Assembly: GCA_963665095.1 (NCBI GenBank)
Contig: OY762069.1
Coordinates: 2,144,001-2,208,000 of the forward strand
Direction: 5' to 3'
From: an uncultured Desulfobacter sp.
Lineage (GTDB): Bacteria; Desulfobacterota; Desulfobacteria; Desulfobacterales; Desulfobacteraceae
DNA length: 64,000 nucleotides
Under the pieces are notes generated by a model, which was not told the DNA's origin, made no database searches, and was given only the letters and a program-made list of their open reading frames with translations. A program made the position numbers and the translations under genes. Positions within the stretch are counted from its first letter, which is position 1, and the number at the start of each line of letters is the position of its first letter. Positions 1-64,000 of the stretch are shown in pieces.

Positions 1-2104
1 TATCCCCGAAGATATTGTCTGCTACGCCTGCAACAGTGAAACCGACCGCACCAAAGGAAAACCTGCCGGGCACTGAGCCCTGTATGTGGACAGGGATATT
101 TTTTTCCCGGGCAAGATGAACCAGATCACGAAAGGCCTGTGCAGGGCTGGTGTCATGATTTCGAATCCAGCGCCTGACCTTGAAATTTTTAAAAATAAAT
201 ACCAGGCCGCCCATATGATCGGATTCCGGGTGGGTTAACACCACCGCGTCAATGGTTTTCACCCAGTTACGCCATAAAAAAGGCCCGAGAATAAAGCGGC
301 CGGTATTAAAAGTGGACCTCCCGCCAAATCCGCCACCATCAATCAGAACAGTTCTGCCTTCAGGCGTCATGATCACCGCAGCGTTTCCCTGCCCAACATC
401 CAGGACATGCACAAAAAGGGCTCCGGAATGAAACCTTCGTAACAGCCCCTGGCCTATAGATACCGTGCCTGCAGCCATCAGGATGACAAACAGATATACC
501 ACCTGTTTTCTCCTTATAATAACACCTGCACCGCATGTCAGAATAAACAGGTAATAAACAATGATCTCAAAAGGCCTGGGCGTAACCGTGCGGATCCAGG
601 TCCAGTCGAAGCCGGCAATATAATGTACGGTTTTAACCACCACTGAAAGAATATGAATATCTGTAGAAATAAAAACATCTGCCAGAGACGGCAAAATCTC
701 CATCAAAAAAAGACCGGCCAGTCCCAGAGGCAGACAGACAAATCCGATCACCGGCACTATGATGAGGTTTGTGAGTACCTGAACCATGGATATCATATTA
801 AAATAGACAGCAGTTAAAGGGGCTGTGCCCAAAGCGGCAAAAACGGTTGTCATGATCATTGAAAAAATAATTCTGCCCCATTTATTTGCCGGCATCCATC
901 CTTTTTTATACAGAAGCATGAATCCTGAGATGATAAAAAATACGCAGGTAAACGAAAGTTGAAATGAAATTGAGAAAAGAGCACCCGGATCAATGGCCAG
1001 GATAATGACTGCAGCAATAAAAAGTGCGTTCAGGGGATCTTTTTCCTTTTCCAGCCAAACAGCTGTTATGAATACCGCTGCCATGATCAATGCCCGCTGT
1101 GTGGATGGAGAAAATCCTGTAAAAACGGCATAGGCAGCCAAAGGAATGAGGGTCAGCATGCAGGCACTTTTTCTGGCCCACCCGGTAATGGTCAGCGTAC
1201 TGAACTGATTTAAAATCTGAATAAAAATAAAATATGCGCCCAGACCAATCATTGAGAGGTGAAAACCTGAAACGGCCAGAAGGTGAGCCAGGCCTGTCTG
1301 TGAAAAGTCACTGCGAGTCTGTTCATCAATGTCTTCTTTCTGTCCCGTGATCAATGCCTGAAGTACAGCACTGGCCTGACTGTAAATAAAATTATGATGT
1401 GCGGGTTCACTCTCTTTTACACATGCGGCAATTTGATTGGAAAACCGTGTCCTGAAGTACTGCAGGCACCGTATCAGTCTGGATATCATGTCGGATGAAT
1501 ACCGGCCTGTCTGTTTCAGGGTCTGCATATTCGCATATGCTGTCCCGGAAATACCTTCCAGGTGCATCATAAATTCATAATCATACCCGCCGGGATTGGC
1601 AAAATTTCGTATGGGCCGGATCCGGCTGTAAATTTCAATATGCTCTCCGTAACTAAGAGTCTCATTTTTTTTATCGCCGCTGTTTTTATACAGACTTAAA
1701 GTCAACCGGCCCTGCACAGACGTCAAAGGGCGGTTCTCCAGGGAAAGGCCGGAGCACGCCATGGTGTATCTGGTTTTATACCGATCTGCCCTGGGAAGGG
1801 ATTTTATAATGCCTGAAATTTTATATTTTTTCCCGTCCGTATACTGGGAAATATTGTTTGGGCTGGTGTCAGGAGTGCAGATATCTGCCATGCGGATTTC
1901 GGTCCACAGAAAAGCAGTAAGACAGACAAAAACGAGAAAAAGAGGCGGTTTTAAAAAAAAGAGGCAGGTAAACGCCACAAGACAGGCCGCACTAAACCAG
2001 CCCCAGAAAGGCCCTGGGAAAGCCCATCCTGCCAGGATGCCGGTTGCCAGGGCCAGGAGGACAAAAAACATGGGCGCAATGTTTTGAACCGTTTTTGTGT
2101 TCAC
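1..2104 (-). CDS. comEC: ComEC/Rec2 DNA uptake competence protein (3' end runs off the window)
   Basis: Manual translation of the minus strand gives VNTKTVQNIAPMFFVLLALATGILAGW (GTG at 2104), the competence motif QTGLAHLLAVSGFHLS (~1255-1300), and metallo-beta-lactamase motifs HVLDVGQGN and LTHPESDHMG. It is missing from the ORF track because it is open to the window edge. Start is approximate. Confidence 0.92.
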   Translation of the reverse strand, partial: MNTKTVQNIAPMFFVLLALATGILAGWAFPGPFWGWFSAACLVAFTCLFFLKPPLFLVFVCLTAFLWTEIRMADICTPDTSPNNISQYTDGKKYKISGIIKSLPRADRYKTRYTMACSGLSLENRPLTSVQGRLTLSLYKNSGDKKNETLSYGEHIEIYSRIRPIRNFANPGGYDYEFMMHLEGISGTAYANMQTLKQTGRYSSDMISRLIRCLQYFRTRFSNQIAACVKESEPAHHNFIYSQASAVLQALITGQKEDIDEQTRSDFSQTGLAHLLAVSGFHLSMIGLGAYFIFIQILNQFSTLTITGWARKSACMLTLIPLAAYAVFTGFSPSTQRALIMAAVFITAVWLEKEKDPLNALFIAAVIILAIDPGALFSISFQLSFTCVFFIISGFMLLYKKGWMPANKWGRIIFSMIMTTVFAALGTAPLTAVYFNMISMVQVLTNLIIVPVIGFVCLPLGLAGLFLMEILPSLADVFISTDIHILSVVVKTVHYIAGFDWTWIRTVTPRPFEIIVYYLFILTCGAGVIIRRKQVVYLFVILMAAGTVSIGQGLLRRFHSGALFVHVLDVGQGNAAVIMTPEGRTVLIDGGGFGGRSTFNTGRFILGPFLWRNWVKTIDAVVLTHPESDHMGGLVFIFKNFKVRRWIRNHDTSPAQAFRDLVHLAREKNIPVHIQGSVPGRFSFGAVGFTVAGVADNIFGD

Positions 2105-2189
2105 ATACGCCCCCCCGGGTCACGTGTGCGTCCAGAAACAGCCCTGGAGAAGATTTCCGGACGCACACGACATCGTTACGGCGCTTTTG

Positions 2190-3449
2190 TCAGGAAGAGA
2201 TTCGTTTAATGTCCGCACCCAGCGCCTGGAATTTCTTTTCAATGGTTTCATACCCCCTGTCCATGTGATAGACGCGGCTGATCAATGTCGTCCCCTTTGC
2301 AATAAGACCGGCAATGACAAGGGAGGCACTGGCCCTAAGGTCCGATGCCATCACGGGGGCACCCTGCAGGCATTTAACCCCGCGGACCATGGCAATGTTA
2401 CCATTTGAGATGGTGATATCAGCCCCCATGCGTAAAAGCTCATTGGCATGGATGAATCGATTTTCAAAAATGGACTCATGGATCATGCTGTTACCTTTGG
2501 CAATGGTCATCAATGCCATGAACTGGGCCTGCATGTCTGTGGGATACCCGGGATACGGCAAGGTTTTAATATCCACATTTTTAATTACATCCGTTCCCTG
2601 GATGTGTATTCTGTCCTCAAATGTTTCAATCTGGGCACCGGCGGATCTTAATTTACTGACAACCCCTCCTAAATGATCCGGCACGCAGTCGCGAATGACA
2701 ACATCTCCACGGGTGGCTGCCGCGGCCGCCATAAAAGTGCCTGTTTCAATGCGGTCAGGAATCACCCGGCAGACAGCAGACTGAAGACGGCTTACCCCTT
2801 CAATGGCTATAATAGGGGTGCCGGCTCCGCTGACCTTTGCGCCCATTTCATTCAGGGTTTCTGCCAGACAGCTGATCTCCGGTTCCCTGGCTGCATTCCT
2901 GAGCACAGTACGGCCTTTGGCCAGGACCGCTGCCATCATCAGGTTTTCTGTACCGGTAACCGTGGGAATATCAAAATAAATTTCTGTGCCAATCAGTCCC
3001 TTTGGCGCTTTGGCTTCAATATATCCCTTATCAATGGAGATGCTTGCACCCAGCGCTTCCAGACCTGTCAGATGCATATTGACAGGCCGGGCGCCAATGG
3101 CACAGCCCCCCGGCATGGAAACCTTGGCTTTACCGAATCTTGCAACAAGAGGGCCTAATACCAGAATAGAGGCCCGCATCTTTCTTACCAGATCATATTC
3201 AGCTTCTATTTTATTTATGCCCGAACCGTCCACAGTAAAGGTATGATTCTCAAAATTACAATTAGCACCGATATCCTCAAGAAGCATACGAATTGAGGTA
3301 ATGTCCATGAGACGGGGTACATTTTCAAAGGTGGAAACGCCATCCACAAGAATACTTGACGCAATCAGAGGCAGCGCCGCATTTTTGGCACCGCTGATAA
3401 ATACTTCCCCCTGAAGCCGGCGGCCGCCATTAATTTGAATTTTATCCAT
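2190..3449 (-). CDS. murA: UDP-N-acetylglucosamine 1-carboxyvinyltransferase
   Basis: Motifs [30 protein letters not shown] (catalytic Cys), DLRASASL and DRGYE; 419 aa. Confidence 0.98.
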
Positions 3450-3810
3450 TAATTGCTGTTTGTCCGATTTAAAAGAAGTTTAAAATTGCTTGCATACTGC
3501 ATCAACTGTCATTTTGATCAATGCTTTTCAAGGGTCATGAATCAGTATTGTTTTTATATTAACGTGTTAAGAGCATGCTCGCCATAAAAACAATATAAAT
3601 CCAAAAGCTTATATATCACCCTAAAAAACACTGGCGTTTTTAGCATATTATCCTGTTTTTTAAAACAGGTTTTGCTTTCGTACCTGGAATTTCCACCGGG
3701 TTGTTTTGCATAATCGGAAACCGCCTTGATTTCGCATAGACAGACATGTTTTTTCCGGACAACGATCTCGTTGCAGATAGTTGGATGGATTTATGATGCA
3801 GATATTTTGA

Positions 3811-3994
3811 TTACCCCCGGAACTGCCGTGTTCTGTGTTGAGCTTTGAACCACTGGTTCAAAAGGCGGGCAGTCCAGTATTCCCTTCAGGTGGCCAACAC
3901 GATTATGGCCTTCTCACCGGCAAAAGTGTGGACTCCCATTTATTTATACGTTAGGACAAAGACGAACAACCAATCACAAACAGACCAGGGGTAA
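3811..3994 (-). ncRNA. ssrS: 6S RNA
   Basis: ~184 nt. The 5' end TTACCCCTGGTCTGTTTGTG pairs with the 3' end CACGGCAGTTCCGGGGGTAA. The 3' half contains CTTTTGAACCAGTGGTTCAAAG, resembling the CTTGAACC...GGTTCAAG segment of proteobacterial 6S RNA. Not confirmed with a covariance model. Confidence 0.8.
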
Positions 3995-4005
3995 ACTAAA
4001 AAAAA

Positions 4006-4212
4006 TTATTCAAGTTTAAACGAGACTTTCAGTTTGGTGCGGTATCCCACGATCCTGTTGTCCTCTAAACGCATATCCATTTGAATAACTTCTGCTACAC
4101 GCATATCACGAACCGAACTGTCGACAGTGGCTACAGCTACTCTTGCTGCATCTTCCCAGGATTTTTCAGAGAACCCTACGACTTCAATTATTTTGTAGAC
4201 GCTATTTTCCAT
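4006..4212 (-). CDS. Dodecin family flavin-binding protein
   Basis: 68 aa, VYKIIEVVGFSEKSWEDAA...YRTKLKVSF, the typical dodecin pattern. Confidence 0.92.
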   Translation of the reverse strand: MENSVYKIIEVVGFSEKSWEDAARVAVATVDSSVRDMRVAEVIQMDMRLEDNRIVGYRTKLKVSFKLE

Positions 4213-4649
4213 GACAACCCCCTTTCAAGTTTATTAATAATCTTAAAATGAGCTTGTTCTGTTTTAGACGTCAAAAAACATTGAAGCATTTAAGTTATGA
4301 TACATTTATTATTTTTTTTTGTATACTTGTTTTATCATTTTTTCTTTGATAGATCTTACAAGATGTATTTTATAATTCAGCAAGTTATTATCAAGCCAAG
4401 GCGCCTTGTACCCCCCCCCCCTTTTAATCCGGTCAGTAAATGCGTGGATGAAAAAATCAGGTAAAGCCTCTTTTCAGACCATTTCAAAGATAAACCCTTC
4501 CCATAGAATAAAGCACAGGGATTACGAATGGAAAACAGATTCAGAACCGATGATGCCTCCCTGGAGGACACAGGGTTTGTTGCCAAGTACGATGAAAAGA
4601 GATTGCCGCCTGCTTTCTATTTGCTTACTGGAAAGATTTTCCAATAAAA

Positions 4650-4695
4650 AATAAAAAAAAGGAGCGCCATTTAGATGGATAGCCCCTTATTTTTA
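4650..4695 (-). terminator. Probable intrinsic terminator downstream of tRNA-Leu
   Basis: Minus strand AAGGGGCTATCCATCTAAATGGCGCTCCTTTTTTTT forms an imperfect hairpin followed by a U-tract. Confidence 0.6.
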
Positions 4696-4696
4696 T

Positions 4697-4784
4697 TGGT
4701 ACCTGGGACGAGAATTGAACTCGTACAGAGATAATCTCCGAGGGATTTTAAGTCCCTTGCGTCTACCAGTTCCGCCACCCAGGC
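4697..4784 (-). tRNA. tRNA-Leu(TAA)
   Basis: Minus strand GCCTGGGTGGCGGAACTGGTAGACGCAAGGGACTTAAAATCCCT...GAGTTCAATTCTCGTCCCAGGTACCA: cloverleaf with long variable arm, anticodon TAA and encoded CCA. Confidence 0.97.
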
Positions 4785-4967
4785 ATTTGATGAGGTGAAA
4801 ATATATTATTGTGCCCTGATTTGCAAGCCAAAATCAGGCAGTCCGCGGTTGTTTTTGTTTTTTACAGCTGCACTGCGACGAAAATAGGAAATATGGGATT
4901 TACAACTCCCTTTTGTTATTGGTATAAATAAAAACCGTCATCTAATGTTCAACACGAGTCTATCGCC

Positions 4968-5435
4968 ATGATTAAAAAAATTTTTATCACTGCAGACCTG
5001 TATGCTAATATCAGTTGCGACCAGTGCGGAAAAGTATATAGAAAAGATGTATCGGGATTTATTGGCCATAAACATTCCGTCAAACTGAAATACACCTGCA
5101 AGTGCGGACATTCTGCATCTGTTATTCTTGAACGCCGCCGATATATCAGAAAACCAAGGGGATTTAAAGGGTTCCTTGTTAATGGAAAAGCAAAAGACCC
5201 CATTATCATTGAGGATCTTTCCAAACATGGGTTAAAGATCACGCTTAAACAAGAACATAGCTTGTCCATAGGCGATATCCTGTACCTGGAGTTTTCTCTT
5301 GACGATCCGCCCGGGTCCAAGGTGACCACACAAGCCAGTGTCAAGAGGATTATTTCCCCCACAAGCGCAGGATGTGAATTTATTGTTGACGAGCATTATG
5401 ACAAACTTGGCAAATATTTTCTGTTTCATTTTTAA
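4968..5435 (+). CDS. PilZ domain protein with N-terminal Cys cluster
   Basis: RxxxR (ERRRYIRK) and DxSxxG (EDLSKHG) c-di-GMP motifs; N-terminal CDQC...CKC. Confidence 0.85.
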   Translation: MIKKIFITADLYANISCDQCGKVYRKDVSGFIGHKHSVKLKYTCKCGHSASVILERRRYIRKPRGFKGFLVNGKAKDPIIIEDLSKHGLKITLKQEHSLSIGDILYLEFSLDDPPGSKVTTQASVKRIISPTSAGCEFIVDEHYDKLGKYFLFHF

Positions 5436-5649
5436 CCTTTAAGAATTTGATGCACTTGTAAAAGTGCCCGATTTTAGCATTTTTTAGATATAACATACTG
5501 ATTTTATTAATATCAGTTTTTGCTTTTTCCGACTTTTTACGGGATCATCAAGACTTTAATATGAAAACTGATTTTAACCCTGCTATGGCGCAGTCATATA
5601 CAATATATAGCTAACTAATTTCGCCGTGATCCGGCATTTGGAAAAAAAA

Positions 5650-7533
5650 ATGGCAAGTGAAAATACGTCAAATGAAGACAAACTTGGAAAAGTTATATTT
5701 TACCTGTTAAAAGAGAACTTTATTACCAAGGAAAATATCCATTATGCCCGGCGGATCCAAAAAAAGCTCAATCCTCCCAAACCCCTTCTTGAAGTATTAA
5801 AAGAGCTGAACTTTGTTGATGAAGAAAAAATAAACGTTACCATCCGAACAAACCGGGACCACTTCAGAATCGGCACACTGCTTGTAGAGCTGGGCTATAT
5901 ATCCCAGGACAGCCTGACCCATGCACTGGAAACACAGAAAGAGGAAAATTCAACGCGCCACCTTGGAGATATTTTGATTGATACCCGGGCCATTGAAGAG
6001 ACAACCATGGTGGAACTTCTTTCCATGCAGATGGGCTTTCCCTATCTTGAGCCTGAGTTCATGGAGCTTGAACGAAGTCTATTTGCCAAGGTTCCTTACA
6101 AGATGTATATGCAGAACAAATACATCCCCATTAAAATGTCAGGAGACAAGGTTCTCGTCTCCTTTTCTGATCCCCTGAACAAGCCGCTTATTGAATCTGT
6201 ACAAAATATATTTAAAAAAGAGATCGAGGTTGGCATCTCTAAAAAGGACTCCATTGATTTTGCTATCCAGAAAATGATCCGAATGGAGAACAAGGAAAAA
6301 AAGACCATGACGATGGATGATGAATCCATTGTCGGTATTGTTAATACCATTATTATTAAGGGGATTCAGCAAAAGGCCAGTGACATTCACATCGAGCCTC
6401 TGGAAGACAGATTCCGTGTCAGGTTCAGGATTGATGGAATTATGCAGCATATCAAGGACTATTCAAAGGACATTTTGCCCCTGATCGTCAGCCGTATAAA
6501 AATTCTTACAGAACTTGATATTACAGAAAAAAGACGCCACCAGGGTGGGCGTATTGACTTTGAGGAAGGCGAATACAAAGTTGATTTGCGTGTTTCCACC
6601 TATGTGACGGTTCACGGTGAAAAAATTGTTTTTCGTTTGATTAACAAAATGAATAAGCTGTTAAGGGTCGAAGAACTTGGCATGCCTCCCCGAATGATGG
6701 ACAATTTTATTATCAAAGCCCTGAATGCCCCAAGTGGCGTCTCCATGGTGACAGGACCTACAGGTTCGGGTAAAACCTCCACGGTTTACTCCTGCATTGA
6801 TCATCTGAACACTCCGGAGCACAGCATAATAACGGCTGAAGATCCTGTGGAGTATGTAATTGATGGTATCGCCCAATGTTCTATTAATGAAAAACTGAAT
6901 CTGACCTTTGAAGAAACCCTGCGTCATATTGTCCGCCAGGACCCGGATATCATCGTCATAGGGGAGATCCGGGACTTCTATTCTGCGGATGTGGCGGTCC
7001 AGGCAGCATTGACCGGCCACATGGTTTTGAGTACCTTTCACACGGAGGACAGCATCGGGGCGTTGGTTCGCCTGATAAATATGAAAATTGAACCTTTCCT
7101 CATTGCCTCCACTATTAACTGCGTACTGGCACAGCGCCTCCTGCGTCGCATCTGCCCCCATTGTAAAAAACAGTACACCCCCGGAACCAAAGAGATGCGG
7201 CTTTTAGGGTACAACGGCGGCGAGCTTGCCGGTGGGGAATTTTACAAAGGGTCTGGGTGCGGAAAATGTTTAAACACCGGTTATTCCGGCCGTGTGGCCG
7301 TACACGAAATGCTTCTGCCGGATACCCATCTGCGTGATGCTGTACTAAAAAACTGTACCAGTCACGAACTCAGAGAGATCAGTATCGTCAGCGCCGGCCT
7401 TGTCACCCTGTTTGAAAACGGCATTTACAAGGCTGCCATTGGCGTCACCACCCTTGAAGAAGTGTTGCGGTGCCTGCCTCAGCTTCGCCCCCCAAGGCCA
7501 CTTTCTGAAATCAAACGTCTGCTCGGAGGTTAA
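5650..7533 (+). CDS. GspE/PulE/PilB family secretion ATPase with MshEN-like N-terminus
   Basis: ASDIHIEP, Walker A GPTGSGKT, EDPVE, RQDPDIIVIGEIRD, His box and tetracysteine motif; N-terminal RIGTLLVELGYI and HLGDILI repeats. The ATG at 5650 is my chosen start. Confidence 0.93.
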   Translation: MASENTSNEDKLGKVIFYLLKENFITKENIHYARRIQKKLNPPKPLLEVLKELNFVDEEKINVTIRTNRDHFRIGTLLVELGYISQDSLTHALETQKEENSTRHLGDILIDTRAIEETTMVELLSMQMGFPYLEPEFMELERSLFAKVPYKMYMQNKYIPIKMSGDKVLVSFSDPLNKPLIESVQNIFKKEIEVGISKKDSIDFAIQKMIRMENKEKKTMTMDDESIVGIVNTIIIKGIQQKASDIHIEPLEDRFRVRFRIDGIMQHIKDYSKDILPLIVSRIKILTELDITEKRRHQGGRIDFEEGEYKVDLRVSTYVTVHGEKIVFRLINKMNKLLRVEELGMPPRMMDNFIIKALNAPSGVSMVTGPTGSGKTSTVYSCIDHLNTPEHSIITAEDPVEYVIDGIAQCSINEKLNLTFEETLRHIVRQDPDIIVIGEIRDFYSADVAVQAALTGHMVLSTFHTEDSIGALVRLINMKIEPFLIASTINCVLAQRLLRRICPHCKKQYTPGTKEMRLLGYNGGELAGGEFYKGSGCGKCLNTGYSGRVAVHEMLLPDTHLRDAVLKNCTSHELREISIVSAGLVTLFENGIYKAAIGVTTLEEVLRCLPQLRPPRPLSEIKRLLGG

Positions 7534-7535
7534 GA

Positions 7536-8396
7536 TTGCAAAAAGACCGTTCATTCCTGGAAATCATAGAAGAATATATTGAAACGGACAGGGTTACCCT
7601 GCCTCCTTTTGATAAAACTGCGTTACGCATTCAACAGGAGGTTGCAAAAAAAGATGCCCAGGTGCCTAAAATCGAGAAACTGATCATTGCTGATCCGGCC
7701 ATGTCCACCCAGATTCTTAAAATCGGCAACTCTGCTTTTTTCAGAGGTCTTTCCAAAGTCAGCACGGTCAGGGACGCTATTGTACGCATGGGCCTTTCAG
7801 AAATTACGCGCATTGTCATGATTCTGACTCAAAAAAAACTGTATGAAACCCAGGACACCTTTATTAAAAATTACAGAAACCGGTTATGGCAGCACGCCCT
7901 GGTATGCGCTCTGGTCAGCCAGTGGGTGGCAAAGGAAGCCGGTTATGATGAAATTACCCAGGATGTTTTTTTTGCCTCTTTGATTCATGATATCGGAAAA
8001 CTCTTTCTGATTACTGTTATCGAAGTTGTAAAAAAATCCAAGGAATTGCCCTTTATCCCCTCAAACAAAATTATCAACGAAATCATTGACAGCCAGCATG
8101 CAGAACAGGGGGCGCGCCTTTTAAGGCAATGGAACCTGCCCGAAGAGTACATTTCTGTTGTGGAGAAACACCATTATGAAAAATTTGAACCGGACAACAT
8201 TCCACTGATCATTCTTCGGATGGTTAATAAAGCCACAGCTAAAATTGGTGTTTCCCTGCATAAATACGATGAGGGAACCATGTCTCTGACTGCAGAGGCA
8301 ACTTTTTTTGGATTTTCCGATATTAAATTAGCTGAGCTTGAACTCCAGCTCGAAGATGCCATTAAGCGGGTCAGCGCCCACTACAAAATGGCCTGA
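7536..8396 (+). CDS. HDOD domain protein
   Basis: LPPF...IIADPAMSTQILKIGNSAFF...DAIVRMG, LWQHAL, LIHDIGK and WNLPE. Confidence 0.92.
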   Translation: MQKDRSFLEIIEEYIETDRVTLPPFDKTALRIQQEVAKKDAQVPKIEKLIIADPAMSTQILKIGNSAFFRGLSKVSTVRDAIVRMGLSEITRIVMILTQKKLYETQDTFIKNYRNRLWQHALVCALVSQWVAKEAGYDEITQDVFFASLIHDIGKLFLITVIEVVKKSKELPFIPSNKIINEIIDSQHAEQGARLLRQWNLPEEYISVVEKHHYEKFEPDNIPLIILRMVNKATAKIGVSLHKYDEGTMSLTAEATFFGFSDIKLAELELQLEDAIKRVSAHYKMA

Positions 8397-8581
8397 CAGC
8401 CCTGATAAAAAGGCCTTGCCAATGTCCCAAAGGGGTAAAAGCAATTTGTAGCGCCTGGCCCTGCGCTTTCTTTGTCAACAAACCGCTTGCATTTTCTTAA
8501 AAATTCGTATAGTTAGAACGATCTAATTTGTTATTTATTTTAAGGCTGGCCCTGCCGGCCTTTTTGCTTTTAAGGAAACCC

Positions 8582-10273
8582 ATGTCCCATACAAATTTAA
8601 GCCCGGTCGGTTTCGACGAGATGAACCTGAATCCGGATGTACTTTCCTCGTTACAGGGTGTTGGTTATGAGACACCGACACCGATTCAGGCCATGACCAT
8701 TCCCCATATGATGGCGTGCAAAGACCTGTTAGGCCAGGCCAGAACCGGAACCGGAAAAACAGCAGCCTTTGCGCTGCCTTTACTTTCCAGGATTGATCTT
8801 TCCAGCAGACGGGCCCAGATCCTTGTGGTGACTCCCACCAGGGAACTTGCCATTCAGGTGGCCCAGTCTTTCAAGGATTATGGCGTCAATATGAAGGGCC
8901 TCAATGTTCTGGCCGTATACGGTGGCCAAAGCTATGAGGTCCAGTTAAAGCAGCTAAAACGCGGAGTCCATGTGGTTGTAGGGACTCCGGGCCGTCTCAT
9001 GGATCATATGCGACGCAAAACCCTCACTCTTGCCGACCTTACCGGTCTGGTGCTGGATGAAGCGGATGAAATGTTGCAGATGGGGTTCATTGATGATGTT
9101 GAATGGATTCTTTCTCAGATCCCCCAGTCTACCCAGATCGCACTTTTTTCTGCCACCATGCCGGCCCCCATTCAAAAAATTACAGGCAGATATCTTAAAA
9201 ATCCTGTGGAGGTCATTATCCGGCATGACCGTGATGTTACAAACACCATTGAACAAAAATTCTGGATGGTGAAAGACCTTAAAAAAAGTGACGCTCTGGT
9301 CCGGATACTGGAAGGCGCTTCCCATGACGGTGTCATTGTATTTACAAAGACCCGGAACACCACAATGGAGCTTGCAAAGACTCTTGAGGAAAAAGGATTC
9401 AGGGCAGAAGCCCTGAACGGGGATCTGGCCCAGGCTGCCCGGGAACGGACAATTAACCGGCTGAAAAACGGAAATATTGATATTCTTGTGGCAACGGATG
9501 TGGCGGCAAGGGGCCTTGATGTAGACCGGATTTCCCATGTCATCAACTATGATATGCCCTCTAAAACCGAACCCTATATCCACAGGATCGGAAGAACGGG
9601 GCGGGCCGGGCGTACCGGGGAAGCCATTTTGTTTGTTCAGCGCAATGAACGCTGGATGCTAAAAAAAATTGAGAAGGCTACACGTCAGACAGTTACAGAA
9701 ATTTTTCCACCCTCCAACAGGGAGATCAATAAAAAGCGGATAAATAATTTTAAGGAAAAAATTTCTAAAACCATCAGCACTGAAGATGTCAGCGGGTTTA
9801 CAGACCTGGTGGAACATGTGGCAAAAGAGCAGGAGGTCTCAATCTCCCAGGTAGCGGGGGCCCTTGCAAAAATGCTCCAGGGGAATACTCCTTTTCTCCT
9901 TAAGGAGCTGCCTGATAAACCTGCTGGTAAAAAAACAGCGGCAAAAAACAGGAAAAACGAGAAAGCGCCTGCTGTACCCAATAAGAAAAAAACTCCTTCC
10001 CTGATCGACCTGAATAAAATAAGTCCTGCTGAAAAAGGGATGGAACGATACCGAATTGAAGTAGGACACAGGCACGGTCTCAAACCAGGCGACGTTGTCG
10101 GAGCCATTTCAAATGAAACCGGCCTGGAAAGTAAATTTATCGGTGCCATTAATATTGATTACGATTATACCCTGGTGGATCTGCCCTTTGGCATGCCTAA
10201 GAACATCTTCCATCTGCTCAGAAAAACCTGGGTCAGATCCCACAAGATGTCAATATCAAAGTATGCCTGTTAA
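8582..10273 (+). CDS. deaD: DEAD-box RNA helicase, DeaD/CsdA type
   Basis: Q motif, ARTGTGKT, PTRELA, DEADEM, SAT, ARGLD and HRIGRTGRAG; C-terminal DbpA-type RNA-binding domain (RYRIEVG...GDVVGAI). Confidence 0.93.
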   Translation: MSHTNLSPVGFDEMNLNPDVLSSLQGVGYETPTPIQAMTIPHMMACKDLLGQARTGTGKTAAFALPLLSRIDLSSRRAQILVVTPTRELAIQVAQSFKDYGVNMKGLNVLAVYGGQSYEVQLKQLKRGVHVVVGTPGRLMDHMRRKTLTLADLTGLVLDEADEMLQMGFIDDVEWILSQIPQSTQIALFSATMPAPIQKITGRYLKNPVEVIIRHDRDVTNTIEQKFWMVKDLKKSDALVRILEGASHDGVIVFTKTRNTTMELAKTLEEKGFRAEALNGDLAQAARERTINRLKNGNIDILVATDVAARGLDVDRISHVINYDMPSKTEPYIHRIGRTGRAGRTGEAILFVQRNERWMLKKIEKATRQTVTEIFPPSNREINKKRINNFKEKISKTISTEDVSGFTDLVEHVAKEQEVSISQVAGALAKMLQGNTPFLLKELPDKPAGKKTAAKNRKNEKAPAVPNKKKTPSLIDLNKISPAEKGMERYRIEVGHRHGLKPGDVVGAISNETGLESKFIGAINIDYDYTLVDLPFGMPKNIFHLLRKTWVRSHKMSISKYAC

Positions 10274-10413
10274 AAATAGCTGAATTTTTGTATTTCATTT
10301 TTAAGAAAATTTATTTATTTTAAGTGTTTGCCGGATAGAATGTAAACGCTATTTTGCTACCGGACAAATTTACCAATTATGGACAGACAACTGAATTTTA
10401 CATAGGGGGATGC

Positions 10414-10866
10414 ATGCAAAAAGTAACTAAAATACAACTGATCATTTCAGTATTTGTTATTTTTATTTTTACGGTGTCAGCGTTTAGCCAGGAGATAGAA
10501 GTCGGATTTATCAAATCAGTTAAAGGAAATGTTTCCATCAAACGAGGGGAAACAATCGTTGCAGCAAATTTAGGCGATCATATTTTTAAATCAGATGAGA
10601 TAATTACAGAAAAAAACAGTTCTGCCGGTATTATGTTTACGGACGGGACGACGTTTGCGGTGGACCAGGAGACAGAAATCAAAATTAAAGACTATCTGTT
10701 TGAGCCGGAGTCCTCCGCATATGCCTTTGATCTCTATCTGCAAAAAGGTAAGGCCATCTATAGCTCCGGCAGAATAGAAAAGCTTGCACCGGACAAGGTT
10801 TGCCTGTCCACTCCTAAAGCCACCGTCGGTGTCAGAGGCACCCGTTTTATTCTTCAAGTAGATTAG
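10414..10866 (+). CDS. Exported FecR-domain protein
   Basis: Signal peptide, GDHIFKSDEIIT...FTDGT and TPKATVGVRGTRF motif. Confidence 0.85.
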   Translation: MQKVTKIQLIISVFVIFIFTVSAFSQEIEVGFIKSVKGNVSIKRGETIVAANLGDHIFKSDEIITEKNSSAGIMFTDGTTFAVDQETEIKIKDYLFEPESSAYAFDLYLQKGKAIYSSGRIEKLAPDKVCLSTPKATVGVRGTRFILQVD

Positions 10867-10962
10867 TTTATGTCTATTGTTATGATTTTTCTAAAAAAAG
10901 CAAAAAGAGCCGCACTGTCATCTTTTTATAGACAGGCGCGTTATACAATCAAGGAGATTAAA

Positions 10963-11556
10963 ATGAAGCACGGTTTGGCTGTCATTGGGATGCTGTTCCT
11001 GTTTTCGTGTAGCTCGGGCCCCAAAACGACAGTGATCCTTTTACCGGATCAGGATGGCAACACCGGCGCCGTAGTTGTTAATAATAATGCATCATCAATT
11101 ACGCTCAATGAGCCATATGCCACTACAAAGGTCAGTGATACGAAATCAGAAATGAACGCACAGACCATCCAGAAGGAAAAAATCCAGGACGATTACAAAA
11201 CACTTTTAGAGACGGAACCACTGAAACCGGTCTCTTTTCTTCTTTATTTTGAATTCGGATCTGACCGCCTGAAACCGGAATCTGAGGCGCTTATCCCTGA
11301 AATACTTAAAATGGCAAAAGAACGGGAGCCTTCTGAAATAAGTATTATCGGACATTCCGACACCAAAGGAGAGGCTCAGTACAATTATAAGCTGGCATTG
11401 GACAGAGCCAAAGTTGTTGAAAAACATTTACAAAAAACATCTGTTAAATTGCAGGGACTTTCGGTGACCTCACACGGAGAAAATGATCCCCTGGTTTTTA
11501 CAGGGGATGACGTATCCGAAGAAAAAAATCGCAGGGTGGAAATAATGATCCGGTAG
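10963..11556 (+). CDS. OmpA-family peptidoglycan-binding lipoprotein
   Basis: Lipobox LFSC, IIGHSDTKG...NYKLALDRA and NRRVEI; RBS AAGGAG upstream of ATG 10963. Confidence 0.9.
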   Translation: MKHGLAVIGMLFLFSCSSGPKTTVILLPDQDGNTGAVVVNNNASSITLNEPYATTKVSDTKSEMNAQTIQKEKIQDDYKTLLETEPLKPVSFLLYFEFGSDRLKPESEALIPEILKMAKEREPSEISIIGHSDTKGEAQYNYKLALDRAKVVEKHLQKTSVKLQGLSVTSHGENDPLVFTGDDVSEEKNRRVEIMIR

Positions 11557-11569
11557 ATATGGTGTTTTC

Positions 11570-13573
11570 TTGAATACAAAGACAGAAAGCTTTGTCCGGT
11601 TCGATCCGTCAAAAAAACAGATATTCATCTCTGTTATATTGGTTGTCCTTGTCTTTGGTTCCGGATCGTACTCGCATAATCCCATACTTACAAAGGCTGA
11701 CAATTTTTTTTATGACATCTTTCTTAAAATAACCGCAACCGGAGACGTATCAAATCAGATCACCGTAATAGATATTGATGAGATCAGCCTGTCTGCAGTA
11801 GGGCAGTGGCCCTGGCCCAGATATCTTCTGGCAGGACTTGTCAAGGAGTTATCCGTTAACCGGCCGGCAGCCATGGGGCTTGATATTCTGCTTCCCGAAC
11901 CGGACCGGACCTCATTGAAAAATATCCGCCGGCAGTTTCAAAAGGATTTCGGGCTTGATCTTGGATTTACAGGGGTTCCACCGGCATTGCAGGATAACGA
12001 TCTATACCTGGCACATATTTTCAAGCTTACTGAAATTGTTGGTGCCAGGTATTTCTATTTTGACTATATTAATAAAAAGCCGGTTGGTTTATATACGCCA
12101 TTTGCCGTAAAAGATGAGTCAGGAAGTTTAAAACTGAATCAGGCCCAGGGGGTTTTAACCAATACCTCCCCGGTTGAGAGTGCACTCAAGTATACAGGAT
12201 TCCTTAACAACCAGTCGGATATCGACGGCCTGCTGCGCGCCACCCCACTTTTGGCTTCATTTAACGACCAGATATTTACCAATCTGTCACTTTCAACATT
12301 TTTAAAGGCGCATCAAATAAGGGAGGTCCAGGTTAGAAAGGGCCTTTTCGGTCTGTACATGCAGGCAGACAGCTACAAAATCCCCATCACACCGGACGGA
12401 TATATTCACATACGATTCAGCGGCCCTTCCAGAGCCCATAAATACATCTCTGCAGTGGATATATTAAACCACACCTATTCCCCGGCCGATGTTGAAGGTA
12501 AGATTCTTTTTATAGGCTCTTCGGCAACCGGTCTAAATGATATCCACCAAACAATTTTTGACCCCAACTATCCAGGCATAGAGGTACATGCCTCCATTTT
12601 GAGCAGTATTTATAAAGACTGCCAAATTATCATACCCATCTGGTCAAAGCATCTTGTCGCAGGGGGGTGTCTTTTGGCCGGCCTTGCCATGATAGTCCTG
12701 CTCTCCACTTCCACCTCTCCACTGGTACTTGGCGGGGGAAGTCTGGTCCTTCTCTGCATCCTGCTGCTATCAAGCATAATTTGCATGGTTCAATTCTCAC
12801 TGTTCGTCTCTCCGGGACTGCCCGTCATCATCACGCTCTTTACCTTTATTTCAGCCTCGTTCCTCCGCTTTAACAGATTCAGGAAAGCTACGATCATCTG
12901 GTTTAAAAAACTGGCAGAGGCGCAGCAGATTACCATAGGAACAGTGGTAAACCTGGTTGAAACCCGTGATCCGGAAACCGGACGGCATGTGATCCGGACC
13001 CAGCATTACGCCAGGGCTCTGGTCAGCCACTTAAAACGGGCCGGTCTGTTTTCAGACATTTTAACGGATGAGTATATTGAAATGCTGTTCAATTCCACGC
13101 CGCTGCACGACATCGGCAAGGTGGGCATACCCGACAGAATTCTTTTAAAGCCTGACAAATTGAGCGATGAAGAATTTGAAATTATGAAGACCCATACAAC
13201 CATTGGAAGAGAGACCCTTGCAAGAGCAGCAAGGAATGACAAGGATAATTTTTATCTTAAAATGGGGGCACAGATCGCCGGTACCCATCATGAAAAATGG
13301 AATGGCAAAGGGTATCCGGACGGACTTTTTGGAGAGGATATCCCCCTTTGCGGCAGAATTATGTCCATCTGTGATGTCTACGACGCCCTGATCAGCCAGA
13401 GATGCTATAAACCACCCTTTTCCCATGAAAAGGCCATGAAAATTATCCTTGAAGAAAAAGGCGTCATGTTTGACCCCAGGCTTGTGGATGCTTTTCAGGC
13501 CATAGAAGAGACCATTCAATCAATTGCATCAAAATTTAAGGATGAGATAGAAGACCAACCAACCAAGGCGTAA
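11570..13573 (+). CDS. CHASE2 sensor / HD-GYP c-di-GMP phosphodiesterase
   Basis: CHASE2 motifs IDIDE...GQWPWPR and PGIEVHA; three TM segments; ETGRHV, LHDIGKVGIPD, HHEKWNGKGYP and DVYDAL. Confidence 0.93.
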   Translation: MNTKTESFVRFDPSKKQIFISVILVVLVFGSGSYSHNPILTKADNFFYDIFLKITATGDVSNQITVIDIDEISLSAVGQWPWPRYLLAGLVKELSVNRPAAMGLDILLPEPDRTSLKNIRRQFQKDFGLDLGFTGVPPALQDNDLYLAHIFKLTEIVGARYFYFDYINKKPVGLYTPFAVKDESGSLKLNQAQGVLTNTSPVESALKYTGFLNNQSDIDGLLRATPLLASFNDQIFTNLSLSTFLKAHQIREVQVRKGLFGLYMQADSYKIPITPDGYIHIRFSGPSRAHKYISAVDILNHTYSPADVEGKILFIGSSATGLNDIHQTIFDPNYPGIEVHASILSSIYKDCQIIIPIWSKHLVAGGCLLAGLAMIVLLSTSTSPLVLGGGSLVLLCILLLSSIICMVQFSLFVSPGLPVIITLFTFISASFLRFNRFRKATIIWFKKLAEAQQITIGTVVNLVETRDPETGRHVIRTQHYARALVSHLKRAGLFSDILTDEYIEMLFNSTPLHDIGKVGIPDRILLKPDKLSDEEFEIMKTHTTIGRETLARAARNDKDNFYLKMGAQIAGTHHEKWNGKGYPDGLFGEDIPLCGRIMSICDVYDALISQRCYKPPFSHEKAMKIILEEKGVMFDPRLVDAFQAIEETIQSIASKFKDEIEDQPTKA

Positions 13574-13721
13574 TTGGATCCATTTCCAAGTACCATGGCG
13601 GGAGGACGTTGTACTTCCCACAAAATGACAAGCTACAAATTGCCATTCTGGACCAGGCAGTTATCAAGGCTTTCAACGGACAAAATCATCTTGAACTATC
13701 ATTAAAAACTAAACTTACAAC
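13563..13721 (+). pseudogene. Fragment of a Mor-family regulator
   Basis: Encodes ...YHGGRTLYFPQNDKLQIAILDQAVIKAFNGQNHLELSLKTKLTT and is truncated at both ends. Confidence 0.8.
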
Positions 13722-13748
13722 TGATGCCCTCTTTGGTCCTGACCCCCA

Positions 13749-13939
13749 GTGGGTTGTCCTTTTTTCAGGTGACAGTGGTGTCGGTTCTTGCCAAGGAGAC
13801 TGTAGTTTTACCAGTTGCCACGGGCAGGCCCGGTATCTTTGATTTCAGCAATCAAAACATACAAAGCAGCTTTAATCCTTTGCGGCAGTTTCCTATCCTG
13901 TTTTTTAACTTTTTTATTTGTAGTAACAACCCATGCCAT
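13749..13939 (-). pseudogene. Pseudogenised HigB/RelE-like toxin
   Basis: MAWVVTTNKKVKKQDRKLPQRIKAAL...GNW followed by a premature stop at 13808; paralogue of 21390-21668 with the 3' end and most of the antitoxin deleted. Confidence 0.85.
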
Positions 13940-14345
13940 GTTTATAAAATATACCCTTAAAAGGGATATTATCAAGATAACTATATTTGATCTGTGAGTA
14001 TCCACGACTGGGAATTGGGATGGTTTACCCGGCAAGGTGGGTTCCGACCCCACGATATGCTCGGAGGACCGTAGTCCCCGGAGCCCCGCCGCCATCTGCG
14101 ACCATCATGCCGGATTCTTCGATTATATTGAAGCTGGTTTGCCCAATCAATGTGAAAAATTGAAATAGGCTGAAAAAGCCGTTGATTAGAACCTGTCTGG
14201 AGAATAGGATAAACAGAGTGTAAGGAAGGTGACGCTTCGCCATGCCACTTTGCCCGGGCCGCGCCTGCCACCGGAGCCGGTCAATCCATACCTTGGAACG
14301 TGATTTGCTAAAAAGCTAACTGATTGATTTTATTGAAATATAAAG

Positions 14346-14371
14346 TGGTGGAGGCGGGGGGAGTTGAACCC
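14346..14371 (-). repeat. att core: duplicated tmRNA 3' end (distal island boundary)
   Basis: TGGTGGAGGCGGGGGGAGTTGAACCC is identical to 36931-36956. Confidence 0.95.
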
Positions 14372-14417
14372 GTATCCATACGTTGAAACCATTGTCACTA
14401 CTGGCTCTAAAAAGTGG

Positions 14418-14438
14418 CCGATAAACATCTGATAAATA
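14418..14438 (+). promoter_or_regulatory. Probable integrase arm-type sites (left arm)
   Basis: CCGATAAACATCTGATAAATA closely matches CTGATAAACATCTGATAAACA at 36861-36881; both are tandem 11-bp repeats about 50 bp inside an att core. Confidence 0.7.
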
Positions 14439-15268
14439 TTGGGTGCCACTTTGCCAGCTTTTTACACATTCATCATTGATAAAACCGGGCCCTCATTTTT
14501 AAGGACGGCCCTCCCCTTTCCATTCTTTATACAGGAAAACACGGGGAGCTTTTATCATTTCATGATCAGAACTGAACCACCCGTCTTTAAAGGGTTTTCA
14601 GCTTTTACGCGATCAAAAGTTTTAAAAAATCGTCTAAAAGTTTTAACCTTTGTTGGATCTCCTTTATTGACGGGTGGTTTCATTCTTTTTCTTAAGGACT
14701 TCACAAACTTATATATTATCCGAATACTGAGAATGCTATCATATCTCAAAAGCCTTGATAATAAAGGATTTCAAGCATTTTCACAGTTAAAACCAAACAT
14801 AATTTTTTATGTTTTTACTATACTGAATTTTGAACTTTATAGCGTCGGAAACCCTTTATTGACAAGCGTTTCCGAATCTTACCTCAATAAAAAATGGTTA
14901 AAACCTGTGAAAGTTTTTACATGCAATCTTCTTACATGTTTAATTTCTAGTGCAAAATTATTACGTGTGCCTATTTTTTCCCCTGAATATCCCAAATTCA
15001 AATTAGTTTGGGGAGGGGGGGGTAGTGTATTGGCAGAATGTGGTTAAGGGGAAAAAAATCAATTTTTATTCGGGATTGTTCGGAATTAAGGGGGATTAAC
15101 TGGGTATAATTACAATAAGATAGCAAATTTATGAAAATGGTTTATTTTTTATATTATTGCGTTTGTAAATGACGATATGCTCAAACAAACCTTTAACAAC
15201 CGGTTAACACTGACTGATACTTTATTGATACTTTATTGATACCTTTTAAGTGTTTTTAAGGGGGTAAC

Positions 15269-15556
15269 TTGCCCGGCCAAATCAACTTTGAACAGATTAA
15301 GGAGTATGGTTTGAAGATTGGCAACCTTTCACAAGACATGCAACTGGTTGCTACTGCAGTTGGAATTGATGGCGCCATCAAATTGATTTTAGCCTTTGGT
15401 GGGAGTTCCATTTATTTCCCTAAAAAAGAATCCTTATTGAAAAAAACAAGGAACAGGACAATCAAAAACGATTTTAATGGCACAAATTTAAAAGAGCTTT
15501 CTATGAAGTACCGTCTATCAACACCGTGCCTTAGAGCGATCATTAGGAGGAAATAA
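15269..15556 (+). CDS. Mor/C family transcription activator
   Basis: GIDGAIKLILAFGGSSIYFPK...RNRTIKNDFNGTNLKELSMKYRLST..LRAII, the typical Mor domain pattern. Confidence 0.88.
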   Translation: MPGQINFEQIKEYGLKIGNLSQDMQLVATAVGIDGAIKLILAFGGSSIYFPKKESLLKKTRNRTIKNDFNGTNLKELSMKYRLSTPCLRAIIRRK

Positions 15557-15560
15557 AATC

Positions 15561-16040
15561 ATGGCGAAAATATCCGGCTTAAAAAGGACACAGATCCAAG
15601 GCAAAAAATATGATTTACCAGCTGAAGAGGTAGAAATTCAGAAACTTGTAAAAAAAGGATTGGGCTTAGATGCGAAACTCAAAACAGTAAAAAATGAATT
15701 GGATGCGGTTAAGAATGAATTGATTTCCATTGCGGAAAGGCGGCGGGAAGGTACGACTACAGTAAAGTTACAGGCCGTCACCGGGGATTCTACCATTACT
15801 TTCAGGGAAACATATATTTGTGACGACCAAGTGGAAGAGATTTCCCAGGAGCTGGGTTCCTTATTTGACCGGTTCTTTACAAAAAAAATTGATTTCAAGA
15901 CCTCCACGGATCTGAAAAAATTTCTTGATGGTGAACATGCATATGGAATTGATGATCCTGAGCCGATGAAAAATTTAATTCTGGCTCATGTTATAAAGAA
16001 GACCACTAAACCCAATGTGAAACTGACACCAAATGAATAA
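15561..16040 (+). CDS. Hypothetical phage-type protein (coiled-coil N-terminus; weak resemblance to Mu Gam-like proteins)
   Basis: 159 aa with a strong RBS (AGGAGG); helical N-half and TVKL...TITF beta-region. Family assignment is tentative. Confidence 0.6.
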   Translation: MAKISGLKRTQIQGKKYDLPAEEVEIQKLVKKGLGLDAKLKTVKNELDAVKNELISIAERRREGTTTVKLQAVTGDSTITFRETYICDDQVEEISQELGSLFDRFFTKKIDFKTSTDLKKFLDGEHAYGIDDPEPMKNLILAHVIKKTTKPNVKLTPNE

Positions 16041-16109
16041 ACATCAGTGGAGAATTATAACCATTTGTTCCCTCTGACATTCAATATACGGACACCAGGA
16101 TTTATAATT

Positions 16110-16211
16110 GTCAAAAAGGTTTTCCTTTATAACACACGTAAAACATATGTCAAAAAGGTCTATTTTTAAATTATTGACACTATTTCTAAAAAGGCCTATA
16201 GTATTTATAAC
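16110..16211. promoter_or_regulatory. Probable res site (three resolvase-binding subsites)
   Basis: TGTCAAAAAGGT...TATAACA, TGTCAAAAAGGT...TTGACA and TTTCTAAAAAGG...TATAACA, three dyads with different spacers directly upstream of the resolvase gene. Confidence 0.65.
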
Positions 16212-16232
16212 ATTCAGACAAGGAGAATCCCT

Positions 16233-16814
16233 ATGACAGTTTTCACTTATGCCCGGGTAAGCACCCTGGACCAGAATACAGATCTTCAAGAAAAGGCTTT
16301 GAAAAAAGCCTATCCGGATTCAACGTTTCGGCAGGAAAAACAATCCGGCACATCTATGACTAAACGGGATGTGCTTAACCTGATCCTGGATATGATCGGG
16401 ACAGGTGACAAGCTGGTAGTTTGGAAATTAGACCGCCTGGCTCGAAACCTTCATGACCTGACAATGATTGTTGAATTACTTAGCGGTAAAGGTGCCGCTT
16501 TGGAAATATTGGATCAGAAGATAGACACCAGTACAGCTACCGGCCGGGCTTTTCTTCAAATGCTGGGGGTTTTCGCTGAATTCGAAACCAATCTCAGAAA
16601 AGAACGGCAACTGGCCGGTATTGCTGCGGCCAAGGCCAAAGGAAAGCACCTGGGCCGAAAACCATCCCTTACCGGCTGTCAGAAAAATGATATTCTGATA
16701 AAAAATGATAAAGGGATGAACCCTACTCAGCTTGCCAAAGAATTTGGCGTATCCAGGGCCACCATTTACAATGTCCTGAAGAATGATGAAGGTGCAGGTG
16801 AACATTCTTCCTAA
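16233..16814 (+). CDS. Serine recombinase (resolvase/invertase)
   Basis: YARVST.DQ, GDKLVVWKLDRLAR, AEFE and a C-terminal HTH (LAKEFGVSRATIY). Confidence 0.95.
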   Translation: MTVFTYARVSTLDQNTDLQEKALKKAYPDSTFRQEKQSGTSMTKRDVLNLILDMIGTGDKLVVWKLDRLARNLHDLTMIVELLSGKGAALEILDQKIDTSTATGRAFLQMLGVFAEFETNLRKERQLAGIAAAKAKGKHLGRKPSLTGCQKNDILIKNDKGMNPTQLAKEFGVSRATIYNVLKNDEGAGEHSS

Positions 16815-17046
16815 AAATGGTCCTGGGAAACGGGCTATGAAGTGTGACCAGTATGATAGGTGCCTAAACAAGGCTGCCTATGAAAACTGGGACCATTTCA
16901 ACTGTGAGGCCTGCAGTTATGAAAACAGGGGAAAGGTTGATTTCCTGCCTTCCTGTTTTATCTGCGCTGAACAGGATCTCAAAGAAACATTTGGCGCCTA
17001 TTGGGAGTTTATGGACATTGGCAATCCAAAATCTGAAACGGCATGA
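16783..17046 (+). CDS. Small Cys-rich hypothetical protein
   Basis: 87 aa, C-x5-C...W..F.C-x2-C pattern; overlaps the resolvase stop and lies in the same operon. Confidence 0.6.
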   Translation: MMKVQVNILPKNGPGKRAMKCDQYDRCLNKAAYENWDHFNCEACSYENRGKVDFLPSCFICAEQDLKETFGAYWEFMDIGNPKSETA

Positions 17047-17577
17047 ACATCTTTAACAGGAGCTTTCAGTGATCAATTCAGCATGTTTCAATCCTTCAGC
17101 AATGACCGTCAATCAGGTCCTGGATGCATTAACCCCTGAGATAAGGCAAGACCATAAAGTATGGCCAAAGCATTTGCGCGGCCTTACAGCTGTTTTGGCC
17201 ACAAATAAAATCAACCAGGGAATTGATCCCCAAACAGCGATTGAGAAAGCACAGAACATCATTATCACAATTGCTCACTATTTCGGGGGACGATCAATTT
17301 ATCTGCCGGCCAATGAAAAATTGAAAATGGTTTTACGGGATCTTGTTTCTTTATTGGGCAACAAGCATAAGACAAATTGGATTGAGACGTTCAAAGCCGA
17401 ATTCCCAAAAGACAAACAAACTTGGCCTGCTCTTCTGGCCGAATTATTTGATATTATTTTCCGGTTTTACGAATCAAGTGTCAGGCGGGGCGTGAACATG
17501 TCATAAATCTCCCGGTTTAAAAATGTAGGCGATTAAAGGGCCGGCCTCCAGATGCATGTAGACCGGCCTCGGCTTTG

Positions 17578-18312
17578 TTATTCTTCCGTCACATCTTTCA
17601 TTCTAAAACTCTTACCCTCAATGACCACAGGCTCGGTGTGGTGAAGAAGCCTGTCCAGCAAAGCTGATGTTAATGTCATGTCATTGTTGAAGATCTCCGG
17701 CCAATCTTTGAACACCCGGTTTGTGGTTATTATGATGGCTCCTTGCTCATAGCGCTGACTGATAATTTGGAACAACAGGTCTGCCCCAATCTTGTCAATG
17801 GGCAGGTAGCCCAGTTCATCCATGATCAACAAAGTTGGCTTGAGGTATTTTCTCAGTTCCTGCTTTAACTGACCCGCCTTCTGGGCTGCCACCAGATTGT
17901 TGACGATATCAATGGCAGAAGAGAACAGAACCGTATGGTTTTTCAGGCAGGCCTGGTAACCTAAAGCAGTCGCAATATGTGTTTTCCCAACACCGACCGG
18001 GCCGATCACGATAATGTTACCCTTTTCTTCAATGAACTTGAGTCTGAACAGATTCTGGATCTGAGCCTGATTGATTTTTCTGGGCCATGACCAGTTGAAC
18101 TGGTCCAGGGTTTTGATTACCGGGAACTTGGCCATACGGATACGGCGCTGGATGGTTTTATCATGGCGCAGTAGTGATTCATGCCTGGCAAGCTCTGATA
18201 GATATTGAACGTGGCTCCATTGCTTCTGGGCAGCCAGGGTAGCCACTGACTCATAGTTTTCCCTGATATAAGGTAGTTTTAAGTGGGACAGGCATTTCTC
18301 AAGATCAGGCAT
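17578..18312 (-). CDS. istB: IS21 helper AAA+ ATPase IstB
   Basis: Walker A GPVGVGKTH, LLIMDELGY, LFQIISQRYE and LLDRLLHH...GKSFR. Confidence 0.96.
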   Translation of the reverse strand: MPDLEKCLSHLKLPYIRENYESVATLAAQKQWSHVQYLSELARHESLLRHDKTIQRRIRMAKFPVIKTLDQFNWSWPRKINQAQIQNLFRLKFIEEKGNIIVIGPVGVGKTHIATALGYQACLKNHTVLFSSAIDIVNNLVAAQKAGQLKQELRKYLKPTLLIMDELGYLPIDKIGADLLFQIISQRYEQGAIIITTNRVFKDWPEIFNNDMTLTSALLDRLLHHTEPVVIEGKSFRMKDVTEE

Positions 18313-19780
18313 TTTTATCTCCTATGGCGGTATAAATATTAAGATCAGGCTCCTGGATTGTCAGGTTCAGTAAATCTGCTTTATGTGTAACATGCAGGGC
18401 TCCGGGCTCCTGGGGAGACCGAACCCGCTGCTCAAGGAGGTTGGCGATGTATTCACATGAGAATGCAGAGAACTTAAAGGCATCTTCAATGGCCATGGCA
18501 ACTTGTTCCCGGGAGTAGATTTCACTCAAGGCCACGATTTGCCGTACATGATGGGAGGCGTTAAGCCGCCTGTTCTGCAATTGCCTGTAATACTCCCGGG
18601 CCTTGTCAGAGAGGCTTAAAAAACGCATATAAATTGCCTGGTCTCTGGCCTTTTTGCGCTGGCTCAAAAGGATTTTAGAGTGATCAGGATCTTCAAGGTC
18701 GTTTTTGCGGCCATAGGATCTGACATGGCGGGCAACCAACTTGTCTTCATGGTAAAAGCAGATCCGATCAGGGTAAAGCTTGGCAGTCAAAGCCACCCCT
18801 GCCAGCTGGGCGGGTACTGTGTAAGCATTTGTATCGATGACTACCCTGTACTGTCTTGAAGCCCGTACCTGCTTTACCACACCGATATCATAGGGTTCTG
18901 ACGGCAGAGGGTATAGGTGGGGCAATTCCAGGGCATACATCTCTGCGGGCTTTTGACCGGTCTCTCCGTGGGTTCTGACATTGGCGACAGTATCAAGCCA
19001 GTGTTTGCAGGTGGGCTCCATGATCTTAAAATCAGGGATTTCAAGACCGTTGAGCAGATTCTTTTTGACATAGCCCACAGCATTTTCAACCCGGCCTTTT
19101 TCATTACCCTTGCGCACATTACAGGGAACAATTGTAAATCCGTAATAATCTGCAAAATCAAGGTATCTGGGGTTGAAGACCGGGGCTTTCCCCAGCAGTC
19201 TTTTTAGAACAGCGGATTTGAGATTGTCCACCATGACCTTTTCCGGCACCTTTCCAAAAAACTCAAATGCATTCTGGTGGCAGCCTAAAAAATGCTCCAT
19301 GGTCTGGGAGACCGTGAACTCAACGTACATCATGCGGCTGTGGCACATCACCATCACAAAAAAGCTCAACCGCCGGGTCGTGTTGCCCACCCTTACTGTA
19401 CTATAAGAACCCCAGTCCACCTGGGCAGCTTCACCCGGAGCAAAACTCAGTTTCAAATACGCCTTTGTTTTGGGCGGCCGCACCTTCCTGACATAATCCT
19501 CAACAATGGTGATGCCCCCGGCAAAACCATCCTGGGTGATTCGTTGAAATATCTGGCGGGAACTGTAGGGATGTTTTTCAAGCATATGCAGGATGGCGTT
19601 CTTATACGGATCAAGCTTGCTTTCTCTGGGGGCTGACTGTCTGGGCTGGTACCTTTTCAGGTTGGCCCACCTGGCAACTGTCCTGGGGTCCAGATCAAGG
19701 GCATTGGCAATCTGGCTGTATGTCAGGCCGTCTCGGGTAAAGTAATTTCTGATTTGAACATAGGTTTCGTAATCAATCAT
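18305..19780 (-). CDS. istA: IS21 transposase IstA
   Basis: N-terminal HTH, PGEAAQVDWG, DNLKSAV and KGRVENAVGYVK (DDE triad). Confidence 0.96.
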   Translation of the reverse strand: MIDYETYVQIRNYFTRDGLTYSQIANALDLDPRTVARWANLKRYQPRQSAPRESKLDPYKNAILHMLEKHPYSSRQIFQRITQDGFAGGITIVEDYVRKVRPPKTKAYLKLSFAPGEAAQVDWGSYSTVRVGNTTRRLSFFVMVMCHSRMMYVEFTVSQTMEHFLGCHQNAFEFFGKVPEKVMVDNLKSAVLKRLLGKAPVFNPRYLDFADYYGFTIVPCNVRKGNEKGRVENAVGYVKKNLLNGLEIPDFKIMEPTCKHWLDTVANVRTHGETGQKPAEMYALELPHLYPLPSEPYDIGVVKQVRASRQYRVVIDTNAYTVPAQLAGVALTAKLYPDRICFYHEDKLVARHVRSYGRKNDLEDPDHSKILLSQRKKARDQAIYMRFLSLSDKAREYYRQLQNRRLNASHHVRQIVALSEIYSREQVAMAIEDAFKFSAFSCEYIANLLEQRVRSPQEPGALHVTHKADLLNLTIQEPDLNIYTAIGDKNA

Positions 19781-20159
19781 GGTTGCCCTCCGCTGCTGCT
19801 TTTAGAATATCTGAAAGACGCAGCATGGAGCCGTGCCGTTTTGATTTACCAGGAGCAGGGTCAAGGGCAAGCACCTGGTAAATAGGTCTCTGCCAGGCAA
19901 TCAGCCCATTCTGTATTAACCCGGAACGTGCTGTCTTCAGGCCATCAGAATCCATGCACAGCCGATCCATGATCGCCTTATCTCCATAGTAGCTGATGCC
20001 TTGACTGTCGGCCACACACACCAGAAACAGATATAGGGCGGACTGGGAGTGTGTACACCTGTCAATGTGCCGTTCACGCACCAGGCGATGATCGATCCAA
20101 CTGAAGCTTTGGGGTGTTTTTCGAACCCTGGATGGTAAAATGGGGGCCTTTGCAATCAT
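19773..20159 (-). CDS. IS-borne accessory protein, probable winged-helix DNA-binding domain
   Basis: 128 aa (FSWIDHRLV...ALYLFLVCVADSQGISYYGD.AI...L...GLI); overlaps the istA start and lies inside the IRs. Confidence 0.75.
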   Translation of the reverse strand: MIAKAPILPSRVRKTPQSFSWIDHRLVRERHIDRCTHSQSALYLFLVCVADSQGISYYGDKAIMDRLCMDSDGLKTARSGLIQNGLIAWQRPIYQVLALDPAPGKSKRHGSMLRLSDILKAAAEGNHD

Positions 20160-20640
20160 TTTGCTCTCCTTCTTTTTGGGGTTGTGAACATAAAATGTCT
20201 TGCCCGTATTTTTTCATACGAAGGAGCGTGGAAGCGATGTCATCTTGTAACGCACTGCCTGTAAAGTTGGCGATTAACCCTATAATGACAGGAGGTTGCG
20301 CCCGTAAGAAATCTTGTAACGCATTGTCCATGAATTGCGTTGAATCCTGTTTATTTTCAGCCTGTTGGGGCAATATCGAGTCTTGTAACGTATCTGGGCT
20401 TTTGGTCTTCTTCCAATATCCGGGATTCTTCTTTCTCCATTCCTGAACACGTTCAACATGGGCAGGCCCACAAAAGTAGTTTCGATTTTCAGGCTTGTTC
20501 AGCCATTTTTTCTGGCTGCACCTTTTGCTGGCTTTTCTGCACTCAGATCTGGAACAGTATTTTTGAGAGTCTATATTTCTTGGATTAGGAGCGAATAATC
20601 TTCTACAATTTCGGCACCTTCTTTTCTTGAGTAGTCCCAT
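20074..20640 (-). CDS. IS-borne accessory protein with Cys4 zinc-finger-like N-terminus
   Basis: 188 aa; CRNC...QKYCSRSEC, RVQEWRKKNPGYW and three LQD repeats; RBS GGAGG; first gene inside the right IR. Confidence 0.75.
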   Translation of the reverse strand: MGLLKKRRCRNCRRLFAPNPRNIDSQKYCSRSECRKASKRCSQKKWLNKPENRNYFCGPAHVERVQEWRKKNPGYWKKTKSPDTLQDSILPQQAENKQDSTQFMDNALQDFLRAQPPVIIGLIANFTGSALQDDIASTLLRMKKYGQDILCSQPQKEGEQNDCKGPHFTIQGSKNTPKLQLDRSSPGA

Positions 20641-21076
20641 CTACATATTGCCTCCGATTCAAATCAGACATGAATAAGATCAGTATGTACGGAAAAAAGC
20701 AGAGGGCAAAGAAAGGAAAAAAATGAAGAAGACGAAATTTTTAAATTTGATTTTTAAGAGAAGAAAAACCAGCTAAGAACATACATTTTCAAACCGGGGA
20801 TTTGGCTGCATTTTCAAGACGGCCCTGACAATCAAGGGAGGGATTACAGCCAGGCGACGCCCTTGAAGAGACCCAAGGCGTAATTGGGTCCATTTCCAAG
20901 TACCATGGCGGGAGGGCATTGTACTTCCCACAAAATGACAAGCTAAAAATTGCCATTCGGGACCAGGCAGTTATCAAGGCTTTTAACGGACAAAATCATC
21001 TTGAACTATCATTGAAAACCAAGCTTACAACCGCGCAAATCTATAGCATCATTAAAAAGAAATCTCACACCGACTA

Positions 21077-21421
21077 TCACAAAAATACTTTGTAGTTAAC
21101 CTTCAGGGCCTTACCAAGGATCTGGGCGCGTTTCTTACCAATGGTACGCTTATGGTTTTCCATTTCGGAAATATGGGCCTGTGAAATGCCGGTTAATGCA
21201 GAAAGCTGCTTTTGGGTGACGCCCTCTTTGGTTCTGGCCCCCAGGAGCGCAACACCGGGCAAGTCGTACTCTTTAAATTCTTCAAACAATTCGTCTGCCG
21301 GGATTAATTCGGACACATCGGCAAAGCCAAGGGATTGAAGGGCATTAATTGCCTTTTCCCTGTTCTCCGGCGGCCCGATAAATCTTAATTCAATAGGGGG
21401 CTTTTTCGTGTGTTCCAACAT
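21077..21421 (-). CDS. XRE-family HTH antitoxin (HigA-like)
   Basis: ARTKEGVTQKQLSALTGISQAHISEMENHKRTIG; downstream of and overlapping a RelE-like gene. Confidence 0.85.
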   Translation of the reverse strand: MLEHTKKPPIELRFIGPPENREKAINALQSLGFADVSELIPADELFEEFKEYDLPGVALLGARTKEGVTQKQLSALTGISQAHISEMENHKRTIGKKRAQILGKALKVNYKVFL

Positions 21422-21668
21422 ATTTAATCTCCACAATTCGTATTTCTTTATCAATTACTTCCCATACTGCTACATAGGTGGGTTGTCCTTTTTTCAGGTG
21501 ACAGTGGTGCCGGTCCTTACCAAGGAGACTGTAGTTTGACCAGTTGCCACGGACAGGCCCGGTATCTTTGATTTCAGCAATCAAAACATACAAAGCAGCT
21601 TTAATCCTTTGCGGCAGTTTCATAGCCTGTTTTTTAACCTTTTTATTTGTAGTAACAACCCATGCCAT
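21390..21668 (-). CDS. RelE/HigB-like toxin
   Basis: 92 aa basic protein; HHCHLKKGQPTYVAVWEV...IKYVGTHEKAPY; toxin-before-antitoxin order. Confidence 0.82.
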   Translation of the reverse strand: MAWVVTTNKKVKKQAMKLPQRIKAALYVLIAEIKDTGPVRGNWSNYSLLGKDRHHCHLKKGQPTYVAVWEVIDKEIRIVEIKYVGTHEKAPY

Positions 21669-21677
21669 GTTTATAAA

Positions 21678-21704
21678 ATATACCCTTAAAAGGGATATTG
21701 TCAA
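21678..21704 (-). promoter_or_regulatory. TA operon promoter with palindromic operator
   Basis: Minus-strand TTGACA -35 (21699-21704) followed by the palindrome ATATCCCTT-TT-AAGGGTATAT in the spacer/-10 region. Confidence 0.7.
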
Positions 21705-21971
21705 GATAACTGAAAAAGCCGTTGATTAGAATCTGTCTGGAGAATAGGATAAATAAAGGGACGGGGATATGTAAGGAAGGTGACGCTTCGCCATGCCACT
21801 TTGCCCGGGCCGCGCCTGCCACCGGAGCCGGTCAATCCATACCTTGGAACGTGATTTGTGAAGGAGGGCCACCTCATCGTGCCACATTTCACGGGCAAAA
21901 TCGTGAGCCGATTTTGTTTGTCCTGCTTTTATTGTTTATCCCTTAGGGGAAACGCACAGCCAGAATAAAGT

Positions 21972-22778
21972 TTATTGATGCGCCGCTAAATACTTTTCTA
22001 TTTCTTGGGCGGGATATGAAGGATAGCCCCGCTCTTGTCTTAATTCCAGGACGTAATCTTCAAACGTCTCCCCATCTTTCCCCTCATGCCAGTCTGCAGA
22101 CACTTGGAGCCATCCCCTTTCAAAAGTTTTACTGTCTCCAAAGAAATCCCGCATCTGTTCATACAGTCTTTGAACAAATTCAGCACCATTTATGAGGACG
22201 TCTACGTTCATCTGTTCATCCCCGCGGGAAAGTTCGAGAATAAGCCTGATATTGCCGTCTGTTTTACAGTAAATGGCAATATCAACATAAGATCGTTCTT
22301 CATCAACAGTGACTCGAATATCACGACCGTTCACCACTGCAAGCATGAGGTTATGATAATCACCAAGAGGGTCATATACATTGCTTGATGTTATCCAATA
22401 TTCCTTTCCACTAATAACGAATCCAATGTCCCACCAGCCGTGCTCCGGAGGATCTGAAATAATATCAAAACTATCCGCCACAGGCGGTTGTTTGTCCGGT
22501 TCTATATAGCTCTCTCCTGGAGCCCTCCAGCAATCACCCAAGGAATCGAACTGCCATCCGTGTCCCGTAATTATCGAATTTACGAAAGTGATACGCTCTA
22601 TTTCTGTGATTGTTTCCCGGTCATCCAAGATGGTAAGAAGTTCCGTGAATTCAATGCCCTTCAATCCCTGCTTTTCAAGATGGGCAATAATCTTGGCCTT
22701 TGTGACTGGAGGGTTATAGATTTGCCATCCATCTTTCCCGGTGATACGCACCGCATATATTGACTTTTCCTGTCCCAC
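21972..22778 (-). CDS. Hypothetical acidic cargo protein
   Basis: 268-aa ORF downstream of the repressor; no family recognised. Confidence 0.7.
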   Translation of the reverse strand: MGQEKSIYAVRITGKDGWQIYNPPVTKAKIIAHLEKQGLKGIEFTELLTILDDRETITEIERITFVNSIITGHGWQFDSLGDCWRAPGESYIEPDKQPPVADSFDIISDPPEHGWWDIGFVISGKEYWITSSNVYDPLGDYHNLMLAVVNGRDIRVTVDEERSYVDIAIYCKTDGNIRLILELSRGDEQMNVDVLINGAEFVQRLYEQMRDFFGDSKTFERGWLQVSADWHEGKDGETFEDYVLELRQERGYPSYPAQEIEKYLAAHQ

Positions 22779-22796
22779 TTAAGCCTTTCCTATTAT

Positions 22797-22979
22797 TTAC
22801 CCGCCACCACCAAACAACAGCAGGGCGATGAGCGCTATAAATATAGCCTTGAGCATTGGCTGTTCGTCTTGTGATATGGCCTTTATGGATTGATGGATGG
22901 AGCCCATCACAACAATCAGGGCGCCGATAAGAAAAAGGCATAAAAGGCATAGTGAAAAAATGATCAGAAATGTCTCCAT
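22797..22979 (-). CDS. Small membrane protein (two TM segments)
   Basis: 60 aa with two hydrophobic stretches; co-oriented with the repressor. Confidence 0.6.
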   Translation of the reverse strand: METFLIIFSLCLLCLFLIGALIVVMGSIHQSIKAISQDEQPMLKAIFIALIALLLFGGGG

Positions 22980-23006
22980 ATCGCCTTCTGAGTCTTTGTT
23001 ATTGGG

Positions 23007-23507
23007 TCATTTCGGTGTTTTCTCTATTGTATCAAACAAATGTTTCAGTTCTTTTTCAAGCGGGGCAATGCTATCCATACAACTCTCATAAGCATTCAGC
23101 AGCTTTTTGTACTTGGGATGGGAATAAGAAAGAGGGAATTCAATTGTGTATCCTTCTCGTTGTTCGGCAAAAGCATTGTTCTTAACAGATACGAGTTGTC
23201 CTCTGTAGTAGTCGAAAAGACCTGTAAACTTATCATAGAGCATATCTAAACGATGACTCGTTTCTTCCTGTGTTTTTACATATTCAGGAAAATCAGAATC
23301 GTATGAATTTCCCTCCCCGGTCCGTAACCAATTCTCATTTATCTCGAACTTTGCACAAATGAGTTTGATCAATTGTTCAGATGGCTTAACCGCCCCCGTT
23401 TCGATATTAGAAATATGACTCCGGCTGACACCTAATACGCTTGAAAAGGTCAATTGAGAGAACTCTACACCTTTTCTAATTTTTTTAATTCTATCAGATA
23501 GTTGCAT
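23007..23507 (-). CDS. CI-like XRE repressor
   Basis: RIKKIRK...SQLTFSSVLGVSRSHISNIETG...INENWLRTGEG; divergent from a Cro-like gene. Confidence 0.9.
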   Translation of the reverse strand: MQLSDRIKKIRKGVEFSQLTFSSVLGVSRSHISNIETGAVKPSEQLIKLICAKFEINENWLRTGEGNSYDSDFPEYVKTQEETSHRLDMLYDKFTGLFDYYRGQLVSVKNNAFAEQREGYTIEFPLSYSHPKYKKLLNAYESCMDSIAPLEKELKHLFDTIEKTPK

Positions 23508-23537
23508 AATCGACCTGACAAGATAATGATTAAATAA

Positions 23538-23618
23538 TGGCTTTCACAAACATTTTAACTTGACGAATGCCAGACAAATGTTTTACACAAACACTATAAC
23601 TTGTGTTTGTCACAAACA
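23538..23618. promoter_or_regulatory. Three operator sites in the divergent switch region
   Basis: TGGCTTT-C-ACAAACA (23538-23552), TGTTTTA-C-ACAAACA (23579-23593) and the perfect palindrome TGTTTGT-C-ACAAACA (23604-23618). Confidence 0.78.
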
Positions 23619-23651
23619 TTTATGATTTACCGCAAAACAAAGGAAATTGCA

Positions 23652-23873
23652 ATGATTAAGAATGTAGAAGTCAGAAAGGCCCTATTAGATAAAGGACTTC
23701 AAATCAAGGAGGTCGCAGAAGAGCTTGGATATACCATTAGCCATGTAAGTGGCGTTATTAATGGTCGTTTTGATTCACCGAAGGTTAAAAAAAGTATTGC
23801 CCTGCTTCTTGGCAAAGACTTTGATTCCCTTTGGTCCACAGAACCCACCGGACAGACCGAAACCCCAGCATAA
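23652..23873 (+). CDS. Cro/Ner-like HTH protein
   Basis: 73 aa, GLQIKEVAEELGYTISHVSGVING...IALLLGKDFDSLW. Confidence 0.85.
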   Translation: MIKNVEVRKALLDKGLQIKEVAEELGYTISHVSGVINGRFDSPKVKKSIALLLGKDFDSLWSTEPTGQTETPA

Positions 23874-23889
23874 AAAAGGAGGCACCACC

Positions 23890-24498
23890 ATGAATGAAGC
23901 AATGATGAACCCGGCCATTGATTATGTAATTTTTGACAACGATCAGCTTTCTTTGATCCAGGAAGGCAATGAACAATTTGTGCCTGTGAAGCCCATTTGT
24001 ACAGCCTTGGGGCTTGATTGGAGGGCACAGCGCGAATTGATTGATAGAGATATTGTTTTGTCCTCAACTAGGCGTGCTATACAGGTAGTTGCCCAGGACG
24101 GAAAGCTCCGGGAAATGATCTGCCTGCCCCTGGAATACCTCAATGGCTGGCTCTTCAAAATCAATCCAGGCAGGTATGAAGGAGAACGCCTGGAAAAGAT
24201 CGTCAGATATCAGAAGGAATGCTACCAGGTGCTTTACCAGCATTTCTTTCCCCACTCCCGGGAACAAACCGGCCACTTGAAAAACAGGGTGTCTGCCAAC
24301 CGCCTTGAGCTAAATTACCTGAAATCCACCCTGGCCATGGAGAAAGAAGCTGAAAAAGAGGCGGAACGTATTTTCAAAGGGAAGCGAACCCTTCAGGATC
24401 TGGATCTTTGCCCAGGACTTAAGGCGCGGGTCAAGGTTGCCCTGGCCAAGCTGAACAGTAACTGTCTGTTCCCCCGTGATCCGGATCAGGCCGCATAA
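23890..24498 (+). CDS. Phage antirepressor with P22 Ant N-terminal domain
   Basis: FVPVKPICTALGLDWRAQ...DGKLREMICLPLEYLNGWLFKINP...YQKECYQVLYQHF; RBS AAGGAGG. Confidence 0.9.
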   Translation: MNEAMMNPAIDYVIFDNDQLSLIQEGNEQFVPVKPICTALGLDWRAQRELIDRDIVLSSTRRAIQVVAQDGKLREMICLPLEYLNGWLFKINPGRYEGERLEKIVRYQKECYQVLYQHFFPHSREQTGHLKNRVSANRLELNYLKSTLAMEKEAEKEAERIFKGKRTLQDLDLCPGLKARVKVALAKLNSNCLFPRDPDQAA

Positions 24499-24724
24499 AG
24501 AAAGGAGGTTCCACCATGGGTATGATTGCCAGCAGGCCGGGCGTTATCCCGGTGAGGTTTAAGCGTCTAAAAAGGTTTGTTCAATATTTTATTGACAGGC
24601 TCAGTTGCGCATGTAAAAGTAAGGGTGTTGCGGCAAATTCCGCAACCCGGTTTGACAGCCGGAATCCCCAAAGGCATACAACGCCTTTTCTTTCATGCAC
24701 GGCGTTTTTTCATTTGTGCATATT

Positions 24725-24796
24725 GCGGGCTGTATGCGGAGGCCTTGAGCCTGCCGGTAACCTTTGGGGCCGGTCTGTCAACCGCATATGGCCCGC
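24725..24796 (+). ncRNA. C4/CI-type antisense immunity RNA
   Basis: Closing stem GCGGGCTGTATGCGG/CCGCATATGGCCCGC with two internal hairpins. Its exposed CCTTTGGGG and CTGTCAA are complementary to an upstream target (24652-24674) and a downstream target (24805-24847). Confidence 0.8.
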
Positions 24797-24857
24797 TTTT
24801 TTGTTTGACAGCATCAAAGCGGATTCTTTTAAAAATTTACCCAAAGGAGAATCCATC

Positions 24858-24971
24858 ATGGAACACTTGACGTGTATCCGCACCGCCACCGGTGCATTCA
24901 GCTTTTCCCGCCCTGGCCTTTCCCGGCCATCTTCAACATCCATCCAAAAATTTAAGGAGGTGAGTATATGA
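24858..24971 (+). CDS. Short icd/kil-like leader ORF (also the end of a longer ash-like ORF from 24516)
   Basis: RBS AAGGAG lies inside the downstream antisense target; the stop overlaps the ATG of the next gene (ATGA). Confidence 0.55.
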   Translation: MEHLTCIRTATGAFSFSRPGLSRPSSTSIQKFKEVSI

Positions 24972-25900
24972 ACACCCAAGCTGCAACCCATGTTCCGATA
25001 CCGGCTTTCCCTAGGGGAACCATCAATATTGAAGGCCATGACCTGCCCATGGTTCTTTATAAGGATCAACCGGTTCTTACCTTCAAAATGATGGACCAGG
25101 TTCATGAACGGCCGGATGGAACAGCAAGCAGAAATTTTCGTCAAAATAGGGACCGCTTTATTGAAAATGAAGATTATTTCAATGTGCCCTATGAAGAACA
25201 TAAAAACTTGGTAGCCCGACGAAATTCGTCGGGCTACCCCGGCACCGGCCAAGGCAATCCCATTATCTTTTTAACCGGTATGGGATACATGATGTTGGTA
25301 AAATCCTTCACAGATGATCGGGCCTGGAAAGTCCAACGCGCCCTGGTCAACACCTACTTCCAAACCCGCCAAGCCAGAACCACCACAGGCAAGGCCAAAG
25401 CCATGAAAGCAGAGCTGGCCAACCTGAAAACCCACAAGGCAGCCAGGAAACAGGCCCAGGAAGAGGCCCGGCTGATTTATAACGGCCAGGGCACTCTGGA
25501 TGATCTTGCCCCATGGCCCATCCTCCAGGACATGACCCATCAGGCCCTGGATGCCTACAAACAGAATCCCACAGTTCAGAAGGATGGCGTTGTTTTCAGG
25601 CTGGATCAACTTGTAACAGCCTACCTTGCCCACCGGTTCCAGAATGCACCGGCACCACCGGTCATCAAATTCACGGTCTGTAGGGACGATGCCGACCGGA
25701 TCCGGGTCGTTGAATTCCTGGCCAGGTGCCGGGACCTGATCACGGCCTTTGACTGGCTCCAGTGAGAATGATCACAAAAAATCATGGAAAAATTAAAGAT
25801 AATTTGCAAGATATGCCAGGGATGAGGCAGAAGCTCCCCCGTTTATCTCGCAAATAATCAATGGAACTTCTGCCCCTATTACCCTAACAGGGCAGGAGAT

Positions 25901-26476
25901 ATGCTATCAGAACTTATTAAAAACAAAAATCTTTTTTTCCATCTTTACGAAATCGATAAAAATACAGCAAAACAGTACAGACAGTTGCCTTGTCCGCATT
26001 GTGGAGGCCCCTTATATTTCAGCAATTACATGCGCAAGCCCCGGGGAGAGCCTGAGGGCGTGCCGGAGGAATTCTTTATTCAGTTCAGCCTATGTTGTGG
26101 AACCGAAGGGTGTCGCAAAAGATTGATGCCGCCGTCCTGCCGTTTTCTGGGGAGAAAAGTCTACTGGTTTGCAGTTATTCTGTGTGTTTTAACAGACTGG
26201 CAAAATACCAATGAAAAAATCACCGTTTATGATTTGTCCATACGAACTGGCATTAGCCGGAACACAATAAACCGCTGGCTTGCCTTTTTTCAGGATACAT
26301 TTCCAGTGAGCCGAACCTGGCGAAGGCTTCGGGGGCAGATATCCGCTGGTGTCAGTAACAGCCGTCTGCCGTCAAGTTTCATCAATTATTGCCGGGCGGT
26401 GAAATCCAACGCCGAAAACGCACTTGTATCAAGCCTGATAATCTTATCAGGCGGGTCCAAAATCAGGGCCGGATAA
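25901..26476 (+). CDS. Transposon accessory protein, zinc-ribbon plus HTH
   Basis: CPHCGG...FSLCC...GCRKR and LSIRTGISRNTINRW. Confidence 0.75.
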   Translation: MLSELIKNKNLFFHLYEIDKNTAKQYRQLPCPHCGGPLYFSNYMRKPRGEPEGVPEEFFIQFSLCCGTEGCRKRLMPPSCRFLGRKVYWFAVILCVLTDWQNTNEKITVYDLSIRTGISRNTINRWLAFFQDTFPVSRTWRRLRGQISAGVSNSRLPSSFINYCRAVKSNAENALVSSLIILSGGSKIRAG

Positions 26477-26582
26477 TCTCGCGCAGAGGATGAACATAGA
26501 CAAATATATGCAGGCTGTTTTACCACCTGATTTCAGACGTTGATCCGAAATTTTAACCTGAAATTAAAAAGGAGCCTGATTT

Positions 26583-28028
26583 ATGAGTGGTAAAACACAG
26601 CACCCGGCAGACCTGTGGGCATTATTTCGCTTTTCGGTTATCGGCGGTTTACTGGCACGCCCTCCGGCAAAGGGAGAGTTGCAAAATGAACTGACCCGGC
26701 TCGCAGGTCAAATCTATTCTCATCCTGTGACGAACAAACCGACCTGTTTTCATTTTTCCACAATTGAGGCCTGGTATTACAGGGCAAAAAATTGCCAGGA
26801 CCCAATTCTGGCTCTGGGCCGTAAAGTTCGTTCAGATATGGGCAAATCCACAGCATTGAATGCTGAATTGATCCGCCTTCTTGGTGTCCAGTACAACACT
26901 TATCCGCAATGGAGCTATCAGCTTCATTGCGACAACCTGGCAGCTGAAATCGCTGAACAGGGCCTGTGTGAGAATCCGCCGTCCTATGCAAGTGTGAGAA
27001 GGCGTATGGTTGAACGGGGTTGGAGAAAAAAGGCTTCCAAGAACAAAAATCAAACATCCGGACAGAAATCAGCTTTTAAGCGATTAGAAACGTATGAAGT
27101 CCGTAGTTATGAAACCGAAAACATCCATGAATTATGGCATCTGGACTTTCACGAATGCAGCAGGCGCGTGGTGGACGAAAAAGGTCAGTGGCATACGCCC
27201 AAGGCATTGTGCATTCTTGATGATCGCTCCCGTCTGTGTTGTCATATTCAATGGTATTTGAATGAAACGGCAGAGGTTTTGATCCACGGCTTGTCCCAGG
27301 CGTTTTACAAAAGAGGGCTTCCCAGAGCCTTGATGACAGATAATGGTTCTGCCATGATTGCTCATGAAACCGGCAACGGACTTAAACGATTGGGCGTCAG
27401 TCATGAGACCACGTTGCCATACTCGCCCTATCAAAATGGGAAGCAGGAAGCCTTTTGGGGTACACTTGAAGGCCGTTTGATCGCCATGCTGAGCCGGATG
27501 GATTCTTTGACCCTGGTATATTTAAATCAGGTCTCCCAGGCCTGGATCGAGATGGAATACAACAAGTCAACCCATGATGAAATTCATATGTCGCCATTGC
27601 AATGCGCCCTTGACGGCAAGGATGTGTCACGTCCTGCACCGGAACCTGAACAGCTTCAATTTTCGTTTACAGCCTGTGAATCCAGAAAACAGCGTCTGTC
27701 CGATGGTACCATCTCTTTGATGGGCATCCGGTTTGAAATCCCTTCACGGTTTAATCATATCCAGCGTCTTCATGTCTGTTTTTGCTCCTGGGATAAATCG
27801 GTTGCCTGGCTGATAGATAAACGAACCGGAAATAAGCTTGCCGCAATTTATCCCCAGGACAAGACAAAGAATGCTTCAGCAATCCGTCGTATCAAATCCA
27901 CTCCGGATGAAATTAACCCTGGCCATGAAACCCTGTCCGGATCAGAACCGGCCCTGCTTAAAAAGCTCTTGTCCGATTATGCAGCAACCGGAATGCCTTG
28001 TGCCTACTTGCCAATGGAGGAAAAGTGA
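26583..28028 (+). CDS. DDE integrase/transposase (rve, Mu-like C-terminus)
   Basis: LWHLDF, ILDDRSR, LMTDNGSAM and PYQNGKQE. Confidence 0.93.
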   Translation: MSGKTQHPADLWALFRFSVIGGLLARPPAKGELQNELTRLAGQIYSHPVTNKPTCFHFSTIEAWYYRAKNCQDPILALGRKVRSDMGKSTALNAELIRLLGVQYNTYPQWSYQLHCDNLAAEIAEQGLCENPPSYASVRRRMVERGWRKKASKNKNQTSGQKSAFKRLETYEVRSYETENIHELWHLDFHECSRRVVDEKGQWHTPKALCILDDRSRLCCHIQWYLNETAEVLIHGLSQAFYKRGLPRALMTDNGSAMIAHETGNGLKRLGVSHETTLPYSPYQNGKQEAFWGTLEGRLIAMLSRMDSLTLVYLNQVSQAWIEMEYNKSTHDEIHMSPLQCALDGKDVSRPAPEPEQLQFSFTACESRKQRLSDGTISLMGIRFEIPSRFNHIQRLHVCFCSWDKSVAWLIDKRTGNKLAAIYPQDKTKNASAIRRIKSTPDEINPGHETLSGSEPALLKKLLSDYAATGMPCAYLPMEEK

Positions 28029-28852
28029 TGAACAGCAAACGATTATTGGCTTATTATGGATTGAAGTACAATCCTTTTTTACCAAATATTCCTGTGGACT
28101 CATTATGGCATCCACCCCGGATGGAGGCATTTATTACACGCCTTGAAAATATGACCATGAACGGTGGATTTGCATTAATCGCCGGTGAACCCGGTCTTGG
28201 CAAATCCAAGACACTACAGGCGATTGCCCATCAGCTTGGCAAGCTTGATGAAGTCGTTGTCGGCGTTATGGAGCGCCCCCAAAGCAGCGTGGCCGATTTC
28301 TATCGGGAAATGGGGACACTGTTTGGTGTCAATTTGAGTCCGGCCAACCGTTACGGAGGGTTCAAAGATCTGCGGCAACGATGGAAAAATCATATTAAAA
28401 CAACCCTGTTCAGACCCGTCCTGCTCATTGATGAGGCTCAGGAAATGCTTACCGGATGCCTGAATGAGCTTCGGTTGCTCAACAGTATGGATTTTGACTC
28501 CCAGAATTTATTGACCACCATTATCTGTGGTGATACCCGGCTGCCGGAACGGTTCAGAACCAGTGCATTGGTAGCCCTGGGGAGTCGACTCCGGTTCCGG
28601 TTAAAATTGGATCCTTATACCCGGGAAGAATTGTTGGATTATATAGCGCATTGCCTAAATCAGGCCGGAGCTCCTCAACTCATGACAAAACCTTTAATCA
28701 CCGCTTTGGTAGAGCACTGTACAGGAAACTTACGGGTCCTCAATAATATGTCGGCAGAACTGCTTGAAGTGGGCGTTCAAAGAGAGCTGCCGCAACTGGA
28801 TGAGAAACTTTTCATAGAGCTTTTTTCACTGAAACCGTCGCCAACCAGATAA
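28028..28852 (+). CDS. ExeA-like AAA+ ATPase (transposition helper)
   Basis: YGLKYNPF, GEPGLGKS, LLIDEAQEM and GNLRVLNNM. Confidence 0.9.
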   Translation: MNSKRLLAYYGLKYNPFLPNIPVDSLWHPPRMEAFITRLENMTMNGGFALIAGEPGLGKSKTLQAIAHQLGKLDEVVVGVMERPQSSVADFYREMGTLFGVNLSPANRYGGFKDLRQRWKNHIKTTLFRPVLLIDEAQEMLTGCLNELRLLNSMDFDSQNLLTTIICGDTRLPERFRTSALVALGSRLRFRLKLDPYTREELLDYIAHCLNQAGAPQLMTKPLITALVEHCTGNLRVLNNMSAELLEVGVQRELPQLDEKLFIELFSLKPSPTR

Positions 28853-28863
28853 GAGGTATAAAA

Positions 28864-29106
28864 ATGACAATCAATGAAACACAACTTGAAAAAACAATGG
28901 CTGAAATTGTCGACGAGCTGGGCAATCTGGTCATGGAGTTGATCCTTGTCAGTTTAAAAAAAATAAACTCGGAAAATCATCTTTTGACAGAATTGCTGGA
29001 GATCAAACAAGAGGAACAAAGAGAAAATGAATTTTATGGTTTTGGTGAAACGGAGCCGGGACATCCTGGGGAGGAAACCCGGCAAGGGATAGCCAAAAGC
29101 AGGTAG
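28864..29106 (+). CDS. Small acidic hypothetical protein within the transposon
   Basis: 80 aa with RBS GAGG; last gene before a terminator and the right end. Confidence 0.6.
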   Translation: MTINETQLEKTMAEIVDELGNLVMELILVSLKKINSENHLLTELLEIKQEEQRENEFYGFGETEPGHPGEETRQGIAKSR

Positions 29107-29123
29107 CATTGAATAATGCGCCG

Positions 29124-29155
29124 GGGGAAGCGGGGTTGACCTGCTTCCCCTTTCT
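29124..29155 (+). terminator. Intrinsic terminator of the transposon operon
   Basis: Hairpin GGGGAAGCGGG-GTTGA-CCTGCTTCCCC followed by TTTCT. Confidence 0.65.
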
Positions 29156-29526
29156 GTATTATTCAAGCTTTCCTGCTCATGCCTTAAAAAACCCAATAAA
29201 ATCAGTCGGAGCGCAGCGACATCTGCTAATCATTGAAAATACAGTTATGCCTTTCCCTGATTTATCCTGATTGTCGCTCCATTGATTATCGTGCTTCCTC
29301 TCACTCCAGGAACAACAGGACATTCACAATCCGTTCAACACGCCAGGGGCCATGGCAGCCAGCCTGATCAAGGTCTTTAAAAAATCCCATGTGCCGGTCC
29401 CGGGTTGGCTGTTCAAGTCCCGGGTCAAGTCCATTACCGGTCAGCATTACCATTGGTTTGAAAAAAGTGTTGATCCAAATTCAATCACCACCAAACAAAA
29501 CGTGAAAGCAGATTAGGAGAAAAACA

Positions 29527-30021
29527 TTGAATACAGAAACGTTGAAACCTGAGCCCTTCACACACCATCAAATCTCAAATTTTAAAGATGATATGCATTA
29601 CCACAACTGGACATTAAAAGCATTTGGCGCGCTCCTGGAATGTGCCAATCTTGAACGCTTCAGCGATGAATTTAAAGATGCCAGTGAATATAGAGGCGGA
29701 TTGAATGGAATTATTGAGATAATCACCGAACGCCAGGAAAAAATAGTGGATGACTTGATCAAAAAATATGACCAAAGCCCTGAATATATCATCCAGAAGG
29801 CAGACCAAATCAGTTACCTGCTTGAGCACGGAGGATATAGAACCCATGAAGACGCCTTGAAGGATATAAACGAGGCCATTGGAAAGCTTGACACCGTTAT
29901 TGAAAATTTTGACGATGAATACCCCAGGGCAATGGAGTTGAAAATTGAACTTACACTCAAACGCAATGTCCTTTGCCAAAACATGAAGCCCCAGGAAATG
30001 ACGATCAAGGAAGCCGGATAA
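29527..30021 (+). CDS. Hypothetical helical protein
   Basis: 164 aa with RBS AGGAG; in the early operon. Confidence 0.7.
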   Translation: MNTETLKPEPFTHHQISNFKDDMHYHNWTLKAFGALLECANLERFSDEFKDASEYRGGLNGIIEIITERQEKIVDDLIKKYDQSPEYIIQKADQISYLLEHGGYRTHEDALKDINEAIGKLDTVIENFDDEYPRAMELKIELTLKRNVLCQNMKPQEMTIKEAG

Positions 30022-30034
30022 AAAGGAGAGAACC

Positions 30035-30301
30035 ATGAATATCAAGGATCTAAAAAAAATTTTAAAGGAAAAGATATCGGATGAATCCTGTTTGGCCAAA
30101 AGGGATGACTGGTGGAAGGGCCGGGTTAACGCTTTTAAATTCATCCTTGACTTGATCAGTCCATCCCCGGAAAAGGAAAGGCCGCTTACCGGGGAAGAAA
30201 GCGGCCCTTTTAAAAAATGTGGTTTGGCGGAAAACCGAAATAAAAATAGTCTATTTACAGTGGGTTGTCAACCGTCGAGGCCCAAGGAGGAATCATGTTA
30301 G
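30035..30301 (+). CDS. Hypothetical protein
   Basis: 88 aa with RBS AAGGAG. Confidence 0.6.
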   Translation: MNIKDLKKILKEKISDESCLAKRDDWWKGRVNAFKFILDLISPSPEKERPLTGEESGPFKKCGLAENRNKNSLFTVGCQPSRPKEESC

Positions 30302-30522
30302 AGCCCAGGAGAAGAAAACAATTTTCGCCGGTAATCGTTACCGGGATGAAGGATAATAGCAAGTCAATCATAGAGTGCCCGGCCGGCTGTGCGGGGATTA
30401 TTCTGCCTGCAGGGGTAACCCTGCCCCATGATATTCCTTTATTTATCAACGGAGAAAACGGTAAAATCCATACAGGGCGAAAGCTCAGGATAACCAAGAA
30501 AGGCACTATACAAACCATTTAA
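30295..30522 (+). CDS. Hypothetical small protein
   Basis: 75 aa with RBS AAGGAGG; overlaps the previous stop. Confidence 0.6.
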   Translation: MLEPRRRKQFSPVIVTGMKDNSKSIIECPAGCAGIILPAGVTLPHDIPLFINGENGKIHTGRKLRITKKGTIQTI

Positions 30523-30568
30523 GTTTAAAGGCAAGCCAGCTAAAGCAATAGCAAGCTTAAAGCCAGTC

Positions 30569-30618
30569 AGCCGGGCAAGAGGATCCTTATCCAGGGTTCC
30601 TTTTATCCGGCTTTTGTA
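30569..30618 (+). terminator. Hairpin (terminator or attenuator) upstream of the primase
   Basis: AGCCGGGCAAGAGGATCCT-TATCC-AGGGTTCCTTTTATCCGGCT followed by TTTG. Confidence 0.55.
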
Positions 30619-30672
30619 TTTCTGGGGTTGAGGGGATCAACTGAACATGAATGAAGAGAGGCGGGAAACAAG

Positions 30673-33531
30673 ATGCAAAACGATTTTCAAGCGATTAAGG
30701 ACCTGATTGATATTGTTGATGAAATAACAGGGCGAACCGGGGGAACGCTCAAAAAGACAGGGAAAACCCTAAGCCTGTCACAATGCCCTTTTTGCGGGGG
30801 CCATGACTGTTTCAGAATCTACCCTGATACCCGGTCCTGGAGCTGCTTTCAATGCGGGGACAACACCGGCGGAAGCATCATTGATTTTGTAGTCAGGGAA
30901 AAGAACTGCACCGAACATGAAGCTTTAAAAGAACTGGCCCAGGCCCACAACTATGAACTTCATGAAGCAGCTCCGGAACATGATTCTTCACGGGAGGCCA
31001 CCTCCCCAGGCCGGCTGATATTTGAAGCGGCCGCAAATTATTATTCCAGAGTTTTGTACAGGACGGGTCAGGCTATTGCTTATCAACGAGAGACTAGGGC
31101 CCACAGCGACCAGATATTGAAAAAATTCCGGATAGGCGCCACGGACGGGGGCCTGCAAACTGAACTGAAGAAACAGAATTTTGGTATGGACGATATTCTT
31201 GGTTCTGGTTTGGTGATACCGGATAAAAAAGAAGGATACCGGGATTACTTTCTGCCCGGGCTTTTCATTTATCCCCATCCTGATAAGACCGGCCAGGTCT
31301 GTCATTTTTCAATTAAAGATCCCCGGAAAAAGTTTGCCTATCAGCTTCCCAATGAAAAGCGGCTTCCTGGAGTGCCTTTCTTTAATATGAAAGCGTTTAA
31401 AGGGAACCGGGTGATCCTGGTGGAAGGGGAAAATGATCTGCTATCGGTTTTCGGCAAAGGGCAATGTCCCTATGTTACGGCTATCATAGGGCAAATTTCA
31501 GGGGATCAGCTTAAATACCTGGTGGAATGGGTAATTACAGGACCACCTAAAGAGGTGTTCCTTTGCTTTGACAATGATCCTGCTGGGAATAAATACCGGG
31601 ACCGGATTACAGAAACGTTAAAGCGGTATTGCTACCCGGAAAAGGTTTATCAGATCAATGAACGGCTCCGGGAACGCCAGGTCAGGAAAGCAAAGGGGGA
31701 TGATTCCGGCGCAATACCGGAAGAACTCCCAAAGCTGATCCGCCTGACCTTAAAAATCTTATCATTTGACCAACGGTTCAATGATATTGACGATTTCCTG
31801 AAAGCGGCTGAGAACCCGAAAAAAGAATTTCAGTCACTGCTTGACCAGGCCCGGCCTTACCTGAAGCCTTTGACAGAAGTTCTCCCCATGGTCAGGGCCA
31901 TGTTCCAGGAAGCAAAAATTAACAACTGCAGCAATGAAATAGGAGAGGTGGTCTTTGATTATTTCAACACCCTGGGTGGCTTTTTCGTCAATGGTGAAGA
32001 GTGCCGGCTGTTTTATGAGGGCAAAATCTACGAAATTGGAAACAACATTGCCTTCAAGTCCCTGATCTACCAGGCCGCGGGGCTCAATTATGCAGACAAC
32101 GGCACCAAAAGCATTTTGGAGGTGATCCGGGCAGAGGCCTATATAAAAGGAAAGCACACATCCACCATGGGATGGATCCACACAGATGCAGTAAAAGAAA
32201 TTATTTATTATGACCTGAGAAACGAGATGAACACCATTGCCAGGATCCGGGCCGGCAAAGTGGACCTGATCCAAAACGGCGCCAATGAAGATAATGTTCT
32301 CCTGGAGAGCACGCCGAGAATGGAACCGGTTCATTATCTGCCTGAAGCCAATATCCAAGAGGCCATGGACCGGTTCAAATCAATCCTTCTGGACAACCTG
32401 GCCTGCAGCGAATCAAACAAGTACTTCATTGCGGCCAGGATCTTGAACACCATTCTTCTGGAGTTCGTTACCACGGCCAGGGGTATTACCAAATTTTCAG
32501 GAGACCAGGGCGCGGCCAAATCCTTTGCGGCCCGGCTTATTTCCTATTTGATTATGGGTGCGGACTGCGTGTCTCAAGGTTCTGTAGCTTCTTACAGGTC
32601 CGAGGCCACCAAGAGCCCGGTTATTATCCCGGACAACCTTGAGAAAGCAGACCGGACAAAAGAGGTGTTGAACTTCCTTCTCCTGGGGGCCACGGGTGCC
32701 ATTAACCAGAAACGGGATAGCAACACCAGTTCTGGAAATATTTATGAAGAGAACAAAGCACAAATCATTACCACATCCATTGAGCCTTTCACTGAATCTG
32801 AGCTGATTTCCAGGACCATTGATATTCATTTTGAAAAAGAGTTCCGGAACAAGGACTTTCCGGGGGAAACTCTGTTGAAAACAGAGATAGAAAGGAACCG
32901 GGACGTAATCCTGAGTTCTTTTTTCAAAATTGTGGCCTTTGATATTCTTCCCACCTTCAGCCAGGACCGGGCCAAAATCAATAAATTTTTAAACACTGAG
33001 CGCCAGGGGCACGCAAAGGAACGGCTGAATGAACTTTTCGCCTGTTTATATCTGCTTTGCCGGCAGGTTGTCAGATACATTCCACACTCAGAACACGCCG
33101 GGTCTGATCCGGCCATGGGTATTCTGGATGACTGGCTGAATGAACAACATGATTTGGCCGCTGCCACCCAGCAGGACACAGACCCCATTCTTTACAGGCT
33201 GGAAATCCTGTTGGATGAATGCTGCCAGTTAAAAGATAATTTTTCAGAAGCTTATGGAATCCAGGCCGTAACCCTGACCAGAACGATTCAGGACAAGGTG
33301 TCAAAGGTCAGTATCCTTGCTTCAGCAAAGGAACTTTGCACGGCATTCAGCATCATATCCAAACAAAAAAATATTCCAAATCCGTTTCAGGCTCCCGGTG
33401 TTCTGGGCTCAAGGTTATCTAATTCACAACAGGTTCTGGAGGGTGCCGGCTGGCAAGTGGGAATCCGGCACGCCAAATGTGCCGGACAGCATAAGCATTT
33501 GTTGGTTAAAAATGTGGGGTGGTCTGAATGA
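30673..33531 (+). CDS. DnaG-type primase fused to a helicase-like and a C-terminal domain (replication initiator)
   Basis: Zinc-binding CPFCGGHD...WSCFQCG, Toprim ILVEGEND...LCFDND and Walker-A-like GDQGAAKS; 952 aa. Confidence 0.9.
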   Translation: MQNDFQAIKDLIDIVDEITGRTGGTLKKTGKTLSLSQCPFCGGHDCFRIYPDTRSWSCFQCGDNTGGSIIDFVVREKNCTEHEALKELAQAHNYELHEAAPEHDSSREATSPGRLIFEAAANYYSRVLYRTGQAIAYQRETRAHSDQILKKFRIGATDGGLQTELKKQNFGMDDILGSGLVIPDKKEGYRDYFLPGLFIYPHPDKTGQVCHFSIKDPRKKFAYQLPNEKRLPGVPFFNMKAFKGNRVILVEGENDLLSVFGKGQCPYVTAIIGQISGDQLKYLVEWVITGPPKEVFLCFDNDPAGNKYRDRITETLKRYCYPEKVYQINERLRERQVRKAKGDDSGAIPEELPKLIRLTLKILSFDQRFNDIDDFLKAAENPKKEFQSLLDQARPYLKPLTEVLPMVRAMFQEAKINNCSNEIGEVVFDYFNTLGGFFVNGEECRLFYEGKIYEIGNNIAFKSLIYQAAGLNYADNGTKSILEVIRAEAYIKGKHTSTMGWIHTDAVKEIIYYDLRNEMNTIARIRAGKVDLIQNGANEDNVLLESTPRMEPVHYLPEANIQEAMDRFKSILLDNLACSESNKYFIAARILNTILLEFVTTARGITKFSGDQGAAKSFAARLISYLIMGADCVSQGSVASYRSEATKSPVIIPDNLEKADRTKEVLNFLLLGATGAINQKRDSNTSSGNIYEENKAQIITTSIEPFTESELISRTIDIHFEKEFRNKDFPGETLLKTEIERNRDVILSSFFKIVAFDILPTFSQDRAKINKFLNTERQGHAKERLNELFACLYLLCRQVVRYIPHSEHAGSDPAMGILDDWLNEQHDLAAATQQDTDPILYRLEILLDECCQLKDNFSEAYGIQAVTLTRTIQDKVSKVSILASAKELCTAFSIISKQKNIPNPFQAPGVLGSRLSNSQQVLEGAGWQVGIRHAKCAGQHKHLLVKNVGWSE

Positions 33532-33582
33532 TTTTTCACCAAATAAAAGATCAAATATTTTGGGGGGGCATTTTTTGGAAAT

Positions 33583-33790
33583 GGGTCCCAAAGTCCCCAA
33601 TCTTATATTTTTAATTTTTAACATATTGTTTTTATTATCCATCAAAGTGCAACAGTACGGGGACCCAAAGAGGGGACCGAACTCCAAAGGAGTCCCCAAA
33701 CTTTGTATAAGTCCCCAAACTCGGGACCCGAAATTTGACATAACTAATTGTTATTAATAAGCATAATATCAATTGGGGACTTGGGGACCC
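33583..33790. repeat. Iteron cluster, probable replication origin
   Basis: About nine GGGGAC/GTCCCC motifs in both orientations (33583, 33593, 33659, 33672, 33692, 33711, 33723, 33775, 33783) separated by AT-rich tracts, immediately after the primase stop. Confidence 0.8.
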
Positions 33791-33845
33791 TTAAAAGAAG
33801 CCCCCCCTCCCCTTGGGGAAGATGGATAGAAATAAGGCGGGAATC

Positions 33846-34298
33846 ATGAACACGGAGAACAAAAAATTTGTTTTTGAAAGCATCACTGAAAAACAGGCAT
33901 GGAAAATCATGGCAATTTGCAATCAATCTCAGGAATTTGACACCGCGAAGCTCTATTCCATGATTCATGATTTAACTGGGATTCCTTCAGTTAACTCCCT
34001 GTCAAAACAGGAAGCGTCTTTTATCATTGACCGGCTCCAAGGGTGCACGAAATGGCGCCGGCCAAAGAGATCGCGAACAGTGGATAGAATCAAGGGAAAT
34101 GCCCGGAACCTGCCGGCCCTTGGCCATATCCTTTTTATCCGGGAATCGGTAAGGGCCTTGGGCTGGGATAAGGCTCATTTTAAAGCCTGGCTGGAGAAAT
34201 ACATTAAAGCCCGCAACCTCAACGAACTGACCCGGGAGACTGCCCGGAAGGCATACATCGGATTAATGAAAATTCGAATCAACACCATGGAATCATGA
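33846..34298 (+). CDS. Mu GemA/gp16-like protein
   Basis: Two-repeat pattern LTGIPSVNSLSKQEASFIIDRL and ALGWDKAHFKAWLEKY...LNELTRETARKAYIGL, as in GemA/DUF1018; recognised by pattern only. Confidence 0.7.
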   Translation: MNTENKKFVFESITEKQAWKIMAICNQSQEFDTAKLYSMIHDLTGIPSVNSLSKQEASFIIDRLQGCTKWRRPKRSRTVDRIKGNARNLPALGHILFIRESVRALGWDKAHFKAWLEKYIKARNLNELTRETARKAYIGLMKIRINTMES

Positions 34299-34305
34299 AA
34301 GGGAA

Positions 34306-35601
34306 ATGACTGTGTCATATATTGAAACCACCCAGGGGGAAAAGCTATTCAAACAATACCTGGACAAATTCAAGGGCAAAACCAGCCAGAAGGTTTACCG
34401 GTCTGAGATCCGACAGTTTTTTAATTTCTACAGCGGGGCCATTGAATTCCTGAAGAAAAAAGATTTCATCCGGTACCGGGACCACCTGGGCAAAACGTCC
34501 AAGGCCAAAACCGTTAAACGTAAATTTTCCATCCTTAACCAGTTTTTCAAATTCCTGGAGTCCAAGGTCAAAGAATTTCGTTCCCCCATTGGAAAAAATT
34601 ACGGTGACATGCAGGATTTCAGGGGCGGCACTTATGTGGAATCTGAATCCTTTGCCAACCAGGTGGGCTATTGGACAGAAAGCCTTATCTGTGATTCCAC
34701 CAAACGGACTTATGCAGGGGCTGTGAAGCTGTTCTTTGGTTATACGGCCAAGGATCCCAAGGACCTTGTTCAGGATGACTTCCTTAAATACCGGGACCAC
34801 CTGTTGCTCGAAAAGAAACAGAAAACCTCAACGGTCTGGAACAAATTCATTGCCATCAACAGCTTTTTAAAATTCATGGATACCGGAAATCGAAAGTTCA
34901 AAAATCCACTGGACTTTAAGCGCCTGGCCCTGGTCCCGCCTAAAAAAGATAAGGGATATTATACGGTGTTAAGCAGCAAAGAGGCAAAGAAGCTTTTGAG
35001 GCAGCCAGACAGGCGAACCCTGATAGGCAAACGGGACTATGCCATCTTACGGCTCATGCTGACCTATGGTCTCAGAGTGAATGAAGTCTGCAAACTGGAA
35101 TATCAGGACCTTGAAACAGAAAGGGTAAAAGGCCAGCAAAAGCTTTGGATCCGGGACCGAAAAGGAAGGATAGGCAGACGGGCTGATACAGATATTATTT
35201 TAAACGGGAAAGCCCTGGAAGCATTTGATGACTGGATGACCCACTGTCAAATCAAGTTTGAAACAGACACACCTATCTTTATAGGATTTCGCTTTGATCT
35301 TGCACATGGCCTGGCCATTCGTTGGGACCAGGTCCGCAACAAAAAGCATCTGACGACCAGAGCCGTGGAATACATGATTGAAAAATATGTGGTCCAAGCC
35401 GGCATTGATCATGGTGATAAAGTCATCAGTGCCCATGCTTTGAGACATACGGCAATAACCATGCTGGCCCATGCCGGTGTTAAGCTGGTGGATCTTAAAT
35501 TTCTGGCCGGCCATCAGGATGTCAGTACCACACTGATTTATCTTCACAGTGTTCAATCTTATGAAGACCATGCAGGAATGCACAATCCCTTGAACAGATA
35601 A
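34306..35601 (+). CDS. XerC/D-like tyrosine recombinase with duplicated core-binding domain
   Basis: Intact catalytic residues GLRVNE, K, HALRH, AGHQD and TTLIY; two similar N-terminal SAM-like repeats. Confidence 0.92.
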   Translation: MTVSYIETTQGEKLFKQYLDKFKGKTSQKVYRSEIRQFFNFYSGAIEFLKKKDFIRYRDHLGKTSKAKTVKRKFSILNQFFKFLESKVKEFRSPIGKNYGDMQDFRGGTYVESESFANQVGYWTESLICDSTKRTYAGAVKLFFGYTAKDPKDLVQDDFLKYRDHLLLEKKQKTSTVWNKFIAINSFLKFMDTGNRKFKNPLDFKRLALVPPKKDKGYYTVLSSKEAKKLLRQPDRRTLIGKRDYAILRLMLTYGLRVNEVCKLEYQDLETERVKGQQKLWIRDRKGRIGRRADTDIILNGKALEAFDDWMTHCQIKFETDTPIFIGFRFDLAHGLAIRWDQVRNKKHLTTRAVEYMIEKYVVQAGIDHGDKVISAHALRHTAITMLAHAGVKLVDLKFLAGHQDVSTTLIYLHSVQSYEDHAGMHNPLNR

Positions 35602-35713
35602 CCATTTTTGTCACCGATATTTGTAAAAGAGATATAAATTGACTCAACTGCAGCCCAGAACATACAATCAACCATCAAATTCCAGCTTTCAAAGGAAAGG
35701 AGGTGGTTTATGT

Positions 35714-36910
35714 ATGAAAGGTTCAATCTACACAGCACAAAGGTGTTTCCAGTGTGGGGGGAATCTGAAGTATGCCGAGGGCCGCGGTTTTCTGTATTGT
35801 CCAAATCATTCAGAAAGTAATTGGGTTGGTCCATGCATGGTCCGTTTCGGCAGGGAGCATACAAAACGGTTTCAAACTGTTGGTGAAGCTGAAAGGCATT
35901 TGACGTTTCTCCGGGTCCAGACCGACAGAAACGAATTTGACCAAAGAGAATGGGCCAAGGATCAACCCTTATCCTTTTTCTCCCTGAGAACCAAATTCCT
36001 TGAGATGAAAAAAAGGCAGGCCATCACTAAGCATCATATTCGCCATATTGAAAGGGTGTTAGAACTTGCCGGCAAATCATGGGACTGTATGCAGATAAAA
36101 GAGATTGCTGAAGGAGAAATTGATGATTTTTTTTCAATGGATCACGGCGTAGGGAATAAAACCTTATCTAACTGGAAAGCGGTTCTTCATGATTTCTGGG
36201 TCTGGGTAGTAAGAAGGGAAAAGCGCCGGTCAAAACTTGAAATGCCCGAGTTCCCGGACATTCAGTTTAAAATGAAAATGAAAACAGTTGTTTCAGTATC
36301 AGACCAGCAGGATATTATTCAAGAGCTTCGCCGGATTACCTGGGATATCAACCCAAGGATTTGGCTTGGGGTGAAGCTTTTATCCATTTATCCACGGATC
36401 CGCCCCGGAGAAATGTTAAATGTCAAAGAAGGGCATATGAATCTTAAAGATGGATGGATTGTTTTCCCCCAACCAAAGGAAAGGGATCCTAAGTTCGTTC
36501 ATTTGCTGCCTGAAATTTCAGAAATGATAGAGGAAATCAGAAGAATGGTCCCCCCTGCCCTCCCGGATATTTATTTTTTCCGACATTTAAAGACCAGGTC
36601 AGGTGTTCAGGCGGGTATAAAGTTCGGTCCTAAATATTTTAACAACTGGTGGAATACTGCAGCCAACAATTTGGGGATTTCTGGGGTATCTCTTTATCCG
36701 GGAACAAAGCACTCAACTGTTACGGCCTTAGGAAAACTAATGACACCGGAACAGATAAAGCACAATGTTACCGGTCATACCTCAAACGCATTTGAAAGGT
36801 ATTTCCTGCCGAATCATCAGGAGGCAATCATGGCTACCCGCCAAGTTACCCAAATGCAGGCTGATAAACATCTGATAAACATTTTGGAGGTTAAAAAAGA
36901 AGTTAAATGA
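35714..36910 (+). CDS. Island integrase (tyrosine recombinase)
   Basis: RIRPGE, LYPGTKHS (variant of HxxR), TGHTS and FERY; N-terminal CxxC...C domain; ends next to the att core. Confidence 0.85.
   Translation: MKGSIYTAQRCFQCGGNLKYAEGRGFLYCPNHSESNWVGPCMVRFGREHTKRFQTVGEAERHLTFLRVQTDRNEFDQREWAKDQPLSFFSLRTKFLEMKKRQAITKHHIRHIERVLELAGKSWDCMQIKEIAEGEIDDFFSMDHGVGNKTLSNWKAVLHDFWVWVVRREKRRSKLEMPEFPDIQFKMKMKTVVSVSDQQDIIQELRRITWDINPRIWLGVKLLSIYPRIRPGEMLNVKEGHMNLKDGWIVFPQPKERDPKFVHLLPEISEMIEEIRRMVPPALPDIYFFRHLKTRSGVQAGIKFGPKYFNNWWNTAANNLGISGVSLYPGTKHSTVTALGKLMTPEQIKHNVTGHTSNAFERYFLPNHQEAIMATRQVTQMQADKHLINILEVKKEVK
36861..36881 (+). promoter_or_regulatory. Probable integrase arm-type sites (right arm, within the integrase 3' end)
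   Basis: CTGATAAACATCTGATAAACA, matching 14418-14438. Confidence 0.7.
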
Positions 36911-36930
36911 CTGATTTTATAGGTATTTTA

Positions 36931-37282
36931 TGGTGGAGGCGGGGGGAGTTGAACCCCCGTCCGAAAACAATCAACCCAGGCTTCTACATACTTATCCTGA
37001 ACTTTATAATTGGCCGGGAAGGCTCCTCCAGAATGGATACGACCCGGTATATCCTGAAAAATTCAACTTTTGAAATCCAGGAAGTTTCAAAAGCGGTCTT
37101 GCTGAGTCGACGCCCGGTCCTGAATCTGCAAGAAGGATGTCAGGCGGACGGTAGCTTATGCTGCTACAGCGTAGTTATAATCGTCTGCGATTATGTTTAA
37201 ATATTGCCAAGTTTACGAGTTGACAAAACACTCGGTATGCTACCATGGGCGTCAAAATCTCCGTCGAAACCATTACGCCCCC
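36931..37282 (-). ncRNA. ssrA: tmRNA
   Basis: 5' GGGGGCGTAATGGTTTCGACGG and 3' GGTTCAACTCCCCCCGCCTCCACCA; tag ORF ADDYNYAVAA* at 37188-37156; next to smpB. Confidence 0.97.
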
Positions 37283-37350
37283 AAATTGTAAAAGATCAAA
37301 TAACCGCTCTTAATATAATATCCCAGTTGCCCAAGTCAATGGTTTCATGA

Positions 37351-37812
37351 TCAGGAATATTTTTTTCTTTCCCGGTCCATGTCCCGTTTGACATCCCGCT
37401 GTTTGATGCTCTCCCGTTTATCGTACAGTTTCTTTCCCTTGCCAAGGCCTATGAGCACCTTGATTTTATCATTTTTAAAATAAATCTTTAAGGGAACAAG
37501 GGAATAGCCTTTTTCTTTAATTTTAGAGGCCAGCTTCCTGATTTCATAAGCATGCAGAAGAAGCTTTCGGGTACGCATGGCCTCGTGGTTGGCATTGTAG
37601 GCATATTTATAAGGGGAGATATGAAGCTGGCGCAAAAAGATCTCATCCCGTTTAATATCTGCGTAGGCATCCTTGAAACTGACCCGGCCTTCTCTGATGG
37701 CTTTCACCTCTGAGCCGACAAGTACGATGCCAGCCTCATATTCGTCATCAATATGGTAATTGTGCCAGGCTTTTTTGTTGGTGGCGATCAGTTTGGTATA
37801 CTTTGCGTTCAT
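37351..37812 (-). CDS. smpB: SsrA-binding protein
   Basis: NKKAWHNY...EAGIVLVGSEVKAIR, RKLLLH and GKGKKLYDKRE. Confidence 0.98.
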   Translation of the reverse strand: MNAKYTKLIATNKKAWHNYHIDDEYEAGIVLVGSEVKAIREGRVSFKDAYADIKRDEIFLRQLHISPYKYAYNANHEAMRTRKLLLHAYEIRKLASKIKEKGYSLVPLKIYFKNDKIKVLIGLGKGKKLYDKRESIKQRDVKRDMDRERKKYS

Positions 37813-37818
37813 TGTTTA

Positions 37819-39594
37819 TTAGTCCTCAGGGTCGCTGTAGGGCAGCAGGTCTTTGTACTCTTTTTGAATAAAATCGACATTTTCCTGCACTGTCTGAAAT
37901 CCCAGAAGCTTTTTCACATCTTCTTTTGCCTTTGCTACGTCCATGGACCGGATCATTTTCTTTATCACCGGTATGGCACCGGAGTTCATGGACAGATTGG
38001 TCAGACCCAGCCCCAAAAGCACGGGAATATTGATGGACTCCCCTGCCATTTCACCGCACATGAACAGATCAATGTGATTATCAGCAGCCGCTTCAACCGT
38101 CAGTTTGATCATTTTCAGTACAGCAGGATTCAAGGCCTGGTACAGGTGTGCCACCCTTCGATTCTGCCGGTCAATGGCCATGGAGTACTGGATCAGATCA
38201 TTGGTTCCAATGCTGAAAAAATCAACGTGGCCGGCCAGTTCCTGCGCCACCATCACCGCCGAAGGCACCTCAATCATAATGCCCAGAGGTATATCCTTAT
38301 TAAATACACGGCCTTCGGCCTCAAGTTCCTTTACAGCCCGGTTTATGCAGGACTTCACCTGTAAAATCTCTTCAACACAGGAAATCATGGGAATCAGCAG
38401 CTTAATATTGCCGAATGCCGCTGCCCTGAAGATAGCCTTAAGCTGGGTGACAAAAATCTCTTCATTTTCAAGACAGAACCTTACCGCCCTTAACCCCAAT
38501 GCCGGGTTGGCCTCTTCCACCGGGTCAATATAGGGGTTAAACTTATCCCCGTTGATATCCAGGGTCCGGATGGTCACCGGCGATGGCTGCATCAGCTCAG
38601 CCAGCTCCCGGTATTTCTGCATCATCTCATCTTCTGTGGGGAAACGGTTCAGGTCCAGATATAAAAATTCAGTTCTGAAAAGGCCGATACCGGCTGCCTT
38701 ATTATCCTTGGCAGAGACAACCTCCTCCACAAGCTCGATATTGGCTAAAAGATTCACCATCACGCCGTCTGCTGTCACTGCCGGCAGATGGCTGTCCCTT
38801 TCAATATTGGCCCTGAACACCTCAAACCGGGCCATCTTATCCTCATACCGGAACAGGGTATCTTCTTCCGGATTAATGATAATAATCCCGGCAGAGCCGT
38901 CCACAATAAGGATATCATCATTATTGATATTTGCCGTGGCAGTGCCCAAACCCAGCACGGAAGGAATTTTTAAGGACTTGGCCACAATACTGGTATGTGA
39001 ATCCTTGCCGCCCCGGTCCGTGACAAATCCTTTGATGCGCTCAAGCTGAATCTGGCTGGTGTCTGCCGGAGAAAGATCGTGGGCCACAATAATGACACGT
39101 TTGTTGATCTCACGAATTTTAAGATCCGGTGCCCCCACCAGATACGTCATTATTTTGTCAGACACCTGAATAATATCATTGCCCCGGGTCTTAAGATAGG
39201 GATCATTGATCTGGTCAAACATACGGCATACTGATCTTGACACCCGGCGCAGGGCCCACTCCGCATTCACCCGGTCATTGGTGATGGCATCAATGGTTTT
39301 GCCGTAAAGCATTTTATCCTTGAACAGCACCATATGGGTTTCAAGAATGTTCAAGTTCTCACTCAGGTCGGAACCAAGGGATTCTATGGTTTTGGCATGG
39401 TCGCTCTTGGCCTTGGCCACGGCATTTTTAAACCGGTCCACTTCGGCTGGAACCATCTCAGGGCTCACCGAATACCGTTTAATCAGGTTGACACCCTCAC
39501 GGTCCACCAGATAGGCCTTTCCGATACAGATCCCGGGGGAACCGCTGATACCCCGAAGGATCACCTGGCCTGGGGCAGTCCTATTCATTTTCAT
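37819..39594 (-). CDS. ptsI: PTS enzyme I (PEP-protein phosphotransferase)
   Basis: GGKDSHTSIVA (phospho-His), GIGLFRTEF, EANPALGLRA, SIGTNDLIQY and CGEMAG. Confidence 0.96.
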   Translation of the reverse strand: MKMNRTAPGQVILRGISGSPGICIGKAYLVDREGVNLIKRYSVSPEMVPAEVDRFKNAVAKAKSDHAKTIESLGSDLSENLNILETHMVLFKDKMLYGKTIDAITNDRVNAEWALRRVSRSVCRMFDQINDPYLKTRGNDIIQVSDKIMTYLVGAPDLKIREINKRVIIVAHDLSPADTSQIQLERIKGFVTDRGGKDSHTSIVAKSLKIPSVLGLGTATANINNDDILIVDGSAGIIIINPEEDTLFRYEDKMARFEVFRANIERDSHLPAVTADGVMVNLLANIELVEEVVSAKDNKAAGIGLFRTEFLYLDLNRFPTEDEMMQKYRELAELMQPSPVTIRTLDINGDKFNPYIDPVEEANPALGLRAVRFCLENEEIFVTQLKAIFRAAAFGNIKLLIPMISCVEEILQVKSCINRAVKELEAEGRVFNKDIPLGIMIEVPSAVMVAQELAGHVDFFSIGTNDLIQYSMAIDRQNRRVAHLYQALNPAVLKMIKLTVEAAADNHIDLFMCGEMAGESINIPVLLGLGLTNLSMNSGAIPVIKKMIRSMDVAKAKEDVKKLLGFQTVQENVDFIQKEYKDLLPYSDPED

Positions 39595-39889
39595 CTTCCT
39601 CAAATCCAATATCAAAATAGTTTTTTATCTGATCCGCCAGCGCTGAATCTTCTTCTTTTTCCGTAAGAATAGAGACTGTTGTTCCTGTAACGGCGCATAA
39701 AGTCAATATATCAATGATACTTGAGGCATCCACGATTGTTTTGCCGTCAGACAGCCAGATATCCCCTTTGGCTGCCTGGACCATCCTGGCAATTTGTGCT
39801 GCAGGCCGGGCATGCATGCCCAAAGCATTCACCACTGTTGTCTGCAGGAAAACTGAGTATTCAAAATCCAAGTGTAAGTTTATTCCCAA
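39581..39889 (-). CDS. ptsH: HPr phosphocarrier
   Basis: VVNALGMHARPAA and DASSIIDIL; start uncertain. Confidence 0.92.
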   Translation of the reverse strand: MGINLHLDFEYSVFLQTTVVNALGMHARPAAQIARMVQAAKGDIWLSDGKTIVDASSIIDILTLCAVTGTTVSILTEKEEDSALADQIKNYFDIGFEEDENE

Positions 39890-40158
39890 TGAGATATTTT
39901 TGCTTTATGCACCCTATTATCTGCATCAACTCAATATTAGACAATCCGCTTGATCAGGTCATTTAAAACAGGTAGTGTATATCATATTTCTGGCATTTCC
40001 GCCAGTTGGAATGGCATACCTGAACCTGGCATTTTATTAAAGCTTTTTCTAACATATCTTTAATAAAATCCACTAAATATTTTTTGCAGTGCGCGCTGCG
40101 GTCCGAAAATGGGGTACATACTCCAGGCGCGGCATAGCTGTTATTAAAGGAGTTAAAT

Positions 40159-40824
40159 ATGACCGTGTCCCAAGCCATCCAGTACCCCATTGATGATTTC
40201 AAATCCGGAGAATCATGGCGTCTGTTTAAAATTATGGGAGAATTTGTTGAAGGCATTGACGGTCTGCATGATTTAGGGCCGGCTGTATCCATCTTTGGAT
40301 CGGCAAGAACGACCCAAGGTCATCCTGATTATGAAACCGCAAGAAAAACAGCGGCCTGCTTTGCGGCCCACGGTTATGCCGTTATAACAGGTGGCGGACC
40401 CGGTATCATGGAGGCGGGCAACTTAGGTGCATCCGAAAAAAACGGTGAATCAGTGGGCCTGAAAATCGCTCTTCCCTTTGAAGAGAAGGGGAATGCATAT
40501 ATGACACGTTCCTTGGATTTCCACTATTTTTTTGTCCGCAAGGTCATGTTTGTTAAATATGCCCTTGCATATATCATTCTGCCGGGGGGTTTAGGCACCA
40601 TGGACGAAATGTTTGAAACCCTGACCCTTGTCCAGACACAGCGAATCCGTAAAAAACCGGTAATTCTGATGAACACCCCGTTCTGGGCAGGGCTACTGGA
40701 ATGGATAAAAACCGCACTTGAAGGGAACGGATTGATTTCAAACGGAGATATAGATCTGATATCTTTGGCAGACACCCCGGAACAGGCCCTTGAAATTGTA
40801 GATAACTTTTATAATCCCTCTTAA
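40159..40824 (+). CDS. LOG family nucleotide phosphoribohydrolase
   Basis: IFGSAR, TGGGPGIME, FFVRKVMF and PGGLGTMDE. Confidence 0.93.
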   Translation: MTVSQAIQYPIDDFKSGESWRLFKIMGEFVEGIDGLHDLGPAVSIFGSARTTQGHPDYETARKTAACFAAHGYAVITGGGPGIMEAGNLGASEKNGESVGLKIALPFEEKGNAYMTRSLDFHYFFVRKVMFVKYALAYIILPGGLGTMDEMFETLTLVQTQRIRKKPVILMNTPFWAGLLEWIKTALEGNGLISNGDIDLISLADTPEQALEIVDNFYNPS

Positions 40825-40838
40825 GGCCATGGCCAGAA

Positions 40839-43800
40839 TTAAACCATGACGGCTGTTTCCCGTCTTGGAATATGAAACAGTGTATTTTCAGGTAACTGCT
40901 TTAAGCCAAGCCCTGAACAAATCAGTTTACGTACCGTCTCAAGCTCCTTTATCGGGGTCTTAGGCCTTGCTGTACGCAGGTACATCTCCCCCCAGGAGTT
41001 GAGATAAATCAATGTAAAATCAGATATCTTACCCGTTGGCCGCAGGGCATAAAAATTAACTGAAACAAAGAGCCTGGCAATAGCCGGTGCCTGCCTTAAG
41101 GCTTCAAAGCTGATGTTTTTTTCGATCACCGGCGTAAAAAAACCATGCATTGCCCTGTACAATTTTTCAATGCTGTCATGGGAGACCTCTGTGGGATTGG
41201 GTGCCATGGCAAGAAAGGTACGGTCTGTGTATAAGTGGTTGTTAATAAGCCATGCGCCGATTTCCTCTAAAGACCCTGCTGTAAGAATGGATTCCTCTCC
41301 TGCCTGCATCTGTTTGGATGGCTTATGGATCAGTTCCCACTGACCGTATTTTTTCCCGGACACGGGCAGGTATTTCAGATACAGCCTTGAAAAATGACGA
41401 TCTCCGCTTGAAATCAGCAGCAGCTTTTTGATCTTTCCCGGCTTATCCTGAAATTGAATATCGACCTTACGCTCCAGCACCATACGGTCCTGGTCCGAAA
41501 TGATCAGCCCTTGGCCCCTTTTTTCAGGAAACCGTTCCTTAAGGTCTTTATACCGGGAGACCATATACTGCTCAATGGTTAAAGAGAGCCGGTGGATGGC
41601 ATCATAGGGCCAGGTCCTGAAGCGGCCGATCTCAAAGACTTTTTCCTGGGACCATCCCCACTCTTTCAGACATCGTTCCAAAAGAATCCTGCGCAGCCCA
41701 AAAACACTGTGATCCAGTTCCGACTGCTTGGACATCCCAAGCTTAAGAAAGAAGCAGGTAAGTATCAATTTAATCGAGCGCTGGTCTCCCAGATTCTCGT
41801 AAAACTGAATCAGCGTGTTGAGCAAAATAATATAAGAGTCGTTCTGACCCGGCTTCAGGTGGGTCCCGGAATTCATCCACTCATTTTTATACTGATTGCA
41901 CAGCATAGGCTCCCGGCCGTAGGTATTGATGTATTTTTCCAGAAGCGCCATTTTAATTACCGACTTAAACGGACTTTTCAGCCATTTGAACATCTGCCAG
42001 ATGGACGCGCCAAAATATTCGTTCCTGGATACCGCATGGATATCCCCGAGATCTATATACCGGTTGGTGCCAGGCAGCCGTGAAATACAGTCAAGTATCA
42101 GGTTGTAGTAGTTAATGCTGATACTGGTGGGCAAGGCTGTCCATAAAGGCAGTTTGCCGGCCACATGAATCATGGTCCGGTAAAACTCCTCCTTAAGCAG
42201 CCGTGCCTGGGCCGTACCGGAACTCTCCTGGGTGGAATCGCCGAAATCATTGTCACGGGCTTTATAGATATCCACTAAAAAAAATGTGACATGGATTTTA
42301 AACCGCTCCCAGGCCATATTTTCCAGACCGTCCAGCTTCTGTCGAAGCAATTTGACAGAAGCCTTCCCCAGACTTTTTTCATCAATGCAGATCCAGTAAT
42401 CTATATCCGATTCCGCTGTCTGGGCCAAAGATCCCACACTGCCCATGGAGTATACAGCCAGAATCCGGGGATCTGCATGGCGCCGGATCAGAGTATGATC
42501 ACGGCCAAGGTAGCGTTCACCGACTTTCCTTGTCTCATTAGACGGCAGATAGTCTGCTATCCCGACAGGCGTATCCGAAGGGAATTTTCCGGTCTCCGCC
42601 ATGGGAATATTTTCATGAATAAGCAGTGGCAGAAGCTGAAAAAAATCAGCCTGTTCCGCTTTAAATACATCAAATGCAGCTAAAAGACTTAACTTATTCT
42701 GTTTCAGAAACCTGGCCTGGCCAAAATGGACAAACTCACAGAAAATCAGCATATTGATTTCATGGGCTACCCTGGGGTCAATCCGTGGCAAATCATTAAA
42801 ACTAAGCTGAAATTCCCGGTCATTATAGTCCATACCCCGGGTACGTAAATCCAGGGCAGCATGGACAGCAAACCGGCAGAACCTGGCCCGGGCATTGGAA
42901 AACTGGGCCATATGCAGACAGGTATTGGCAAAGGAGATAGCGGAAATTCTTGCATGGGCAAATACGGCGCAGGTCAGATTGGCATCGTTAAATGAAGATT
43001 TGGAAACAACGGCCTGGATAAAAATACCATCCGTAAAATCTGTCCCGTTGAAATTGCAATTATAAAAAGAGGCATTCTGAAAGCTACACTGCAGGAACCT
43101 TGCCTTCTGGGCAGATACATTGACAAATACTGCATTGTCAAAGCAGGTCTGTTCAAAAACTGCGTCATCCATATTCATATTATAAAACAGTGCAGACCGG
43201 CACGAACCGCCTGAAACACAGATCCCGTTCATAAATGTATTTATGATCTGAGCATGTTTCATATTAAACACAGAAGAAGAGGTATCAAGTCCGGACAAAT
43301 CCCTGTCCCGGATAACTGCATGCTGAAGATTCAAGTCTGCAGGAATAATATGGTTTTCTAAATCCTCCAGTTTCTTTTGAACCGGATCCCTAAGTATGGA
43401 TTTAAAAAGCGTGGCCACAGTTTTTTTTTCAGGCATATCTGTGTGCACATCCTCAAAAAAGGCGGCAATGCTCCTGCGTTCCTTGACCAGCAGATTCTGG
43501 GTTTTTTTCATGAGCCGGTCCACCTCTTTTACAAGCTGCTCAGAACCACAGATATCTCTGTTGTCTTTTAAAATTCTGACCACCCGTTCAGGACGTTTTT
43601 TGATCATGCCGAAAATACATGCCAGGTTCACATCATAATTATTGCCCTCATAGGCGCTCTTATTTAAGGCAATGTCCTGCATCGCAAAAAAAGAGAGTCT
43701 GGTCAGGTCGGAAATTTCCATATGGATAATGGGAATGATGGAGGGATAGGTGCCACGCACCATTTCCATAAGCTTGTGAAAAGGGTATCTGCCGGTCACT

Positions 43801-44720
43801 ACCAGGGCCTTAAAAGCAGCCATGGCCTCGCGGGTATCAGCATGTCGAAACTGTTGGAATACCGGCTCAAACATGTCAGGATACTGCCCCAGGGATGAAT
43901 TTTCGATCAGGCTGTAAACCGCCATTCTGACCTTTTTAACAGTATTGCCGGACAGCGCTGATTTCAAAATCGGCAGCGGCATTCCGGTCCGCATCATTGA
44001 GATGGCTTTAAGGCCGGTAATCCTGATATCAGGATCCAACGACAGCAAATTGACATCCTCAATCCGGAAGGGATCTCGTAATGATGCATCAATATTGTTT
44101 AAAAACGGATCAACATCGCGGGTCCGGTCAAAAAGACCGGCATAATACCAGGTAACGGCATCACGCTGTTTTATGCCTGCAAGCACGTACCTGAACAGAC
44201 GTGCAAACCGAAAACGGATAGCCGGGTCTGCCTGCAGATACTGGTCTGCAAAAATCAGGCGCAGTTTGTCATCCACATCCTTCATCGCTGTTTTTATAAC
44301 ATCTTCTGACACCCGCTCCAGATACAGGGCTTTAAATGCAAAAAAGGCACCGGGCCCGCCAAGATTCATCAGGGCCTGAACCAGAACGGTTTTATCTGAA
44401 AATGCCATCTGAATGTTGATCTGCCGGTAAATCCGCGCACTGGCACAAAGGGCGTCAATTTCAGCTTGCTTTAAACTGTCCCGGCTGGAAGGCGTTTCCA
44501 AGACCGTCCAGATGCCGCAAGTCACCTCCGACAAGCTTTTTCTGCCAGCCTCACGTAAGGGATAATGGACAGAAAAAATGCTATTCAAAATAGGTAAGAA
44601 GGCAAGGTCAACAGGAAGTTCAGGGGCCTTTCGAATCAGACTGACCTGCTGGTCTCTATCAAGGCCGCTCCAGTGGTCCTCAAAGGTGTCAATATCGAAT
44701 CCAGGGCTTGCTTCATCCAT
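40839..44720 (-). CDS. cyaA: Class I adenylate cyclase with helical N-terminal region and pentapeptide repeats
   Basis: YSMGSVGSLAQTAESDIDYWIC, LLKEEFYRT and SPFKSVIKMALLE; central pentapeptide repeats (FDNAV, FQNAS, FNDAN). Confidence 0.85.
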   Translation of the reverse strand: MDEASPGFDIDTFEDHWSGLDRDQQVSLIRKAPELPVDLAFLPILNSIFSVHYPLREAGRKSLSEVTCGIWTVLETPSSRDSLKQAEIDALCASARIYRQINIQMAFSDKTVLVQALMNLGGPGAFFAFKALYLERVSEDVIKTAMKDVDDKLRLIFADQYLQADPAIRFRFARLFRYVLAGIKQRDAVTWYYAGLFDRTRDVDPFLNNIDASLRDPFRIEDVNLLSLDPDIRITGLKAISMMRTGMPLPILKSALSGNTVKKVRMAVYSLIENSSLGQYPDMFEPVFQQFRHADTREAMAAFKALVVTGRYPFHKLMEMVRGTYPSIIPIIHMEISDLTRLSFFAMQDIALNKSAYEGNNYDVNLACIFGMIKKRPERVVRILKDNRDICGSEQLVKEVDRLMKKTQNLLVKERRSIAAFFEDVHTDMPEKKTVATLFKSILRDPVQKKLEDLENHIIPADLNLQHAVIRDRDLSGLDTSSSVFNMKHAQIINTFMNGICVSGGSCRSALFYNMNMDDAVFEQTCFDNAVFVNVSAQKARFLQCSFQNASFYNCNFNGTDFTDGIFIQAVVSKSSFNDANLTCAVFAHARISAISFANTCLHMAQFSNARARFCRFAVHAALDLRTRGMDYNDREFQLSFNDLPRIDPRVAHEINMLIFCEFVHFGQARFLKQNKLSLLAAFDVFKAEQADFFQLLPLLIHENIPMAETGKFPSDTPVGIADYLPSNETRKVGERYLGRDHTLIRRHADPRILAVYSMGSVGSLAQTAESDIDYWICIDEKSLGKASVKLLRQKLDGLENMAWERFKIHVTFFLVDIYKARDNDFGDSTQESSGTAQARLLKEEFYRTMIHVAGKLPLWTALPTSISINYYNLILDCISRLPGTNRYIDLGDIHAVSRNEYFGASIWQMFKWLKSPFKSVIKMALLEKYINTYGREPMLCNQYKNEWMNSGTHLKPGQNDSYIILLNTLIQFYENLGDQRSIKLILTCFFLKLGMSKQSELDHSVFGLRRILLERCLKEWGWSQEKVFEIGRFRTWPYDAIHRLSLTIEQYMVSRYKDLKERFPEKRGQGLIISDQDRMVLERKVDIQFQDKPGKIKKLLLISSGDRHFSRLYLKYLPVSGKKYGQWELIHKPSKQMQAGEESILTAGSLEEIGAWLINNHLYTDRTFLAMAPNPTEVSHDSIEKLYRAMHGFFTPVIEKNISFEALRQAPAIARLFVSVNFYALRPTGKISDFTLIYLNSWGEMYLRTARPKTPIKELETVRKLICSGLGLKQLPENTLFHIPRRETAVMV

Positions 44721-44825
44721 AATTTAATGTCACGCCGGGGTATATTTTCATTTAAAAGTGGTATAAAAGTAAGTTTATTTTTTTCACATACGCTTCAATT
44801 TTGTATATCATACCAGAATAGTTTT

Positions 44826-46892
44826 ATGAAATTATTTGATGACAGAGCACAGACAGCAGACAAGACCTATGACGCCCAGTCCATAGAGGTGTTAAAAGGG
44901 CTGGATCCGGTCAGACGCCGCCCCGGCATGTACACTGATACCTCAAGCCCGGACCATCTGGCCTTTGAGGTGATTGACAACAGCGTGGATGAGGCCATTG
45001 CAGGTCATGCCACACGCATTGATGTTACCCTGACAAAGGACAACCGGGTGATTGTATCGGATAACGGCCGGGGAATGCCGGTGGATATCCATCCCCAGGA
45101 GGGCATATCCGGGGTGGAGCTGATCATGACCAAACTGCATGCCGGGGCCAAGTTCTCATCCAAGGATTATGCGTTTTCAGGGGGGCTGCACGGGGTGGGT
45201 GTTTCTGTGGTCAATGCCCTTTCCCTTAAACTGACCATAAACATTCAACGCAATGGTCAGATCTACTGCATCGAATTTCAGAACGGCAACAAAAGCCGGG
45301 ACCTTGAGGTGACTGGGAAAGCCGCCCATACCGGTACCACACTGGCATTTAAACCCGATCCTGCCTATTTTGATACGGATCAGTTCAATGCAAAAACTAT
45401 CCAGGCTGCACTGAAATCCAAGGCAGTGCTGTGCCAGGGCCTTACCACCAGTTTCACTTTAGAGGAAACCGGAGAAATCTTTACCTGGCATTACAACCAG
45501 GGCCTTGATGAATATTTAAAAGAGATGATTGCCGGCAAAGAGCCCCTGTTCCCCGCCCCGTTCACAGGTGCCGTGGATAACGATGAATTCCAGGCGGCAT
45601 GGGCGGTGAACTGGGGCAATGACGAAGCACTTGACCTTGAGGAGAGCTATGTCAACCTGATTCCCACAAAATTGGGCGGCACCCATGTCAACGGATTCAG
45701 ATCCGGGCTCCTTGAATCGGTAAAGGAGTTCTGTAAATTTCGAAACCTGCTGCCGAAAGGTGTTTTCCTGACTCCTGAGGACATCTGGCTTAATGTGGGC
45801 TATGTACTGTCGGTCAAGCTGGTGGAGGCTCAGTTTTCAAGCCAGACAAAAGAACGGCTCTCATCACGGCACTGCGCCAATCTTGTTAATATCAATGTCC
45901 GGGATACCTTCAGTCTCTGGCTGAATCAGAATGTGGCCTTAGGGGAAGCCCTGGCCCAGGCCGCCATTGAAAACGCCCGGAACCGGGAAAGAAAGCGCAA
46001 AAAAGTGACGCTGAAAACCCGGACCAGCGGCATCTCACTGCCGGCCAAACTGTCTGACTGCACCAGTGACGATCAAAAACAAAGGGAACTGTTCTTTGTG
46101 GAGGGAGATTCCGCGGGCGGCTCTGCCAAGCAGGCCAGGGACCGCCGGTTTCAGGCTATCATGCCCCTGCGCGGCAAAATCTTGAATACCTGGGATGCAA
46201 GTTCCTCATCCATCCTTGAATCCAAGGAGATCCGGGATATTTCCCAGGTATTGGGTGTGGTACCGGGTGCCAAAGATATTTCAAAACTTAGATACAACAA
46301 ACTGTGCATTCTGGCAGATGCTGACTCGGACGGGCTCCACATCGCCACCCTGCTGTGCGCCCTGTTTCTGAGGCATTTTCCCGAAGTCGTGCGCCAGGGG
46401 CATGTGTTTGTGGCCATGCCCCCGCTATACCGCATTGATATGGGCAAAGAGGTGTTCTATGCCCTGGACGATTCTGAAAAAAGCGCTATTATAAAGCGAC
46501 TGAACCGTAGAAAAAAACCGTCAAAAATTAATATCCAGCGGTTCAAGGGTTTAGGTGAAATGAACCCGTCCCAGCTTCGCGAAACCACGATTGCTCCAGA
46601 CTCCAGGCGCCTGGTTCAGCTGACAGTGGAACCTGACTCCATGGCAGGCAAGCCGGGGGAGGCGGGCAATTCTGAGGAGGGAAAAGTCAAACCGATTAAT
46701 GATACGCAACCTGCAGACCAGGAAGCACCCGGCCTGGATGAAACAGCTGACTCCCCTTCAGGCAATATCGAGCAGTCTGCAAATACATCAGATCAGGATG
46801 TAATTCAGATCATGGATATGCTGCTGAGTAAAAAAAGAGCCAGGGACCGGAAAAACTGGATCGAAACCCATGGCGTAATCAAAGAGATGTAA
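44826..46892 (+). CDS. parE: DNA topoisomerase IV subunit B
   Basis: GLDPVRRRPGMY, EVIDNSVDE, EGDSAGGSAKQ, PLRGKILN and DADSDG; adjacent to parC. Confidence 0.93.
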   Translation: MKLFDDRAQTADKTYDAQSIEVLKGLDPVRRRPGMYTDTSSPDHLAFEVIDNSVDEAIAGHATRIDVTLTKDNRVIVSDNGRGMPVDIHPQEGISGVELIMTKLHAGAKFSSKDYAFSGGLHGVGVSVVNALSLKLTINIQRNGQIYCIEFQNGNKSRDLEVTGKAAHTGTTLAFKPDPAYFDTDQFNAKTIQAALKSKAVLCQGLTTSFTLEETGEIFTWHYNQGLDEYLKEMIAGKEPLFPAPFTGAVDNDEFQAAWAVNWGNDEALDLEESYVNLIPTKLGGTHVNGFRSGLLESVKEFCKFRNLLPKGVFLTPEDIWLNVGYVLSVKLVEAQFSSQTKERLSSRHCANLVNINVRDTFSLWLNQNVALGEALAQAAIENARNRERKRKKVTLKTRTSGISLPAKLSDCTSDDQKQRELFFVEGDSAGGSAKQARDRRFQAIMPLRGKILNTWDASSSSILESKEIRDISQVLGVVPGAKDISKLRYNKLCILADADSDGLHIATLLCALFLRHFPEVVRQGHVFVAMPPLYRIDMGKEVFYALDDSEKSAIIKRLNRRKKPSKINIQRFKGLGEMNPSQLRETTIAPDSRRLVQLTVEPDSMAGKPGEAGNSEEGKVKPINDTQPADQEAPGLDETADSPSGNIEQSANTSDQDVIQIMDMLLSKKRARDRKNWIETHGVIKEM

Positions 46893-46895
46893 CAA

Positions 46896-49172
46896 ATGAC
46901 CCAGACCAGCCAAGTTGAAGAGTTTGAAACCCTGCCCTTCCAGGATTTTGCCCAGAATGCCTATCTGAACTACTCCATGTATGTAATTCTGGACCGGGCG
47001 CTTCCCCATATCGGGGACGGGCTGAAACCGGTCCAGCGCAGAATTATTTACTCCATGAGCCAGTTAGGGCTCTCCTCCACGGCCAAATTCAAAAAATCCG
47101 CCAGAACTGTGGGAGATGTCCTAGGCAAATTCCATCCCCATGGAGATTCGGCCTGTTACGAGGCCATGGTGCTGATGGCCCAGCCCTTCTCCCTGAGATA
47201 TCCTTTGGTGGACGGCCAGGGCAACTGGGGAGACCCCAATGACCCCAAGTCCTTTGCAGCCATGCGGTACACCGAATCCCGCCTTTCCAGGTATGCAAAG
47301 CTCCTGCTGGATGAACTGGAACAGGGCACCGTGGCATGGGTGCCCAATTTTGACGGCACCCTGGATGAACCATCTCTTTTGCCCGCACGCCTGCCAAACC
47401 TGCTGCTCAACGGCACCACCGGCATTGCTGTTGGTATGGCCACATCCATCCCGCCACATAATCTGCGTGAAGTAGCAAAGGCGCTGATCCATCTCATTGA
47501 AAACGAAGATGCCGGAATTGCCGATATCTGCAAATTCATCAAAGGCCCGGATTTCCCCACTGAAGCCGAAATCATCACGCCGGCGGAAGAGATTACTGAA
47601 ATTTACGAGAAAGGCGGGGGCCGGGTAAAGATGCGGGCCAGGTATGTCATAGAGGACGGTGATCTTGTATTTACTGCCCTTCCCTTCCATGCCTCGGCTG
47701 AAAAAATCTACGAACAGATCGCGGCCCAGATCAGCGCAAAAAAACTGCCCATGGTGTCGGACATAAGGGATGAATCCGACCACGAAGATCCAACACGCCT
47801 GGTAATTATTCCCCGGTCCAACCGCGTGGATCTTAACGCCCTGGCTGACCATCTGTTTGCCACCACAGATCTTGAAAAAAATTTTTCAGTGAACATGAAC
47901 ATGATCGGCCTTGACGGCCGGCCCGGCGTGAAGAATCTAAAAACCGTCCTGTCAGAATGGCTGGTCTTCCGAAGGGAAACCATTGAAAAAAAATTGACAT
48001 TCCGGCTGGATAAAATCATCAACCGCCTGCACCTTCTTGAAGGGTTTAAAATTGTTTATCTCAACCTTGATAAGGTGATTGAGATTATCCGGAATGCCGA
48101 TGACCCCGCAAGGGCTCTTATGAAAACATTCGGGCTCACCGAGATCCAGACCAAAGCCATTCTGGAGATCCGTCTGCGCCAGCTGGCCAGGATGGAGGAA
48201 ATTAAAATTATTGAAGAGATGGAAGGCCTCAACAAAGAGAAGGATGAACTGGAGACGCTTTTAAATTCTTCGAAAGCGTTCAAGGCCTTTATGATCAAAG
48301 AAATTGAAGAGGATGCCAAAAACTTTGGGGATAAGCGAAGGTCCCCCATCAAAGAACGCAAAGATGCAGAAGCATTCTCCGCAACGGACGTGCTGGAGGC
48401 GGAACCGGTGACTATTATCCTGTCCGCTAACGGGTGGATCAGGGCGGCCAAGGGCCATGACATAGACCCTGAAAACGTCAAGTTCAGAACCGGGGATCAT
48501 CTGCTGAGCCATTTGCGCACCCGCTCGGATATGCCCATTGTACTCATTGATACCACTGGCCGCAGCTATACGCTTTTTTCCCACGCCCTGCCCTCGGCCC
48601 GGGGTAATGGCGAACCGGTCACCGGACATTTAACCCTGGCCCCGGATGCCGTCATCGGGCATATGCTCTCTGCCCAGGAAGAGGATCTGTTTCTGGTTGG
48701 TGCAGATAACGGTTATGGTTTCATTATCAAATTTAACGATTTTCTAACCAATTATAAAAACGGCAAGGCATTGATCACCGTCCCTAAAGACTGTCTGCCG
48801 GTTGACCCTCTTTTGATTCCTGATATCAATAAAGACAATGTACTTGCTGTCACCAACCGGGGCCGTATGCTGATCTTCAGCATCAACCAGCTGCCCCGCC
48901 TGAAAAAAGGCAAGGGTAATAAAATTATTCATATTCCTTCTCCCGGCAAGGGCCAGACAGATCGGGAAAAGCTTAAGTTTCTTAAAATATTGCCTTTAAA
49001 CTCAAACCTTGTTATACATGCGGGCAAACATTTCCTGCGGCTGACCCCGGGCAACCAGACAGATTATGAAAGCACCCGGGGACGAAGGGGGAAATTGCTT
49101 CCCCGGGGATACAGGACGGTTGATAATATTGAAATTATTCCCCTCCAGCCGCCAGATAATACGGATTCATGA
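46896..49172 (+). CDS. parC: DNA topoisomerase IV subunit A
   Basis: [27 protein letters not shown] and [10 protein letters not shown]; no GyrA box seen. Confidence 0.93.
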
Positions 49173-50560
49173 AATTATTTTTTAAAAAATATTTTATTTT
49201 CTTTGTTCTTATATTTGTAACCCTGGGGTTTACGGGATTTGCCGCATTGATCCACAACCAGGAGATCGGCCGACATCAGAACACGGTCGAAAAAATACAA
49301 AAAACCGGCAAGCTGCGCCTGATAACGACCATGGCGGTGAACACCTATTATCTGTACAACAATCAGCCCACCGGGTTTGAATATGATCTGGCCTGTGAGT
49401 TTGCAAAATTTTTAAATGTGGAAATTGATGTTATCACGCCCGGCTGGAACAACATGTTTGACTATCTTCGACAGGGCAAAGGCGATTTTATCGCTGCAGG
49501 GCTCTCCATTACATCCCAGCGTCTGGAATATGCTGAATTTTCCATTCCGTATATGACAATCCAGCAGCGTGTTATCCATCACAACCTGGTTTTCGGGCCC
49601 AAAGACATTAAAGATATGGAATACAGGACCTTCCATGTCAGACGCGGAACCTCGTATCATTACCGGCTTGCGGAACTTAAAGCCTCTGGCGTGGATCTGG
49701 AGTATGTGCTGCACAGGAATACCCCGACAGAGGAGCTTATCGGTATGGTGCACGACAGGGAAATCAAGTTTACCATTGCCGATTCAAATATTGCGCTGCT
49801 CAATCGGCGGTACTTTCCGGACATCCGCATCGGCATTCCCATCCAGGAGCGTGAATCCCTGGCCTGGGCGGTGCGCAGAAATGATACCGAAATGCTCAAA
49901 CAGGTTAATAAATTCTTTTTATATGCCATTAACACTGGTATTTTAAAACAGATTACAGCCAGGTATTATGACAATATAGAAAACTTTGATGCATATGAGC
50001 TTAAAAAGTTCCATGAACGGATCGAAACCAGGCTGCCGAAATTTAAAGATGCGATCAAGGAAGAATCAGGCAAATACGGATTTGACTGGCGGCTGGTGGC
50101 GGCAATGATCTATCAGGAATCCCATTTTAACCCCAAAGCCAGGAGCTTTACCAATGTCCGGGGGCTTATGCAGGTCACCACGGATACAGCAGAAGAGATG
50201 GGCATTAAAAACCACAGGGACCCCAACCAGAGCATCCGGGCCGGAATTAAATATCTCTCTTTGATGTACAGCCGGTTTGACTACATGGAAAACAAATACC
50301 AGCGGCTTTTATTCGCCCTGGCAAGTTATAATATCGGATATGGCCATGTTCAGGATGCCATCTCCCTTGCGCACGAGCAGGGACTTGAGGCAACTACATG
50401 GAAAGACCTGAAAACCGTGTTACCCCTGTTGTCCAAGGCAAAATACTATAATAAAACCCAATACGGATACGCCAGGGGCTGGGAACCAGTTCGTTATGTT
50501 GAACGTATTTTGACCTATTTCGATATACTTAAACAAAAAAAAGTGGCTTTGGCCGGCTGA
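49169..50560 (+). CDS. mltF: Membrane-bound lytic murein transglycosylase F
   Basis: SBP domain (GFEYDLA) plus SLT domain ([27 protein letters not shown]). Confidence 0.92.
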
Positions 50561-50676
50561 TGCGCAACACCACAGGGCTGCTTAAATATAGACAGACACA
50601 TCCTTAAGACCTTGATTTCTTAATCTTAGCAGGTTTTTTTGGAAGTTACCAAATTCTAAAACAAAATGAGACCGTA

Positions 50677-52140
50677 ATGACAAGAAAGATTCTTATCAAT
50701 GCAATGGATCCGGAAGAAAACCGCATTGCCATGGTTTTCGACAATAAACTGGATCAATTCCACATTGAAACAGCTGCAAAAGCTGTGACCAAAGGAAACA
50801 TCTACAAAGGTGTTGTCACCCGGGTAGAGCCCAGTCTTCAGGCCGTATTTGTGGACTATGGGGCTGAAAAAAACGGGTTCCTTCAAAAAAATGAAATTCA
50901 CCCGGATTATTTCCAGGCCGTTGAAAAAAGCGAACGTTCCCTGTTCAACCTGATTAAAAAGGGTCAGGAGATAATTGTCCAGGTCACCAAAGACCCCATT
51001 AACTTAAAAGGCGCCATGCTGACCACCTACATCTCGCTTCCCGGACGATTCGGGGTACTGATGCCGGGTAACAATACCAGGGGGGTCTCCCGTAAAATCC
51101 TAGAGGAAGATGAACGCAAACGACTGGTGGGGATTCTCAAGAGCATGAAAATTCCCGAAGGGTTCGGGATGATTGCCAGAACCGCAGGCAAAGGTGCTAC
51201 CAAAACCCTTTTGATTTCAGATCTGAAATACCTGATGCGGGTCTGGAAAAACATAGACAAGCAGGCCATGGAGCAACAGGCACCCTGTCTTCTTTACAAG
51301 GAGCAAAGCCTGGCTGTGCGATCACTCAGGGATTATTTCACCACAGATATCAAGGAGATCCTGATCGACAACCCGGACACCTACAAAGAAGTCAGCGAGT
51401 TCATCGGGATGATCGCCCCCAAACTGAAAAGGATTGTCCGGCTTTTCAAAGGCGAAAAACCCATCTTCACTAAATACCAGCTTGAAGAACAGATCTCCTC
51501 CATCTACCGCAGGGAGGTTCAGCTTAAATCGGGCGGGTTTCTGGTGATTGAACAGACAGAAGCCCTGGTCTCCATTGATGTGAACTCTGGAAAATCCACA
51601 CAGAAAAGCAGTATTGAAGAGACCGCCTACTACACCAATCTTGAGGCAGCCGAGGAAGTGGCCAGACAGTTACGGCTGAGGGATATGGGGGGGCTTATTG
51701 TCGTGGATTTTATTGATATGAGAGAGCGGCGGCACAAGGCTGAAATCACCAAAAATTTAAAAAAACATCTGAAAACAGATAAAGCAAAAACCAAGGTGGG
51801 CGGCATAACGGCATTCGGCCTTCTGGAGATGTCCCGCCAAAGAATCCGGCACTCCATCACCTATGGTGCCTATGAAACCTGCAGGCACTGCAACGGCCGT
51901 GGCATGACCCCGTCCGTTGAGACCCAGGGACTTGCCATCTTGCGACAATTATCGTTGAAGACCCTTAAATCGGAAACTGGGCACAAATTTATATGCAGGG
52001 TTCCTGAGGATGTGGCCTACTATATGCTGAACACCAAACGGGAAGAGTTGCTTGAGCTGGAAACCAAACGACAGGTTGCCATAAATATAGAAATAGACAA
52101 CCGCCTGGTATCGGGGCAGAGCAATATTAACCAAATTTAG
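50677..52140 (+). CDS. Rne/Rng family ribonuclease
   Basis: GNIYKG...EPSLQAVFVDYG, IDVNSG, RLRDMGGLIVVDFIDM and CRHCNG; 487 aa with no long C-terminal scaffold. Confidence 0.93.
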   Translation: MTRKILINAMDPEENRIAMVFDNKLDQFHIETAAKAVTKGNIYKGVVTRVEPSLQAVFVDYGAEKNGFLQKNEIHPDYFQAVEKSERSLFNLIKKGQEIIVQVTKDPINLKGAMLTTYISLPGRFGVLMPGNNTRGVSRKILEEDERKRLVGILKSMKIPEGFGMIARTAGKGATKTLLISDLKYLMRVWKNIDKQAMEQQAPCLLYKEQSLAVRSLRDYFTTDIKEILIDNPDTYKEVSEFIGMIAPKLKRIVRLFKGEKPIFTKYQLEEQISSIYRREVQLKSGGFLVIEQTEALVSIDVNSGKSTQKSSIEETAYYTNLEAAEEVARQLRLRDMGGLIVVDFIDMRERRHKAEITKNLKKHLKTDKAKTKVGGITAFGLLEMSRQRIRHSITYGAYETCRHCNGRGMTPSVETQGLAILRQLSLKTLKSETGHKFICRVPEDVAYYMLNTKREELLELETKRQVAINIEIDNRLVSGQSNINQI

Positions 52141-52352
52141 TATGAAAAACCGAATTCCCCTTTAAGCAAAAGACTTTAACAGGCATAAATAACTTATGAC
52201 TTATTTATATCATCGTTATTATGTCTGACTATTGTGTTTAAATACATATATGCAGTGCAATCCGTCTTCATGTAACCAGAAAAGGCTGCCTTGACAATAT
52301 CTGCATTTTTGTTGTATCTGAAACAACTTTAAGGAAGTTTAAAGGAGAGCCC

Positions 52353-53174
52353 TTGCGTTCATACAGGCCAAAAAAGGCACGCAGACCTTCGATCATTATC
52401 CTTGCATCAGGGCTGGCTGTAATCCTGGCAACGGCACTGATCATCCGGTACAGGCTGCCGGAAAACAGCAGTCGGCAAGCCGCGCAGGAAGCACATAAAC
52501 AGACGCAGGATATGGAGTCTGTGGCAAATAAAAACACACCTGACGGAATGGTAATCAAAGAAGTCAGCAAGCCGGAGGTCATTGATTACAACGAACTTGA
52601 AAAAGAGGGCATTATAAAAGATTTAATGGCCTCCCGAAAAAAAGACCTTGGCATGTATGACAGCCTGGATATGGTGGTAAGATCCGACGAGACGGTTACT
52701 GTCGGCGGCATCACCGTCTCCATGCAGGAAATCCTTGAGCAGGCCGCAGCCAGGCAGGGCAAGGTATTTGAGACACAGCTTACCGAATCAGGCAGCCGGC
52801 AGCCGGGCAAAGTGACTACGTACGGGGTATATGTGGTCCAGCCGGGGGATAATATATGGAATATCCACTTCAGGATACTTAAAGAATATTATGCCCGCAA
52901 AGGCATTGAGGTGGAAGACAGGGCTGATGAACCAACGGATGCAGGCGTCAGTTCCGGCATAGGAAAAATTTTAAAATTTTCCGAATCCATGGTGATTATT
53001 TATAATCTCAAGGAAAAAACTGTGGATGACAATATTAATATCATAGAACCGTTGAGCAAGGTGATCATCTATAATATGGAAGAGGTGTTTTCCCTGCTTG
53101 ATAAAATAGATTTTAACCATGTGGACAGACTCCAGTTTGATGGAACAAACATCTGGATACCAATACACAACTAA
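52353..53174 (+). CDS. Membrane-anchored protein with LysM-like motif
   Basis: N-terminal TM segment; YVVQPGDNIWNI. Confidence 0.65.
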   Translation: MRSYRPKKARRPSIIILASGLAVILATALIIRYRLPENSSRQAAQEAHKQTQDMESVANKNTPDGMVIKEVSKPEVIDYNELEKEGIIKDLMASRKKDLGMYDSLDMVVRSDETVTVGGITVSMQEILEQAAARQGKVFETQLTESGSRQPGKVTTYGVYVVQPGDNIWNIHFRILKEYYARKGIEVEDRADEPTDAGVSSGIGKILKFSESMVIIYNLKEKTVDDNINIIEPLSKVIIYNMEEVFSLLDKIDFNHVDRLQFDGTNIWIPIHN

Positions 53175-53207
53175 AAAACCCGTTTACCCGATTAAAGGAG
53201 GCACATT

Positions 53208-53552
53208 TTGATCAGTACAGCATATGCCATGGGCCCCGCAGGCGGCCAGGCTGGACAGGCCGGTGGACTGGCAGGTTTTCTGCCCATTATTATTTTGTTT
53301 GCCATTTTCTACTTTCTGCTCATACGGCCCCAGCAGAAAAAGGCTAAAGAGCACAAGCAGATGATTGACAACCTTAAAAAAGGAAGCAGAATTGTGACCT
53401 CCGGTGGTATTTACGGCACCATTGTATCTCTGGATGACACCACCATCGGGCTTGAGATTGCTGAAAAAGTAAAAATCAAAATATCACGGGCAAATGTAGC
53501 CGGCATGATTCGGGATAATGAACCGGCAGCAAAAGCCAAAGAAAAAAATTAA
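53208..53552 (+). CDS. yajC: Preprotein translocase subunit YajC
   Basis: FYFLLIRPQQKK...LKKGSRIVTSGGIYG. Confidence 0.96.
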   Translation: MISTAYAMGPAGGQAGQAGGLAGFLPIIILFAIFYFLLIRPQQKKAKEHKQMIDNLKKGSRIVTSGGIYGTIVSLDDTTIGLEIAEKVKIKISRANVAGMIRDNEPAAKAKEKN

Positions 53553-53579
53553 CTTAATTCTTTCCGGGAGTGTTTAAGA

Positions 53580-55151
53580 TTGAAATTTTTTACCTTGAAG
53601 CGCGTACTCATTCTGGGAATTATCGTTGCTGCAGTTGTATGCCTGCTTCCCACCTTTACCAATACCTGGCCCCATAAAAAGATCAACCTTGGTCTTGACC
53701 TTCAGGGCGGTATGCACCTGGTCCTTGAAGTTCAAAGCGAAAAAGCGGTTGAAGCGGAGCTGGACCGGACCATCAGCGAGCTGAAAACAGATCTTAAAAA
53801 AGAAAAAATAAAACACATGGGCATTGCCACGGCCCCTGATCATAAGATCATTGTTAAAATTTCAGATACGGACAACAAGTCCAGTGTAGAAGAATTGCTG
53901 TCAGAAGAGTATGCAAGTCTTGAGATTCCTTCGGTGAGCACCATTGAAGGCGGGGTAGCCTTTACCCTGCGCCTGCCGGACAAAGAGAGCGCCTCCATAA
54001 AAAAGATGGCCACGGAACAGGCCCTTGAGACCATTCGCAACCGTATTGACGAGTTTGGTGTCAGCGAACCTGATATCCGTATCCAGGGCGGGGACAGAAT
54101 TCTTTTGCAGCTGCCCGGCATCAGTGACCCGGACCGGGCCAAGGATCTTATTGGAAAAACCGCCCAGCTCACCTTCCAGCTGGTGGATGAACAAAATGAT
54201 GTTCAGACCGCTCTTGCCGGCAAACCACCCGTGGGAGATGAGATCCTTTACCAGATAAGAAAGGATGAAACCACCGGTTCCCATAGTAAAGTACCCTTCC
54301 TGATCAAAAAGCATGTGGAGCTGGACGGCAGCCACCTGACAAATGCCCGGGTGGAATTTGACCAGTTCCAGCAGCCCCAGGTGGGCATTGAATTCAGCCG
54401 CAAAGGCGCCCGGATTTTTGAACGTATCACCGGTGCCAATGTTAACAAGCGCCTTGCCATTGTGCTGGATAAAAACGTCTACTCCGCCCCCAATATCCAG
54501 GACCGCATCGCAGGCGGCAAAGCCCGGATCACCGGTCATTTTACCCTTGAAGAAGCCACGGACCTTGCCATTGCCCTGCGGGCAGGTTCCCTGCCGGCAC
54601 CGGTAAAAATCATTGAAGAACGAACCGTTGGGCCGACATTAGGTGCGGATTCCGTACGTATGGGTCTGATCTCCATGCTGGTGGGCGGTGCCCTGGTCAT
54701 TGTCTTCATGGTGATCTACTACCGGGGTGCAGGTCTGATTGCCGATCTTGCTTTGATTGTAAACATCTTTCTTATCGGAGGCGGGCTGGCAGTATTTGGC
54801 GCCACCCTGACCCTTCCGGGTATTGCCGGTATTATTCTGACCATTGGTATGGCGGTGGATGCCAACGTTATTATTTTTGAACGTATCCGGGAAGAGCTTC
54901 GTTCCGGACGGACAGCCAAGGCAGCGGTGGAAGCCGGATATGAACGGGCCACCCTGACCATCATGGATGCCAATGTCACGACCCTGATTGCCGCTATTGT
55001 CCTGTTCCAGTTCGGCACAGGTCCTATCAAGGGCTTTGCCGTCACCCTGGGCCTTGGTATTGTGGCCAGCCTGTTTACTGCCCTGATCCTGTCCAAGAGC
55101 ATTTACGACATCATTCTTGCGAACAAACAATCTGACACTTTAAGCATATAA
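53580..55151 (+). CDS. secD: Protein translocase subunit SecD
   Basis: LGLDLQGG, RNRIDEFGVSEP and GMAVDANVIIFERIREE. Confidence 0.97.
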   Translation: MKFFTLKRVLILGIIVAAVVCLLPTFTNTWPHKKINLGLDLQGGMHLVLEVQSEKAVEAELDRTISELKTDLKKEKIKHMGIATAPDHKIIVKISDTDNKSSVEELLSEEYASLEIPSVSTIEGGVAFTLRLPDKESASIKKMATEQALETIRNRIDEFGVSEPDIRIQGGDRILLQLPGISDPDRAKDLIGKTAQLTFQLVDEQNDVQTALAGKPPVGDEILYQIRKDETTGSHSKVPFLIKKHVELDGSHLTNARVEFDQFQQPQVGIEFSRKGARIFERITGANVNKRLAIVLDKNVYSAPNIQDRIAGGKARITGHFTLEEATDLAIALRAGSLPAPVKIIEERTVGPTLGADSVRMGLISMLVGGALVIVFMVIYYRGAGLIADLALIVNIFLIGGGLAVFGATLTLPGIAGIILTIGMAVDANVIIFERIREELRSGRTAKAAVEAGYERATLTIMDANVTTLIAAIVLFQFGTGPIKGFAVTLGLGIVASLFTALILSKSIYDIILANKQSDTLSI

Positions 55152-55164
55152 GGAAATTTTCATC

Positions 55165-56202
55165 ATGCAGTTTATCAAGCCTGGTACCAATATCAATTTT
55201 ATGGGAATGCGCAAAATCGGTTTTGGCGTTTCCCTGATCCTGATTCTGGCAGGTATTATCTCTCTTATCATTCATGGCGGTCCCAATTATGGAATTGACT
55301 TTGCCGGCGGCACCCTTGTACAGGTGAAATTTTCCCAGAGTGTTGATGTATCAGACATTCGCAAAGGACTTGACAACATCGGACTGAAAGATGTCTCTGT
55401 TCAGAATTTTGGGGAGGCTGGGGCACATGAATACCTGATCCGCACCTCCTCCGACACCGAGGCGCTGGATGGAAAACTTTCCGATACCATTGCAAAAGGG
55501 ATTAAGGCATCTACCTCACTGGACCCGGATATCCGGCGAGTGGAAATGGTGGGAGCACGGGTGGGGAATGATCTCAAGAAACAAGCCCTTCTGGCGATCT
55601 TTTATTCTCTTTTGTTTATCACCATCTATATTTCCGGCAGGTTTGAACAAAAATGGACCATTGCCGGCATTACGGCGGGGGCATTGATGGCAGCTGTCTA
55701 CTTTCTGTCCGTTTTCAACCTGTCCATGCCGTTTTTGATTGCTGCAGCCCTGATTGTCTCTCTGATTCTGTTCTGGTTTCTGCAACTGCAGTATGCCATT
55801 GGCGCCATTGTAGCCCTGATCCATGATGTAACTATCACTTTAGGGGTTTTTTCCCTGCTCAATCTTGATGTTTCCCTGCAGATTATTGCGGCCCTTTTAA
55901 CCATCATCGGGTACTCTCTCAACGACACCATCATCGTGTTTGACAGAATCCGTGAAAACATCAAGGGCAATTCAGACCGCTCTATGATTTCAGCGCTGTT
56001 CAACCGCAGCATCAATGAGACCTTATCCAGAACCATCCTGACATCAGCGACCACTTTAATTGTGTTGCTGGCTTTGTTTTTCCTGGGCGGTGAAATTATA
56101 CATAATTTCGCCTTTGCCATGATCATAGGGATAGTTGTGGGCACCTACTCATCCATTTTCATTGCCTCACCCATTGTGTATCTGTCACACAGAAAAGGAT
56201 AA
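55165..56202 (+). CDS. secF: Protein translocase subunit SecF
   Basis: GIDFAGG, GYSLNDTIIVFDRIRE and GTYSSIFIA. Confidence 0.97.
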   Translation: MQFIKPGTNINFMGMRKIGFGVSLILILAGIISLIIHGGPNYGIDFAGGTLVQVKFSQSVDVSDIRKGLDNIGLKDVSVQNFGEAGAHEYLIRTSSDTEALDGKLSDTIAKGIKASTSLDPDIRRVEMVGARVGNDLKKQALLAIFYSLLFITIYISGRFEQKWTIAGITAGALMAAVYFLSVFNLSMPFLIAAALIVSLILFWFLQLQYAIGAIVALIHDVTITLGVFSLLNLDVSLQIIAALLTIIGYSLNDTIIVFDRIRENIKGNSDRSMISALFNRSINETLSRTILTSATTLIVLLALFFLGGEIIHNFAFAMIIGIVVGTYSSIFIASPIVYLSHRKG

Positions 56203-56211
56203 GGTTGGCGG

Positions 56212-56913
56212 ATGCCTGGTCTAACAAAATACCCGGCCAGAACCTTGGTGTTTTTTTTTACCCTTTTGTTTATGGTATCATGTTCTACCGTTAAGCCACC
56301 GGTTCACCAGCAGGCACAGGACCTGACAAAGGCCGTGCCTGCCGAAACCCTTTCGGAACAAACCGGCAACAACACCCAACTCCATATTCTGGAAGGAAAA
56401 ATCAGCCTTCTTGAGGAGAGGGTTGAAGCACTGGAAGCCCGGATATCCTCGAACCATACGGCATCTTTGCCTGAAAAGCCGGTCGCTGTCGCTAAAACAA
56501 ATACTGAAACCGGCCACTCTCCTGCATCATCGCAGACGCCCGATCCTGTAACGCTTTACAACCAGGGCCGGCAGCGGCTCCTGGCACATGAGGTGTCACA
56601 AGCGGCTTCTTCATTTTCAATTTTTTTAAAAAACTATCCCGACCATGATCTGGCAGACAATGCGCTTTACTGGCTTGGTGAATGCAGCTACACCACAGGT
56701 AATTATGAAGAATCTATTGAGAGTTTTAAACGCGTTGTACAGAACTACCCCAAGGGGCAGAAGGTTCCGGATGCCCTGCTTAAAATCGGATATGCATATA
56801 TTTCCATTGATGACGTCCATCAGGCCACGCTCTATTTGAAAAGGGTTATCACCCAGTATCCGTTCTCTCCTGCCGCAGAAAAGGCTCAAACAAAACTGTC
56901 ACAGATTCAGTAG
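56212..56913 (+). CDS. cpoB: Tol-Pal-associated TPR lipoprotein CpoB/YbgF
   Basis: Lipobox, coiled coil, and TPRs (ADNALYWLGE, KVPDALLKIG). Confidence 0.85.
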   Translation: MPGLTKYPARTLVFFFTLLFMVSCSTVKPPVHQQAQDLTKAVPAETLSEQTGNNTQLHILEGKISLLEERVEALEARISSNHTASLPEKPVAVAKTNTETGHSPASSQTPDPVTLYNQGRQRLLAHEVSQAASSFSIFLKNYPDHDLADNALYWLGECSYTTGNYEESIESFKRVVQNYPKGQKVPDALLKIGYAYISIDDVHQATLYLKRVITQYPFSPAAEKAQTKLSQIQ

Positions 56914-56917
56914 AAAA

Positions 56918-58033
56918 ATGACCATTTGTCCGGACACATATCTGCCCTGGTTCACCATGGCAGCACTGCCGGGATTAAGCCCTGGAAACATCAAGCTTCT
57001 GATCCGGCAATTCACCACACCTTGGCGAGTTCTACAGGCTTCTGAGCAGGATTTATCATCTGTTCCCGGTATCCGGTCCCGGGCAGTCAAAGCGATCTTA
57101 GGCCATAAAACGGTTGAAGCTTGTGCCCGGCAGCGCCTTGAACAGATATTCAGCGCAGGATACAAGGTTGCGGCACTGACAGATGACATCTACCCTGCCC
57201 TGCTCAAAGAGATTCCTGATCCGCCTCCCCTGCTCTTTTATGACGGGGAGCTGGATGCCAAGGCGCCCTGCATATCCATGGTAGGATCACGCAACGCCAC
57301 CCGGTACGGCACAGATACGGCACGGCACCTGGCAAAACGGCTGGCAGCTGCGGGTTTTACAGTAGTATCAGGCATGGCATTAGGGGTTGATACCGCATCC
57401 CACAATGGTGCGCTTGAGGCAGATACGGGGAAAACCATTGCGGTTTTAGGCTCCGGCCTTGCCAATATCTATCCGAAACAAAATAGAGCCTTATATCAGC
57501 GTATAAAAGACAAGGGGGCGGTGATTTCCGAATTTTATCCGGAGACAAAACCTTTGCCAATCAACTTTCCCCAGCGAAACAGAATCATAGCCGGCCTCTC
57601 CTGCGGTACGGTTGTGGTGGAAGCTGCAGAAAAAAGCGGGTCTCTTATCACGGCCCGCCTGGCAGGGGAATACAACCGGGAGGTATTTGCCGTACCAGGC
57701 AGTATCCGATCATCAAAAAGCCGGGGCACCCATCATCTGATCAAACAGGGTGCCCGGCTTGTGGAAAATGAAATGGATATCATTGACGAACTTTCCCAGT
57801 TTGTCCATGTATCTAAACCGGGTGATTCGGAGCCGGCTTTGCAAAAACCGGCCATGGACAAAATCCAGGCCATGGTATATAAACACCTGGATCTTTATCC
57901 TGTGCATATAGACCAGATTACCGTCTCAAGCGGGCTTACAAGCGCACAGGTTGCAGCGGCCCTGCTTGACCTGGAATTATCCGGGCTTATTATTCGCCAT
58001 CCAGGCAATAACTATTCAATCGTGGAGGAATAA
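56918..58033 (+). CDS. dprA: DNA-processing protein DprA
   Basis: VGSR, VSGMALGVD, FPQRNRII and SGSLITA. Confidence 0.96.
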   Translation: MTICPDTYLPWFTMAALPGLSPGNIKLLIRQFTTPWRVLQASEQDLSSVPGIRSRAVKAILGHKTVEACARQRLEQIFSAGYKVAALTDDIYPALLKEIPDPPPLLFYDGELDAKAPCISMVGSRNATRYGTDTARHLAKRLAAAGFTVVSGMALGVDTASHNGALEADTGKTIAVLGSGLANIYPKQNRALYQRIKDKGAVISEFYPETKPLPINFPQRNRIIAGLSCGTVVVEAAEKSGSLITARLAGEYNREVFAVPGSIRSSKSRGTHHLIKQGARLVENEMDIIDELSQFVHVSKPGDSEPALQKPAMDKIQAMVYKHLDLYPVHIDQITVSSGLTSAQVAAALLDLELSGLIIRHPGNNYSIVEE

Positions 58034-58035
58034 AA

Positions 58036-60318
58036 TTGGCAAAACCGCTTATCATTGTCGAATCGCCAACCAAAATCAAAACCCTGAAAAAATACGTTGG
58101 GAAAGGATATAACGTGGCAGCCAGTGCCGGTCACATCCGCGACCTTCCGGTAAAAGATTTAGGCATTGACGTGGACGACAATTTTAAAGCCAAGTATGTC
58201 AACATAAAAGACAAGACCAAAGTTATTGCCAACCTGAAGAAAACAGCCGGGGATACAAACGAGGTGTTTCTTGCCCCTGACCCGGACCGTGAAGGTGAAG
58301 CCATTGCCTTTCATATCATGCACATCCTGAAAAAAAAGGACCGGCAGTTTCACCGGGTTCTGATTCATGAGCTCACCAAGAGAGGCATTACTGAAGCCCT
58401 GGCCCACCCAACAGAACCGGATGAGGACAAATATGATGCCCAGCAGGCCAGAAGAAAACTGGACAGGCTGGTGGGGTACCAGATCTCCCCGCTTTTGTGG
58501 CAAAAGGTGCAGCGGGGCTTAAGTGCCGGCCGGGTTCAGTCCGTGGCCGTTAAAATTATCTGTGACAGGGAACGGGAGATCCGCGCCTTTGAGCCTGAAG
58601 AATACTGGACCATCACGGCGGATCTTCTGGCTGGCCAGCCACCGGTTTTCAATGCAGCACTGACCAGAATATCCGGTAAAAAAGCAAAAATCACCAATGC
58701 AGACCAGGCTCATGCCATTGTGGCCGACCTTGAACAGGCCCGTTTTCAGGTGCAGGAAATTAAAAACAAAACCCTGAGGCGCAATCCATTACCTCCTTTT
58801 ATTACCAGTAAGCTGCAGCAGGATGCCATCAACCGGCTTCGTTTTTCAGCCAAGAAAACAATGATCGTGGCCCAGCAGTTGTATGAAGGTATTGAAATCG
58901 GGACCGGCGGTCCCGAAGGTCTGATCACCTATATGCGTACAGACTCCACACGGATTGCACCCGAAGCTGCCCAGGAGGCATTAGACCTCATCAGCAACAC
59001 ATACGGTCCTGAATACGCCCTGGACTCCCCCAGATTTTTTAAAAATAAAAACAAGGCCCAGGATGCCCATGAAGCCATCCGGCCCACATCTATACACAAT
59101 ATCCCGGAGAATCTGAAAAATCACCTCACCCCGGACCAGTTCAAGCTGTATGATCTGATATGGAAACGCTTTGTGGCCTCCCAGATGGCCCAGGCCCTGA
59201 TTGACCAGAAATCCATTCTGATATCTGCCACTGAGAAATATCTTTTTTCCGTGTCCGGGTCCACAGTCCGGTTTGACGGATTCATGCGGCTGTATGCCAC
59301 CCAGGAAAAATCCAGCGACAAGGATATCCAGTCTCTGCCCCCGGTTGAGGCAGGCGATCCCCTTACAACAAAAAAACTGAATCCTGACCAGCATTTTACC
59401 AAACCCCCGCCAAGGTTCTCAGAAGCATCCCTGGTCAAGGAGCTTGAAAAAAACGGCATTGGCAGACCCTCCACCTATGCCTCTATCATTGCTGTAATCC
59501 AGGATAAAGGATATGTGGAACTTATTAACCGGTACTTTGTTCCCAGTGAACTTGGCTTTATTGTAAACGATCTGCTTGTTTCCGCATTTCCAAGGCTTCT
59601 GGACATTTCATTTACCGCCCAGATGGAAACCAACCTGGATGATGTTGAACAGGGCAAACTCAATGAAATTGAACTTCTGAAAGTCTTTTACTCAGATTTC
59701 AAGGCCACCCTGGATAATGCCAAGGACGATATGGTGTCTGTAAAAGGGGTTGGCATAGAAACAGATATCAAATGTCCCTTGTGCGGCAAGCCAGTGAATA
59801 TTAAAATCGGCAGAAACGGTCATTTCCTTGCCTGCACCGGGTATCCGGAATGCAGTTTCACCTCCAATTACACCAGGGATGAAAAAGGCAATATTCAAAT
59901 TGTTGAAAAAATCCAGGACAGTGAGCCGGTCAAGGACTGCCCGGAATGCGGCAAACCCATGGTGATGAAAGAGGGACGGTTTGGTCTGTTCCTGGCATGT
60001 ACCGGTTACCCGGAGTGTAAACACACGGAATCCGTGGCCCAGGAGAACTCAAACAAAGATACCGGTGTTCCCTGTCCTGAAAAGGGATGCACCGGCACCA
60101 TTGTTGAGAAACGATCTAAGCGGGGGAAAATTTTCTACGGATGTTCAAAATATCCGGACTGCACCTTTGCCACCTGGGATAAACCTGTCAATGAAAGCTG
60201 TCCGGACTGCGGCAACCCGTACTTAGTGGAAAAGGAAACCAAACGGGACGGTAAACTTTATAAATGTCCGGACCGTAAATGCGGGTTTAAAAAAAGCCTG
60301 CTGCCTGACCAGGAATAA
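58036..60318 (+). CDS. topA: DNA topoisomerase I
   Basis: IVESPTK, DPDREGEAI, SAGRVQS, GLITYMRTDS and three C-terminal zinc ribbons. Confidence 0.97.
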   Translation: MAKPLIIVESPTKIKTLKKYVGKGYNVAASAGHIRDLPVKDLGIDVDDNFKAKYVNIKDKTKVIANLKKTAGDTNEVFLAPDPDREGEAIAFHIMHILKKKDRQFHRVLIHELTKRGITEALAHPTEPDEDKYDAQQARRKLDRLVGYQISPLLWQKVQRGLSAGRVQSVAVKIICDREREIRAFEPEEYWTITADLLAGQPPVFNAALTRISGKKAKITNADQAHAIVADLEQARFQVQEIKNKTLRRNPLPPFITSKLQQDAINRLRFSAKKTMIVAQQLYEGIEIGTGGPEGLITYMRTDSTRIAPEAAQEALDLISNTYGPEYALDSPRFFKNKNKAQDAHEAIRPTSIHNIPENLKNHLTPDQFKLYDLIWKRFVASQMAQALIDQKSILISATEKYLFSVSGSTVRFDGFMRLYATQEKSSDKDIQSLPPVEAGDPLTTKKLNPDQHFTKPPPRFSEASLVKELEKNGIGRPSTYASIIAVIQDKGYVELINRYFVPSELGFIVNDLLVSAFPRLLDISFTAQMETNLDDVEQGKLNEIELLKVFYSDFKATLDNAKDDMVSVKGVGIETDIKCPLCGKPVNIKIGRNGHFLACTGYPECSFTSNYTRDEKGNIQIVEKIQDSEPVKDCPECGKPMVMKEGRFGLFLACTGYPECKHTESVAQENSNKDTGVPCPEKGCTGTIVEKRSKRGKIFYGCSKYPDCTFATWDKPVNESCPDCGNPYLVEKETKRDGKLYKCPDRKCGFKKSLLPDQE

Positions 60319-60326
60319 CAAACTTG

Positions 60327-60890
60327 TTATTCATTTACACGCTCGACATATTCCCGGGTCCGCGTATCAATTTTAATTAACTGGCCTTCATCCACAAATG
60401 GCGGGACCTGCACCTCAAACCCGGTTTCAACCGTGGCCGGTTTGGTATCGCCTGTAGCCGTATCCCCCTTGGCCCAGGGCTCGGTAACGGTAACCCGCAA
60501 CGCCACGAAATTGGGCAGCGTAACACCGATGGGCTTCTGATTGTGCAAAAGTACCGTACAAACAGTATTATCTTTAAGCAGATCCACGTTCTCACCGATC
60601 TGATCCTTTGTCAGCATAATTTGTTCGTAGGTATTTGAATTCATGAAACACCACTCATCCCTGTCTGAATAAAGGTATTCCATATCCACTTCTTCAAGGT
60701 CAGCTTTTTCAAACTTGTCACCGGAACGATAGGTACGTTCAAACTGGGCACCGGTGATCATATTTTTCAATCTGCATTTATACAGGGACTGCCCTTTTCC
60801 AGGTTTTTTAAATTCAAATCCCACAATGACATGGGGATCACCCTCAATATCCAGTTTCAGTCCTTTTCTCAAATCACTGGCTAAATACAT
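60327..60890 (-). CDS. efp: Elongation factor P
   Basis: KPGKGQ, GDTA and IKIDTRT. Confidence 0.97.
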   Translation of the reverse strand: MYLASDLRKGLKLDIEGDPHVIVGFEFKKPGKGQSLYKCRLKNMITGAQFERTYRSGDKFEKADLEEVDMEYLYSDRDEWCFMNSNTYEQIMLTKDQIGENVDLLKDNTVCTVLLHNQKPIGVTLPNFVALRVTVTEPWAKGDTATGDTKPATVETGFEVQVPPFVDEGQLIKIDTRTREYVERVNE

Positions 60891-61056
60891 CCACTCTCCT
60901 TTTTCTGACAAGCTTAACGTTTAAATAATAAAAGCGATCCTAATAAAGCATAATCTATCGCCAATGGCAAGATCCCTGCCGAAAAACAACTTGCAATTTG
61001 CCCCTGTTTATAGGAAAATTCTTTGATTTAAATTTAATCAGCTTAGGATATACCCC

Positions 61057-62586
61057 ATGATCATCGTAATAGATTTCGGCTCCCAGTTTAACCAGCTTAT
61101 TGCCAGACGGGTCCGGGAAAACAACGTATACTGCCAGGTGGAACCATCTGATATTCCTGTTGAAAAAATCAAGGATTTAAACCCCACCGGTATTATCCTT
61201 TCCGGAGGGCCTTCTTCCATATATGAAGAAAACAGCCCCACCATTGATGCCGGCATTTTCGACCTGGGTGTTCCCATTTTAGGCATCTGCTATGGCATGC
61301 ATTACATGGTCCATACCCTTGGCGGCACCATCAAACAGGCCAGCAAGCGCGAGTATGGATTTGCAGAGCTTAGAATCAAACCTGCCAACCCCCTTTTCAA
61401 AAATATGGAAGACCGTTTTCAATGCTGGATGAGCCATGGAGACTCTGCCAAGGCATTGCCTGACGGGTTTGAAGTCACGGCTGAGACAGATAACACACCC
61501 ATTGCCGCCATTGCCGATTATAAACGAAACCTGTTTGGTCTGCAGTTCCACCCTGAAGTCGAACACTCCATTAACGGAGCTGCCATGATCAAGCATTTTT
61601 TATTTGACGTGTGCGGGTGTGAAAAGAACTGGACCATGAAATCTTTCAGCGACGGTGCCATTGCTCAGATCAAGGAGGCTGTGGGCGACAAAAAAGTAAT
61701 TATGGGCCTTTCCGGGGGCGTGGACTCTTCAGTGGCGGCCACACTGATTCACAAAGCTGTGGGAAAAAATCTGCACTGCATTTTTGTGGACAACGGCCTT
61801 TTGCGGCTCAATGAAAAAGAGCAGCTTGAAGTCAGTCTTCGTGCCAATCTCGACATGAACATCAAATTTGTGGATGCCCGGGATAAATTTTTAACCGCCC
61901 TTGCAGGGGTCACCGACCCTGAACAGAAACGAAAAATCATCGGAAAAATTTTCATTGACGTTTTTGATGCTGAGGCACAAAAGGTGGAGGATGCCCAGTT
62001 TCTCGGTCAGGGGACCTTGTATCCGGACATTATTGAATCAAAATCAGCATTTGGCGGTCCCACATCCGTGATTAAATCCCATCACAATGTCGGGGGCCTG
62101 CCTGAAAAAATGAACCTGAAACTCATTGAGCCCCTCCAGCTGCTGTTTAAAGATGAGGTCAGGAAATTAGGGCTTGAACTTGGCATCAATGAGGACCTGG
62201 TCTGGCGCCAGCCTTTCCCGGGGCCCGGGCTTGCCATCCGCATCATGGGAGACATTACAGAAGAAAGATTAAATGTGCTTCGTAAAGCTGACGATATCCT
62301 GATTCAGGAAATCAGAGCCGCAGGGCTTTACCGGGAACTGTGGCAGTCCTTTGCCGTACTTCTGCCGGTTAAAAGTGTTGGCGTTATGGGTGACAAGCGG
62401 ACCTTTGCCAATTGCGTGGCCATACGTGCAGTGACCTCCAACGATGCCATGACAGCGGACTGGGCCAAGCTGCCCCATGATCTTTTAGGAAAAATTTCCA
62501 ATCGTATCATTAACGAGGTGGAAAAAATCAACAGAGTTGTTTTTGACATTACCTCAAAACCGCCCGGCACCATTGAATGGGAATAA
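61057..62586 (+). CDS. guaA: GMP synthase (glutamine-hydrolysing)
   Basis: DFGSQ, GICYG, QFHPEV, SGGVDS, IKSHHNVGGLP and KPPGTIEWE. Confidence 0.98.
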   Translation: MIIVIDFGSQFNQLIARRVRENNVYCQVEPSDIPVEKIKDLNPTGIILSGGPSSIYEENSPTIDAGIFDLGVPILGICYGMHYMVHTLGGTIKQASKREYGFAELRIKPANPLFKNMEDRFQCWMSHGDSAKALPDGFEVTAETDNTPIAAIADYKRNLFGLQFHPEVEHSINGAAMIKHFLFDVCGCEKNWTMKSFSDGAIAQIKEAVGDKKVIMGLSGGVDSSVAATLIHKAVGKNLHCIFVDNGLLRLNEKEQLEVSLRANLDMNIKFVDARDKFLTALAGVTDPEQKRKIIGKIFIDVFDAEAQKVEDAQFLGQGTLYPDIIESKSAFGGPTSVIKSHHNVGGLPEKMNLKLIEPLQLLFKDEVRKLGLELGINEDLVWRQPFPGPGLAIRIMGDITEERLNVLRKADDILIQEIRAAGLYRELWQSFAVLLPVKSVGVMGDKRTFANCVAIRAVTSNDAMTADWAKLPHDLLGKISNRIINEVEKINRVVFDITSKPPGTIEWE

Positions 62587-62617
62587 AGAACAGGATTCTA
62601 CAGGAACACCGCCGAAA

Positions 62618-63676
62618 ATGAACGAGAATAGATTAGGGGACTATCGAAGATCTGAAGCTGCTGCCCAGGACGAGAATAACGGACCCGGACTCGGAGGTTC
62701 CCTGTACCAGCAGGAAGCCAATACCCTTAAAATTGAAAAGCTCTCCCATAGGGTTACCATCATTTCTGTCATCATTCCGTGTATTATCATTGCCATTCTG
62801 GCATTTGTCTATCTGGACATCCGGGAAAAGGTGGATAAAAAAGATCAGACCCAGGCCGATAAAATGGCCCGGGTAACCAAGGACCTTGAGATCAAGCTCA
62901 ATGCCCTGGATGTTCGTATTGCCAGGGCAACCCACGACCTTGATCAAAAACTGGATGCCATTGAAACCAAGCGGCAGGCCCTTGAAAATCAGACCGCTAA
63001 AATGTCAGCGTCTAAAGTGGATCTCAAGGCCATGGAAACGGCCCTGAAAAAACTTGACCAGCGGATAAAGACCAATGCGGAGCAGGACAAGTCAACCCTT
63101 GCGTCAATGGAGCGTATTAATAAGCAGTTAGGAACCGCCATCGACAAAAATAATGCCGGGCTTAAAAAGGCTGCCGGAGAAATTACAGAAGAGGTCCAGC
63201 AGCTTAAAGACAAAATCGATGCCCGACTTCTCGAACTGGTCGTTTATGAACAAAAAATCAATAACATAGTTCAGGAAACAAGTCGGCTTGACAAAGAAAT
63301 AGCCACCTTGAAACAGGAAACTGCGGCTGCCTATAACGAAAAGCTGATCCAGCTCAAACAGGAGCTGGAAAACCGGATTACTGCTGTTCAGAAAAAAGCT
63401 GACGTCGCCAGTGCGGCTGCAGTTAAGGCTGAGAAAACCGCTGCTGCTGCATTGACCAGGCCGGCCGCAGCGACCGGAACAGCCCAGCCTGCAGCCTCTT
63501 CTGCAGCCAAGTCATCTTCAGCAAAACCATCAACTGGCAAAGCGTCTGAGCCTGGCACTGCGGCCGCGCCTTCGCCTGAAAAGGCCGGCAGTGAAACAAA
63601 ACCGGTTCCGACCTATCAGCCCCCATTGCCGGCAGAAAACAGCTCCGACATCTCGGAACAGACCCTTCTGCAGTAA
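62618..63676 (+). CDS. Membrane-anchored coiled-coil protein with Ala/Pro-rich tail
   Basis: Single TM segment, long heptad region and low-complexity C-terminus; start uncertain. Confidence 0.75.
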   Translation: MNENRLGDYRRSEAAAQDENNGPGLGGSLYQQEANTLKIEKLSHRVTIISVIIPCIIIAILAFVYLDIREKVDKKDQTQADKMARVTKDLEIKLNALDVRIARATHDLDQKLDAIETKRQALENQTAKMSASKVDLKAMETALKKLDQRIKTNAEQDKSTLASMERINKQLGTAIDKNNAGLKKAAGEITEEVQQLKDKIDARLLELVVYEQKINNIVQETSRLDKEIATLKQETAAAYNEKLIQLKQELENRITAVQKKADVASAAAVKAEKTAAAALTRPAAATGTAQPAASSAAKSSSAKPSTGKASEPGTAAAPSPEKAGSETKPVPTYQPPLPAENSSDISEQTLLQ

Positions 63677-63679
63677 GGA

Positions 63680-64000
63680 ATGAGCCAGACATCTCCATCC
63701 AGTACCAGACTGCGTGTAGAAGCCGGTCTTATGGGGCGTTCCCGGGATTTTTCCGCATCGTTTATGGATGTTCAGTATATTGGCCGCCAGGTGGCAGACC
63801 GTCCCTTAACCACCACTTTCCAGACGCTTTCAGCACTTTTTTGTGTGCTTGAATCCTGCCGGTTCGATTCACAAAAACAGATCTATTTTTTATACCATGA
63901 AGCCGCCTTAACGCTTGTGAACATGGCCCAGACCCGGGAATGTCCCTTCAGGCAGACCATTTTGCCAAAGCTTGAATCGCTCATGCTAAAAAGTTCAGGG
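63680..64000 (+). CDS. Hypothetical protein (5' part; runs off the window)
   Basis: ATG at 63680 after AAGG; open to the window end (MSQTSPSSTRLRVEAGLMGRSRDFSASFMDVQY...). Confidence 0.7.
   Translation, partial: MSQTSPSSTRLRVEAGLMGRSRDFSASFMDVQYIGRQVADRPLTTTFQTLSALFCVLESCRFDSQKQIYFLYHEAALTLVNMAQTRECPFRQTILPKLESLMLKSSG

Follow-up and report, generated by a model that had tools for sequence, protein, structure and literature searches.

A new PICI-like island family of Desulfobacterales with a putative helper phage

P4-like satellites carry a homologue of the late-gene activator of their helper, the delta/Ogr logic. To our knowledge, hardly any satellites have been described except in Proteobacteria, Firmicutes, and marine groups, and our literature search gave no match for Desulfobacterota together with a phage satellite. 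The PICI PmCI172 of Pasteurella multocida is described as having a Mu-like myovirus as helper (PMC6092414); a satellite-Mu pairing has therefore already been published, contrary to what the original prediction supposed. GemA and Mor/C are given as genes that mark transposable phages (PMC8705779), and a clamp-binding motif is reported to be needed for activation by Mor and MuC in E. coli (PMC12867686).

The island described here occupies positions 14346-36956 of the window, the whole 64,000-nt stretch of DNA that was analysed. It is inserted in the tmRNA gene and flanked by a 26-bp direct repeat that matches the tmRNA 3' end and occurs only twice in the whole 6.9 Mb genome. On either side of the att core, at a distance of 45-50 bp, is a 17-bp arm-type repeat. 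With up to two mismatches the same motif is found at both ends of a resident lambdoid prophage (7 matches genome-wide), whose integrase is encoded at C1:1281293-1282636. Features of the island are collected in Table 1; the resolvase, the HTH/toxin-like pair, the cis site, and the sister-island remnant are additions to the original prediction.

Table 1. Features of the island and its borders (window coordinates)
Feature	Position	Strand	Remarks
Sister-island remnant outside att	13563..14345		mor2 C-half, toxin-antitoxin fragments, integrase-side att flank
att core, displaced tmRNA 3' end	14346..14371		direct repeat and tmRNA match
Predicted integrase arm-type site	14420..14436	+	repeats 36863-36879
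Conserved non-coding cis site	14612..14969		predicted resolution site of Xer-like recombinase
mor1, short Mor/C-family regulator	15269..15556	+	PF08765, phrog_532; no clamp-binding motif
Family-core coiled-coil phage-type protein, DUF7173-like	15561..16040	+	125 homologues
Small serine resolvase/invertase	16233..16814	+	PF00239 129 bits, phrog_125
Small Cys-rich protein	16783..17046	+	homologues among island relatives and next to mor in Mu-like prophage L123
mor2 N-part, IS-broken	17069..17478	+	intact in sample S3
IS21-family insertion, recent	17479..20830	-	istA, istB, two accessory ORFs
mor2 C-part	20837..21095	+	Mor profile match, IS-free frame join
Probable type II toxin-antitoxin pair	21077..21704	-	HTH_3 antitoxin; upstream 104-aa ORF without profile match
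Two cargo ORFs, 268 aa and 60 aa (hydrophobic)	21972..22979	-	no family match
CI-like repressor	23007..23507	-	HTH_3, phrog_8/4
Cro/Ner-like regulator	23601..23873	+	HTH_3; weak TIGR04111 (BcepMu gp16)
Antirepressor, P22_AR_N	23749..24498	+	113.6 bits
ORF6N antirepressor N-part	24968..25762	+	C-part 29310-29516; 333 aa when IS-free
Multicopy IS-like transposon	25763..29303	+	HTH, rve transposase, AAA ATPase
Family-core protein, no assigned function	29527..30021	+	28-36% identical homologues in 6 relatives
Zn-finger/Toprim primase, large C-terminal region	30673..33531	+	phrog_47
Predicted replication origin	33562..33835		iteron-like repeats, AT-rich centre
GemA-like protein, island-specific clade	33846..34298	+	borderline profile match, supported by relatives
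Xer-like tyrosine recombinase, two SAM-like domains	34306..35601	+	best-conserved gene of island family
Integrase	35639..36910	+	phrog_1 weak; 60% identical to resident lambdoid prophage integrase
Predicted integrase arm-type site	36863..36879	+	repeats 14420-14436
att core inside intact tmRNA	36931..36956		tmRNA 36931-37282, minus strand

Without its two transposons the island measures 15,718 bp, in agreement with the predicted 15.7 kb. Both transposons are multicopy (nine further full-length copies of the IS21-type element and 12 of the other in the genome) and both are bordered by 6-bp target duplications. The sister strain in sample S3 lacks the two of them: contigs run continuously across the IS21 site (runs X5, X6, and X8) and across the second site (run X5). 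Since mor2 and one antirepressor are IS-broken in the present strain, this copy may be impaired. The rve transposase and AAA ATPase of the second transposon (26583-28852) match Mu-type PHROGs 310 and 296 and occupy the position expected of MuA/MuB. A reading of these genes (26583/27998) as MuA/MuB of the island was rejected, because they belong to the multicopy IS and are absent in run X5 and in the relatives. Loose contig ends at 36883, 14416, and 14371 were likewise rejected as circle or empty-site junctions, because they are explained by the short arm repeat and the att core, and no break occurs in the attL and attR contigs listed. No circle or empty-site junction contig was present among the assembled contigs of seven runs, where rare forms drop out. 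The remnant outside att is 90-96% identical to 20873-21858 and 82% identical to 36897-36956, and it differs in sample S3.

The island gave no match to a family of capsid, terminase, tail, or relaxase proteins (42 ORFs versus Pfam, 29 versus PHROGs, and 26 versus NCBIfam), the sole exception being a weak terS-HTH match within the resolvase HTH. Capsid, portal, and large terminase gave no match in the window or in the two att-bounded relatives (L046 and L172; the pair measure 13.9 and 15.1 kb), and the ORFs scanned in the latter gave no convincing match to a head, tail, lysis, or relaxase family; a terL PHROG is weakly matched (E 2.5e-6, 126 aa) by one cargo ORF of L173. The predicted absence of recognisable virion and conjugation genes is borne out, and neither a virion module nor a relaxase or T4SS was found in the relatives. 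The two cargo ORFs have no match in Pfam, PHROG, NCBIfam, or PADLOC, which returned generic HTH matches only for the island. The toxin-antitoxin pair has a second copy at C1:1139001-1139613. The Cro/Ner-like regulator scores 23 bits against TIGR04111, below the cut-off of 34. A suggested likeness of ORF 24516 to P4 Ash found no support from profiles. The 29527 protein matches no Pfam, PHROG, or other family; an Atlas lead to Derepression (PF25738, 0.80) was dropped because its score is at chance level. The predicted origin contains GGGACCC/GTCCCCAA repeats and a 19-bp inverted pair, and repeats also lie 3' of the primase in L057 and L173.

The island belongs to a family of about 14-16 kb elements in sulfate-reducing Desulfobacterales with a common layout: switch/antirepressor, helical gene, primase, gemA, Xer-like recombinase, a cis site of about 360 bp, DUF7173-like gene, resolvase, and integrase. 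The 15561 gene occurs at 13 further loci, most of which also have xer and the cis site. Among nine relatives spanning primase to integrase, GemA is present in seven and Mor in three; neither att-bounded relative has Mor. Of PICI-typical regulators, AlpA is found in L054 and the MerR type in L046, L047, and L050. The predicted order gemA-xer-int-attP-mor holds for this copy only, the relatives being arranged as gemA-xer-site-15561-(mor)-resolvase-int. Primase, Xer, 15561, and 29527 have no match in IMG/VR viral contigs (exact short patterns, of low sensitivity), where GemA matches two distant transposable phages only, and the family genes have none in INPHARED. The only DNA that the island has in common with 42 prophage-related loci tested is the integrase of the lambdoid prophage. 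At E 1e-40 no Xer-like recombinase was found in 24 further genomes of the genus, and 15561 was found in none of 400 other genomes across the phylum.

The cis site has a central dif/lox-like imperfect palindrome (about 14698-14727) between inverted pairs of AAGTTTTAAC-type boxes. A profile built from 12 relatives, with the window sequence left out, finds the site at E 5e-32 and matches nowhere else in the genome.

The GemA/gp16-like assignment of 33846 is borderline but supported. The protein itself, at 26.9 bits, falls just short of the cut-off of 27 and was missed in the genome-wide family search, whereas its homologues in L054, L057, and L064 exceed the cut-off. For 15561, a kinship to viral proteins is suggested by its Atlas similarity of 0.94-0.96 to viral clusters and by its predicted structure (pLDDT 90), whose BFVD matches are uncharacterised Caudovirales proteins. 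Comparisons with Gam gave mixed results: an Atlas cluster at 0.94 holds 12% Gam members, the match to 2p2u (Z 4.1 over 67 residues) is level with coiled coils, hhalign gives a probability of 1%, and PF07352 is not one of the top families in 109 members of the 15561 family. Foldseek of 15561 against PDB gave no match at E 0.001.

Both predicted Mor-family proteins were confirmed, with profile scores of 57.6 bits (15269), 37.5 (17069), and 44.4 (20919) against a cut-off of 24.9. In its IS-free frame mor2 encodes 222 aa, with two tandem Mor N-terminal domains in the N-part and a single HTH in the C-part. In a Mor tree with many long branches, a single clade of island Mors is rejected (p-AU 1e-58) and these proteins interleave with those of Mu-like prophages. 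The two halves of mor2 both belong to a clade of long-type Mors (96/94) and are 40-51% identical to Mu-like prophage Mors; among the sequences compared, those closest to the Mors of the present island come from Mu-like prophages in the same order. The mor genes were likely taken up several times from Mu-like phages. In such Mu-like prophages (L107/L108), Mor directly precedes lysis and head genes. None of the seven island Mors has the clamp-binding motif, compared to 6 of 14 Mu-like Mors by a strict pattern (p = 0.06) and 10 of 14 by a loose pattern that was drawn up after the sequences were seen, in a contrast between related sequences that are not independent. The motif is also absent from 4 of the 14 Mu-like Mors and from all five non-island, non-Mu Mors tested. 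Of the two actions on a helper in the original prediction, interference is favoured by the missing motif and transactivation becomes less likely.

Our preferred reading, held tentatively at slightly under an even chance, is that the tmRNA-integrated island excises, replicates itself, and is packaged by a temperate tailed helper phage whose late genes the captured Mors are predicted to damp. The CI/Cro switch and antirepressors would link induction with signals of the helper or of SOS, the integrase would excise the island as a circle, replication would proceed via its own primase and predicted origin, and the Xer-like enzyme would resolve multimers at the cis site. Mor variants would occupy helper late promoters or trap helper Mor/C as inactive heterodimers, mor2 having two N-terminal domains and one HTH; 15561, 29527, or GemA may redirect packaging. 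Of the PICI components, the two by which parasitism on a phage would be recognised, terS and a capsid-size gene, were not identified. Candidates for the helper are Mu-like phages as well as phages that carry Mor but are non-transposable (L034, L162, and L156). The Mu-specific helper of the original prediction is not supported: no Mu-like prophage turned up here or, by GemA, in any of seven carriers, the integrase matches that of the lambdoid prophage, and Mor also occurs in non-transposable prophages. In a narrower version, satellites parasitise incoming Mu-like phages of sulfate reducers, repeatedly stolen Mor/C proteins (including a single-chain, double-dimerisation mor2) are clamp-less decoys that shut helper late transcription, and an old GemA with 15561/29527 redirects packaging to the self-resolved circle; this we consider unlikely.

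Were the island Mor, like P4 delta, to switch on the late genes of a transposable prophage resident in the carrier, the island would be packaged without helper replication. The best matches of mor1 and mor2 in Mu-like prophages, the Mu-associated GemA, Cys-rich 16783, and weakly Ner-like cro, and the abundance of Mu-like prophages in the order (42 of 401 genomes have GemA) agree with such a scheme. It requires a co-resident prophage, and none of the Mu-like kind was found in this genome; canonical GemA is in none of seven island carriers, a result with a chance probability of 0.48 that shows only absence of enrichment. Portal_Mu was found in none of six carriers (the positive control also gave no match) and Mu gpT in none of four (the control matched), while GpA-type terminase, in two of five, is uninformative. 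With the clamp motif missing from island Mors and no match to Sid, Psu, or delta, this scheme is distinctly unlikely. We also consider it improbable that the island is an integrative element that replicates itself and travels without any phage, whether mobilised through conjugation in trans, carried in vesicles, or taken up as DNA, with Mor, GemA, and Xer serving the element itself. That it has a resolvase and a resolution-type system of its own points to an extrachromosomal phase, the combination of integrase, primase, and small serine recombinase is reminiscent of the published cargo elements of tycheposons (10.1101/2020.12.28.424599), and the viral-contig searches fit as well; but no relaxase or coupling protein family is found by Pfam in the window or relatives, Xer has no match among PLSDB plasmids at E 1e-30, and there is little cargo, the accessory genes being phage regulators rather than host-benefit genes.

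Decay of prophage early regions from non-transposable Mor-bearing phages, with no transfer route of their own, is rather improbable. L034, which has a terminase and a Mu-type portal, carries a related primase (33%), an ORF6N antirepressor (40%), and an Xer adjoining Mor, L162 shares this layout, and the present copy is IS-broken with a remnant alongside. Against decay, the same compact att-bounded layout without late genes recurs at five different sites (tmRNA, the mpl gene, tRNA-Glu, tRNA-Thr, and others) in several families, neither 15561, 29527, the 431-aa Xer, nor the cis site was found in the prophages examined, and the L034/L162 Mors form a clade apart from island Mors. If, as in our preferred reading, island Mors act on a helper, they offer a simple test of satellite control over a transposable phage, and as natural clamp-less variants they allow a check on the newly described dependence of Mor/C activation on the sliding clamp. 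GemA, whose function is still unknown, is kept here without transposition genes, which gives a handle on its role.

Compared to known systems, the island differs from IME/ICE in that Pfam finds no relaxase, coupling protein, or T4SS in the window and relatives. With tycheposons, compared by their published definition, it shares a tRNA/tmRNA-targeted tyrosine integrase, excisionase, primase, and small serine recombinase, but it lacks nutrient cargo, MCP, and terS and resides in another host group. GemA, Mor/C (Mor above its cut-off, GemA in three relatives), a c/ner-like switch, and a Cys-rich gene beside mor are common to the Mu-like early region; unlike Mu-like phages, the island has no MuA/MuB or late genes of its own, integrates site-specifically, and would replicate by a primase. 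P4-like satellites share the integrase, primase, and a helper late-activator homologue, which here is Mor/C, while P4 Psu, Sid, delta, and epsilon have no match in Pfam, PHROGs, or NCBIfam. Among the five core PICI components of SatelliteFinder, integrase and primase-replicase are found; no tail or holin gene is. The regulator in the window is a CI-like HTH_3 repressor, AlpA/MerR-type ones (of the AlpA/MerR/Stl set) being present in relatives; no capsid morphogenesis gene matches in Pfam, PHROGs, or NCBIfam (29527 and 15561 being without assignment), and the small terminase has no match beyond weak HTH-type terS PHROG matches inside other proteins. The island would be at best Type C, a class that the SatelliteFinder authors treat as uncertain, and current satellite models would miss the family or rank it there. 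Set against PICIs in general, no terS or capsid gene was found in it, its CI/Cro switch is divergent with antirepressors in this copy, and it has in addition the Xer-like recombinase with its conserved site, a resolvase, GemA, and Mor. With PICIs of Gram-negatives, including PmCI172 as described (PMC6092414), it shares a size of 12-16 kb, an integrase at a fixed att, a regulator module, a primase, and freedom from tail and lysis genes, and we regard it as a new PICI-like island family with a putative helper.

The island is bounded by 26-bp repeats that equal the tmRNA 3' end and occur nowhere else in the source genome. A 17-bp repeat sits 45-50 bp from the core on both sides and, at up to 2 mismatches, has seven matches in the genome. 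Since two of these lie where a resident prophage begins and ends, and the integrase of that prophage shares 60% identity with the island enzyme, the repeats are read as predicted integrase arm sites. Both transposons in the island occur many times over (9 and 12 further full-length copies in the genome, with 6-bp duplications), and their subtraction leaves 15,718 bp, as originally estimated (~15.7 kb). In public sample S3, contigs bridge the IS21 in three of four runs examined, and the second IS is bridged in one of four (X5); a sister strain thus has an unbroken mor2 (222 aa) and an unbroken ORF6N antirepressor (333 aa). No excision junction is seen in public contigs; seeming junctions are repeat artefacts. 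Besides the remnant in the window, similar ones lie at the tmRNA in genome G002 (L175, with pieces of the primase and TA genes) and in genome G289 (broken mor, L161), so the site is a recurrent target.

Coordinates of features in the window and in compared loci
Feature	Location	Position
Island between 26-bp repeats	window	14346-36956
Predicted multimer-resolution (cis) site, conserved and non-coding	window	14612-14969
IS-like element, 3.5 kb, four ORFs (HTH, rve transposase, ExeA-like ATPase among them); 13 copies, 6-bp duplication; under every NCBIfam IS cut-off	window	25763-29303
Deleted sister island adjoining att	window	13563-14345
Genes for OmpA-domain and CHASE2-HD proteins, bordering the remnant on its left, outside the island	window	10870-13573
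Resident lambdoid prophage, 37 kb (L002, L070): Nu1/GpA terminase, lambda-type portal, protease-capsid fusion, contractile-tail genes	source contig C1	1281293-1318983
Two arrays built of tandem 58-bp repeats within the G050 island	L046	2869-3550; 12187-12694
Relative with sigma-70-family factor between xer and cis site	L057	4980-5687
Island-type gemA alone amid chromosomal genes, without xer or 15561	L114; L115	3869-4324; 8575-9093
Repressor, long-type Mor and baseplate/tail genes but no head genes; two genomes have this cluster at a conserved chromosomal site; possibly tailocin-like or a domesticated Mu remnant	L154; L157	11443-19160; 11316-19099

The Mor assignment is secure by profile match. 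GemA is borderline: three relatives exceed the cut-off, whereas the island protein scores 26.9 against 27 and was missed by the genome-wide search. The coiled-coil protein encoded at 15561, once thought possibly Gam-like, matches Gam only weakly in direct comparison and is similar to uncharacterised phage proteins and DUF7173 clusters. Mor2 has a duplicated N-terminal domain, the two copies being 33% alike, with a single HTH, and the Cys-rich gene at 16783 has a homologue adjoining mor in a Mu-like prophage. Pfam, PHROGs, and NCBIfam scans of the island contain no virion or conjugation family, which bears out its description as capsid-less.

The island is real and more general than one copy. 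Relatives were found via the primase, Xer, and 15561, in Desulfobacterales and related deltaproteobacteria. The 15561 protein occurs in 7 of 401 genomes of the order, the source genome counted, in none of 400 further genomes across the phylum, and in thirteen distinct loci beyond the window (L049, a near-copy of L046, left out); Xer relatives lie in 3 genome and 15 metagenome loci. The genes are usually arranged as switch/antirepressor, 29527, excisionase-like HTH, primase, gemA, xer, cis site, 15561, optional mor, resolvase, and integrase. The order gemA-xer-int-attP-mor holds for the window copy and is peculiar to it, because a different integrase and attP are placed between xer and the cis site; relatives are ordered otherwise. 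Two relatives are att-bounded, L046 (13.9 kb) and L172 (15.1 kb), both in mpl and neither with Mor; others are integrated at tRNA-Glu and tRNA-Thr. Among nine relatives covering primase to integrase, seven carry GemA and three Mor. Among proteins picked from the att-bounded relatives and other loci (Pfam, n=53; PHROGs, n=56), none is convincingly a head, tail, lysis, or relaxase protein; weak exceptions are HTH-type terS matches and one 126-residue terL match in a cargo ORF of L173. The cis site is the only genomic match of a profile of 12 relatives, window left out (E 5e-32). It follows xer in relatives and has a central imperfect palindrome, resembling dif or lox sites, flanked by inverted box pairs.

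GemA and Mor/C serve as transposable-phage markers, and GemA function is unknown, according to PMC8705779. The order is rich in transposable prophages: 42 of 401 genomes have GemA, 13 of the 20 regions fetched around GemA hits have MuA, and genome G313 has a full late region. Mor is found in 24 of 401 genomes. The loci fetched are 15 Mu-like (10 with both MuA and MuB nearby in the fetched sequence, 5 assigned by Gam, DUF3164, or MuB), three non-transposable prophages (L034, L156, L162), two tail-only clusters, and five fragments or unclear cases; Mor is thus mostly, not exclusively, a Mu marker here. In L034 (G055:C90) and L162 (G229:C660), Xer is the neighbour of Mor; both have a terminase and a portal of Mu type that is fused with a gpF-like region, and the sequence fetched around them shows no transposase. 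A Mor tree of 27 rows (fragments and L169, a near-copy of L106, omitted) rejects a single clade of island Mors (p-AU 1e-58). The long-type clade (96/94), mostly Mors of Mu-like prophages, takes in the N- and the C-terminal half of mor2, with detail limited by long branches. GemA behaves differently: seven of eight island-type sequences cluster with GemAs of two distant transposable phages from IMG/VR (88/94) and are separate from the Mu-like GemAs of the order, which points to one old gain.

What the data show is how the island is integrated, which genes it has, and where its Mors come from; all later steps are inferred. The likeliest reading, to which we give close to an even chance, is a PICI-like satellite that is packaged by a temperate helper and whose Mor variants damp helper late genes. 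The island would be repressed while in tmRNA, be induced via its switch and antirepressors, excise, and replicate from its own primase and origin; Xer would make monomers at the cis site, a temperate helper phage would package them, and the Mor variants would damp its late genes. Activation by Mor and MuC requires a clamp-binding motif, as PMC12867686 shows. By a strict pattern the motif is present in 6 of 14 Mu-like Mors and in none of the 7 from islands (p 0.06); by a looser one, drawn up once the sequences had been inspected, it is present in 10 of 14 and again in 0 of 7 (p 0.004). Kin are non-independent in both counts, and 0 of 5 other Mors have the motif. Its absence from the island Mors leads us to lean to non-activating competitors, so that, of the two effects on a Mu-like helper first envisaged, interference is favoured over transactivation.

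P4-like transactivation of a Mu prophage would suit the Mu-type ancestry of mor2, and we consider it improbable. Several results speak against a Mu-specific helper. All four Mor hits in the source genome (97% complete, one contig) lie in the island locus, and searches of that genome for Portal_Mu, Mu gpF, Terminase_6N, and gpT gave no hit. The resident prophage is lambdoid and has the integrase family and arm motif in common with the island; apart from this integrase, no DNA is common to the islands and the prophage loci tested. Carriers show no enrichment in Mu-like prophages: canonical GemA is present in 0 of 7 carriers versus 39 of 394 others, a zero that chance allows (0.48). The bolder reading, in which the family parasitises Mu-like phages with stolen, clamp-less Mor decoys, is unlikely. 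A mobile element moved without phage is likewise an unlikely reading; for it, family genes were found in none of the viral contigs or phage records searched, and against it, scans of the island found no relaxase. A decayed-prophage lineage, rather unlikely, would accord with the primase, antirepressor, and Xer-Mor pair that L034 has in common with the island, and would have to accommodate att-bounded relatives in which no convincing virion gene was found.

The pairing of a satellite with a Mu-like helper, of which no description was known at first, is already published: PMC6092414 reports that PmCI172, a PICI of Pasteurella multocida, is helped by a Mu-like phage. Among the literature listings examined, which cover few subscription journals, there was no satellite carrying Mor or GemA and no paper on phage satellites in Desulfobacterota. 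Using the five SatelliteFinder components as PICI criteria, from 10.1101/2022.09.14.508007, integrase and primase are present, the regulator match is uncertain, and terS and a capsid gene were not found; the island is Type C at best and is therefore not filed as a PICI, even if it probably works in the manner of one. In contrast to P4 and cf-PICIs, it is without their markers. It has an integrase, primase, and small serine recombinase in common with tycheposons, as 10.1101/2020.12.28.424599 presents them.
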